DNA of 64,000 nt from Anthoceros angustus (Eukaryota; Plantae; Anthocerotophyta): NCBI GenBank assembly GCA_010909165.1, contig MU008159.1, positions 558,001 through 622,000 of the forward strand. Reading direction: 5' to 3'. Position 1 is the first letter of the stretch. Each line of letters begins with the position of its first letter. Shown here one piece after another: positions 1-64,000 of the stretch. The position numbers and the translations under genes are program-made. Under the pieces are notes generated by a model that saw only the letters and a list, made by a program, of their open reading frames with translations, was not told where the DNA came from and did not search any database.

Positions 1-1825
1 GGAGAACAAGAGGAAATTGCAGGAGCTCGGCCTGGAGAACGCGGCGGAGGAGGCTGTGAAGGCTAAGAAGATCAAGCCCGCCAGGCCTCAGGTATTGGCA
101 CTATACTTCGCCTTTCTTGCTGCCCGGGGTCGCCTTCTGCCGTGGCCTGGGAGAAGGTAGAAGGAGACGCCAATTCGAGTTCTGCGTGGTGACAGGTTCT
201 CAAGGCCAGGGTGCCTAGCGGCGAAAGACGACGCTCCTCCAGGGTCGCGCTGCTGCCAACCTGCAACTATGAGGATGTGAGCGGCCATCTTTCTTTTCTT
301 AGCGCGGCTCTCATTTCTAAATTGCGCTGTGCTTGGGGTTGGGGGATGACGGTCCTTGTGTGTTGGTGCAGAAGGAAAGTCTGGATCTTCGGGGATCTCG
401 CAGAAGGTGAGCGGGCTCCTGCTTCCTGCTTGTTAGGCTCGTGTGTGTTGAGCTGAGCTGAGGAGGGGCATGGAATTCCGATTATGCAGTAGGTGTCTGG
501 GAAGGAACCTGCGACGGGCGGCCCCCGGCCCTTCGCTCGCCGCCATGGACGGGGCTTGGGACGTTGCAGATGGCCTTGCATCTGGGAGATTTCCGTTCAC
601 CGTGAAGCAGATGTTGAGATCGCATGTGACCGCAGGATTCTGGTTGGTGAGTCACCGTACTACCTTCTTCCCGTCCTCATTTTTGCGCCGTGTGTCTGTG
701 TTTGCATGGGAGTCTGCAGCGCGCCTTCCAATGCCCGGAGACTCGTCCGTAGAGACATCTCAGACGCTGTCCGCGTCGCGGCGCTGAAGGCTGCGAGGGG
801 TGTTGAGGCGTCCCTGGATCCTGCGCACCCGTCCATGTCTCGCGAGATGATGCCGTCTCACGTTTCCGGGTGTTTTTGGATGGTAAGTTGGGGGCTGGCG
901 GGAGACAGTCCACCTGGGATCTGTTGTTTGCTGACTAAATGCTGCTGCGTCTTGGTTGCAGGGTTTGCCGAAGGGGTGGTGTCTTGAGCACCTCCCGGCC
1001 GAGACCACTGATTTGACGTTACAGGATGAAGACGGGAGGACGTGGGAGGCTCGGTATCTCCTTCACAAGAATGGGCTCAGCGGGGGATGGGGGGGATACG
1101 CTAAAGACCACGACCTTGAGGTTGGAGATGTAGTCACCTTCGAATTAGTGGAGCCAACGACGTTTCTGGTGAGCGGTCGGGCACACTAGGCCGACGGTCT
1201 GCTCTTATGCTTTTGCTTTTGTGCTTGCCTCCTAACCTGTCTTGCTCCGACTGTGGAGCAGATGCACATTGTTAGAGCAGCTGATCATGAGGCAGTCCAG
1301 GATAGCAAGACACAAGACAATCGAGGGAAACGAAATGAGAACTTCAAGTTGAAGCATCCGGTCAAGAAACAGGCAAAAGCAAGGGAGGACAGCGACGAGG
1401 AGGAGGATTGGGAGGAGGAGGAAGAGGATGGACGACCCGACAAGCTGGAACAACGGACTGTCAGAAGTACTGCCAAGGAAAGTAAGAAAGAGAAGCAGAA
1501 ACAACAGCCAAGGCAGGAAAAGAAAACAAAAGCTGGTGCCAAAGTAAGTAAGCAAGTGAAGCAGAAACAGCCATGGGCGACCAACAAGGATAGGAGGCAA
1601 GTGAATGTGCCAGTCCAGGAAAGCACTAACAAGAAGAGGGCGGCTTCCTCCCGCCTCCAACAACCAGCAGCTGCAGCCGGAGAGCAACCAAGGGTGAGTG
1701 AGGCTAATCCTGCCCGCAAGAGACCCAAGCCTACCGCAACAAGGAATCTCTCAAATTTTCTAAAGTCTAGAAAGCACGTCGCCACGACCAAAAAAGGGAG
1801 CAAAGTAGTAAGCAATCGCCAATAA
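1..1825 (+). CDS. B3-domain (REM/VRN1-like) DNA-binding protein, copy 1; 5' end lies outside the window
   Basis: Exons spliced by eye: <1-91 (ENKRKLQELGL...), ~196-276 (RRSSRVALLPTCNYED), ~372-406, alternative exons 490/493-646 (FTVKQMLRSHVTAGFWL) or 720-882 (PSMSREMMPSHVSGCFWM), 962-1168 (GLPKGWCLEHLP..LTLQDEDGRTWEARYL..GLSGGWGGYAKDHDLEVGDVVTFELV, B3 signature), 1262-1825 (acidic/basic tail). All junctions are GT-AG. Confidence 0.85.
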
Positions 1826-1849
1826 ACCAAGCTTGTACAATTCAATACG

Positions 1850-2095
1850 TTTATGTTTGTCTTCCGGCAGGAAACGGTGCATGTAGGTACATCGCAACAT
1901 CAAGTGAGGTGCCAGCACTTGCTTCTTCACTGGCGTCTTCAGTCAAGACAAAACGTACAATTTTCCAACGTCTTCCTGAACGCTTTCCACTCCCATCTAG
2001 TAATGAACCCGTCCTTTCAGCTGCTGTTCCATCCTTACACAACCCGGACACTCTTGAGCAGCAGACGCCGGTTCGAATTCCGCACAGCTTGTGAA
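1850..2095 (-). pseudogene. Degenerate duplicate of the DnaJ 3' end and 3' flank
   Basis: Aligns by eye to ~6235-6440 (e.g. tccactcccatctagtaatgaacccgtcctttcagctgctg vs tccactcccatttactaataaacccgtactttcaactgctg). Confidence 0.7.
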
Positions 2096-3399
2096 GACCA
2101 GAGTGCCCACCGCCCAACGCTCCTCCAGGCTCGCTCGTTGCCAGCCTGCAACCACCAGAATGTCAGCGAGCACCTGTTTTCCTGAGTACTGCTTGTGTTT
2201 TCGAATTGCGCTGCGATTGGGTTGGGGTTGGGGTTAGGGTTGGGGTTGGGGGGAGATGACGGTCCTTGTAGGTTTGGGCAGAAGGAGAGTCAGGATCTGG
2301 GGGGATCTCGCAGCAGGTGAGCTGGCTGCTGTTTCCTGCCTCCTGCTTCCGGCCAGCCCTGTGTGTGTTGAGCAAGAATGAGGACGGAAAGAAGGAAGGG
2401 ACCAAACGGCGACTCACCAATCACAATCCTCAAATCATATGCAACGTGAACTATCTTCGTCTCCACGAACCGAAATACCTCTGCAGCATCGCAAGCCCCG
2501 TCCATGGCGGAGGGCAGAGGGCCCGGCCCGGGGCCATCCAGAGCAGCTTCCTTCCCAGCATTGGCAGCCTGCTTTGGCGTTGTCAGCTCACTTGACAAAG
2601 AAAGGCAGGCTTGAAAGGCAGGGCTTGAGCTTGTTGGAATAGAAACTTCCCTGTTAGTTTACCTGACAAAGAAAGGCATGGCTTGAGCTTCTATCCATTT
2701 CCGAATCATCCATCAAGCTGGCTCGCCCTCGGTCCTTGCCCTTTGCTCTCCGCCATGGACGGAGCTCGCGACGCTGCAGATAGCCCTGCACCCCCGAGAT
2801 TTCCTTTCTGCGAGAAGACCATGTCCGAGTGGCATTGTGTCAGAGTATTCTTGGTGGTGAGTCGCCGTGCTACCTTGTTCCCGTCGTCATATGTTCTTGC
2901 CCCGTGTGCCTGCTAAAATGCTTCGAGGGGTGTAACACTTGTTGTGTGTGCTAACAGAATGCTGCTAAGTCTTGGTTGCAGACTTTGGACAGGGAATGGA
3001 GTTCGATTCACCTTCCGCTCGTGGACACTGATATGACGTTACTGGATGACGACGGGAGGACGTGGAACGCTGTATATTTGCATGGCACGAATGCGCTCAG
3101 CGGGGGATGGAAGAGATACTCCATAGACCACCGCCTTGCGGTTGGAGATATAGTCACCTTCGAGTTAGTGCAGCCCACGAGGTTTCTGGTGAGTAGGCCG
3201 GCAGTCTGCTCTCATGCTTTACCTTGCTTGCTTCCTAACGGGTCCTGCTCCGACTGTGGCACAGATGCACATCGTCAGGGGAGGTGGTGTCTTCCAAGTC
3301 CAGGACAGCAAGACAAAAAAGAAGAAACGGACACGATATAAGACTGGTGCTTCGTTGTTGGTAGCCCGCAAGAGAACCAAGCCTACTAATAAGGGATAG
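2080..3399 (+). pseudogene. B3-domain gene copy 2, rearranged and 5'-truncated
   Basis: B3 exon ~2982-3188 (HLPLVDTDMTLLDDDGRTWNAVYLHGTNALSGGWKRYSIDHRLAVGDIVTFELV). The first exon is missing, there is an inverted exon copy at 2379-2536, and the tail is shortened. Confidence 0.7.
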
Positions 3400-3539
3400 T
3401 AGCATAGTAGCAGAGTAGAAGAAGAAAGAAGGTAGAAGGCTATGATAGTCCACTTGGCCAGAATTTTGCACTTGGACAAAATTTTCGTGTCATGGACTTG
3501 GTACTTAACAAGTTGTGCCATGGTGTGCCTAACCTAATT

Positions 3540-3800
3540 GCACCCCATCTACGTCTCCACTCCCTCTAGGCACCCCATCTAAGCATCCATCTAAGTCCAT
3601 CTAGATCTCCACTCCCTCTAGGCACCCCATCTAAGTACGCAACTAAGCACAGATGCTTAAGAGTAAGTACCCATTTAAGCGAGGTACCCATGTAAGCGTA
3701 GGAATCTTTTGTTCAAAGCGGTGTTCTTATAATAAATGTGTAGAGTTCTTATAAATGTGTGGTGTTTTAGAAATGTGTGGTGTTCTGATAAATGTATGTC
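3540..3800. repeat. Short minisatellite insert (gcaccccatcta.../tctccactccctctag; ataaatgtgtggtgtt)
   Basis: Direct repeats are visible at 3540-3635 and 3731-3800, and have no counterpart in the other B3 units. Confidence 0.6.
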
Positions 3801-3817
3801 CATTTGGACTGACTAAG

Positions 3818-4140
3818 ATACATGGGATTTCCATGGCGACGCTCATAAATGGGTTCTTTTGCACAAGTTCAGTGCCGTCTTCCATGTCTGCACGCTGCTT
3901 TTGAAAGAGCCCAGCAAAAACTAAGGGAATCTGGCGCACAAGACCACACACGAGGGAGACCAACGCGGGCGGCGGGCGATTTTACACTGTCGAGACAGCA
4001 AGCAGCTGTGACATTGCATCGCTCTTCGACACACTACCAGCAGATTCTCTACCCTCGCCACACAGCTCCGGGCCAGCACAGCATGCGGGACCGGACACAC
4101 AACCATGCACGAACGCAATTCCGTAACATGGAGAATCACC
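3818..4140 (-). pseudogene. Internally deleted DnaJ duplicate (mid-CDS fragment joined to the upstream/5' UTR region)
   Basis: 3818-3890 matches 6864-6935 (acatgggatttccatggcg..cataaatgg) and 3992-4135 matches ~7850-8035. Confidence 0.7.
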
Positions 4141-4537
4141 TTCCTCAAAATCACTGCCCTGCCGTGCCTGCTGTGTCATCCGACTGTGACACAGATGCAC
4201 ATCCACAGGCCTCGAAAACCAGCTGAATTTTGAGGAAGACCGGGATCTGATAGCGAGACAAAAGACAAGCGAGGGACACGATATGAGAACAGCCTCGAGT
4301 CAAGAAACACGCCAAAGCAGGATTGGAACCAGGATGAGAATGAGGAAGGGGAGACTGGGGAATTCAACCCGTCGGTCAGACCACACTCCGCGTACACGCA
4401 TACATATATATGTACAGACGCGGGTGACCGTTGGCTTGGCGAGGGATTTGAAAAAGGGGGGGGGGCTTCCGGAAAGAAATCTTTGCCGGGAAAGGGAAGC
4501 CCGGCTGTGAAGCTGGCAGCGGGAAGGGGAGCGGAAG

Positions 4538-6188
4538 ATGGAAGAAGTCGGTGGTGGCGCAGCGCAGAAGAGAGTCCATCCCTGCCGTGCCGAAATCGGT
4601 GCGCAGCACCAATGTGTCATCGGAACATGCAATGCTGGAAGAGGAGAAAAGAGGAATTGCAGGGGGTGGAGGGAGTGCAGGGTCGTGGGGCATGGCGTCT
4701 GTTGGCGTTCCTGCTGGCCATGCCTGCTGGGCAACGTTGGGCTGCCCGCTTCGTCTCCAGAGCAGGGGGATGCTAAGGATTAGAAGCCCAACCGGCCAGG
4801 CCTCACGCCCGCTTGCTCTCGCCTTCTGCCGTGGCCTGGGAGAAGGGGACGCGAATTCGAACTCTGCACAGCTTGTGAAGGCCAGAGGTCCCACCGCCTC
4901 CTCCACACCCGCGCTGCTGCCAGCCTGCGACTACCAGGATGTGAGCGTCCGTCTTCGTTCCTCAGAGCTGCTCGTGTTTCCAGATTGCGCTGCGATGAGA
5001 CGGTGCTTGTGGGTTTGTGCAGAAGGAGAGTCAGGATCTTGGGGGATCTCGCAGCAGGTGAGCTGGCTTGCTGCTTGCTGCTTCCTGCCAGCCCTGTATG
5101 TGTTGAGCTGAGGTGAGGTGGGACATGGAATTCCGATGTTGCAGTAGAGGGGGTGAGGGAAGGAAGCTGCTACGGGCGGCCCGGCGCCATGGACGGGGAT
5201 CGCGACGCTGAAGATATCCCTATACCCCCGAGACTTCCGTTCACCGTGATGCAGATGTCGAAGTCGCAATGTATCCATGGATTCTGGTTGGTGAGTCGCC
5301 TCCCCGTTCCTGCCCCGTGTGCATTGGAACCTGGAACGCGCTTCTGCGAAGGGTGTGCTAGCAACACTTGTGTGCTAATCAAATGCTGCTGAGTCTTCGT
5401 TGCAGGGTTTCACGAAGACGTGGAGTGACCTTCATCTTCCCAACATCGACACAGATATGACGTTACTGGATGACGACGGCAGGACGTGGATCGCTGTATA
5501 TAAGCATACCAGGCATGCGCTCAGCGGCGGATGGAAGAAATACTCCGTGGACCACAGCCTTGCGGTTCGAGATCTAGTCACCTTCGAGTTACCGATGCCC
5601 ACGAGGCTACTGGTGAGGGGTCGGGCACACTAGGCCACAAGTCTGCTCTCACGCTTCAGCTTGTTGCTGCTTACTGACTGGTCCTGCTCCGACTGTGGCC
5701 CAGGTGCACATCGTCAGAGGAGGTGATGTCGAAGTCAAGCCACCTGACAGCAAGAAGCGGCCACGATCTACGAACGACAAGGTTAAGCCTGCAGTCGGGC
5801 AACAGGCAAAGGCAAGGGAGGGCAGCGACGAGGAGGAGGAATGGGGAGGAGGAGGAGGAGGAGGAGGAGGAGGAGGAGGAGGAATGGAGGGAGGAGGAGG
5901 AGGAGGAGGGAGAGGGGGAGGCTTGGGATGACGATGAGGAAGAAGAGACTGATGAGGAGGATGAGGAGGCTGTCGGACAAGCAGAGGATGAAGCAGCCCA
6001 CCAGCTTCTCTCGCTTGCTGCCGGTCAAAAGTAAGGAAGAGAAGCAGGAAAAACAACAGCCAAGGCAGGAAAAGAAAAAGAACCCTCCTGCGTCCTTGTT
6101 GGTAGTCCGCAAGAGACCCAAGCCAAACGCAACAAGGAATCTCTCAAATTTTCCAAAATCTAGAAAGCGGGTCGCCATGACCAAATAA
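4538..6188 (+). pseudogene. B3-domain gene copy 3, with apparent frameshifts
   Basis: B3 exon 5406-5612 (HLPNIDTDMTLLDDDGRTWIAVYKHTRHALSGGWKKYSVDHSLAVRDLVTFEL) and exon-A homolog ~5150-5290 (FTVMQMSKSQCIHGFWL). Relative to copy 1 there are indels in exon 1 and an extra G at ~5843-5846 before the GAG tract. Confidence 0.65.
5829..5910 (+). repeat. (GAG)n microsatellite (poly-Glu in the B3 acidic tail)
   Basis: Directly visible GGA/GAG run; expanded relative to copy 1 (1396-1425). Confidence 0.9.
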
Positions 6189-6370
6189 AGGGAGCACAGT
6201 ACGAGGCGATCGCCGCTGAACCTTGAACAATTCATTACGTTTCTGTATGCCCGGCAGCAAACTCTGTATGCAGTTACCAACATCTTGATGTACCAGCCCT
6301 GGCCCTTCAGTCTAATTAAACTAACTTACAAATTTCCCCCATGTCCCTCGACGCCGTCCACTCCCATTTA

Positions 6371-7498
6371 CTAATAAACCCGTACTTTCAACTGCTGCTC
6401 CAGCCTTACACAAGCAGGACTCTCTGCTAACTGTTGAGCCCTAGATACACGCCACCTACGAGCATGCATTAGCTCGTACTTGCATTTCTGCACAAGATAC
6501 TCTTTGAAGTCGCTCTCAACTTGGAATTCAAGTGATCTTCTCGACTGACTTCCCACTGGATAATCCTTCTCAAATGTTGGCGACTTCACATAGTATTGGA
6601 TCCCATGGTCATTAGTTACCTGCGGCTTGTCGTAGGAAGAGCCTTGTTCTAGAGAATACACAGGTGGAGAAAATGGGAAGTAGGTGAGAGCAAACAAGGC
6701 AATGATGGGAAGCAACTGCAGAAGACCCAACAGATTATTGGAAGGCGTGTCTGTCCGCCCAGCACGAGCACCTTGGGTCCTCACGTGAACCCTTCGAAAC
6801 GACGCATTCTCGTTGAAGAAAAAGCTATTGAAGATATCGTTGGCATCAAACACGTCCTCATAGTACATGGGATTTCCATGGCGCCGCCTCATAAATGGAT
6901 TATGTTGCACAGCTTCAGTGCCATCTTCCGCCTCTGGACACTGGTCATATTTTGCCCTGCGCTCTGCATTACTCAAGCACATGAACGCTTTCGACACAGC
7001 CTTGAATGCCTCCTCAGCACCTTCTGCTTTATTTTTGTCAGGATGGACCTTCAGAGACAGTTTCCGATACGCTTTCCTTACCTCCTCTTCTGAGCATGTC
7101 TTCGATACGCCCAGAATCTCATAGAAATCCTTGGTTCTCCTCACACGTCGCACAACTTCCACCTGCTCAACTGTGGGGCCTGAGGCACTAGATCCATTAG
7201 ACTGATGCACACCGTTGCTGTGACGGTGAGCCCTGGAATCATGTGACGCGCTGCTTTCTCCATCGTCATTAGCTGTAGAGCGCGGCCTCTGCACATCTCC
7301 ATTTTCTGAAGTTGTCTCCTCTGATCCCTGCTTCCCATCCTCTCCGTTCACAAGTTTGAGCAGAGCATCCACTTGAGGAGTCGGAAACAGCCGCTGTGCC
7401 TTGGTCAAAAACTTTACGGCACGAACCTTGTCTCCGCTCTCAAACGCAGCTTGCCCAATCTCAAAACATCTCCTACCCTCATCCTTGTTACTGTCCAT
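6371..7498 (-). CDS. ER-membrane J-domain protein (DNAJB12/DNAJB14-like, DUF1977 type), single coding exon
   Basis: MDSNKDEGRRC N-terminus; J domain DFYEILGVSK...YRKLSLKVHPDKNK...AEEAFKAVSKAFMCLS with HPD motif; TM segment LLQLLPIIALFALTYF; C-terminal domain (YYVKSPTFEKDYP...EFQVE). Confidence 0.93.
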   Translation of the reverse strand: MDSNKDEGRRCFEIGQAAFESGDKVRAVKFLTKAQRLFPTPQVDALLKLVNGEDGKQGSEETTSENGDVQRPRSTANDDGESSASHDSRAHRHSNGVHQSNGSSASGPTVEQVEVVRRVRRTKDFYEILGVSKTCSEEEVRKAYRKLSLKVHPDKNKAEGAEEAFKAVSKAFMCLSNAERRAKYDQCPEAEDGTEAVQHNPFMRRRHGNPMYYEDVFDANDIFNSFFFNENASFRRVHVRTQGARAGRTDTPSNNLLGLLQLLPIIALFALTYFPFSPPVYSLEQGSSYDKPQVTNDHGIQYYVKSPTFEKDYPVGSQSRRSLEFQVESDFKEYLVQKCKYELMHARRWRVSRAQQLAESPACVRLEQQLKVRVY

Positions 7499-8392
7499 TC
7501 TTCTTCCACTCTTCAGGGCTCCTACACTCAATAAGAGCACACCAGCTTAAGACAAATACTCACAAGGCAGAATCAAAAAAAGCACTTCTTTCCTTCAACA
7601 GCAGAACTAGACGACTAGGAGTGCAAGTCGTCAGGTCAGCTGGTCTAACAACCAAAAGAATCAGGATCTGACCGAACATATCTATACATCCTAAAGCCCC
7701 GACACAATAGCAAAGAAAAAATCACGGTGCTGGCGAAGGAATCTTCCATACACAAACAAACGCAAAATCCTAAGAAAACCAAGATCCAAATGCGGACACT
7801 GTCCTCGCCTAGCTCCAACACACATTAGCCGTAGAAAAACTCAGAGATGCACGACAGCAAGCAGCTGTGGCATAGCACCCTTCTTCAAGACATTACCAGC
7901 AGATTCTCTACCCTCGCCTAGCTCAAACGCACCAACGGGACACAGCTCCGGGCCAGCACAGCATGCATGAGACAACTTTCCCACAAGGACCGGACACACA
8001 ACCATGCAGAAATGCAATTCCGTAACATCGAGAAGCCCGCAAATTGGTAGGGTTTTCACCTGCAGTGAAGCAGTCCTCGCGGCACAATCCACTGAGTTCC
8101 GAGTTCCCAACCCTCGCGAGGACCTCTTAGACTCGGGATCAAGCACTCCCTTGCACAGGCATCACGCCGCTCTTCTCGGAAGAGCACAGTAACCACCACA
8201 GCCCGCTGATCCACTCCAATTCCAACAGCGTACGATTCAAAATTACGATCCGAAGTTCCCAGCGAGGTGAAGCCCGATGCTGGCAGCCGAAGTTGGCACC
8301 CCGCTTGCAGATCCTTCAGTCAGAAGAGCAGGAGATCCCGGCCATGCTTTGCTACCATGGACGCGCAAAGTACCACGTCAAGGGTTGAGGGT

Positions 8393-8632
8393 TCCTACTT
8401 CCTAAGACTCCTCAAAGGAATGTACATACCCGGCTTAACTCATGTATTGTAAATGAAGTCAAAATCTTTCCTACTTCCTACTTGCTACGGCTCCATAAAG
8501 AAACGTACATAGCCGGCTTAACTCATACATAGTAAATGAAATCAAAATCTTTCCTACTTCCTACTTGCTACGATTCCATAAAGAAATATACATATCTAAC
8601 TTAATTCATATATAATAAATTAAATTAAAATC
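8393..8632. repeat. Three tandem ~80-bp units
   Basis: The unit tcctacttccta...catag/cccggcttaactcat...gtaaatgaa.tcaaaatc occurs three times; the third copy is strongly AT-shifted. Confidence 0.85.
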
Positions 8633-8859
8633 CTAATAAATATATACTTATATAGGCAGTCTCAAATGTTACGTATTTAAATATAGTTTTAATTCCTTAA
8701 GAAAAATCATTACAGTTTGAGAACGCTCTAGTATATAGGGTTATATTATATGTCATATTATACGTGATATATGTCGTTCAATTGTTTATGAATATTCTAC
8801 ATATTTTATAGAATCCCTTGGAGTTTATCGTCTTGAATTATCAATCTATATGTATGTTT

Positions 8860-9950
8860 CATATTTTGATTGATCTTAACTTTTGCGACTATCGCTACCA
8901 TCTTGGGTTTGTTATAGAATACCGATCTGGTCACACAGCATCCACATTTTTTTAGGATTGTGGGCAAAAAGAAATAGTCCCGCCGCATACGGCGGGACTA
9001 TTTCGGTATGTCACGCATGACCACATCAGTCGGGGTTGTGGCCCCCCGGTGTACTGATGTCGTTAACCTACCCGATGATGCACACAAAGTTTTCACAGTA
9101 CACAGAAATTTTTTTTCTCTCGGGTTAAGGGTTGCGTTTTAGGGTCATTTGCGTTTCCGTGCCATTGCGGCATGCATCTGGGCGCCGTATGTGAGCGATT
9201 GTGTTTGCGCCGCGCCTACCGTTTGCAATTGCGTTTGCGCCGCGCTTTCTCATCGTTTGTGTTTGCGGCCCAGCTGAGTGCGTTGGCTCTTGTGTGCAAG
9301 GCTGCAATGTTTGGCACTTGCTGCATATAGGGCTACAACGTTTCCTAGGCTTGCTGCCTATGGGGTGCAGTTTCACATCGCACTAAGTACCCTGAAACAA
9401 GCTTGTACTAGAAGGACCAACATAAGAAGGGCTTCCATGAAAACACTCGCATAGATACAAGGCTTGCACCCAAAAAAGCCTGCAATGCACAAGTGTAAAG
9501 TTCAAAGGGCCTACTGGACCACATAACGCTAATCCTGTCACGCCCACTTAACTGCTTCTAACTTCCCGCTGCTGCGGTACTGGCAATGCCTCCCCCCTGC
9601 TCTTGCACTCCCTACACAATGTCTTGGCCGCCTATTTAACATGTATGTGTGGTGATCTAAACCCTAAAACCCTAAACAAGAAAACATGTGCATGACACAA
9701 TCAGAACACCAAGCTAACATTGTGTCATAGAAAGTTTTTGCCTTGCGTACGAACCTACCGAAGCTGATGTGGTATGTATTATACGTATATTATATGCAAG
9801 TATCTGAAAGATGCTATGGCATACTTTCGTAGCGTACACCCAAAAAAAACAGAGTCACACACACAAAGCCAAGTGACCTGATCGGCATTCCATAATTTGT
9901 AGGAAACTCAAAGATGGCCGGAGTATTGTAAAATATCATGACCAAATAAA
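8860..9950. mobile_element. Putative degenerate non-autonomous TIR (MITE-like) element
   Basis: Imperfect terminal inverted repeats: ccatcttgggttt..ttatagaataccgatctggtcac (~8898-8935) vs the reverse complement of gtgacctgatcggcattccataa..aaactcaaagatgg (~9873-9917). No transposase ORF; no TSD identified. Confidence 0.5.
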
Positions 9951-11934
9951 AACGTGACAGTTTACCACATTGTGTATCACTAAACCATTATCAATAAATA
10001 AAGTTCCAAAAAGCCTTGTGATGTATGTATATATAGATAGTTCTATATTATTATCTAATTAAACTACCTTCCTTAAATTAATAGCTATATACAATATAAC
10101 TAAATCTATAATACACCGCAGCATAATTCTGGTTTGATATGATAGAATGCGTCTCCCAGGACAAACCAGTTCGGCACAGAAAGGGAACCAGGTGGGAAAT
10201 GTGAGAAAACCCTCCCGGGCTGTGAGTTTTTAGGCTTGGGGTACGACAGTCGGTTCCGAGGGATTAGGTTGCAGCCAGAAGGCTTTTGTAAACAAGCGTG
10301 CTCGGGACGGCAGCAGCATTTCGAAGCGGCTAGCTCGTTGTTGCCTGTGATCCGTTGCCATTGGGCACCGGACTTGAGGCTCGTCGGCGCTGCAGCCTTG
10401 AGATGCCGCTGAGGCCCGCCCTGTCTGTACAAGGCACGAGGCAGCAACAGGACCAGCTGAAGTCTTGCTTCTCCATTTCGAATGGCTTGCCTGAATTGCT
10501 TCACATCGTTGATCAGTGCACACCGCGCACAGTTAGGTTCACCGTGCCGCAAGATGCCGTTCCATCCCTGTATTGATCAGACACATGCTACGAGTGGGAG
10601 CCGCGCGCCGGACGATCTTGAGCCGGACGGCTTCCTCGACGCCAAGACCAGCTTCCTGGAAACACGCCACCAGGTGCTCCTGCTTTTGTCGGAAAGAAGG
10701 AGAAGTGTCCAGCTAGTTTTAAGAGCATGAGCTCTGTGGCTCTCAGCTCCTGGACACTTCCTTCTTCCCGACCTAAACAGGAGCAGCAGCAAATCGGGCA
10801 ATTGCGGTTGCTCCTGTTTGAGCAGATTACGGGTACGGAATTGTGTGCCGGCTTCTTGGTATTGGCTAGGCTAGGTTAGGTCTTTTGCTTACTGGTTGCC
10901 AGGTTATTTTCCAGCGCTTGTCATTCGCTGGGTGAGATGGTGTTGCGGCTGCAGGATGTTGGATGGAAGAGCTCCTTGGGTACTCCACGTCTTGGAAATC
11001 TGTGGTGAGTATGTCTCGCCGGACAGCTGGGGAGGGCATGAGCACTTCTTTCTGTGTTGTTGCTCTTCCAAACAACTAACTTCGTTAGGTTCAGTTCAAG
11101 CCTTCCTGTTGTTCTGGAGCCGAGCACAGCTGCGAAAGCCGTCCCAGCCTTTCAGTGTGTTTTGCTCAGACTCTCAGGTTCAGATCAGTATGTGTGGAAC
11201 CCTTCTGGTTCGGGTGTCAACTGGCAAGCCAATCTTGAGGGCCTGCAAAGCCGTTTGCAAAGTGCATTTTCATCTTCTTCGTCGTGCATTTTTTGCTGTT
11301 CAAAGCTTGTGAGTGTGAAATCTATGTATCAATTCCCTTCCATTTTGAGTCCAGGATGATCAGGATGCTCTCAGAGCGAGCAAGGGCTCAGCGCAGGGAC
11401 CCCTCACATGGTCACACACTAATTGCGGATGCCACTGACATATTGGGTTATATTCTCGTTCTTGCAGTCCACCAATAGCTACCTCACATACTACCTTCTT
11501 CCTCCACTCGGCTTTTGACCCTGATTCTGACTCCATCCTTTCTTCCTGCCGTATGTGATATAAGTGTAACCTGTGTCTTGGTAACTCAGTGCGGATAACC
11601 CCCAGCATCACTGTAGTATAAGTGTAAACAAGTCTAGGCCGCTTGCAACATTCATTCCTCACACCATGCTGCAATCTGACTTATTTAAGGTTGATATGTG
11701 AACATGGTGGTGGAACCGGGCTCCTCGAACATTAGCCGATCTTCTACAGCGTCCTCCAACCTGTTGTGAGTCGCATATATGTATTCGTGGAGAGGTTGCA
11801 CAGGAACGTTTCCTACTTATGCATACCCCTTCATCACCATGAGAACATGGACACAGTCAGGACACAGTCAGGTTTGGATGTCCAATGAAGCCTTGATTGA
11901 GATAATCCTAATAAGTACCGTCCGGCAGAGATAG

Positions 11935-14900
11935 TCCAGCAATACGGGCTTGGTGAGCAAGAGATACGGTAGTCTTGAAATATGGGCTTGGTGTCCAGCA
12001 ATACGGGCTTGGTGAGCAAGAGATACGGTAGTCTTGAAATATGGGCTTGGTGAGCAATGTGTCTGCAACTTGGGTGTGGTTATGTCTGGGCAATGTGTCT
12101 GCAACTTGGGTGTGGTTATGTCTGGGTGTCGTCTGCAACTTGGGTGTGGTTATGTCTGGGTGTCGTCTGCAACTTGGGTGTGGTTATGTCTGGGTGTCGC
12201 CTGCAACTTGGGTGTGGTTATGTCTGGTGTCGCAACTTGGGTGTGTTATGTCTGCGTCGCTCGCAACTTGGTGTGGTTATGTCTGGGTGTCTGCAACTTG
12301 GGTGTGGTTATGTCGGTGTCGCGCAACTTGGGTGTGGTTATGTCTGGGTGTCGTCGGCAACTTGGGTGTGGTTATGTCTGGCTAACTTGGGTGTGGTTAT
12401 GGCAACTTGGGTGTGGTTATGTCTGGCTAACTTGGGTGTGGTTATGTCTGGCCAACTTGGATGTGGTTATGTCTGGTTGGCTAACTTGGGTGTGGTTATG
12501 TCTGGCCAACTTGGATGTGGTTATGTCTGGTTGGCTAACTTGGGTGTGGTTATGTCTGGCCAACTTGGATGTGGTTATGTCTGGGTGTCGTCTGCAACTT
12601 GGGTGTCGCTATGACTAGGTTGCGATTTCCTTGAATGCAACTAACTAGGTTGCGATTTCCTTGAATGCAACTAACTAGGTTGCGATTTCCTTGAATGCAA
12701 CTAACTAGGTTGCGATTTCCTTGAATGCAACTTTGGATTTCCTTGAATGCAACTTTGGATTTCCTTGAATGCAACTTTGGATGTTGCGATTTCCTTGAAT
12801 GCAACTTTGGATGCAACTTAGGTGTCGCTATGACTAGGTTGTGGTTTCTTGCGGTTTCTATGAACTAGGTAGGGTTTCTTTGAACTAGGTTGTCGTTATG
12901 ACTAGGTTTCTATGAACTAGGTAGGGTTTCTTTGAACTAGGTTGTCGTTATGACTAGGTTTCTATGAACTAGGTAGGGTTTCTTTGAACTAGGTTGTCGT
13001 TATGACTAGGTTTCTATGAACTAGGTAGGGTTTCTTTGAACTAGGTTGTCGTTATGACTAGGTTGCGGTTTCTTTGAACTAGGTTGTCTAGGTTGCAGTC
13101 TGCTTGAACTAGGTTCTCGTTATGACTAGGTTGTTATGACTAGGTTGCAGTTTCCTTGAACTAGCTAGTTATCACCAGGTGAACTAATTAGTTTCCTTGA
13201 ACTAGTTAGTTATCACTAGGTCGCGATGACTAGGTTGCAGTTTTCTTGAACTAGATTGTCGATTATGACTAGGTTGCAGTTTCCTTGAACTAGGTTTATG
13301 ATTAGGTTGCACCTTGAACTAGGTTTATGATTAGGTTGCACTAGGTTTATGATTAGGTTGCACCTTGAACTAGGTTTATGATTAGGTTGCAGTAGGTTGC
13401 AGTTTCCTTGAACTAGGTTGTCGTTTATGACTAGGTTGCAGTTTCCTTGAACTAGTTAGTTTCCTTGAACTAGGTTGTTGTTTATGACTAGGTTGCAGTT
13501 TCCTTGAACTAGTTAGTTTCCTTGAACTAGGTTGTTGTTATGACTAGGTTGCAGTTTCCTTGAACCAGTTAGTTTCCTTGAACTAGTTAGCTATCACTAG
13601 ATTGTAGTTATGAACAGGTTGCAGTTTCCTTGAACCAGTTAGTTTCCTTGAACTAGTTAGCTATCACTAGATTGTAGTTATGACCAGGTTGCAGTTTCCT
13701 TGAACTAGTTAGTTTCCTTGATCTAGTTAGTTATCACTTGGTTGTCAGGTTGCGGTGTCTTTGAAGTAGGTAGTTATCATCACGTTATTGTTATCACTCG
13801 GTTGCGGTGTCCTTGAACTAGGTAATTATCACTAGGTTGTTGTTATCACTAGTCACTAGGTGGCAGTTTCTTTCCTTGAACTAGTTAATTAACACAAGGT
13901 TGTGTTATGACTAGGTTGCAGTTTCTTTCCTTGAATTAGTTAATAATGATGGCTTGGATTGTCAAATAGATTTTAATACAAAAGCATAGAGTCCCTATCA
14001 GCCATAATGATGGCTTGGATTGTCAAACATATTTTAGTACAAAAGCATGGAGTCCCTAATACTGGAACAATCATGCACAAGCACAGATTGAATGTCATGC
14101 ACAAGCGCCTAACATCATTGAACAGTCATGCACAAGCGCCTAACATCATTGAATCATGCACAAGTCCTTGATAGTCATGCACAAGTCCTTGATAGCTTGA
14201 TAGCATCGAACAGTAATGCATAGAGTCCCTAACAACCATAATGTGCTTGACAGCCTGGAACAATCATGCACAAGTCCATGTATGCAAAAGTCCATGCACA
14301 AGTCCATGCACAAGTCCATGTAATTGATGTCTTAAAAGCTAGGAGGAACATCGAGATAGTTGATGTCTTAAAGTTGGAAGGAACATCCATGGAGCTTATG
14401 TTTTATACTTGGGAGGAATTTGGTAGAAACTTAAAGTGAGGAGGAAGTTGGGAGAAATACCTTTCGATTAGTCTGTCATTCACCACCACAACCTTGAAAC
14501 CCATTCACAACCACAACCTTGAAACCCCTCGAGTTGACTGCCCTTAATGACCATGACCTTGACTACCCTTAATGACCACAACCTTGAAACCCCTCGAGCT
14601 GCTTGCTCTTCACAATTGCAGCCTTAAAACCCCTCAAGTTGATCGCCGCCGACCATGACCTTGAAACCCCTCGAGCTTGCCCTTCACAATTGCGGCCTTA
14701 AAACCCCTCGAGTTGACCGCCTGTGACCATGACCTTGAAACCCCTCGAGCCGCTTGCCCTTCACAATTGCGGCCTTGAACTAGCTAGTTATCACCGTGAA
14801 CTAATTAGTTTCCTTGAACTAGTTAGTTATCACTGGGTCGATGACTAGGTTGCGCTTTTCTTGAACTAGATTGTCGATTATGACCAGGTTGCGCCTTGAA

Positions 14901-16685
14901 CTAGGTTTATGATTAGGTTGCACCTTGAACTAGGTTTATGATTAGGTTGCACTAGGTTTATGATTAGGTTGCACCTTGAACCAGGTTTATGATTAGGTTG
15001 CGTGAGGTTGCGCTTCCTTGAACTAGGCTGTCGCTATGACCAGGCTGCGATTTCCTTGAACCAGTTAGTTTCCTTGAACTAGGTTGTTGTTATGACTAGG
15101 TTGCGCCTTGAACTAGTTAGTTTCCTTGAACTAGGTTGTTGTTATGACTAGGTTGCGGTTTCCTTGAACCGCTTAGTTTCCTTGAACTAGTTAGCTATCA
15201 CTAGATTGTAGTTATGAACAGTTGCGCTTTCCTTGAACCGCTTAGTTTCCTTGAACTAGTTAGCTATCACTAGATTGTAGTTATGACCAGGTTGCGTTCC
15301 TTGAACTAGTTAGTTTCCTTGATCTAGTTAGTTATCACTTGGTTGTCAGTTGCGTGTCTTTGAAGTAGGTAGTTATCATCACGCTATTGTTATCACTCGG
15401 TTGCGGTGTCCTTGAACTAGGTAATTATCACTAGGTTGTTGTTATCACTAGTCACTAGGTGGCAGTTTCTTTCCTTGAACTAGTTAATTAACACAAGGTT
15501 GTGTTATGACTAGGTTGCAGTTTCTTTCCTTGAATTAGTTAATAATGATGGCTTGGATTGTCAAATAGATTTTAATACAAAAGCATAGAGTCCCTATCAG
15601 CCATAATGATGGCTTGGATTGTCAAACATATTTTAGTACAAAAGCATGGAGTCCCTAACAGCCTGGAACAATCATGCACAAGCACAGCATTGAACAGTCA
15701 TGCACAAGCGCCTAACATCATTGAACAGTCATGCACAAGTCCTTGATAGTCATGCACAAGTCCTTGATAGCTTGATAGCATCGAACAGTAATGCATAGAG
15801 TCCCTAACAACCATAATGTGCTTGACAGCCTGGAACAATCATGCACAAGTCCATGTATGCAAAAGTCCATGCACAAGTCCATGCACAAGTCCATGTAATT
15901 GATGTCTTAAAAGCTAGGAGGAACATCGAGATAGTTGATGTCTTAAAGTTGGAAGGAACATCCATGGAGCTTATGTTTTATACTTGGGAGGAATTTGGTA
16001 GAAACTTAAAGTGAGGAGGAAGTTGGGAGAAATACCTTTCGATTAGTCTCATTCACCACCACAACCTTGAAACCCATTCACAACCACAACCTTGAAACCC
16101 CGAGTTGATCGCCTTAATGACCATGACCTTGACTACCCTTAATGACCACAACCTTGAAACCCCTCGAGCTGCTTGCTCTTCACAATTGCAGCCTTAAAAC
16201 CCCTCAAGTTGATCGCCGCCGACCATGACCTTGAAACCCCTCGAGCTTGCCCTTCACAATTGCGGCCTTAAAACCCCTCGAGTTGACCGCCTGTGACCAT
16301 GACCTTGAAACCCCTCGAGCCGCTTGCCCTTCACAATTGCGGCCTTAAAACCCCTCGAGTTGACTGCCCTTAATGACCATGACCTTGACTACCCTTAATG
16401 ACCACAACCTTGAAACCCCTCGAGCTGCTTGCTCTTCACAATTGCAGCCTTAAAACCCCTCAAGTTGACTGCCCGTAACGACCATGACCTTGAAACCCCT
16501 CGAGCTGCTTGCCCTTCACAATTGCAGCCTTAAAACCCCTCGAGTTGACTGCCCGTAACGACCATGACCTTGAAACCCCTCGAGCTGCTTGCCCTTCACA
16601 ATTGCAGCCTTGAAACCCCTAGAGCTGCTTGCCCTTCACAACAATTGCAGCCTTGAAACCCCTCGAGCTGCTTGCCCTTGACAAC
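11935..16685. repeat. Compound satellite array with several monomer types and a ~1.6-kb higher-order duplication
   Basis: 59-bp unit x2 (11935-12055); ~25-33-bp gcaacttgggtgtggttatgtctgg units (12055-12605); 30-bp actaggttgcgatttccttgaatgcaacta units (12614-12810); actaggtt/ttccttgaac units (to ~13940); catgcacaag units; ~40/80-bp ccttgaaacccctcgag units. Block ~13155-14775 is repeated at ~14773-16345. Confidence 0.95.
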
Positions 16686-17328
16686 TATAATCTTGAGCAT
16701 GATGTGAGCATATAGCCATAGCCTTGCACGAGGCTCTTGCTTGAAAAAACATGTGAGAGATATATGCACAATTAAAACATTCAAGAGAAGCACGATTTGA
16801 CCAAAACAATAATTAAACAACATGACTCACTAATTTGTTTTATTATGATAATTATACAACTCCAGAACTACATATGGCTAATTCTTGATAATCATATTTT
16901 TACTTACTCTTTTATTTATTACAAGTAATCATCATTATAAAGTTCTTGTTCTTTTCTTGTATTCTAAGTTATCCTATCGGATTCCAAGAAACACTCCAAG
17001 AGGACAAAGTCATTTACGTCACTAAATTATAAAAAATTATTGCATGAGAATGAACTCGTAAATTAGAAAATAATTTAGTATATAAAATATTTTTAATTAT
17101 AACATATTACAATTTATTACCTTATAACAGACTTATATTAGTTGAGCTTACAACGATATAGTTAACAGCCTTGGAAGATGCAGAGAGCATCTTTAGAGGT
17201 GCATATTCCACGAAATGTGAGGTCAGAGCAAATAGCGTAGCGGCAATAAGCTGGCCTGCGGATAACATTTTAGTGGCTGAAAAGTGCACTACAAATACAG
17301 CCGTGGAAAATGTGGCCTCGATCGATCG

Positions 17329-17390
17329 GATTCACTTTACATACTGTTCCACATCGATCGATCGATGTGGAACAGTATGTAAAGTGAATC
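17329..17390. repeat. Perfect 62-bp spacerless palindrome
   Basis: gattcactttacatactgttccacatcgatc|gatcgatgtggaacagtatgtaaagtgaatc. Confidence 0.97.
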
Positions 17391-17523
17391 AAGTCAGAAA
17401 TTACGGCTTCAGCTGCCGGGCGGACAGCCTCAGGGTGATGTCCTCAGGGACGTTAAACTTTCCGCTTTTTCAATATATGCGTTCCGCAGTCTGTGAAGGT
17501 GGCGGAATCGGCACTGTGCGGCG

Positions 17524-19144
17524 ATGGCGAGAGCTTCGAATTGGCCACCGAGGCGGAGGCCTCTGCCAGGCCACGGCAAGGGCTTGTTTGCTACCATGCC
17601 ATTGCGTGGAGTTGAAGTCTTGGCTCTGTTTGCTCTTCGACTTGCACTTGCCCAGATTTCTCCTGCTCCAAGTTCCGAGCCTCAAGGTCCTTGCATGAAA
17701 ACAACATATCGTGCATGAAACTGAGAATCAATGCAACATGTTCCTCGGAAAAGAAGAGAACGTTCTCAATTCAAGCACACTATGCATGAAAGGCGGCCGT
17801 GGCCATGGCTCTGACGTGGTGTGGTGTGGCTTACGGTGCTTGACTGGGAGGCAGTGTGGACGTGGTGTGTCGAAGACATATCCGACAAGGAGAAGTGTGA
17901 GCAGATGGTGGCAATTCTGGATCGGCTCGATGCAGACTCCGCACATTCGCATGCCTGGTAAGTGGTGATGTCGATTTGGAGTGACAGGGACTCTGGCTTT
18001 GAACTTTTGACTCCAGGCTGGACATGTATGTGTGCACTGCAGCACAGTAGGAAGGCGAGAGGAAGGCTGCATGCAGATGGTGAGGGATGGCAATGCGACG
18101 TTTTTGACTCTGGACGGGGCTGCGATCTTTACTGCTGCTAGCGACGATTTCCAATTGGAGCCGATTCGAATTGAGATTTCCGAGCTCTCCAAGGATCACT
18201 TCTATTACAGTGTGGGAGTGGTGAAGGAGGGACAGTGTCCAAAAAGCCTGAAGAAGCTGGCGGGGAAACGGAGCTGCCATACTGGCTATGGTAGGGCTGC
18301 CGGCTGGGTGCTGCCTGTGACCAAGCTCATCGATGATTCGAAGGTCATGCCTATCGTGACATCGTGAGTACGACTCTCCTGTGCATACTGCAGTCTTAGT
18401 TCTTTCGAAGCTTGGAGATCAATCCCTAAGTGAGGCACACTGGAACGATTTTGCCGCAGGGGCCGGGGAAGGACAGACATTAAGTCTGTGAAGTCCTTTT
18501 TCTCCAAATCGTGTGCGGCCAGTGAGGACCCGGAAACATCCATCTGCAGTGCGTGCAAATCCGGAAGTAGCTGCACGGAAGCTGACGAGTATTACGACTA
18601 CGCTGGTGCCTTCCGTGGCCTGGTGGAAGGCGCTTGCGACATCGCCTTCACCAAGCACACCATACCGCTCGCATACTCGCAGGGCCTCTCTTCCGCGCAG
18701 CAAAGCCCCGGAGACTACTCCAGCTACCGGATCGTCTGTCCCTCTGGCAACCAGCAATGCTCTGATGTGAGCAACTGGTTGAGTTGCAACTTCGGGCGTG
18801 CTCCGGGGCATGCTATCATGGTGTCCAAGGCATGGAAGCAGGAGGAGCGTGATGAGTTCAATGCGCTCATGGATCGTGCAAACAACGACAGGGAATTCTC
18901 GGATCTCTTCTTCACCGGCCTCAACGTCGAAGGTTCGTTGTTTGCCCCCGACGCCATAAGGACCGAGAACTACAGCCTGCCAGCACAAAGCCTTATGGGA
19001 GCTCTGTACGACAGCATCACAATACTTGCCCAGATCAACAGGCTTGACGACACCCCATCTGCAAACTTGGGCTTCCGGCATAAACAATCTTTTCTCCTCC
19101 AGCTTCTCCTTTGCTGGCTCGTCTATGTGCTTATCTTCTTATAA
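17524..19144 (+). CDS. Single-lobe transferrin-family protein with signal peptide and C-terminal hydrophobic (GPI/TM) tail
   Basis: Exons 17524 (or 17596)-17686, 17855-17957, 18043-18363, 18460-19144, all GT-AG and in frame. Transferrin motifs: VWTWCVEDISDKEKC, CMQMVRDGNATFLTLDG, YYSVGVVK, LAGKRSCHTGYGRAAGW, YYDYAGAFRGLVEGACDIAFTKH, CNFGRAPGHAIMV. Confidence 0.92.
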
Positions 19145-19788
19145 CAGCATATGCATCTTTTTAACACAATTTTGACTCGTTTATGGATCAGATTCCTGTG
19201 GAGATCTTTCCTATCAACCATTTCACGTTATATACAGATACAAAGCCCTCGAACAATTTAGGCAGTAGCGGAATTAGCCAATACGTCCAAGAAAGATCTG
19301 TCCCAGACGTTGACGGCAATTCATTGAGACACAAATACAGAATAGATAAGACACACACGAACACTATTAGTTGAACGATAACGTATCACCACCTTCCAGC
19401 GGACAGTGTAACAACAGACCATGATCTTAACACATTACCTGCAATGCCTGATAACTAGAGGAGAGCCCCCATGCAGCAATTGCCTGTAAGCGAGGTGCGA
19501 ACAGTTAAGGTTTTGAGTAGAACATCTTACATGGACGGCGTCAGTGCGAGCGAGCTATCTTTCAAGGCATAACCGCTACCGCTCCAGTGAAAAATAACTT
19601 TCTGTTAGTCCATCCTTGCATCTTCCTTCAGCACCTTTTCAACATTAGCAAAACCCAGATTATGAAGTCTGCCCTGTTTTTCGAAGATAAGCGTGCTTCC
19701 AAATATTGCCTTCTAAGTGAAAGAGACACGGCTGACCTGATTTCATCCAGCTGCTGGCCGTAGCAGAAGACCTGTGCACGACGAGGGT

Positions 19789-22700
19789 TCACCAGCACTG
19801 CAGCCATAGTAGAGCAAACCCAGGTAACAGCAAGGTGTGTATCCTTGAAGAGAAGCTGGTTGACGCACTGCTAGCAACCTGAGCTAGCACCAGCCTAGAT
19901 GAAGCGGAATAATCTGTGATGAACTGCAGTGACACAGTGCCATCCCTGTAGTTGCTATCCGTGAAGCCATCCCAACTCGGAGTGCCATTTGTGAAGTGAA
20001 GAATTTTGAAAGTATCGTTGAGGGGAGCAACTAGATCGGTGAATGACACAAATAAGGATATCACTTGGGTGAGCCCGGCCTCTGGACCCAACAATGCAAA
20101 GTCACAGACCTCGAGAACTGCTAGCAAATCCTTGTAGAAGTAGGCAGTTATCCATTCTCCGGCTGAGAGTGGTGCAAACGATGGAAAACATGCCACAGCA
20201 ACACTGACACTGCCTCGGAACTGGGGTGAGTGGACGACTTCAAATCTGAAGTTTTCAACACTACCAGTCAAGTTGACTGGTGCACCTTCTCCATGTAGCT
20301 CTTTCTGAGCGGATAGAAGAGAGAACGACGAACGAAAAACATAGCTTGGAGGCTGCACACCCAACCCCATGCTGTTTGCCACAATCTGTCCCACAAGGAT
20401 CGGCACTTTAGAGGCCATATGCATGACACTGCCCCTGGTGACTGTGCACCCAGCATGTACAGCATTCAGAAGAGCATCCACTGCATCAAAGAAGCAGGAG
20501 TTGTACGGTTGTCCTGCAATGAGAAGCACGGCACATGGTAAGATATTGACAATGAAGAGATTATCTGCAATAAGCACAAGCCAAAACCTCTTTATCACCT
20601 GAAACAGAGGGCACATTAAGCCGATGAAAAGCGATTTGCTGCAGTTTTTCAACCACTAGACCTAAGGATGCATGGAGTTCATTGTCGCTGATATTTCCTG
20701 CGCTGCCAAGAATCTTGCTGTACGCACAGGCGACTACAAGTGCCATATGGGGTCCTGTGCCTGATGATACAGTGTCACTCAAAAAAGGGGGAGGGTACCA
20801 GGGGTCTGTGGTAGAGATCATGCTGAGCATGTCATTTACAATCTGGGCAAGGCCCGGTTCATGTGAGCAGTTAAGTGAGCGTTCACCGATATATTGAGAA
20901 CCAAAAACCTCACTTACCTGAAGTGGACTGTGATATTGGTTTTGACTCTGCCTTGGAGTAAAACTCTTATCCAACAAAGGATTTGATGAGTTCGTTGACA
21001 GAAGACTTCGCCCAGTAACCTTCATGGATTTGCCTCTGGATCCAGAATTCATCACAACTATGCTTGGCAGCTGATAAAGGGTACCCTGAGGAGCATCTTC
21101 ACTTCTGACAGAAACCAGGCCAGGATTTGCCACATATACTTGGAACGTAACCAACCCAGCTTTGACAACGAAGTAAAGGGCTAAGTTCACAGTCGAAAGA
21201 CGCTGGATGACTGTTTGTGTGTTGTTGTCAGTAATGTATCTGAACTCGTACTGTAGCGCTCCTTGCCCCTCACCCTGTGTCCATCCATGAGCCACCAATG
21301 TATAAAGTGTCTGCCCAGCTATGTCAGGTCCATCAGGTGGATATCGAGTCAGCAATACAGTGCCTCCAGAGGGATCAAACCACGTGGAGAAGTCAACCTT
21401 CGCAACACCCTGAGCTCTTTCTAACTTGGCAGAACAGAAGACAGTATATGAAGCACCTCCGACTAATGTGTGCGGCGGAATAAATAGACTACGTTGTCCC
21501 ATGGCAGCAGCTGTAATATCTGAGAACGTCCGTCGATCAGTTCCAGACTGGATGGACCACGTCAAATTATGCCCTTTGGAAAGACACCACAGCGTAACCT
21601 GCTGAGCACTGGACATGCCGTGAGCAGATTCTGCTGCATTCTGGAGAACCAAAGATACCGAGAGCAGATTAGATGGGCTGGCATCAATAATGGATGACGC
21701 AGTCACTCCAGTTCTTCCTTCAGTTAATGGTTCCTTATCCACAGTCACCTACAAAAACAAGAACAACAAGTGTGATTGTTAGTACAGATTGCCAACTGAC
21801 TGAAATATTGCATGCAAACTAAAAAGAACCATTACCGAAAAGTTGTATGTCCCAGTGCCAAGTAGTCCTGCAGGTACGGTAATTATTCTTCCAAAATCAT
21901 TAGATAGTTGGTTCTCAAACAAGAACAAGGCATTGGGCCCCAAGTGAGGTCCACACCTCCAAGTATACTTGATCTGGTAAGGAAGGCCATAGGGATCTAC
22001 AGAATCGTCTGGATCGATTACCACTGCTTCTAACGTAAAGCTTTCAGCTGAGTTGACAGTTCTGCTTCCACCTATGATTCTCAACAACAGGAAAGAAGAC
22101 TCTATGGATAGACGTATCTCTGCTGTCGATTGTGTCGATGGGAAGCCAACAAAGTAGCATGTAACCATGAATGCATAGGTATTGTTGGTTTCAAACTGAT
22201 TCCCTGGTATGCTCAAGAATCGCTCATTCAAAATTGTATCCTTCAGCTCAAGAAGTTGTCCTGCTGACTGTGACCATTGATAACCAAGTGTTGAGGACAA
22301 AGCCGCAGCAGTGCTAGAACCATTCATGCATCTTCCAGATGTATCCACAGACTTGGAGGAAGGAAGAGTCCCAATTGCTTCAATTTGAATCAGTTCAGAA
22401 CGGGTGCCAATGCGGATCTGCTTCAAACAACGATGACAAGGTTAGAGCTGCATTTGCTACCAACGTTCCGACCTGCTCGATGCGTGAAGGACCAGTACAG
22501 GACTAACTTTCATTCATCACCTGATCAGACCCGAAGATGGAAAGTAAAGGGACCGGACTTGCAGTCGCCTTTACACTTCTGGAGGTGCTGGACGAGTCTC
22601 CTCTAAAGTTGACCACAGTCAGTGTGAACTTATAGATCTCACCCTGCTGAAGAGTGCCTGGCTCAAGCGTAACACACATTTGATCTGAAGGGGCGTTCAT

Positions 22701-25700
22701 CAAGACGGCTCTCACAAAATTCACTATAGTTTGATCGCCAGAGCCCTGCACTGAATATGAGAATATCATGAAACGTCCCCCTGACCCAGATGAAGCCGAC
22801 GCATCCAGATATAGGGGGTCACAGGGGCCAATGGCAGTTGGGCAAATGAGGTTTGCAACAGGTGAAACAGGACTGTTCGGCTGCTGCAATGGGACCTGTC
22901 CTTTCACAGGATCAGAAGTACCTGATTGTCACCATCAATCATCACATCAAACATCGGCTTCCTTCCAAGAGTTTGCTATGAATTGCACTCCATGCCAGTC
23001 AGTTTTCCAGATCAACTCGTAAAACTAAACTCCTAAAACCACAGTGGAGTCAAATTACCCTCAGCATTTAAGATGCTGCCACTCTTGATAGTGATGTAGT
23101 CACCGGAGCCGGAATCACCAGGAAGAATTTGAGCAGCATTTCCTAGTGAAATGATGAGAGTCCTAGGATCATAGAAAGTGCACAAGGGGTTTGAGCCAAG
23201 CTTTGGGAGAACAGAGACGTCAAGAAAAGCTGCACATCTATCTGCCCCACTGAGGTTGAACGATCCACTGAAATAGCCTGCACAGAGACGGGACTAATCA
23301 AAGTCATCAAGTGCAAGAAGCCCCAAACATTCAGAGAAACCAATGCACAGGCTTCGGAAAGTCCAGCCTACCACTGTCTGTGTCTTCGTCAAATAAGACC
23401 CTAATCCTGTTGAGGTTATCGGACAGTATGGCACCGGTGAGAGTGGGAGAATGATAGCTCAGGACATCAATCTGAAGCTCTATGACCGTGTTAACCCAGA
23501 TGATGGATATGTTAACCAACCCAGGACTTGTTGGAGTGAATCGAATAGAACCAGAATACTCCTTGGGTTTAGGGTAGAGTCGTAAAGTTGTAGAAGAACT
23601 CTCAGTACATCCGAAGTCCACTAGCAGTGAATAAACGGGACTCGAGAGAACCGACGGCAAAGAACAGTTCAAATTCCCACATACATCTCTTCCCATCACC
23701 GACACTAGGATTTCGTCACCTGCACGAGTAAAGGAAGGTGATACATTTACTGTACTTGTCAAATTCGAAATAGCTCCAGGAACGATCTCCACTGATCCAA
23801 CTACTGTAGACAAGGGGCCCTCTCCAGTGATATGTGTTTGGGAATCGATAAGCATAACATCATAGACATCTGCAACTGTGATAACTGTCGAGATGGAGAA
23901 GGAGGAACTCTTGTCCGTAGGTTCAATGGCAGCTGAGAACTTCAGACCATTCACAGGGAATGAAACTCGACAAATAGATGCTCAGTCAAATTTGGAATGG
24001 TGTATACACCGTTGTAATGCTGTTTGGTGCCACCATACGTCGAACACATACATACTCGCATCAGAAAACACAAAACAGCAGCTGATTGAACTTCCCCAAA
24101 CGCAAATGCATGACAACATGAAATGACCTCAGCGAACAGCATACCAGCTCTAAAATACTGAGCTCTCCAGCTTCCATGTCGTCCAAGGGCCACAGGACAA
24201 ATTCTGAGAGATCAATACGTGAAGACTCCACTGCAATGGAAAATACTCTTGCTTGTACACCATTTAAGAAAATGAACAATTCATAGATCCCTCCAAATAG
24301 CGGAGTGAAATACAGAACATGAAATGCACCACTACTATTCACCATAACTGAGGAACTGCTCAGGGAAGAAACGGGAATATGGTCTGCTCGTGCAGTGAAT
24401 ACATCACCTCCATGTATCCGCTGGAAAAGTTTGGGGTTACCAAACTCATCACATGGAACCAGAGTAATAGCTAGCTCACTGCCTACTTGAATGACATCAT
24501 GGTCATCAAACATTACACCCTCCTTGTACAACGTGTCTGGTGCATAAGTGTCTGGTGCATAGGTTAGGAATGTTGACTCAGATTTCAGATACAAAGTCCT
24601 TGCAGGGTGAGAAGGGCCAGGGACCAGAAACACCACGAATCCGCTATTTTTGATGAAAATGCTGCCGTCGAGGGAGGTTATCTCAACAACATACTTTTGA
24701 GACACTAAGAGATTCACGATAAATCCAAAAGGTCTCTTTTCCGTTGGCCCAACAGGGAATGATCTGTCCCCAATTCTGACAGCAAATGCAACAGTGCCTG
24801 GATCTGGAGATCCTGGCAAATCAATGCCATCAGCATCTCGGGGCTGGATACTCAGAATCAAGTCAGTGCCAACCACTCCCAATACCGGTTGTAACGGATG
24901 GATAGGCACTCCCAGAGAATCAAGGGCAACACTGTCTTTCACAGACCATGATCCAACCTGAGACTTCACCCTCACATACCTAGGCCAAAGCAAGTCATGT
25001 TAGAACCGGCAAGAAAACGAAGATAGCTTATGGGACATAGGCTGCAGTCCTGTCTGAGTGGCTGTGTACCTCGTAGGTCCAACCACCTTCCCATCATACA
25101 TGAGGGAAACTGCCAAGTTGGCCGTAGGGAGAACAGGCACATAAGAAATCTGAGCTGTCCCATTCCCAATTTTTGTAACGATGGGAGGGCTTGGCACAGC
25201 TGATGCTGGACTGAATGCAGCAGTTAGAATCTTAGAAGGCCATGTCAACACAATATTCTTAACTGAATCCTTAATGCGGACATAGAAAAGGGTAGCCTGT
25301 CAGATAACACCAACAAACTCCTGTCAGAAACTAAAGAGATCCTGTCTAGAGAGAGCAGAAATCCAGACAAGCAAAACAGAAACTCTCTTGCAAGTGCAGG
25401 TTTCAAAACTTATCCGCACACGTCATACCTGATTCACTATTCCACCAGAGTCGATGCCAGCTCCAAACAGGCCAAATGTGCGAGGATCCGGATTACCCGG
25501 TAGGACGCGCGTAAGAAAAGCTAAGTTACCAGGATCTCTGACAGTTTTCCCTAGGACATTGACCTGGACTTGCACAACCCCGGTAAAATTTGTATTGAAG
25601 CTCACGTCATATTGTGATCCGTTGCTGTCAACAAAAGGGTAGGGGGTGGTGAAAACAGGAGGGATATCTTCCGATGCTAAGATCACCACCAGCCCAGAGC

Positions 25701-28700
25701 GTACCAGAGCATCAATTGAAACGTTGTTATGAAACTGGTCAAAGAGCTGAATATGGAAAAAACAGGTGCCAACCGTACAACCATTGGGATTAAAGATTAA
25801 TTTTGTACTCTCAGCATCTGCATCAGCGGGTAAACTGTAACATAATCCTGGAAAAACAGCTCATCGTCAAGAAAGGCCAGAACAGTGTGATTGCCACTGA
25901 CTGTATGGGTGTACGATAGTAAGTACGCGCCATCCATCGTATCATTCAATGTTGCAGTTACGTTACTGTCACCGGAGACCAGAACTGCCCCAAAGTTGAG
26001 TCCCCCTCTCCAGAGTCTGTTCCCTGCCCAGTCTCTGCTGACTATTAATATGGTACCAGGTGCGCTGATGGTGATAGCATGTTGGTGGCCATTCAAAGTT
26101 ACAGTGCATTTCGAAAGATCAACAGAACCAGGAATGACAGCAAGCTCCACGTTTACAACCTCGAGCTCCCCATATTTGATCACAATTTGAGTAGCATTTG
26201 GCTGTGCTTCACCAGAACCAGCACGAACACAAAGATAGCTGAACCCATAGAGTCCACGGCCAAGACTGGTCATCATAGCAGATGCCCACTCGTCTGGAGC
26301 GGTCTCAACAATTTTAGTGATGTGAAACACATCGGAATCTGATAGGCGAACATTTCCAGAACTATCTCTAGACTGAAGAGTGATATTATGGGTCTCCCCA
26401 GAAACACATGGTCCAAGTGATGCTGGGTCAACTGTTGAGGTATAAGCACTCACCGGACCTGGAAGTATCTGGCCACCAGAAAAATAAGCTACAATGTCAA
26501 GTCCAGCCCGCCTGATACAACATGGAAACTGCGAATCACAACACTATTAGCAGGAACCTTGATCAAAAAAGGAGAACCCGAAATATTCATAAAACTTCTA
26601 GTCACATATAACAAGGACCACCCAGCCGTCTTCGGAGTGTAGTAGACTTCATAATTTGCTCCCGTCCACAAAGGGAACATAGGATCTGGCTGTAAGTACC
26701 GATCATTCACATCTTCCAAACTTTCAAGACGCACATCAAACAAGCTTCCCGCATCTAATATGGTGTTGTTCAGTACATCATACACATCGATAGTGAACCT
26801 GTGTATGCATCCAGACAAGAGGTAAGTCTCACAGTCACCATGCTCCAACATATGCATGCCTTTCTATCTCAATGCATTAGGATGCACTATTGAACCCTTG
26901 CTCTATTCCCATATTGACCAAGCTAACCTAGTTGATAGGCCTGCATAGATGGGAGCACCTCCACCCACTCCATCACCAGACGCTTTGCAGAAGGGTGTGA
27001 ACACTGGTCCAGCACCAACAAGCAGGTTAGGGAACCGTTTGGTCCCCAGGTCTCCAACTCTCACATCCAAAGTGTATATTCCACTTGCTTGAGCAACATA
27101 TGTGCAAATAGCACCTGCTGGCGAGAAAACAACTTTGCATTTCTGCTGCACAGAGCTCCTTAGACAAAAAGAGATTTTTGTCTCAGCAATCTCTGAGAAA
27201 TTAGTTATGTGATTGTCAAATTCATCATAGAGTTGTACCAAAAATGTTGTCAAAACCCCTGCCAATGCTATGGATGCCCCTTCACCAAGTACCTGAGTCA
27301 GAAACAGCTGTCAACAGAACCTGAACGTACCTGTGCTTGATTAGGTAATAAGCTCCGCTCTCAACAATTCATCATATCTGGTAAAGTGACAACAATGTAC
27401 CCAATAGCAATATATCCAGTGCATACCTGAGTGTTTGGGATGTATGGCACTCCTGGAGATGTTACCACTGAGATTTTTGAAGGGACCAATTCAGTCGATG
27501 ACCCATTACTCAACAGAAAATTAAACGTGTAAAGGCTACCTGTGACACGCAGATGGTACAATATCTTATCTCAGTTTGCTTCCCAGAACTCATCTGAAGA
27601 CACAAATGAGTACATCACAATAGAAGCCTGTGATACAAGGTCCACCTTCATACGCTGCTTGCGTAGGTACAAACTCCAGCACCCAAAAATGATACGGGAT
27701 TCCAGACGGGGTGGTGCCAGAACTGAGGATCAGAGGTGAGTACAAAGTCTCACTATTTGGCTGCAAAATTTGTGCCTCAAAAATATCCAAGGAGCTGACC
27801 ATATAATCCTGCAGATTAGCAAAACAGTCCATTGGCTGGACTTCAATGATTATTTCATCCATGCCTGATCTGTAGGCAGCTAAACTGCTCGCCAGCATGA
27901 CCCCTGTGGTCTCCACGGTGGTGGGACCTGAAACAACCTGTAGACACAGTCAGGTCAAGCAGTTGTCCCACAGCGCTGCGCTAAGGAGTACAAGACATTT
28001 GTTAAGATTTTAGAGTGCTGTTCATTCAGAAGGTCAGCAACCTAAAGCAATTATGGATCCTGAAACTTCAAATATGTTAAGATTTTTAGTCCTGAGGTTA
28101 CTTAGAAGGTAGGCAACCTAGAGCAATCATCGATCACGAAACTTAAAAGATGCACCTGAAGAGTGTAGCCTTTTCTATTTCCACCCAATGGAACTTGTTT
28201 TACACCCACTAGTATGTTGAAATTATACAATCCAGTGCTCTGTGCCAGAAACTCTAGAGAAAATGTTCCATTCCCGTTATCCAATGAAGTAAAATTAGGG
28301 GAATAAGAACCCATATTGTTGCTGTTGATTAGAGACAAGCTTACATAGCCGTTACCAAGATCCGGACTGTAAAACAAAGCGACACCATTTGCATCCACCA
28401 ACTGCACATTAATAGCTGCAATTTGACCCACAACAATGATTCCCCCCAACACTCCAGTAGCTACACACCTCTCCGGAGAAGTAAGTCTCATTTTGGTTTG
28501 GACAACAACTTGAAAGGGGCTCAAAGCTATTGGGCTTCCAGCAAACTGGATGGAAACATTTACAACAGAGACCTTCCTAGCTATGTATGTAACTAGGCAT
28601 TGTCCGTTAAAGGGAGCTATAGTGCTGAACTCCAGGCTAGGATCCGCAGTTATAGACAAATCTTTGCAGATGGCAGGAGAAACATCAGAACCTTGAACAT

Positions 28701-31700
28701 TATTTAGACCATCCTGAGCCTCAAGTAATATGGCACTGCTTGGGCAGGCAAGTTTGGTACAAACAAGAGCTGCAGTCAACCCACATCCACGCGCAATACA
28801 GCTGCCTGGAAGCACATCCCCTGGAAGAACAGTGCCAATGAAAGGACTCCCCACAACCTTCAACTGTGTCAGGTCTGACAAGAAGATTAAATCAAGTAAC
28901 AACTGCCCACTCTTTAGTGGTTGATAGTATAACCAAATCCCACCAGTTTCATCTGTCGATATGTTTGTGAAGGCACTTGCATCTTGACCATGGTAGTCAA
29001 CAAATCCATTTCCGTTCCCAGCTCGCACGCTGATTTTTGCTGCCAAGTAAGGAATGTAACCAATAGATTTCTCACTTGGGACAGACAGCAAATTGCCAAA
29101 CTTATCATAAAGTTGTAGCAATATTGAACTTGGCTGCCCTGCTATTGTGAGATTGTTCCCAAGACCCTGTCCACTGGGCCTTGTTCGAGTGAGATCCACA
29201 GGACCTGCATCAACTTTATAGTAACATATGGTGACCCATGGTCCTCCGATGAGATGATCATTTATAAACAAGGATATGTTATAGAATCCGGCAACCATGA
29301 CAGAAAAGGTAACAGAGTATGTCCCATCATAGTTATCCACAACAAGAGGAGGTGCCACAATATTTTCCGCCAGCATTTCTCCGCCGCTTAATATCTGAAG
29401 GTCACGAAACTCTACATATCCTGAAGACGTGTTCTCCAGGAAGAGCTTACGGTCTTCCAAAGGGAGGGCTGACCACAAACTTTTCGATCGCTGTTTCACC
29501 TTACCACTACCAGAACGGGAGATTATCCCTGGATAGTGTGACACAAGGCAAAAAGCCAACAAGTTACAACCATGCCCAGGCAATTCACAACTCCAAATTA
29601 CTACAGGTTTTACAAGGTCACCTACAGTTTGAAGTAGCATTTCTCTCCTGGTAAGCAAGCTGCACAGCTGCAGATACATTTAGAGCTGGCACAAACCTCC
29701 CAATATTCCCAAAAGAATCTTTTGGTAGTACATCAACCCTCCAATTCAAACCATGACTGTCCGCCCATTGCTGCCCCTGGATAATGTCAGTCTTTGCTAC
29801 ATTCACTTCACCAGGGATAAGACGATACTTGAATGGGCTGCCAGATATCTGCTGGGATGTGCCATTCCCGTATACCAAGCTGATTGAAAGAGAATATAAG
29901 AGATCAAAATAAGCGCTCAACCCTGGATCAAAGTATGTTGCCATAGTAGCACAAAAAGTGACATCATACGTTCCAGCCCTACTTCCTCGGTAGTCGTAGG
30001 AAGGAAAAGTGTCAGCTGGGTATGTCGCAGGAAGGCCTGCAATGGAATAACCAGTCAATATGAACGGAGTCAAAACACAACCAACAACCAGTCCACTGCT
30101 TCCCTCTGTTCACAGAAGGCAAGTCATATCCTAAAAACTGATGAGTGTTGTGACCTTGTGAAATTATCTGAAGAAGCACATTACACTAACCTGTAGGATC
30201 AGGATAAAATCTAACATCAAGTATGTCAACAATTGAATCGTCTTGCATATTTCCATGAACATCTCGAATGAACACTTTCAGCTTCCCAACACTACCTGCC
30301 ACCAATGTTGCACTTGACAGAGAGGTATTCAGTCTTCCAGCAAACGAGTCCACGACCGCAAACGAGTTTTCTGCAGACGATGGAAGAAAAGGAGCAGTCA
30401 CAGTGAAAGGGCTGCCATTCAAATCTCTGTCTCCTATTAAGATCCGACACGAATAATTTCCTGGATAGAGGACACTGTAATTTGCCACCAACTCCAACGT
30501 TCCATCCTGGGAATTGCTACTAGATGAAGTAGTGGCATAAACAGGTGGAAGTGTTTCCGTCTCCAGAACAACAACAAATGCACGTGAAGTATCCCCTGAG
30601 CATGTATTGTTCCATTTATCCAGGCATGTAATTAGCATGATACTTTCAGCTCCACTGACTGTACTAGTAAGCCCCTGTCCTCCCACTATAGTAGATGTGT
30701 CTGCCGAAGGTTGATCTGCTACAACCATGACAGTGCAGTAAAACACAGCACCAAGTCCAGAGACATCAACTGCGGTGAAGCTTATGTTGTACAGTCCAGC
30801 GTCAGTGATGTTGTACAGCACTTCAAAGGTGGCAGAGGATGACATCACACAGACTGGAGCAGTCAGTTCTACACCTGAGTCAATGTTGGAAACTGTGGCA
30901 CTGCAATTTATTCCTTCACTTAGCTCATTTCCATAGGAATCTTGAAGGTAGATGGTTATACTGCCCAATGCACCTGCTATAGTTTCTGTGAGGAAACGAA
31001 CTGTACTCTTGTGGGCCACAGGAGGCCCAGGGTAGAAGTCCACTGGCATGCAACTGGAACCTGAAAGCACAAACAGGAATTAGCTTATGGGACTCCTGAC
31101 ATATTATTAACAGAAATTAGCTCAGTCTGACGGGGCATGTGGAAAACGATGCCCACCTGATAAAAGTTCGTCATTAAGTGTGCATGACATGTTGTAGGCT
31201 CCAGCCTTGGTGACAGTCAGGGAGGCAATCAGGGAGCCATTTTCAGCGACTGATGTGATACCGTATGCAAGCTCTCCTGTGCTAGCTCTAGCCACCAGTG
31301 AGAACTTGTCATTTGATAGAGGATAGGACGATGTATATACCTGCTCATTTAGCCACTCATCAACAGGGACAATCAGGCTTGAGAAAACAGTCCCAACTGG
31401 GCATGAACGTGGTATTTGAGCAGACAGCCTGGTAGTTTTCGAGCTTGTTGCTCCGGGTAATACTGTGATAGACTGATTCAAGAATGCCGTGTCATCAATC
31501 TTGAGCGTCAGGTTGTAGTTTCCAGCTACATTGATGACATAAGATACTATATAGGTCCCATTCTCCAAATCTTCCACACGACCAGAATATGGGGAGGATC
31601 AATAATCAGATTAAGCAATGCCCCTCCAGCATACAGTGGAATGCCGTTTTCATCCGCTGCATCGAGACTGAAGACAGTCTCCTGATTTGCAACAGAACCA

Positions 31701-34700
31701 AAAAGTCCAGGGCACGTGTCCACAAAAGGAAATCCCCCACAGACTATAAACTTGGCAGCATCAAGAGATCTCATGCCTATAGAATCCAAGACAGGTACCA
31801 ATGCAGGGCTTCCTTTCACATCCACGCCGAACCATGACACAGAAACCGAGTAGTTACCAGGCTGAGGAGTGACATACGTTACACCATACCTTCCTCCCCA
31901 GTTGTGCTTGTCAACAATAGTTATCATTCCTAGATTGCAGAGTCCCGACTTGCAAAGTTGGACCCGGAAGGGCTCACCAAAACTTCCAGGGTCATTTTTT
32001 GAATTGCCAACTGAGTCACGAGCATTGATGTAGAAGGTGGCAGGCATGTTAATAACTGTTCCCCTCAACCCCACGCCTGAGATGTAAGTTTTCCTTACAT
32101 CCAAACGACCAGTACTCTGTACGGATGAGTAAATGATGGACTCATTTTTGAATGCGATTGTTAAATGTGACATGCCTGCTTGCATGGTGGTGAAGTTGAA
32201 CCCAAAGAAACTTGCAGAATAAATCAAAAGTAAAGGAGAAACATGGACTTGAAGAGAGGAAATCTCATTTTCAGCTCCCGGGAAAGGGCTGATAGTTCCC
32301 GTTATTTTAAACAAAGCCATGTCGTCCAGAGTCACCTTCACTATGTTTCCATACAAGTCTCGGTTAGTAACAAGCACTGATACGTTCTCACCTGCAAGGC
32401 TGTAAATTATACTGGGAGTAGTGAATAACATCTGTCTACAATCTATTTCCCCTGGTGCAACAGTAACTTGAGTTTCCAACCTCTCATGTTCCCAGCCAAA
32501 GGATATGGCATAAACCCCAGCTCGCTCTGTGATGAATGACAGACTGTACACACTCCCCAGAATGCTAGTCACTTGGACATATGCATTAACATCTTCATGT
32601 GTGGCCCGCACAGTTACAAATTCATGAACCAGGAGGCCATTGTCATCAAGAGTGACATTGTTTCCAAAACTGTCCATCAGCTGCAACTGGAATGAGCCAC
32701 TTTCTCCAGCAATTGCGTCCATGACTTCACTCACTATGCAGTCTAACGGAGAAACAGGACCGGAAATGACAGATAGTTCAAAACCGGTTAGGAAAGGCTT
32801 GTTGTCCAGCAAGACAGTCACCTGCAGCAAATGGAGAGGATCCCTTCAAGGACTTTCAAACATGGCAATTGGGACATGTGAGATGCAACTCTCCACCAAG
32901 CTTCACAATCTGCCCGAGCGTAACAGTAAATGTTCACAAGAATGACAAGACCAGTACACCACACAAACGAAGTAGAAGTAGAAGCAGACTGCCTCTCTTT
33001 GGCCTACAAACTAGCTAGTCAAAGCAGAGCACAGGTGTCACCTGATAATTCTGGGCAATAGTGATTCCAATAATTATGCCCTCAAAGTGTTCACCAACAC
33101 CTAAAAGGGGGTAGGAAAAGTTGTAGCCCCTCTCGAATATGTTCAGGATGATTTGCTTTGCAGCTAGTCCACGGCTCCCAATCTTGTTGTCGTATAAGTC
33201 TCTGACATCAAGCTTGACCAAAGTTGCACTTCCCGCCGAGACATTGCTACTGAGGGAAAGAAGTGAATTGGCTCCAAACGGACTGGACGGTTCGACAGTC
33301 AAGGAAACCCCTGATCCTAATAGAGGGATCAGACCAAGAAACGATTCCTCTACAACGATAGATCGACCAAAATAGGCCTTCACAGTATACTCACGCGCCA
33401 ACGTAACATGAAATACTGCTGTATAGCTCCCTGCAACTGGAGCTCCAATGGCATCCACAATTGGGTTGATGTCTCCAAACAGGGGATTTTCATCAGTGTC
33501 GAAGAGCCCAACCATCAGCTGAAGTTCAGCGAGTCCATTTTGAAAGGAGCTGGCAGCTGGGTTACCTGAGCCCTCCACATACATCACAAGTGGGTGTTGT
33601 CATATTACATAGGGTACAAACACTGCTGAAATTGACGTGACAGCACCTCTCTGGAATATCTATGGATGCCCTCCACAACCATCAAATCAGGAAGATGAAT
33701 GTGTAAACTCTCAAAGCCAGAAACTCTTTTCAAGATTTACCATATACGTCCACCAGCTCAACATTGCAGGAGACTGAGGTGCCAGCTTTCACTCTGGAAG
33801 AAGTAGCTCTTATTGATGACTTGGATGCCAATGCCATCCCAGATACAACGGTCAAAACATAAGGCATATTCATTATTGGTGTGTCTCCAAGCAAAACTGA
33901 AATAGAATATTTTCCAGGATAGGTGACGCTAATGCCAAAATCACAGTCGACATTAGCACGGGAATCTGAACAGCGATCAGCAAACAGAACTAGAGAGGCG
34001 TTGTTTGCTGCTGACATAACGATGGTGAAGTTATTGATCACCTCATAAGATGGTTCAGAGCATCTGCAAGAGATACATCATCAAAGAAATGCAGCCAGAT
34101 CAAAATTCATCGGGAAATCGGCTCACATGTCGATCTCTAAGACGAGGTTTTGGTCCATGACAAGTACGCTAGTTTACTCGTTTATGCAATTTTGCTTCTC
34201 AAATCACGTTATTCACTAACCTAATGTTGAGTGTGTGTTTGCCCACCAGTACTACAGACGAAGATATCTCGTGGTCTGGTTCTAGGTTAAACTTGGCTGC
34301 ATCCTCTGACTCATTCTGGAATGTGGTGAAGTTCCGCTGACCTTCAGAAACAGCTGATCCTTCCACGGTTACGGATACGTAGTAAGTCTCCACTCTGATC
34401 AGTGTGAACCGAACTGAATAGACTCCTTGACCAAGTGGCACTATTGTCGCTGGTCTTAACAGCGAAGAACCATCTGAGCTCCTTATGTCAACAGAGAAAG
34501 GAATGGGATGAATAATCACAGTCTTGACCAGTCTATTTTCGTCTCGGGCTGTAATGTTGAAGCCCACCGTCTGCCCCACCGGATAAATATCTTGGAATCT
34601 ATGACAGGCATGACCACGTGTTCGTGATTTCCCTGGGAAACGAGCTAATGTGGATCAGAGAGTCGAGAACAACATGGTGGAAGTTGTACCCGGAGATAAA

Positions 34701-35273
34701 ACTGTGTCTTGATGAAAGCTTTCCTGCCACGTTGAACTCATATATCCTGTCATCGATAGGTTCACACACCTCCTCCTCGGAGCAAGAAAGGACATGAAAA
34801 GAATACGAGCCGATTGCCAACACAGAAATTGTTATAGCATACGCGCCTGGAACAGAGTCAATCGGAGCTGATGGGAAATACTCGTCCTGTGGAGAGACAA
34901 CTGCACGCAGCATAACATCTACGACAGGTTGCTCCCCATGAGTCGTGTTGGGAGCAAAAATAGTCAAACTTGCTCCTGAACCAGTGTCTCTCACGACAAC
35001 AACGTAGCCTTGCGTGGACTGCCTGCTATAGGACTTCCGCACACCAAAGTCTGCCGCAGTGAAAGTGACCACGTAACATGACCATAGCAGACCCAGCAAA
35101 CACAGATATATGGTGAAGCCAACCTTGATGCTCCTTGCCGCTCCCTGAAAAAATGAAATCCACACACAACGTGTCAACCTGGAAGACACTATCTGCGTAA
35201 CCCTATGCAGCCCCCACCATGCGGTCCAGCTCTTATCCTCCATGCAAAATATCACCGTAATCGTTCTAAACAA
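19789..35273 (-). CDS. Giant multi-exon filamin/Ig-like-repeat + PKD/REJ-module protein, copy A (both ends unresolved; apparent 1-nt frameshifts)
   Basis: About 20+ exons joined by GT-AG introns. N-terminal hydrophobic segment VGFTIYLCLLGLLWSCYVVTFTAA. Many filamin-type repeats (xAG..x.I...D..GN; D..DGTY.V.Y/F; G.Y...V; I.GSPF.V.V.PG). C-terminal REJ-like region (GPCDPLYLDASASSGSGGR; IIGGSRTV..FTLEAVVIDPDD..YTWRC; LFIPPHTLVGGASY; PSGGTV..GQTLYTLVAHGW..LQYEFRY). Confidence 0.82.
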
Positions 35274-36016
35274 ACGAGTCCGTCAAACAGAGATCAAATA
35301 CTACCAGCTACTCGATGTGACAACTACTACTTCTACTCTGAATCCATCATCATGCAACACATACCATGACGAGCAGCAAGTCACACTATCTTCTCGGGGC
35401 AAGACACGCTCCACCCAAACTCGCCGTGACACACTCTTTATTATGTAACCACAGAGTAAGCCACCAGACCCAGAGTTTCATACGACATCCTGGCATCAGG
35501 ACATCAGCATCTCCTGCTCCATTTTGCAAACGCAGCCCACTCCAGATGCCAGAGGCGCGGGGATTGGACAGAGCGACGAAAGAACGCAGACTCCCTCTGC
35601 CCGCCAGCGTTACGGACGCACGCCACCTATGTTGGTTCACCAAACTGGAACCCATCCATAGATTTCCCACAGGCAGGCTTTACCCGCCTGATCCTCAAGA
35701 CAGCAAGTTCCCGGATGTGCACGCTTGGCTGGAAAATCAAGGAATCAGGAGCCGATGTCTTGCGATTGCAAAGATGGTCCATCTCGGAAGCCGACTGCCA
35801 CACCTTCTTGTCTGTGTACATATACATATCACAGCCAGAGGTCCTTCCTACACAGAAGGATCTCCCTCCCTAGCAAAATCCCCTTACCTTCATCACCTCC
35901 ATTGAATGCATTTCTGAGCATGGGGACCAGACTTGCCTTCAGAGATCAGCGTGTCCCGGGACATGGTCTCTGTACTCCGTCCCTTCATCGGGACTAACCC
36001 ATTTAGTAAATGGGCT

Positions 36017-36170
36017 CGCTAACCATCGGTCAGTAAACCCCAGGTTGGAGCTTGGCTAACCACAGGTCAGTTAACCCAAGGTTAAACCCTTGGCTAACCA
36101 TATGTCAGCGAACCCAAGGTTAAAGCTTGCAAACCGTGGGTCAGTAAACCCTGAGTTAAAGCATTGGAGT
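36017..36170. repeat. Four ~37-bp tandem units upstream of copy A
   Basis: gctaacc...gtcagt.aaccc.aggtt..a.cttg x4; a single unit is present at 56261-56300 upstream of copy B. Confidence 0.75.
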
Positions 36171-37859
36171 AACGCAAGACCTGCTGGTACCTACAGGGTA
36201 ATAACGCGATTCCCGGTCTCCGCCCGGTGCCCGGTTTCGCTGCGGGGCATCATGTCCATGAACGAATTCCTTGCAATGCCGCTGCGGCTGGGCACATTGG
36301 GTGCATCGCGCATTGCTCACAATCAAAATTAACCTTTCATAATTTTAATATAAATTATAATTCTATATTTAAAAACAAAATATGTTAGCTTAAATATTTT
36401 TTTATGTTCTTGGATATTTGGTTGTGTCTTATAGAATTACATTAGCACTTAGAAAATATTATACAAATTATAAGTCTTGTGTAAAAATATACGTAATTAA
36501 ATCAAGCCGAAAGTCATATCCCAAACTTCTTCAAGTAAACAATCACATCCCAAACCTCATAAGTAAAAGTGACAATCATAGAGTGTGAGATAAACAAACA
36601 TATGTGATATGTGTTCCTCGAAGAGAGCATTTGCATATATGACCCTAACACTAGCATGCAAGCGTTATTGCTCCTTTATGATTCGCCTCTTCCTAAGCCC
36701 ATCTCATGAACTCGTCGTTCAGCCACACGCATTTATTACTAGCAAATATAGTGCAACATTTATTACTAGCAAATATAATTGTGCAACTTTGTTTAGGACT
36801 GAACGTCATTTTATCAATGGTAGCCGAATCATTGTTCTAGATGCTTGAGCTTGGTTATTATCCTAAATAATATTTATTTATTTATTTTTAAATTATTTAT
36901 TATGTATAACTTATATGACCATAAACTTTGTTTTGACTGCGACAATAGAAATGCCATACTAAGAGACATGGTTGATCTCATGACCCCATGGATAAGGGGC
37001 TGGTCTACCAAACTAGAATTTATGGATTCGATCCTTAGTGTGATCACACTTTTAGTAAGAATGTCACAACCAGGAGAGAAACAAAAGCTCTTTAAAAATA
37101 CAATGGAATATAATAACACTTTGCAACTATGCTATCAAATGTAATCTCTACGTTTGAACATTTTAGCTTGCATGAATGTAATAAAAATTTACTAACATCA
37201 ATTACAGGTACATCAGCTCGTACATAGTTGTATAGCTCTTGGAAAAAATACTTCATTTAAATAATAATAATAATATACATATATATACAATCTGGACTGT
37301 AGTAGACTTCTTCTTCTTTTTGTTCTTCGATGTAAGCAACCTCATAGCTTCATCCATTAGAGCTCTAGAGATATTAAATGAGCGATTGATATGGAAAGAG
37401 CTGTCGATAATGCACATTACATGTCTCCATGGTGACATCAAATTGTGATATTTAAATATGACGCTGGTCACTATGATTTCGCCAATACCCAGGTTTTATA
37501 AGTTGAAAAGGATTCATAAGGATTGAGGGGTTTCATCACTTAAATGGTTTCAATATATTACTTTAAACTGGAAGTGTTTGTTCACAAGATTTGGTCATTC
37601 CCAAGCCACTCTTTTAAGCCCCAGTGGAAGATATGTGTCGTGTATCGCATGAGGTAAGCACTTGCATTCATATGAGTACTTCCTCAACAAACAACCAAGC
37701 AAAACAAATCTAATATGCAAATATAGGTGCAAACCAATCCCCTTGATAATGTAAGACTCCAAGTCAAAACATAATCATTAGTAGGACTACACACGTGTGC
37801 ACCTCATATAGCGCATTCTGCACAAATCCAATTCCTTTCGGGAACCTCGTCCAAAGGTT

Positions 37860-39223
37860 ATGAACCTTGTCCATACATTATGTCCTCCTTCCAATAGTAC
37901 TGAGCCACCTTCTTTCCTAGCTTGGCCTGCTTCTAAGGTGAAAGCCTTTGTGGCAATTTCCCAGACCTTAAGAAGGTCACCGCTACTACATCCGCTCAGA
38001 TGTTCCTCACAGACTCTGCATACAAATTGATGAGTGGAGGGCTGTCTTCAACATCCTCATGCAGCATGACTAACATGGCATGTGGACTACTCTCTCCCCC
38101 AGCCAGTTGCTCGCTGTTTACTTCTTGTCTTCTTCGGCGATCTCCACTTGGTGAAACCGTAGCCTCGAGTCCAATGTTGAGAAGAACTTGGCAAACCCAA
38201 TGGTATCGAAGATCTCTTTGGCCGTCGGCATGATATAATGATCATGCCTGTGGGATTTGCTCGTTCAACGGACGGTGGTCACCACACATTCTTGTCTCCG
38301 TCCACAATCCATTCTCATTCTTCTTTTTCGAAAGGACTGTCGCAGCTGAGTACTGTGAGTTAGATCGTCGAATCAGCTCTAGCTTGACAAGCTCTTGGCT
38401 GCGGTCCCAGTTGCGCTCTGGATCCTTCACTTGGTTTCTTTTAACTTGTCTTGGTGGAGACCAAACGCTTCCTTCACTCTTCTTCCAACGATCACCGGCT
38501 ATGCTCCGGTATCAATCAACATCCTCCTTGGTGCGAATCCAATGATTTCAATGTGTTTCTCCCAATTATTGACCAGAGCAACCCCACTCGTGCAACATTC
38601 CGTTTCTCTACAAGGATGCATGCCTCCAAGGTCAGCAATGACATCATTGTTACCTGCTGTGGCACATCGTGGACACTTGCTTCGTCTTCAAGGGTTGTCA
38701 ACATCTGCCGAGTCAAACCCCTGATTTCCTTCACGCCATGTCTTGTGGGTCAAAACATGCATCTCAAGTTTCTGCGCCATCGCTCCACAAGAATCTGCAT
38801 GGGTTTCTCCACATCGCCCATTCTGGACTTTGATGTTCCTCCCACAGTTGCTCTTGTTGGCAATGGCTCAAACGACTTTGGCATCTTGATATAAGTTCGT
38901 GAAGAGGATACCGAGCCTTCCTTCCGCGTCTTCCACGCTGCATATGTCAAGACGTTCTCTTCTTCCTTTGAGCTATCTTCTCTCGAAGCTGCCATAGGTT
39001 TCTTCCCTTTGCCCTTGGATCTGGTCATTGTCGCCATGTATCCAAGCTTGTGCTCATCTTCTTCGTCCTTCGATGATGAACTGCTGCTCTCCTTGATCTT
39101 CGCTTTCTGCACCAACTTCTCTAGCTTTGCGAGGCGTTGCACGAAGCTGTCCATCGTCTTCTTTGATGCTTTCCGTTTCTTCTGTCCACAGGACTTAGCC
39201 GGTGCTAGTTGTCTATTGATCAA
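37860..39223 (-). mobile_element. Decayed Ty3/Gypsy LTR-retrotransposon internal fragments
   Basis: In minus-strand order: gag-like basic ORF 38750-39223; aspartic protease motif RMLIDTGA (38503-38525) followed by a stop; RT N-terminus LIRRSNSQYSAATVLSKKK..TETRMCGDHRPLNEQI (38242-38430); integrase-like VAQYYWKEDI near 37890. No intact LTR pair was identified. Confidence 0.8.
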
Positions 39224-39279
39224 GCAACTTTCTAAGCTGTATTCTTATGTATGTATTTGGAACTCGAACAAACATACAA

Positions 39280-39401
39280 TACACAAGATAACAACATAGA
39301 AAACGTAGAAGTTGATTAGTCCAAGCTTATTGTTTTGCATTACACAAGATAACAACATAGAAAACGTAGAAGTTGATTAGTCCAAGCTTATTGTTTTGCA
39401 T
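39280..39401. repeat. Perfect 61-bp tandem duplication
   Basis: tacacaagataacaacatagaaaacgtagaagttgattagtccaagcttattgttttgcat x2. Confidence 0.95.
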
Positions 39402-39571
39402 TGAAGTTTCAAACGTGAAAGCCGAGCTCATGAGATTGCTATGCTCCAGCCTTGGCGCGTCGCCTCCAAAGCATATTAAAACACACAAGTTACAGCTCTG
39501 CACACACCTCGTCAAAGTATATTTTAACACACAAATTATGGCTTCGGACCCACCTCAGTCTGATAGTATTA

Positions 39572-39800
39572 GAGGCTTCCATCAGAGACTTCCATAAGCA
39601 ATCAATGCTACTGGTCAATGACATCACAATATATGAGTATCACATATGAGAATTAAAGGCTTCCATAAGCTGCCAACACTACTAGTCAATGCCATCACAA
39701 CATATGAGCATCACATATAAGAATCACGGGCTTCCATAAACTATGAACACTACTAATCAATCAAATCAATGACATCACAACATGAGAGCTTTAGTACTCC
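39572..39800. repeat. Degenerate ~70-bp tandem units (cttccataa..tactagtcaatg.catcacaa.atatgag)
   Basis: Three imperfect copies are visible; probably the retroelement 5' leader/LTR region. Confidence 0.6.
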
Positions 39801-40135
39801 ATAGTTTCTCTCTATGATAACTAAAACATAATTATCACTTGTGGTGATACAATCATTTCTGATAATATTTTTGCTTGGTGTTCGAATGTTGCCCTTATAG
39901 GTACTCTTCCAGTTCTTCCATACGTTCACCATCACTTGCTGAACCTTCAAGATCACTTGCTGAACCTTCCCCGTCACCTGCTGAATTGAAGCAAACAGAC
40001 GATTTTTCTTGAGGAGCCGAGGAAAGAGACTAAAAGTTTGTGAAGTCTTTTTTTCCAGAAAGTGAAAGAAAGACGGGGCTGACCTGATTTCATCCAGTTG
40101 CAGGATATAGCAGAAGACCTGTTCACGACAAGAGT

Positions 40136-43100
40136 TCACCAGCACTGCAGCCCTAGTAGAGCAAGCCAAGGTAACAGGATGGTATGCATCCTTGAAGAGA
40201 AGGTGGTTGATGCACTGCTAGCAACCTGAGCTAGCACCAGCCTAGATGAAGTGTTATAATCTGTAGTGATGTTCATTAACTGCAGTGACACAGTGCCATC
40301 CCTGTAGTTGCTTTCCGTGAAGCCATCCAAACTCAGAGTGCCATTTGTGAAGTGAAGGATTTTGAAAGTATCGTTGAGGGGAGCTACAAGGTTGGTGAAT
40401 GACACAAGTAAGGATATGATTTGGGAGAGGCCGGCCTCTGGACCCAATAATGCAAAGTCACAGACCTCAAGAATTGCCAGCAAATCCCTGTAGAAGTAGG
40501 CAGTTATCCATTCTCCGGCTGAGAGTGGTGCAAACGATGGAAAGCATGCCACAGCAACACTGACACTGCCTCGGAACTGGGGTGAATGAACGACTTCAAA
40601 TCTGAAGTTTTCAACACTTCCAGTAAAGTTGACTGTTGCAACTTCCCCGAGTAGCTCTTTCTGAGCGGAGAGAAGGGAGAAGGTTGGACGAAAAACATAG
40701 CTTGGAGACTGCACACCAAACCCGACGCTGTTTGCCACAATCTGTGCCAGAAGGAGCGGCATTTTAGAGGCTGAATGCATGAGACTGCCCCTGGTCACAG
40801 TGCACCCAGCATGTATAGCATTCAGAAGAGCATCAACCGCATCAAAGTAGCAGGGGTTGTACGGTTGCCCTGCGATGAAAAGTATGGCAGACACATGGTA
40901 AGGTATTGACAAACAGGAGATCATCTGCAAAAAGCACAAACTGAAACCACTTATTTACCTGAAACAGATGGCACATTAAGCCGATGAAGAGCAACTTGCT
41001 GCAGTTTATCGACCATTATACCTAAGGATGCGTGGAGTTCATTGTCGCCAATATTTCCTGGGCTGCCAAGAATCTTGCTGTATGCACAGGCGACTGCAAG
41101 AGCTGTATAGGGTCCTGTGCCTGATGATACAGTGTCACTCAAAAAAGGGGGAGGGTACCGGGGGTCTGTGGTAGAGATCATGCTGAGCATGTCATTTACA
41201 ATCTGGGCAACGCTTGGATCACGAGAGCAGTTAAGTGAATGTTCACCGATATACTGAGAACCAAAAACCTCGATTACCTGAAGTGCACTGTAATATTGCT
41301 TTTGACTCTCCCTTGCAATGAAAATCTTATCCAACAAAAGATTTGATGAATTCACTGACAGAAGACTTCGCCTAGTGACCTTCGTGGATGTGCCTGTGGA
41401 TCCTGAGTGCATCACAATTATGCTTGGCAGCTGATAGAGGGTACCCTGAGGAGCATCTTCACTTCTGACAGAAACTGGGCCAGGATTTGCCACATAGACT
41501 TGGAAGGTGACCGACCCAGCTTTGACAATGAAGTCACAGGCTGAGTTCACAGTCGAAAGAGGCTGGATGACTGTTTGTGTGTTGTTATCAGTGATGTATC
41601 TGAACTCGTACTGCAGCGCTCCTTGCCCCTGACCTTGTGTCCATCCATAAGCCACCAACGTATAAAGGGTCTGCCCAGCTATGTGAGGTCCATCAGGTGG
41701 ATCTCTGGTCAGGGATACAGTCCCTCCAGAGGGATCAAACCACGTTGAGAAGTCAACCTTCGCGACACCCTGAGCACCCTCTGACTTGGCAAAACAGAAG
41801 ACAGTATATGAAGCACCTCCGACTAATGTGTGCGGAGGAATAAATAGACTACCCTGTCCCATGGCAGCAGCTGTAATATCTGAAAACGTCCGCCTGTCAG
41901 TTCCTGACTCGATGGACCAAGTGAAATCATGCTCTTCGGAAAGACACCACAGCATAACCTGCTGAGCACGGGACATGCCGTGTGCAGATTCTGCTGCATT
42001 CTGGAGAACCAAGGATACCGAGAGCAGATTAGATGGGCTGGCATCAATAATGGATGATGCAGTCACTCCAGTTCTTCCTTCAGTTAATGGTTCCTTGTCC
42101 ACAGTCACCTACAGAAACAACAAAAAGTGTGATTGTTAGCACACGTTGCCAACTGACTGAAATAATGCGAGCGGACTACAAAGAACCATTACCGAAAAGT
42201 TGTATGTCCCAGTGCCAAGTACTCCTGCAGGTACGGTAATTATTCTTCCAAAATCATTAGATAGTTGGTTCTCAAACAAGAACAAGGCATGAGGCCCCAA
42301 GTCAGGCTCACACCTCCAAGTATACTTGATCTGGTAAGGAAGGCCATAGGGATCTACAGAATCGTCTGGATCGATTACGACTGCTTCTAACGTAAAGCTT
42401 TCAGATGAGTTAACAGTTCTACTTCCACCAATGATTTTCAATAACAGGAAAGAAGACTCTATGGCTAGACTTATCTCTGCTGTCGATTGTGATGACGGGA
42501 AGCCAACAAAGTAGCATGTAACCATGAATGCATAGGTACTGTCGGTGTCAAACTGATTCCCCGGTATGCTCAAAACTCGCTCATTCACAATTGTAGAATT
42601 GAGGTCAAGTAGTTTTCCTGCTGACTGTGACCATTGATAACCGAGTGCTAAGGACAAAGCCGCAGCAGTGCTAGAATCATTTATGCATCTTCCAGATGTA
42701 TCCACAGGCTTGGAGGAAGGAAGAGTCCCAATTGCTTCAATTTGAATCAGTTCAGAACGGGTGCCAATGCGGATCTGCTTCAAACAACGATGACAAGGTT
42801 AGAGCTGCATTTGCTACCAGCGTCCCGACCTGCTCGATGCGTGAAGGACCAGTACAGGACCAACTTTCATTCGTCACCTGATCAGACCCGAAGATGGAAA
42901 GTAAAGGGACCGGACTTGCAGTCGCCTTAACACTTCTGGAGGTGCTGGCCGAGTCTCCTCTAAAGTTGACCACAGTCAGTGTGAACTTATAGATCTCACC
43001 CTGCTGAAGAGTGCCTGGCTCAAGCGTAACACACATTTGATCGGAAGGGGCGTTCATCAAGATGGCTCTCACAAAATTCACTATAGTTTGATCACCAGAG

Positions 43101-46100
43101 CCCTGCACTGAATATGAGAATATCATGAAACGTCCCCCTGACCCAGATGAAGCCGACGCATCCAGAAATAGGGGGTCACAGGGGCCAACGGCAGTTGGGC
43201 AAATGAGGTTTGCAACAGGTGAAACAGGACTGTTCGGCTGCTGCAATGGGACCTGTCCTTTCACAGGATCAGAAGTACCTGATTGTCACCATCAATCATC
43301 ACATCAAACATCGGCTTCCTTCCAAGAGTTTGCTATGAATTTGACACCATGCCAGTCAGTTTTCCAGATCCACTCCTAAAACCAAAATCCTAAAACCACA
43401 GTGGAGTAGAATTACCCTCAGCATTTAAGATGCTGCCACTCTTGATACTAATGTAGTCACCAGAGCCGGAATCACCAGGAAGAATTTGAGCAGCATTTCC
43501 TAGTGAAATGATGAGAGTCCTAGGATCATAGAAAGTGCACAAGGGGTTTGAGCCAAGCTTTGGGAGAACAGAGACGTCAAGAAAAGCTGCACATCTATCT
43601 GCGCCAGTGAGGTTGAACGATCCACTGAAATAGCCTGCACAGAGACGGGACTAATCAAAGTCATCAAGTGCAAGAAGCCCGAAACATTCAGAGAAACCAA
43701 TGCACAGGCTTCGGAAAGTCCAGCCTACCACTGTCTGTGTCTTCGTCAAATAAGACCCTAATTCTGTTGAGGTTATCGGACAGTATGGCACCGGTGAGAG
43801 TGGGAGAATGATAGCTCAGGACATCAATCTGAAGCTCTATGACCGTGTTAACCCAGATGATGGATATGTTAACCAACCCAGGACTTGTTGGAGTGAATCG
43901 AATAGAACCAGAATACTCCTTGGGTTTAGGGTAGAGTCGTAAAGTTGTAGAAGAACTCTCAGTACATCCGAAGTCCACTAGCAGTGAATAAACGGGACTC
44001 GAGAGAACCGACGGCAAAGAACAGTTCAAATTCCCACAGACATCTCTTCCCATCACCGACACTATGATTTCATCACCTGCACGAGTGAAGGAAGGTGATA
44101 CATTTACTGTACTTGTCAAATTCGAAATAGCTCCAGGAACGATCTCCACTGATCCAACTACTGTAGACAAGGGGCCCTCTCCAGTGATATGTGTTTGGGA
44201 ATCGATAAGCATAACATCATAGACATCTGCAACTGTGATAACTGTCGAGATGGAGAAGGAGGAACTCTTGTCCGTAGGTTCAATGGCAGCTGAGAACTTC
44301 AGACCATTCACAGGGAATGAAACTCGACAAATAGATGCTCAGTCAAATTTGGAATGGTGTATACACCGTTGTAATGCTGTTTGGTGCCACCATACGTCGA
44401 ACACATACATACTCGCATCAGAAAACACAAAACAGCAGCTGATTGAACTTCCCCAAAAGCAAATGAATGACAACATGGAATGACCTCAGCGAACAGCATA
44501 CCAGCTCTAAAATACTGAGCTCCCCGGCTTCCATGTCGTCCAAGGGCCACAGGACAAATTCTGAGAGATCAATACGTGAAGACTCCACTGCAATGGAAAA
44601 TACTCTTGCTTGTACACCATTTAAGAAAATGAACAATTCATACATCCCTCCAAACAGCGGAGTGAAATGCAGAACATGAAATGCACCACTACTATTCACC
44701 ATAACTGAGGAACTGCTCAGGGAAGAAACGGGAATATGGTCTGCTCGTGCAGTGAATACATCACCTCCATGTATCTGCTGGAAAAGTTTGGGGTTACCAA
44801 ACTCATCACATGGAACCAGAGTAATAGCTAGCTCACTGCCCACTTGAATGACATCATGGTCACCAAACATTATACCCTCCTTGTACAACGTGTCTGGTGC
44901 ATAAGTGTCTGGTGCATAGGTTAGGAATGTTGACTCAGATTTCAGATACAAAGTCCTTGCAGGGTGAGAAGGGCCAGGGACCAGAAACACCACGAATCCG
45001 CTGTTTTTGATGAATATGCTGCCGTCAAGGGAGGTTATCTCAACAACATACTTTTGAGACACTAAGAGATTCACTGTAAATCCAAAGGGTCTCTTTTCCG
45101 TTGGCCCAACAGGGAATGATCTGTCTCCAATCCTAACAGCAAATGCAACAGTGCCTGGATCTGGAGATCCTGGCAAATCAATGCCATCAGCATCTCGGGG
45201 CTGGATACTCAGAATCAAGTCAGTGCCAACCACTCCCAATACCGGTTGTAACGGATCGATAGGCACTCCCAGAGAATCAAGGGCAACACTGTCTTTCACA
45301 GACCATGATCCAACCTGAGACTTCACCCTCACATACCTAGGCCAAAGCAAGTCATGTTAGAACCGGCAAGAAAACGAAGATAGCTTATGGGACATAGGCT
45401 GCAGTCCTGTCTGAGTGGCTGTGTACCTCGTAGGTCCAACCACCTTCCCATCATACATGAGGGAAACTGCCAAGTTGGCCGTAGGGAGGACAGGCACATA
45501 AGAAATCTGAGCTGTCCCATTTCCAATTTGGACAACAATGGGAGGACTGGTCACAGCTAATGCTGGACTGAATGCAGCAGTTAGGATCTTAGAAGGCCAT
45601 GTCAACACAGTATTATTAAATGAATCCTTAATGCGGACATAGAAAAGGGTAGCCTGTCAGATAACACCAGCAAACTCCTGTCAGAAACTATAGAGATCCT
45701 GTCTAGAGAGAGCAGAAATCCAGACAAGCAAAACAGAAACTCTCTTGCAAGTGCAGGTTTCAAAACTTATCCGCACACGTCATACCTGATTCACTATTCC
45801 ACCACATTTGATGCCAGCTCCAAAGAGGACAAATCTGCTAGGATCCGGATTACCCGGTAGGACGCGCGTAAGAAAAGCTAAGTTACCAGGATCTCTGACA
45901 GTTTTCCCTAGGACATTGACCTGGACTTGCACAACCCCGGTAAAATTCGTATTGAAGCTCACGTCATATTGTGATCCGTTGCTGTTAACAAAAGGGTAGG
46001 GGGTGGTGAAAGCAGGAGGGATATCTTCCGATGCTAAGATCACCACCAGCCCAGAGCGTACCAGAGCATCAATTGAAACGTTGTTATGAAACTGGTCAAA

Positions 46101-49100
46101 GAGCTGAATATGGAAAAACAGGTGCCAACCGTACAACCATTGGGATTAAAGATTAATTTTGTACTCTCAGCATCTGCATCAGCGGGTAAACTGTAACATA
46201 ATCCTGGAAAAACAGCTCATCGTCAAGAAAGGCCAGAACAGTGTGATTGCCACTGACTGTATGGGTGTACGATAGTAAGTACGCGCCATCCATCGTATCA
46301 TTCAATGTTGCAGTTATATTACTGTCACCGGATACCAAAACCGCACCAAAGTTGAGTCCCCCACTCCAGAGTCTGTTCCCTGCCCAGTCTCTGCTGACTA
46401 TTAATATGGTACCAGGTGCGCTGATGGTGATAGCATGTTGGTGGCCATTCAAAGTTACAGTGCATTTCGAAAGATCAACAGAAGCAGGAACGACAGCAAG
46501 CTCCACGTTTACAACCTCGAGCTCCCCATATTTGATCACAATTTGAGTAGCATTTGGCTGTGCTTCACTAGAACCAGCACAAACACAAAGATAGCTGAAC
46601 CCATAGAGTCCACGACCAAGATTGGTCATCATAGCAGATGCCCACTCGTCTGGAGCGGTCTCAACAATTTTAGTAATGTGAAACACATCGGAATCTGATA
46701 GGCGGACATTTCCAGAACTATCTCTAGACTGAAGAGTGATATTATGGGTCTCCCCAGAAACACATGGTCCAAGTGATGCTGGGTCAACTGTTGAGGTATA
46801 AGCACTCACCGGACCTGGAAGTATCTGGCCACCAGAAAAATGAGGTACAATGTCAAGTCCAGCCCGCCTGATACAACATGGAAACTGCAAATCACAACAC
46901 TATTAGCAGGAACCTTGATCAAAAAAGGAGAACCCGAGACATTCATAAAACTTCTAGTGACATGTAACAAGGACCACCCAGCCGTCTTCGGAGTGTAGTA
47001 GACTTCATAATTTGTTCCCGTCCACAAAGGGAACATAGGATCTGGCTGTAAGTACCGATCATTCACATCTTCCAAACTTTCAAGAAGCACATTGAACAAG
47101 CTTCCCCCATCTAATATGGTGTTGTTCAGTACATCATACACATCGATTGTGAACCTGTGTGTGCATCCAGACAAGACGTTTGAAATATAAGAATAGAAGT
47201 CTCGCAGTCAACGTGCTACAACATATACATGCCTTTTTGTCTTGATGCATTAGGATGCACTATTGAACTCCTGCTCTATTCCCATATTAACCAAGCTAAC
47301 CTGGTTGATAGGCCTGCATAGATGGGAGCACCTCCACCCACTTCATCACCAAGTGCTTTGCAGAAGGGTGTGAATACTGGTCCAGCACCAACAAGCAGGT
47401 TAGGGAACCGTCTGATCCCCAGGTCTCCAACTCTCACATCCAAAGTGTATATTCCACTTGCTTGAGCAACATATGTGCAAATAGCACCTGCTGGCGAGAA
47501 AACAACTCTGCATTTCTGCTGCACAGAGCTCCTTAGACTAAAAGAGATTTTAGTCTCAGTAATCTCTGAGAAATTAGTAATGTGGTTGTCAAATTCATCA
47601 TAGAGTTGTACCAAAAACGTTGTCAAAACTCCTGCCAATGCCATGGATGCCCCTTCACCAAGTACCTGAGTCAGAAACAGCTGTCAACAGAACCTGAACG
47701 TATCTGTGCTTGATTAGGTTATAAGCTCCGCTCTGAACAATTCATCACATTTGATGCAGTGACAACAAGCAACCCAATTTGGACAACGTTTGCATGACAC
47801 TCCCGTTGCCACATTCTGAAAAACTTCCAGACTAACCATATATCGAATGCATACCCGAGTATTTGGAATAAATGGCCCTCCTGGAGATGTTACGACTGAG
47901 ATCTTTAATGGGACCAATTCCGTGGATGACCCATTATTCAACAAAAAATTGAACGTGTAAAGGCTACCTGTTACACGCAGATGGTACAATATCTTATCTG
48001 AGCTTGCTTCGCAGAACCCACCAAAAGATAAAACGAGTACATTACAACAGAAAGCTGTGATACAAGGTTCACCTTCAAACGCTGCTTGCACAGGCACAAA
48101 CTCCAGCACCCAAAAATGATACGGGATTCCAGAAAGGGTGGTGCCAGAACTGAGGACCAGAGGTGAGTACAAAGTCTCACTATTTGGCTGCAAAATTTGT
48201 GCCTCAAAAAAATCCAAGGAGCTGACGATATAATCCTGCAGATTACCGAAACTGTCCATTGGCTGGACTTCAATGATTATCTCATCCATGCCTGATCTGT
48301 ATTCAGCTAAATTGCTTGCCAGCATGACGCCTATGGCGTCCACGAGAGTGGGACCTGAAACAACCTGCAGGCAGAGTCTGGTCAAGCTGTTGTCCCAACA
48401 TTTTTTAAGATTTGATAGTGCTGAGGTTATTCAGAAGGAGACAACCCAAAGCAATCATTGATCACGAAGCTTGAAAAATGTTGAGATTTTATGCTGCTGA
48501 GGTTACTCAAAAGATTGGCAACTTAGAGCAATCGTCCATCATGAAACGTAAAAGATGGACCTGTAGAGTGTAGCCGTTTCTATTTCCGCCCAACGGAATT
48601 TGTTTTACACCAACTAGTATGTTGAAATGATACAATCCAGTGCTCTGTGCCAGAAACTCTAGAGAAAATGTTCCATTTCCATTATCCAACGATATAAAGC
48701 TAGGGGAATAAGAACCCATATTGCTGCTGTTGATTAGAGACAAACTTACAAAGTTGTTACCAAGATCTGGACTGTGAAACAAAGCGACACCATTTACATC
48801 CACCAACTGCACATCAATACCTGCACTTTGACCTGCAACAATCATTCCCCCCAAGATGCCAGTAGCTACGCACTTCTCTGGAGAAGTGACTCCCACATTG
48901 GATTGGACAACAACTTGAAAGGGGCTCAAAGCTATTGGGCTTCCAGTATACAGGATGGAAACATTTACAACAGATACCTTCCTGGCTATGTATGTGACTA
49001 GGCATTGTCCGTTGAAGGGAGCTAAAGTGCTAAATTCCAGACTAGGGTCAGCGGCTATGGACAAATCTTTGCAGATGGCAGGAGAAACATCAGAACCTTG

Positions 49101-52100
49101 AACATTATTTAGACCATCCTGAACCTGAACTAAGATGGGATTGCTTGGGCAGGCAAGTTTGGTACAAACAAGAACAGAGGTCAACCCACATCCACGTGCA
49201 ATACAGTTGCCTGGAAGAACATCCCCAGGTAGAACACTGCCAATGAAAGGACTCCCCACAACCTTGGAGTCTGTGAGGTTTGTTGAGAAGATCAAATCGA
49301 GGAACAACTGCCCACTCTTTAATGGTTGATAGTATAACCACATCCCACTAGTTTCATCTACCGATATGTTTGTGAAGGCACTTGCATCTTGACCATGGTA
49401 GTCAACAAATCCATTTCTGTTCACCTCACGGATGCTGATTTTTGCTGCCAAGTAAGGAATGTAACCAGTAGATTTCTCACTTGGGACAGACAACAAATTG
49501 CCAAACTTGTCACTGAGTTGTAGCAATATTGAACTTGGCTGCCCTGCTATTGTAAGGTTGTCCCCAAGGCCCTGTCCACTGGGCCTTATTCTAGTGAGAT
49601 CAACAGGACCTGCATCAACTCTATAGTAACACATGGTGACCCAAGGTCCTCCGATGAGATGATCATTTATGAACAAGGATATGTTATAAAATCCTGCAAC
49701 CATGACAGAAAAGGTAACAGAGTATGTCCCGTCATAGTTATCCACAACGAGAGGAGGTGCCGCAATATTTTCCGCCAGCATTTCTCCGTCCCTTAATATC
49801 TGAAGGTCACGAAACTCTGCATATCCTGAAGAAGTGTTCTCCAGGAAGAGCTTACTGTCTTCCAAAGGGAAGGCTGACCACAAACTTTTCGATAGCTGTT
49901 TCTCATTTCGAATCCCAGAATCCGAGATTATCCCTGGATAGTGTGACACAAGGCAAAAAGCCAACAAGTTACAACCAACCCAGCCAATTCACAACTCCAA
50001 GTTACTAACAAGTTTTACGAGGTCACCTACCCTCTGAAGAAGCAATTCTATCCTGGTTATGAAGCTGCACAGCTGCCGATACATTTAGAGCTGGCACAAA
50101 CCTCCCAATATTCCCAAAGGAATCTTTTGGTAGTACATCAACCCTCCAATTCAAACCATGACTATCCGCCCATTGCTGTCCCTGGATAATGTCAGTCTTT
50201 GCTACATTCACTTCACCAGGGATAAGGCGATACTTGAATGGGCTGCCAGATATCTGCTGGGATGTGCCATTCCCGTAAACCAAGCTGATTGTAAGGAAAT
50301 ATGGGAGATCAAAATAAGCGCCCAACCCTGAATCAAAGTATGTTGCCATAGTAGCAGAAAAAGTGACATCATACGTTCCATCCCCACTTCCTCGGTAGCC
50401 ATAGGAAGGAAAAGTGTCAGCTGGGTATGTAGCAGGAAGGCCTGCAATGGAATAACCAGTCAATATGAACGGAGTCAAATCACAACCAAGAAGCAGTTTT
50501 CCACTGCTTCCCTCGAGAAGTCATATGCTTAGAACTGATGAATGCTGTGACATTGTGAAATTGTCTGAAGAAGCACACTACACTAACCTGTAGGATCAGG
50601 ATAAAATCTAACATCAAGTATGTCAACGATTGAATTGTCTTGCATATTTCCACGAACATCTCGAATGAACACTTTCAGCTTCCCAACACTGCCTGCCACC
50701 AATGTTGCACTTGACAGAGAGGTATTCAGTCTTCCAGCAAACGAGTCCATGACTGCAAACGAGTTTTCTGCAGACGATGGAAGAAGAGGAGCAGTCACAG
50801 TGAAAGGGCTGCCATTCAAATCTCTGTCTCCTATTAAGATCCGACAAGAATAATTTCCTGGATAGAGGACACTGTAATTTGCCACCAACTCCAATGTTTC
50901 GTCCTGGGAGTTGCTACTAGATGAAATAGTGGCATAAACAGGTGGAAGTGTTTCTGTCTCCAAAACAACAACAAATGCACGTGAAGTATCCCCTGAGCAT
51001 GTATTGTTCCATTTATCCAGGCATGTAATTAGCATGATACTTTCAGATCCGCTGACTGTACTAGTAAGCCCTTGGCCTCCCACTATAGTAGATGTGTCTG
51101 CTGAGGGTTGATCTGCTACAACCGTGACATTGCAGTAAAATGCAGCACCAAGTCCAGAATCATCAACTGCGGTGAAGCTTATATTGTACAGTCCAGCTTC
51201 AGTGATGTTGTACAGCACTTCAAAGGTGGCAGAGGATGACATCGTACAGACTGGAGCAGTCAGTTCTACACCTGAGTCAATGTTGGAAACTGTGGCACTG
51301 CAATTTATTCCTTCACTTAGCTCATTTCCATAGGAATCTTGAAGGTAGATGGTTATGCTGCCCAATGCACCTGCTATAGTTTCTGTGAGGAAACGAACTG
51401 TACTCTTGTGGGCCACAGGAGGCCCAGGGTAGAAGTCCACTGGCATCCAACTGGAACCTGAAATCACAAACAGGAATTAGCTTATGGGACTCCTGACATA
51501 TTATTAACAGAAATTAGCTCAGTCTGACGGGGCATGTGGAAAACGATGCCCACCTGATAAAGGTTCGTCATTAAGTGTGCATGACACGTTGTAGGCTCCA
51601 GCCTTGGTGACAGTCAGGGAGGCAATCAGGGAGCCATTTTCAGCAACTGATGTGATACCGTATGCAAGCTCTCCTGTGCTAGCTCTAGCCACCAGTGAGA
51701 ACTTGTCATTTGATAGAGGATAGGACGATGTATATACCTGCTCATTTAGCCACTCATCAACAGGGACAATCAGGCTTGAGAAAACAGTCCCAACTGGGCA
51801 TGAACGTGGTATTTGAGCAGACAGCCTGGTAGTTTTCGAGCTTGTTGCTCCGGGTAATACTGTGATAGACTGATTCAAGAATGCCGTGTCATCAATCTTG
51901 AGCGTCAGGTTGTAGTTTCCAGCTACATTGATGACATAAGATACTATATAGGTCCCATTCTCCAAATCTTCCACACGACCAGAATATGGGGAGGATCAAT
52001 AATCAGATTAAGCAATGCCCCTCCAGCATACAGTGGAATGCCGTTTTCATCCGCTGCATCGAGACTGAAGACAGTCTCCTGATTTGCAACAGAACCAAAA

Positions 52101-55100
52101 AGTCCAGGGCACGTGTCCACAAAAGGAAATCCCCCACAGACTATAAACTTGGCAGCATCAAGAGATCTTATGCCTATAGAATCCAAGACAGGTACCAATG
52201 CAGGGCTTCCTTTCACATCCACGCCGAACCATGACACAGAAACCGAGTAGTTACCAGGCTGAGGAGTGACATACGTTACACCATACCTTCCTCCCCAGTT
52301 GTGCTTGTCAACAATAGTTATCATTCCTAGATTGCAGAGTCCCGACTTGCAAAGTTGGACCCGGAAGGGCTCACCAAAACTTCCAGGGTCATTTTTTGAA
52401 TTGCCAACTGAGTCACGAGCATTGATGTAGAAGGTGGCAGGCATGTTAATAACTGTTCCCCTCAACCCCACGCCTGAGATGTAAGTTTGCCTTACATCCA
52501 AATGACCAGTACTCTGTACGGATGAGTAAATGATGGACTCATTTTTGAATGCGATTGTTAAATGTGACACGCCTGCTTGCATGGTGGTGAAGTTGAACGC
52601 AAAAAAACTTGCAGAATAAATCAAATGTAAAGGAGAAACATGGACTTGAAGAGAGGAAATCTCATTTTCAGCTCCCGGGAAAGGGCTGATAGTTCCCGTT
52701 ATTTTAAACAAAGCCATGTCGTCCAGAGTCACCTTCACTATGTTTCCATACAAGTCTCGGTTAGTAACAAGCATCGATACGTTTTGACCTGCAAGGCTGT
52801 GAATTATACTGGGAGTAGTGAATAACATCTGTCTACAATCTATTTCCCCTGGTGCAACAGTAACTTGAGTTTCCAACTTTTCATGTTCCCAGCCAAAGGA
52901 TATGGCATAAACCCCAGCTCGCTCTGTGATGAATGCCACATTGTACACACTCCCGAAAATGCTAGTCACTTGGACATATGCATTGACATCTTCATGTGTG
53001 GCCCGCACAGTTACAAATTCATGAACCAGGAGGCCATCGTCATCAAGACTGACATTGTTTCCAAAACTGTCCATCAGCTGCAACTGGAATGAGCCACTTT
53101 CTCCGGCAATTGTGTCCATTACTTCACTCAGTATGCAATCTAGTGGAGAGACAGGACCGGAAATGACAAACAGTTCGAAACCAGTAAGGAAAGGCTTGTC
53201 ATCCAGCAAGACAGTCACCTGCAGCAAACGCAGTGGATCCCTTCAAGGACTTTCAAACATGGGACTTGGGACAAGTGAGATCCATGTGTCCACCAAGCTT
53301 CACAATCTGCCTGAGCATAACAGTAAATTCTCACAAGACTGACCAGACCAGTACACCACACCAACGAAGTAGATGCAGACTACCCCTTTTTGCCTACAAA
53401 CTAGCAAGGCAAAGCAGAGCAGAGGAGTCACCTGGTATTCCTGGGCAATGGTGATTCCAATAATTATGCCCTCAAAGTGTTCACCAACACCTAAAAGGGG
53501 GTAGGAAAAGTTGTAACCCCCCTTGAATATGTTCAGGATGATTTGCTTTGCAGCTAGTCCACTGCTCCCAATCTTGTTATCGTATGAGTCTCTGACATCA
53601 AGCTTGACCAAGATTGCACTTCCCGCCGAGACATTGCTACTGAGGGAAAGAAGTGAATTGGCTCCAAACGGACTGGACGGTTCGACAGTCAAGGAGACCC
53701 CTGATCCTACAAGAGGGGTCAGACCAAGAAAAGATTCCTCTACAAGGGTACATTGACCAAAATAGGCCTTCACAGTATACTCCCGCGCCAATCTAACATG
53801 AAATACTGCTGTATAGCTCCCTGCAACTGGAGCTCCAATGGCATCCACAATTGGGTTGATGTCTCCAAACAGGGGATTTTCATCAGTGTCGAAGAGCCCA
53901 ACCATCAGCTGAAGTTCAGCGAGTCCATTTTGAAAGGAGCTGGCAGCTGGGTTACCTGAGCCCACCACAGACATCACCGGTGTCGTCATATTATAGAGGG
54001 TACAAATAGTGCTAAAATTGAAGTGACAGCACCTTTTCAAAACCATGGATGCCCTCCACAACCATCAATGCCAGAAATTCTTTTCAAGATTTACCATATA
54101 CGTCCACCAGCTCAACACTGTATGAGATTGAGGTGCCAGCTTTCACTCTGGAAAAAGTAGCTCTTATTGATGACTTGGATGCCAATGCCATCCCAGATAC
54201 AACGTTCAAAACATAAGGCATATTCATTATTGGTGTGTCACCAAGCAAAACTGAAATAGAATATTTTCCAGGATAGGTGACGTTAATGCCAAAACCGCAG
54301 TGGACATTAGCACGGGAATCTGGACAGCGATCAGCAAACAGAACTAGAGATTCGTTGTTTGCTGCTGACATAACGATGGTGAAGTTATTGATCACCTCAT
54401 AAGACGCTTCAGAGCATCTGCAAGAGATGCATCCACAAAAAATATACAGCCAGATTAGTAGTGATCGGAAAGCTTTATCACTCTAAGAAGAGGTTTTGGT
54501 CCATGACAGTTGCGCTAATTTGCTCACTATGCAATTTTCTTCTCAGATCAGGTACTTCACTAACCTAATGTTCAGTGTGTGTTCGCCCACCAGGACTACG
54601 GACGAAGATATCTCGTGATCCGGTTCCAGGTAAAACTTCGCTGCATCCTCTGACTCATTCTGGAACGTGCTGAAGTTTCGCTGACCATCAGAAACAGGTG
54701 ATCCTTCCACGGTTACGGATACATAGTAAGTCTCCACTCTGATGAGTGTGAAGCGAACTGAATAGACTCCTTGGCCAAGTGGCAATATTGTCGCTGGCCT
54801 TAACAGCGAAGTACCATCTGAGCTCGTTATGTCAACTGAGAAAGGAATAGGATGAATAATCACAGTCTTGACCAGTCTATTTTCATCTCTGGCTGTGATG
54901 TTGAAGCCCACCTTCTGCCCCACCCTATACATTTCTTGCAATCTGTGGCAGCCATGAAAACGTGTTCGTCATTTCCCTGGGAAGCAAACTAATGCAGGTC
55001 AGAGAGTCGACAACAAAATGGATTTTGTACCCGGATACGAAACTCTGACTAGCTGAAAGCTTTCCTGCCACGTTGAACTTATATATCCTGCCATCGATGG

Positions 55101-55518
55101 GTTCACACACCTCCTCCTCGGAGCAAGAAAGGACATGGAAAGAATAAGAGCCGATTGACAAGACAGAGATTGTTATTGCATAAGCGCCTGGGACAGAATC
55201 AATCGGAGCCGACGGGAAATATTCATCCTGTGGAGAGACAATTGCACGCAGCATAACATCTGCGAGAGGTTGCTTCCCGTCAGTCGTGTTAGGAGGAAAA
55301 ATAGTCAAACTTGCTCCTGAACCAGTGTCTCTCACGTCCACAACGTATCCTTGCGTGGAATGCCTGCTGTAGGACTTGAGAACACCAAAGTCTGCCGAAG
55401 TGCAAGCGACCACGTAACATTTCCATAGAAAGCCCAGCAACCACAAACTTACGGTGAAGCCACCTTTGATGCCCCTTGCGGCTCCCTGAAAAAATGAAAT
55501 CCACCCACAACGCGTCAA
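40136..55518 (-). CDS. Giant filamin/Ig-like-repeat + PKD/REJ-module protein, copy B (tandem paralog)
   Basis: Collinear with copy A exon for exon (e.g. 40951-42108 = 20561-21748; 51944-53227 = 31547-32830). Homology extends over ~40060-56300 vs ~19720-36170. Confidence 0.82.
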
Positions 55519-56637
55519 CGCTCTGTATGCTTATGAGATCTCTAGCAGCTGTTTGATGAGACAATGTACTGCTTCTACTCCAAATCCGCCGTCACTCCAA
55601 CACATACCATGCCGGGAAGCAAGTCGCACTATCTTCTTGTTGCAAGACCAGCTCCACCCAAACTCGTCGTGTACACTCTGCCTTCTGAAACACAGATTAA
55701 GCAAACCGAAACCAGAGTTTCACACGACATCCTGGAATCAGGGCATCAGCATCTCTTGCTCAGTTTTGCAAAAGCAGCTCTCGCCACATGCCGGAGGCGC
55801 AGGGATTGGACAGAGCGGCGAAACAACACAGACTCGCCAGCCTTACGGAAGCACGGCACCTAAGTTGGTTCTCCAAACTGGAACCCATCCATAGATTTCC
55901 CACAGGCAGGCTTCACCCGCCTGATCCTGAAGCCAGCAAGTTGCCGGATGTGCACGCTTGGCTGGAAAATCAAGGAATCAAGAGCCGATATCTTGGAAGC
56001 CATCTCGGAAGCCGACTGCGACACCTTCCAGGAAGCCATCTCGGAAGCCGACTGCCACACCTTCCTCTCTGTGTACATTTACACATCACAGCCAAAGATC
56101 CATCTTCCACAGAAAACCCTTTCTCCCTAGCAAGACCGACTTTCCTTCACCACTTCCATTGCATGCACTTCTGTGCATCGAATCCAGACGGCATTCAGGG
56201 ATCAGCATGTCCCAGGACATGCTCTCTCCGTCTCTCCAGAGAGATTGACCCGTTTAGCTTAGCTAACCGAGGGTCAGTAAACCCAGGGTTAAGACCCTGG
56301 AATAATCAGGCATAAGTATATATTTATCATTTTAATGACACAGCATTTATGCCCTGCTCCGGGTTGCTGCCAAGTCTGCAGGCTGAGGAGCTGGGTCAAG
56401 GTACGCGCTGGAAACGCTGGATCTGCAGGTTTGGAGGCCTTGGAATTCGGAGGTTGACTGATATTTGAGCACACTGTTTTGTGGGCACTTGGCGGATCAG
56501 CAGATTCCCCGTCATTGCGTCTCCAAGACCTTCGCTCTTTTATAGAGCCAGGCGGGGGACATTGCTGGGCTGGAGTGATCGATCTGTTCTGACTCTGCCC
56601 AGTTCCGCTCTTTGTGTGGCTATAAAGGGAAATCGAA

Positions 56638-59304
56638 ATGGTGAGGGGCACGATTAGCAGAGTCGTGGCCAGGACGGCTGCGGCTGTCGCCCAGAGCTCT
56701 TTGGCATCTCATTATCCTGCTGCAGCTGCGTCCGGGGCTGTAGAGGGGCAGAAGTCATGGCAGCAGCAACAGACTCGGTATCTCAACGTTCATGAGTACC
56801 AGGTGCTTCATCTGACCATGTGTTTTTGGTAGCCTTGTGCTGCCTTTTCGGTTGGGCTGGCTGGATCGTGGGTGTGGGCAAGTTTCGAATTAGGGGAGTG
56901 TGTGTTGTTTACGGAATAGGTTATGGTGCAGCTGAAAGCAGTGTGTTGCAATCTATGCTGAGATGGTGTCCTTGGATGTATCCGATTGATTGTATGCTGC
57001 ACTGTGCCGCTGGTTGTCATCTCCTGCACAAGTTCTGTGTGAGTTCTGACTTTCTTTTGTGAACAGTCCTCAGAGATTATGAAAGGATTTGGAGTCCAGG
57101 TTCCAAAAGGAGTTGTGGTGAGCAACAAGGCTGAAATCCAAAACGTTATTCGCCAAAACTTTCCCGACAGTCAGCAGGTATGGGAGTAATCAACCTTACG
57201 TAGAAGAGGAGTCAGCAGCCCTCTTGTGGCGTGTGAAGCTCGTAGTTGGTAACAAGTTACCCATTGGAGGTTACGGATAATGTGTTGACAGGGTGTGTTC
57301 TGTGGGAATCCTGAGGCAGCTAGTTGTCAAGAGCCAAATCTTAGCTGGTGGCAGAGGTCTTGGCACATTCAAGAATGGTTTCAAGGGTGGAGTGCATGTT
57401 GTGCCGACTAGCGAGGTTGAGACAGTTGCAGGTGAGCGTCTGCCCTTGGTGTTTGTGAGCCATATTGGTTGGGAAGTGTTTGGTTGCTGCCACGAGCTGA
57501 ACGGCTCATGTCCATCGTTGTTACCATCTATTTTACAGGGAAGATGCTAGGGCAGATACTTGTCACTAAGCAAAGCGGTCCGCAAGGGAAGCCTGTCAAT
57601 AAGGTGAGAGATGACCTGTTCTGCGCACTGAATCAAGCAGCCTGGAATAGTTGTGTGATGTTCTGGGCTGTTGCATGGCTTCCCTCCCTGGTTGTTGTGA
57701 AATTGAGGTTTTCCAACTTGTCTTGTCTCCCGCGCCATGTAGGTCTACCTGTGTGAGAAGCTGAATCTGGTAAATGAGATGTACTTCGCTATTGCTTTGG
57801 ACCGTGCAAGTGCAGGCCCTGTAAGTTTCCAACTTGACGCAGTTGCCCTTCAAGTGGGATGGACACCTCGTAACATGCGCACTTGTGTTTGCATGCATTT
57901 GATTCTAATGTTCGACTTCTTGGTGGAATAAGGTTATTATTGTTTGCAGCAAGGGAGGTACAAGCATAGAGGACCTGGCCGAGAAGTATCCTGACATGAT
58001 AATCAAGGTACGCCAGCTAGCTTCGTCTTGTTGCTTCAATGGGCTGGGAGTGCGCAACTCTGTTCAGAAGGATGTGATATTTGCAGGAGAAGGAATGACA
58101 GCGTTCCACAACTGCAGGTTCCTGTTGACATCAATGCCGGTATCACAGATGATCAGGCTGGACAGGTTGTAGATGGCCTGAGTCCTAAGCATGCCGATCG
58201 GGAGCAATGCATTGAACAAGTGAAGGCGTTGTATAAGCTTTTCAGTGAAGGGGACTGCACTTTGGTCGAAGTAAGAAAGGCTGACTCGCCTGCAATGGCA
58301 TTGCTGGCTCATGGTGAAGCTTAGTCTGGGATGTCGCCCACATTGAGGGACTGATTGTGGGTGGCGTCTCTGGCTCAGGTGAACCCGATGGCAGAAACTG
58401 ATGATGGGCGCTTGGTCTGCGCTGATGCGAAGCTCAATTTTGATGACAATGCAAGTTTCCGGCATAAGGATATCTTTGCCATGCGGGACAAGTCTCAGGA
58501 GGATCCCAGAGAGGTGCATTAGGGGAATCGCTTTCTTTGAGTTGTTTTGCATAAGCAGTGGTGTGAGGTGGAGATCATTTTCTAAGCAGCAGGGACTGTT
58601 GCAAGCAGGTTGCTGCTGCAGAGGCCGATTTGAACTACATCGGCTTGGACGGGGAGATCGGGTGCATGGTGAATGGAGCCGGCTTAGCCATGGCCACAAT
58701 GGACATCATCAAGTTGCACGGCGGAACACCAGCAAATTTCCTCGATGTCGGTGGTAACGCATCTGAAAGCCAGGTACATCTCCAGCATCCCTTTACCCCA
58801 GCCCGCCACAGCCAAACACGCACCTCCTGCTCACATGCAACCAAACCCTGGCTCTGCAGGTGGTGCAAGCTTTCAAGATTCTGACAGCAGACCCAAAGGT
58901 GAAGGCCATCCTAGTGAACATATTCGGAGGCATCATGAAGTGCGACGTCATCGCCGGCGGAATCGTGAGTGCTGCAAAACAGGTTCGTCCCTCCTCCATC
59001 TCCTCCTTGTCAAAATGCATCATGCAGGGTCTGAACCCCTTGTTGGCCACAAATCTCAGGTCGACTTGAAGGTCCCCTTGGTTGTCCGGCTTGAAGGCAC
59101 CAACGTCGATATCGGCAAGACAATCCTCAAGGTAAAACTCCACACCCTCCCAGCCCCCGTCAACACCACCACACTGTGCTGCAACTTGCACAGCGCGCTG
59201 ATGCCCCGCCGCGGGTGCAGGAAAGCGGGATGACGATCATCACTGCTGAAGATCTGGACGACGCTGCCAAAAAGGCTGTGAGCGCTCTGAGGAAAAAGTA
59301 CTAG
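56638..59304 (+). CDS. sucC: Succinyl-CoA ligase beta subunit, mitochondrial
   Basis: Presequence followed by RYLNVHEYQ; [25 protein letters not shown]; [22 protein letters not shown]; [41 protein letters not shown]; [16 protein letters not shown]; [12 protein letters not shown]; ends [19 protein letters not shown]. Confidence 0.97.
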
Positions 59305-59580
59305 GCTTTTGCATTTCCAGATTCCGGATCTGCAAGTCTGAGAGCACCGTTTTTGTAGCCAAGAACATCGGCTGTGGCGGATCCAATGCAACGGTCTGCG
59401 GGCGAGGCATTCTCTCCCGGACTTGAACAATTCTGGCATCCGATATTTGACGGCTTGTTTTCTTCATTATCTACTTCTAAGCGGCAGAGCTTTCTCGCCT
59501 CGAGGTCGGTGAAAGGAAGGAGCCGGCGTTGCAGCTTCTGAGCCCGTGTGTGACGAGAGACTCGAGACCGAGCTGCGGCC

Positions 59581-60422
59581 ATGTCGTCCGCGTCGGCTTG
59601 GACTGTACAGTGCGTTGGTGAGGAAGTCATGCTGGAGCAGGAGCGGCATGACGTGCGTTGTTTCTTGTTCCTTCACAGATTGGACTGAGACTGTCTGCAG
59701 GTTGGAACGCAGCTGCTGCAGCGCAGGCGGCGGATGGAATCTGCTGCAGCCGGGTGCGATCTTCTTCGGGCTTGAAATGTGGCCGGTAAGGACACCGCCA
59801 TTGCGGCGACCATGGCCGTGCTTGCGGCGCGCGGCTGCCACGCCGCTTTCATACTGAAGCTGGTTTGTGTGGTTTGGCAGAGTGCCGTACTTGGGATCGA
59901 GACGAGGAGGAGCGCGGGCGATCGGAGCTCAGGGGAGGGCTAGGGTGATCGCCTGGTTCAAGTTCGGGAACCGGGGGTTGGACTCGGAGGGGGCCGGGAT
60001 CTACGCCAGCCAGGGGAGGGATGAATTCGACCGCGACGATGTGGAGCAGGTGCGTTTGAGACGAGAGCCAGCTGAAGCTGCTGTTGAAGGGATGACATGG
60101 AAGTTGGTGAAGGGGTGTAGGAAGCTGAGCGTGGTTCGGTTTGGTTGTTCTTGTCTGGTTGCAGTACTTCAACTACATGGGCATGCTGGCCACGGAAGGC
60201 ACCTACGACAAGATGGAGGCGCTCCTGAGCAAAGGCATCCATCCTGTGGACATCCTGCTGCTGCTCGCGGCTTCGGAGGGGGACCGGCCCAAGATCGAGG
60301 AGTTGCTCCGAGCGGGTGCCAGGAGCGACGTCACGGACGTGGAGGGCCGCACCGCTATTGACAGGGCGGGCAGCGAGGAGATTAGGGAGCTTATCATCCA
60401 AGGGAGCAAGGTGGTAGCGTGA
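59581..60422 (+). CDS. LTD: LHCP translocation defect protein (LTD/GDC1), chloroplast ankyrin protein
   Basis: Exons 59581-59617, 59701-59785, 59881-60049, 60165-60422. Conserved sequence WFKFG..DSEGAGIYASQGRDEFDRDDVEQ|YFNYMGMLATEGTYDKMEALL..IHPVDILLLLAASEGDRPKIEELLRAGA. Confidence 0.92.
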
Positions 60423-60505
60423 GGTAGAGATTTGCAACAAGCACAAGCTGTGCAACAATTTGACGCTACAGGCGGGGAAGGAACAAAAGTTGAGGGTTCC
60501 CAATG

Positions 60506-61944
60506 CTAGATTCTTCTACGGTTATCCAGTCTTGGTCGCTTTGCAGCTGGAGTAGTTCTGGCGCCAGGTTGTCCTGGCGGTGGCAAGTGCTCGTTTGCCG
60601 CGGGAGCTTGGGCCGCGAAGGGTTTTTCAGTGCTGGCAATCTGTTGAGAAAAGCTGCATTATTTTCATTGCGTTGTCATCAAAGGAGGAGCAGCTGCGGT
60701 GTTGGGGGTTCCTGCAACGACAGTACGCTCACCTGATCCAGCTTGTGCCTCACTGACTGTAACGTTTCGTGCATGGACGGGGTGAGGAGCTGCAGAAGGA
60801 GGACGCGCGAGGTCAAGCCATATGACAGGGAGGAGGATGAGCTGAAGACGGCAAATAGCGTCATGGCCGACCTGTGTGCTCGTGCCTGCGCCTGCCGCTC
60901 GGGTTTGCACTCCAGCCAAGGCATTTCCGTGTCTGAATCATCGCAACCAGCGGGTCAGATCATGCAAAACCGTGAGCAGATTGATCTGTAGTCGAGAGCA
61001 GGGTCTAATTTCCCATGTTTTAACCTAATAAGACACACGGGCTTACAATGGTGTCGCAGCTGTGTGGCGTCGCGAAGGAGCTGGAGCATAGTGTTTCTGC
61101 ACAGAGCTTGATAAAAAGGAAGCCAACAGCGGGTCCTGACCCGGAGTTTGATGTTCTGCGCTTGACCTCGATGTCGGCAGTCTCAAGCCTGGATAAGTCC
61201 CTGCTGCTGCGGAGTAAGATAAGAACAGGCGAGTGAGCGACCAGACCACAAGCAAACAGAGCACAAGGACAGGCGTAATGGGACATACAGTTCACTCTCC
61301 CGCGGCGAAGAACGTCGCTCCGCCTTTCTTCTAACTTTTCTTGTGTGTCTTCCAGTGTCTCATACTCGGGAGCATATGAGACCTGCAGCAAGTTGCTCAG
61401 GAAGTTGTAGTCATCAAGCTTTCTCTTGGAAAATCTGCACTAGGAGTTGCACCTTCGCATGAGATTGCCGCCCAAGACACCCGGCGGAGTTGCAAAACAC
61501 CAACGATCGATACCTGGCATTGCTAATTTTCGCATACTTCATCCAATATGCTTCGGTAAAAGGCTCGCAGTCTTCCTCATCCAACCGCCTGAACCTGCAC
61601 CGGAACTCAACCTCCTCAATTTCACACAGCCACAGTCACCAAGCCCGGCGTAAGGCAAGAGAAACTCACTCCACGATGTCCCCGTGAAGCGCAAACAGGT
61701 TCCGCAGATCATCCGCACACTTCAAGGCAGGCACGTTCCTCACAATCAAATACCTGCGGCACATCAAAATAACTCCATCAACACAACAAGCAACAAGCTT
61801 TGTAAGACGCCTAGGGTTCCAGATCACGCCGGGAGCAAAGCGGAAGAAAACAGGCCTGGATTCATCGCAAACAGTGTAGACACGCGCATCCTTGTTCGGC
61901 TCCCGGTCATGACGCCTGAGCCTCCCGGAGTGATGGCCATCCAT
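60506..61944 (-). CDS. RBM48: RNA-binding protein 48 (RRM; minor-spliceosome factor)
   Basis: RVYTVCDES|RYLIVRNVPALKCADDLRNLFALHGDIVE, EEDCEPFTEAYWMKY, KLDDYNFLSNLLQVSYAPEYETLEDTQEKLEERR, SMHETLQSVRHKLDQ and terminal KRPRLDNRRRI*. Confidence 0.9.
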
Positions 61945-64000
61945 CTATCGCGGCATTCCATTCAATCGATCCACATCGTCCAACACGCCAGCAGCACGCC
62001 AAGATTTCCTCCTGCTTTTGCTTCTTGCTTCCAATCACCACGCCAGCACCAGCTCCGACTCCGACTCCGCAGACCAGGCTGGAACCAGTCTGGCACAAAT
62101 TTGCTCCACTCACTCACTCAGCGGTCGCTTCAGTTGGTGGTACATACAGGGCAGCGGGTACGTCACGCCTCAGAATTATTACCGGAACCGGTACGAGAGC
62201 CCCCTCCTTCACCTTCATAGGTTGGTTCAACAGCTCACAGTTCACTTCGCGCTTGCTCCGAGTCCCCACCGGGCGTCCTCAATTCCCGCAACAGATCTCT
62301 CGCGCGCCTGCGCCCGCACCGCCAGCGCCAGCGCCACCTCTGTTGCTACACCGCCATCCTTCTTAGGGCTGCGGGTGGCTCTGCCGAGCTTTTTTCGAGC
62401 ATAATCCGCTTTCCTTTCCGCGTTGCAGCATCCGCCGTCTGGATCACGCAACTGCTGCATCCGCCACTTTTGTCCAGCCCATGGTAATCGTGCCTGCACG
62501 ATCTTGTGACAGGCTTCTGCTCAGACAACGAGACAGCGCGTTTGTAGCCGTCCTTGTCGCGCCAGTTTTCGTGCCTGAAGAAGTTCTTGTCTCTTGTCTC
62601 AGTTTTGAGCCATCTTGCGCTCTTCTTTGTCTCATCTTGTGAGTAAGTCCTCAAATCTTGGTTGCCTTTGCGAGAGGATCGTCACGCAACTCCACTTTGT
62701 TCGAGCTGCTGAGCATCCTCCAAGACCTTGAAGACCTTTCGCAAGCTTCATGACTCGGCGGATGGATTCGTCCTTCTTGAACTTCATTTCAGAACATTCG
62801 ACTGGAGGCTCGGGAAATAGCTGCTACAGACCGCGATATCTTCTCTTAGAATTCTCTCCGAGCTCTTGATTCCATTCAGCTCATGACGGCTGTTCGACGA
62901 TCGGAGGGCCTCTGACGTCCTGAGCTGATTGGAACCAAGGTTTCTAAGATCATTCTAAGAGGATATAGCGCGGTCTGGTTTCTGGAGTGCCAGTGTACAC
63001 ACGTGACAAAACCGGGCATAAAGGCCGGCGAATTGCGATCTTTGACGAGTGTGATACCAGAGTGTGGAGCCGGAGACGCTTTTTTTCGTGGCTCGGCATT
63101 CAGAAGTTCGGTGCTAAGAGGCTGGTAGGCGCTGGATCCAAGGTATGCCATCCAAGTTCGATTCCTGTGATGGCCTGCACCGTGGTCCCTGCTTTGCTGT
63201 ATGTAAGTTGTTTCTCCTTGGGTCTCCTCAGTAGAGTGGGAATCTTTTTGTGAATGTATACCTTACTGCATCGGATATCCTTGATGAGCAATTTCTGTTG
63301 GCGCACTGTCCATGTGCAATGATCCTTCTGGTCATGAATGTGCTATGGATGGTGACTGGAGGTGGTACAAGTACATTGTCTCATAAATCTTTTCAACCGT
63401 CCCACATAAAAGAAGCCCGGGGCTTAATTGCCACGGTTCAGGAAATGGTATGATATATGGCCTGTCAGCTGTTTCCATGGCAAGGTACTTTGTACCGGTG
63501 GATGCACCAGAGACCTTTTGTAGCCTTTGAGGTGTGTTCCTCGCGGAAACGATAACGGGTCGACGAGCGAATGTGTGGTGACGATCTGGTCCCTAAGTCG
63601 TTTGGTCCTAAGTTTCAGACATCGTTGCAGCGACTCATTCCATTAGCCTAAGGACCAGGACAAGCACCAGGGCATCTGTGGGACTAAGTCTTATGGACTT
63701 TAAACATGTTCTATTTAATAAAGGAATACTTAGTATTTTCCACCAGCTTTACCTATTCTAAATATGTAGGTATGTAGTGCATGTCGTCTCAAAGTCTCTT
63801 GCGCTCCCCTCGAAGTCGACAACATCCTTTAGCTCAAAAGTTCAATAGAGACTTTATTAAAAAGAAGAGATGGAAAATCCATCCACCCCCGAACCGAGGG
63901 GGACAACATCCTTTTGGCATCTCCGAGGGAGCTCAAAAGTAGTAGACTCGAACCGGACAAAACTTTCCCGTCATTTTCTTCAACAAAAAAAGGTTTTCAC

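Follow-up and report, generated by a model that had tools for sequence, protein, structure and literature searches.

Tandem genes for giant Ig-repeat surface proteins with a REJ module and a predicted GAIN domain in the hornwort Anthoceros angustus

Introduction

GAIN and REJ domains are known from textbooks as parts of the adhesion GPCRs and polycystins of animals. The polycystin-1 family (PKD1, PKD1L1-3, PKDREJ and suREJ1-3) has a heavily glycosylated ectodomain, in which a long row of Ig-like domains leads up to a REJ module near the membrane and, after it, a GAIN domain. REJ-GAIN modules are likewise contained in sea-urchin sperm receptors. For land plants, a literature search retrieved no paper describing GAIN or REJ domains.

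A second group of surface proteins, including Chlamydomonas FUS1 and Arabidopsis GEX2, carries filamin/invasin-type Ig-like repeats. Their whole ectodomain consists of 7 Ig domains, followed by one transmembrane (TM) segment and a cytoplasmic tail. The Dictyostelium gelation factor (1WLH) has been reported as the template for both GEX2 and FUS1 (bioRxiv 10.1101/2021.09.03.458930), and in Marchantia a GEX2 orthologue is already present and expressed in sperm (PMC6290024).

The locus described here, found in a 64,000-nucleotide stretch of the Anthoceros angustus genome (the window), resembles both groups. It shares the Ig-REJ-GAIN order and the glycosylated ectodomain with the polycystin-1 family, but comes from a land plant, carries filamin/GEX2-type instead of PKD-type Ig domains, ends in a GPI-signal-like C-terminus and lacks the GPS cleavage motif, TM1, PLAT domain, 11-TM region and channel. 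It shares the repeat type with FUS1/GEX2, but its repeats number at least 17 and are joined by REJ-GAIN, a TM segment and cytoplasmic tail are missing, and the protein is about 4 times larger.

Gene models and tandem duplication

Two tandem paralogues with a DNA identity of 91-94% were identified in the window. The splice models were obtained with a DP gene finder and corrected using the GT..AG sites conserved between the copies and the homology to a second hornwort-like genome (L001). Positions of copy 2 are given in brackets below.

19789-35367, minus strand: copy 1 gene from ATG to stop, spliced model of 24 exons and 4,204 aa
40136-55610, minus strand: copy 2 gene from ATG to stop, spliced model of 24 exons and 4,214 aa
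35365-35367 (55608-55610), minus strand: start codon, the whole of exon 1 (ATG/GTATGT donor)
35368-36046 (55611-56290), minus strand: upstream segment common to both copies, 78% identical
36047-40059, no strand: AT-rich spacer between the copies with small tandem repeats, unduplicated, its ORFs without Pfam match

Both models agree with the original prediction of about 16 kb and 4,000-4,500 aa per copy. The tandem arrangement claimed there was confirmed by DNA alignment within the window, in which 19715-27405 and 40060-47778 are 94.4% identical and 27410-35178 and 47838-55519 are 91.5% identical. Upstream, the identity drops to 78% (35301-36046 vs. 55542-56290), and the common segment in front of the start codon is probably the 5′UTR/promoter. 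The DUO1 motif RRCSGTT is absent within 2 kb upstream of copy 1 and copy 2, but as an argument against expression in gametes this carries no information, since GEX2 in Marchantia is not driven by MpDUO1. Past the stop codon, the duplicated DNA extends for only 75 bp, and the end of a convergent transferrin-like gene lies about 650 bp downstream of copy 1, which leaves no space for exons encoding a channel.

The conserved start codon is linked to exon 2 by an intron whose donor and T-rich acceptor are found in both copies and which contains a large indel; only copy 1 offers an alternative in-frame ATG, at 35243. The computational exon models leave three or four splice sites ambiguous, and exon 12 of copy 2 requires a copy-specific donor at 47800.

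It is very unlikely that either or both of the copies are silent or decaying duplicates, their open models resulting from flexible splice-site choice. Such decay would fit the broken frame obtained when the exon 12 donor of copy 1 is forced on copy 2, but neither model contains an internal stop, an ORF of about 12.6 kb is kept in both, and 17 of 23 introns were predicted independently at identical positions with conserved GT..AG sites. Furthermore, the dN/dS of 0.37 over 4,129 codons between the copies indicates constraint on both, and both therefore appear to be maintained. The dS is patchy (0.01-0.40). The copies are read as recent paralogues under purifying selection that were partly homogenised by gene conversion. 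They are plain paralogues and do not form a two-component system.

N-terminus and Ig-like repeat array

35052-35144 (55393-55485), minus strand: predicted signal-peptide coding part of exon 2, judged by eye
24159-35144 (44516-55485), minus strand: Ig-like repeat array, exons 2-18, about 3,000 aa, based on Pfam, repeat HMM and PDB matches
23059-23965 (43416-44322), minus strand: exons 19-20 between the Ig array and the REJ module, without domain assignment

In exon 2, a basic n-region leads into a hydrophobic core of about 20 residues, which is followed by the small residues T-A-A (T-S-A in copy 2). Provided that translation starts at the conserved ATG directly before the intron, the N-terminal hydrophobic segment noticed in the original prediction has the pattern of a signal peptide in both copies.

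The predicted filamin/Ig-like array was verified by Pfam searches of exon-sized ORFs, which revealed Filamin (PF00630, best 2e-18) and Ig_GEX2_N (PF23616, 3.7e-10, 40-41 bits at a cut-off of 27) in both copies and a weak match to Invasin_D3. An iterated repeat HMM gave 18 matches per copy in exons 3-18, corresponding to about 17 repeats. In the PDB, the top sequence match of the repeats is 1WLH (6e-11), the same relative as for GEX2 and FUS1 (bioRxiv 10.1101/2021.09.03.458930), and filamin was matched as well. In line with the noted richness in N-glycosylation sequons, 64 and 68 were counted in the two copies, twice the chance level of 33 +/- 5.5 in composition-matched shuffles.

Exons 2, 4, 5 and 9 and parts of exons 10 and 18 have no domain assignment. 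Exons 19-20 gave no match in the Pfam search, and exon 19 matched the Ig profile weakly in hhalign (probability 60%); both exons show 97-99.5% amino acid identity between the copies and are conserved in L001 and in the Marchantia paleacea homologue (L002). Overall, little or no domain assignment could be made for exons 19-21 and the first ~560 aa of the protein, and a non-Ig ligand-binding tip is therefore conceivable.

These repeats bear on the idea that the proteins are gamete adhesins, which on the naked surface of spermatozoid or egg would mediate species-specific gamete attachment through FUS1/GEX2-type Ig domains joined to a sperm-REJ-type module. We regard this role as rather unlikely. 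At the level of domains, the proposed link to FUS1/GEX2 stands, with several repeats scoring higher than the Pfam cut-off for Ig_GEX2_N and with the shared 1WLH template. It does not extend to the architecture, and the canonical 7-Ig single-pass form is ruled out by the repeat number, the REJ-GAIN part and the lack of any sequence after the hydrophobic C-terminal tail. The sperm-expressed GEX2 orthologue of Marchantia and the dN/dS of 0.37, which gives no sign of positive selection, also speak against a gamete role.

REJ module, last exon and C-terminal tail

20599-22921 (40959-43278), minus strand: REJ module, exons 21-23, based on Pfam
19792-20513 (40139-40869), minus strand: predicted GAIN-like domain, last exon, based on AF2 fold comparison
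19792-19872 (40139-40219), minus strand: C-terminal tail with a Ser/Ala/Thr-rich stretch, a short polar spacer and 15 hydrophobic residues

The REJ-like C-terminal module anticipated by the original prediction was recovered as Pfam REJ (PF02010) above the 25-bit cut-off in copy 1 (6.1e-9, 21779-22426) and copy 2 (7.2e-9, plus 2.6e-8 on the next exon). Exon 23 is significantly similar in sequence to the REJ parts of polycystin-1-like protist proteins, namely P0007 (REJ and multiple TM) and P0010 (REJ, GPS and TM). The low-confidence AF2 model of the module consists of two beta-sandwiches resembling FnIII tandems, followed by helices; the helical end of exon 23, its C-terminal ~120 aa, is probably GAIN subdomain A.

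The last exon, directly after REJ, is predicted to fold as a GAIN domain. Its AF2 model (pLDDT 73, pTM 0.73) was built on an alignment of 5 sequences. The top Foldseek matches were the GAIN domains of BAI3, CD97, BAI2, CELSR1 and latrophilin (E 7.5e-5, probability 1.0), and VIA Z values of 12.3-9.0 were obtained for eleven adhesion-GPCR GAIN structures, compared with at most 7.4 for the next fold class. GAIN chains likewise ranked ahead of the next fold class in a search independent of Foldseek, and ESM Atlas neighbours of the last exon carry GPS/7tm_2 or PLAT+GPS. About 190 of 215 residues can be aligned to adhesion-GPCR GAIN domains (CD97/ADGRE5, BAI3, latrophilin, CELSR1, GPR56), but at 8-13% identity, without an autoproteolysis motif and without a 7-TM domain behind it. 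Pfam GPS was unmatched, and neither His-Leu-Thr/Ser nor cysteines in the last two strands were found.

In the C-terminal tail, the stop codon directly follows the 15 hydrophobic residues in both copies, and the pLDDT is below 50. By rule of thumb, the tail looks like a GPI-attachment signal or else a vestigial TM1. The combination of N-terminal signal-peptide pattern and C-terminal GPI-signal pattern, judged by eye, is conserved in both copies. Besides the signal peptide, no window of TM grade was detected, nor a PLAT domain, 11-TM channel, 7-TM region or cytoplasmic domain. The original prediction had therefore correctly denied an 11-TM region and a canonical PKD1; a canonical polycystin-1 is ruled out by the missing GPS cleavage motif, PLAT domain and 11-TM channel. 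The minus-strand orientation, the predicted GAIN fold and the GPI-like C-terminus are features beyond that prediction.

In polycystin-1, REJ and GAIN together make up the mechanosensory ectodomain cassette, as GAIN does in adhesion GPCRs, a parallel that could point to a mechanosensor or wall-integrity receptor of this kind that signals via dissociation of the GAIN domain. Given a last exon without GPS cleavage motif or cysteines, the stop right after the hydrophobic tail and the lack of any 7-TM/11-TM region, PLAT or cytoplasmic domain, such a receptor is highly improbable, and cell-autonomous GAIN signalling is already largely refuted.

Homologues and distribution

Collinear homologues, with a Filamin array followed by REJ, were found in L001, which shares its run with a hornwort-like DnaJ, in Marchantia paleacea (L002), in contigs from Sphagnum-sample metagenomes (L003/L004) and in L005. 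The Marchantia paleacea homologue comprises KAG6557914.1 ("hypothetical protein Mapa_000092") and an adjacent filamin gene model. It is collinear over 31954-20663 of the window, with 34% identity in exon 23, a Pfam REJ match of 3.2e-30 and conserved cysteines in the GAIN region. Unlike the hornwort copies, it is annotated as separate genes and continues after GAIN with a Pro-rich segment; this segment is Pro/Lys-rich in the Marchantia and Sphagnum-sample homologues, and no membrane anchor was found behind GAIN in them. In L005, an ORF with a single-pass TM lies downstream. For these reasons, GPI tethering to the membrane may be peculiar to the lineage of the two copies described here.

Among 1.84 billion proteins, no vascular-plant homologue of exon 23 (REJ/GAIN part) was found. 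Ferns and lycophytes gave no match to the REJ/GAIN part; their proteins had appeared in a different protein library. Homologues of this part came from bryophyte-grade material only (hornwort-like, Marchantia paleacea and Sphagnum-sample contigs), and the REJ-GAIN cassette is thus present in all three bryophyte-grade groups sampled.

For a gamete role, the missing vascular-plant homologue and the occurrence of REJ-GAIN in sea-urchin sperm receptors are favourable, and so, very weakly, is the unmatched vegetative transcriptome of Nothoceros, whose DnaJ surfaced in a different protein library. However, ferns and lycophytes have flagellated sperm and are nevertheless unmatched, which weakens the suggested connection to flagellated sperm.

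The distribution rather tracks the gametophyte-dominant bryophytes. This would suit a vegetative surface or matrix protein, i.e., a wall-spanning or shed (GPI-released) gametophyte glycoprotein for cell-cell or cell-mucilage adhesion or for contact with microbes (cyanobionts, fungi). GPI-type tails are common among plant wall-associated proteins, and tandem duplication with gene conversion fits an expanding surface-protein family, but the Pfam search revealed no carbohydrate-binding or wall-related domain. We consider a vegetative role possible, though on the unlikely side.

Proposed role

Each copy probably encodes a giant surface protein that is secreted, heavily N-glycosylated and tethered to the membrane, and that acts as a long adhesion rod. 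The signal peptide would route the protein into the secretory pathway, and the ~3,000 residues of filamin/GEX2-type Ig-like domains would form a long rod, which if extended might exceed 100 nm. Next to the membrane, the rod would carry the REJ and GAIN cassette that is otherwise a hallmark of the PKDREJ/suREJ/polycystin-1 family. Since the HL/T site and the GPS cysteines are lacking, GAIN is likely to remain uncleaved and would serve as a rigid stalk instead of a tethered-agonist switch. The GPI-signal-like tail, a putative anchor, would replace TM1, PLAT and channel, so that the protein by itself would neither conduct ions nor transmit a signal. Adhesion or recognition would most likely be a function of the distal Ig domains, whose binding partner would be found on another cell or else in the matrix of wall or mucilage.

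Significance

The annotation of the Marchantia paleacea homologue, which is split into separate hypothetical proteins, is corrected by these results. It is quite doubtful that bryophytes retain an ancient, undescribed surface-protein family, with REJ-GAIN fused to a FUS1/GEX2-type Ig array, for recognition between free-swimming sperm and egg; if so, REJ-GAIN would have been used in gamete recognition before the plant-animal divergence or been recruited convergently. In the hornwort genes, the REJ-GAIN cassette is detached from channel and GPCR and joined to Ig repeats of the plant and algal gamete-adhesin kind. According to the fold models, they would represent a natural case in which a GAIN domain has neither autoproteolysis nor a transmembrane partner. 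The family is a candidate for surface recognition in bryophytes, be it of gametes, tissue or microbial partners, and can be tested in Marchantia and Anthoceros.

Tandem duplication and gene models

The self-comparison of the window revealed a single tandem duplication (19715-35178 against 40060-55519) with an identity of 91.5-94.4%, and the minus strand carries all long open frames of the pair. The 750 bp upstream of either duplicated unit are 78% identical to each other. The two paralogues and their neighbours are:

6371-7540, minus strand, single-ORF gene with DnaJ and DUF1977 domains (DNAJB12-like), neighbour of the pair
18488-19144, plus strand, ORF with a transferrin domain (Pfam, 2.3e-17), convergent with copy 1
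19789-35367, minus strand, copy 1
40136-55610, minus strand, copy 2

The AT-rich 4-kb spacer between the copies is bordered by small tandem repeats at 36018-36167 and 39280-39985, near the duplication breakpoints. At 11934-16684, minisatellites with periods of 18-185 bp are densely packed; within this field a block of ~0.85 kb with common repeat units is present twice (13943-14776 and 15542-16413). A strong skew of G over C and of T over A is found from 12 to 14 kb.

Gene models were predicted for each copy separately by dynamic programming, using codon log-odds trained on long ORFs and GT..AG introns. In these separate predictions, 17 of the 23 introns are located at exactly homologous positions; for the other six, sites were chosen that have GT..AG in both copies and agree with tblastx homology to the genomic contig L001, which harbors a collinear homologue. 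The predicted proteins comprise 4,204 aa (copy 1) and 4,214 aa (copy 2), each encoded by 24 exons with no internal stop, in agreement with the original prediction of a tandem pair of giant proteins of ~4,000-4,500 aa spanning ~16 kb each. The intron 9 acceptor has a 20-codon ambiguity in the model, and exon 12 of copy 2 requires its own donor.

The translation start is best placed, judging from the sequence, at an ATG directly abutting a GTATGT donor. This ATG and a T-rich acceptor are kept in both copies, and the first intron, which separates the two, differs by a large indel. With this start a classical signal peptide results in both copies (judged by eye), which accounts for the hydrophobic N-terminal segment noticed originally; an alternative ATG at 35243 is present in copy 1 only. 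Pfam, structure and sequence searches were done per exon (numbered from the 5′ end of the gene), without joining the exons into one protein.

Over 4,129 aligned codons, the copies differ by a dN of 0.042 and a dS of 0.114 (ratio 0.37, Nei-Gojobori). Both appear to be under constraint, and no sign of positive selection was found at the resolution of this dN/dS comparison. Between single exons dS ranges from 0.01 to 0.40, a mosaic that points to gene conversion in the central part of the gene and to an older divergence at both ends.

Ig-repeat ectodomain

The Pfam search with exon-sized ORFs identified identical families in both copies, namely Filamin/ABP280 repeats (best 2e-18), the GEX2 N-terminal Ig-like model PF23616 with 40-41 bits against a curated cut-off of 27, and a weak match to Invasin_D3. 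Iterating a repeat HMM on the exons and the homologous loci resulted in 18 matches per copy, corresponding to ~17 repeats in exons 3-18. Figures of ~30 Ig domains are an estimate by protein length only and not a count of detected repeats. Neither Pfam nor hhalign against the Ig profile gave a confident domain assignment for exons 2, 4, 5, 9, 19-20 and parts of 10 and 18, hhalign returning just two moderate matches (exon 10 and exon 19) among the unassigned pieces. In the PDB, the nearest sequences are those of filamins and of the Dictyostelium gelation-factor rod (1WLH, 6e-11), the templates that are also reported for GEX2 and FUS1 (bioRxiv 10.1101/2021.09.03.458930).

N-X-S/T sequons are found 64 times in copy 1 and 68 times in copy 2, versus 33 +/- 5.5 in residue-shuffled exons, an excess that fits the pattern of a secretory glycoprotein. 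The predicted filamin/Ig-like array rich in sequons is thus confirmed.

REJ and GAIN-like modules

The REJ-like module predicted for the C-terminal part was recovered by Pfam as PF02010 near the 3′ end of both copies (6e-9 and 7e-9); in copy 2 the next exon also matches REJ, at later positions of the model (2.6e-8). Exon 23 (383 aa) was searched by phmmer against 1.84 billion representative proteins, and 12 proteins were found in total. These include an ORF on the Logan genomic contig L001 (60% identity), the Marchantia paleacea protein KAG6557914 (34% identity; REJ 3e-30), fragments from Sphagnum-sample metagenomes, and two polycystin-1-like proteins of protists, both with REJ, which is accompanied by multiple TM segments in one and by GPS and TM segments in the other. 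The AlphaFold2 model of exon 23 is of low confidence (pLDDT 58) and its beta part resembles FnIII tandems. Such a likeness is expected for REJ; at this pLDDT, however, the matches are supportive only. The helical end of exon 23 fits subdomain A of a GAIN domain. PDB sequence searches with exon 23 and exon 24 gave zero matches.

An alignment of the last exon, exon 24 (240 aa), and four homologous segments was the input for an AlphaFold2 model (pLDDT 73, pTM 0.73). Foldseek placed the GAIN domains of BAI3, CD97, BAI2, CELSR1 and latrophilin on top (E from 7.5e-5, probability 1.0). With VIA-align, eleven GAIN chains reached Z 12.3-9.0 over ~190/215 residues, the next fold class staying at or below 7.4, and a Foldseek-independent scan of 48,161 chains left the ranking unchanged, with GAIN first. 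The ESM Atlas neighbours of the model belong to GPS/7tm_2 and PLAT+GPS clusters (TM 0.55-0.67), and an ESM Atlas feature search with the C-terminal homologue was uninformative (scores <=0.76). The last two strands contain neither the HL|T site nor the GPS cysteines, and autoproteolysis is therefore unlikely.

The copy 1 model of this exon (m449eecd2da34, 19792-20511) also matches the axonemal doublet-microtubule chains 9fqr_Hn, 9y6s_9f and 8glv_AE (Z 8.6-9.2), which suggests a GAIN-like fold within some flagellar protein.

Past the last strand, a Ser/Ala/Thr-rich stretch is followed by a short polar spacer, 15 hydrophobic residues and the stop codon, an order kept in both copies. Given the signal peptide, this tail has, by eye, the pattern of a GPI-attachment signal. 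In polycystins and adhesion GPCRs TM1 follows the GAIN domain, and the hydrophobic tail occupies exactly that place here. Further 3′ exons are not possible, because the duplicated block stops just 75 bp past the stop codon and the convergent transferrin-like gene ends ~650 bp from copy 1. The membrane-embedded parts are thus lacking, and the original view that there is no polycystin 11-TM channel region holds.

Homologues and distribution

The contig L001 shares the run SRR33208241 with a DnaJ that is 64% identical to that of the window, and therefore represents a second hornwort-like genome with a collinear homologue. The window's DnaJ/DUF1977 protein itself has its best named relative in the hornwort Nothoceros aenigmaticus (67%) and is ~51% identical to those of liverworts, a lycophyte and ferns alike. 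These values suggest a hornwort distant from Nothoceros as the source of the window. In Marchantia paleacea (MUAA02000002.1, 310316-333888) collinearity covers window positions 31954 to 20663, the gene extending past the 5′ end of the locus as compared. In the public annotation this one collinear giant gene is broken up into two or more hypothetical proteins, namely a 1,000-aa filamin model and a 1,190-aa REJ model (KAG6557914) at the least.

Two loci from Sphagnum microbiome metagenomes (PMC9584203) have a GC content of 38%, probably represent host DNA, and show the order Filamin array, REJ and the same C-terminal domain. The same order is seen in the GC-rich locus L005 (GC 58%). Its REJ/GAIN-like exons are followed downstream by a plus-strand ORF (13869-15548) that encodes two internal repeats and a Pro/Thr-rich stalk, together with one TM segment and an acidic tail. 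Possibly this ORF is the real C-terminal end of the L005 homologue; the ancestral form would then seem to have been single-pass. For the Marchantia and Sphagnum-sample homologues, the downstream sequence was also examined for a membrane anchor, and nothing convincing was found.

No vascular-plant protein matched exon 23 at E 1e-3 among the 1.84 billion representative proteins; fern, lycophyte and seed-plant proteins are known to be present in the library of the DnaJ search, which is a different one. Word-index protein searches, started from the REJ protein of Marchantia and from a Sphagnum-sample filamin ORF of 1,371 aa, returned only the query itself or metagenome proteins; this result carries little weight, since a length filter leaves giant gene models out of such searches. 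At the sensitivity used, the family looks bryophyte-restricted.

Architecture and candidate role

The hornwort protein shares the ectodomain logic of polycystin-1, PKDREJ and suREJ (Ig-like array, REJ, GAIN), whereas all their membrane-embedded and cytoplasmic parts are missing. With FUS1 and GEX2 it has Ig domains of the same kind in common. Since it lacks some defining features of each family, it is filed as a new architectural variant and as a member of neither. Most likely the mechanism would be passive: a long, glycosylated, lipid-tethered rod would bind a partner by its distal domains, with REJ-GAIN as its uncleaved stalk.

The pair had been read as candidate gamete or sperm adhesins of plants with flagellated sperm. 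The apparent bryophyte restriction does not match the spread of flagellated sperm, which weakens this link. A gamete-surface role is rather unlikely, and a vegetative, matrix or microbe-contact role only slightly less so. A motif scan found no DUO1 motif within 2 kb upstream of either copy; this absence was rejected as evidence on a gamete role, since in Marchantia neither GEX2 nor HAP2 is under the control of MpDUO1 (PMC6290024). A limited literature check turned up no paper that connects bryophytes with REJ, GAIN or polycystin modules. The Marchantia GEX2 orthologue is expressed in sperm (PMC6290024), and the Ig-REJ-GAIN family would therefore be an addition to GEX2 and not its replacement.
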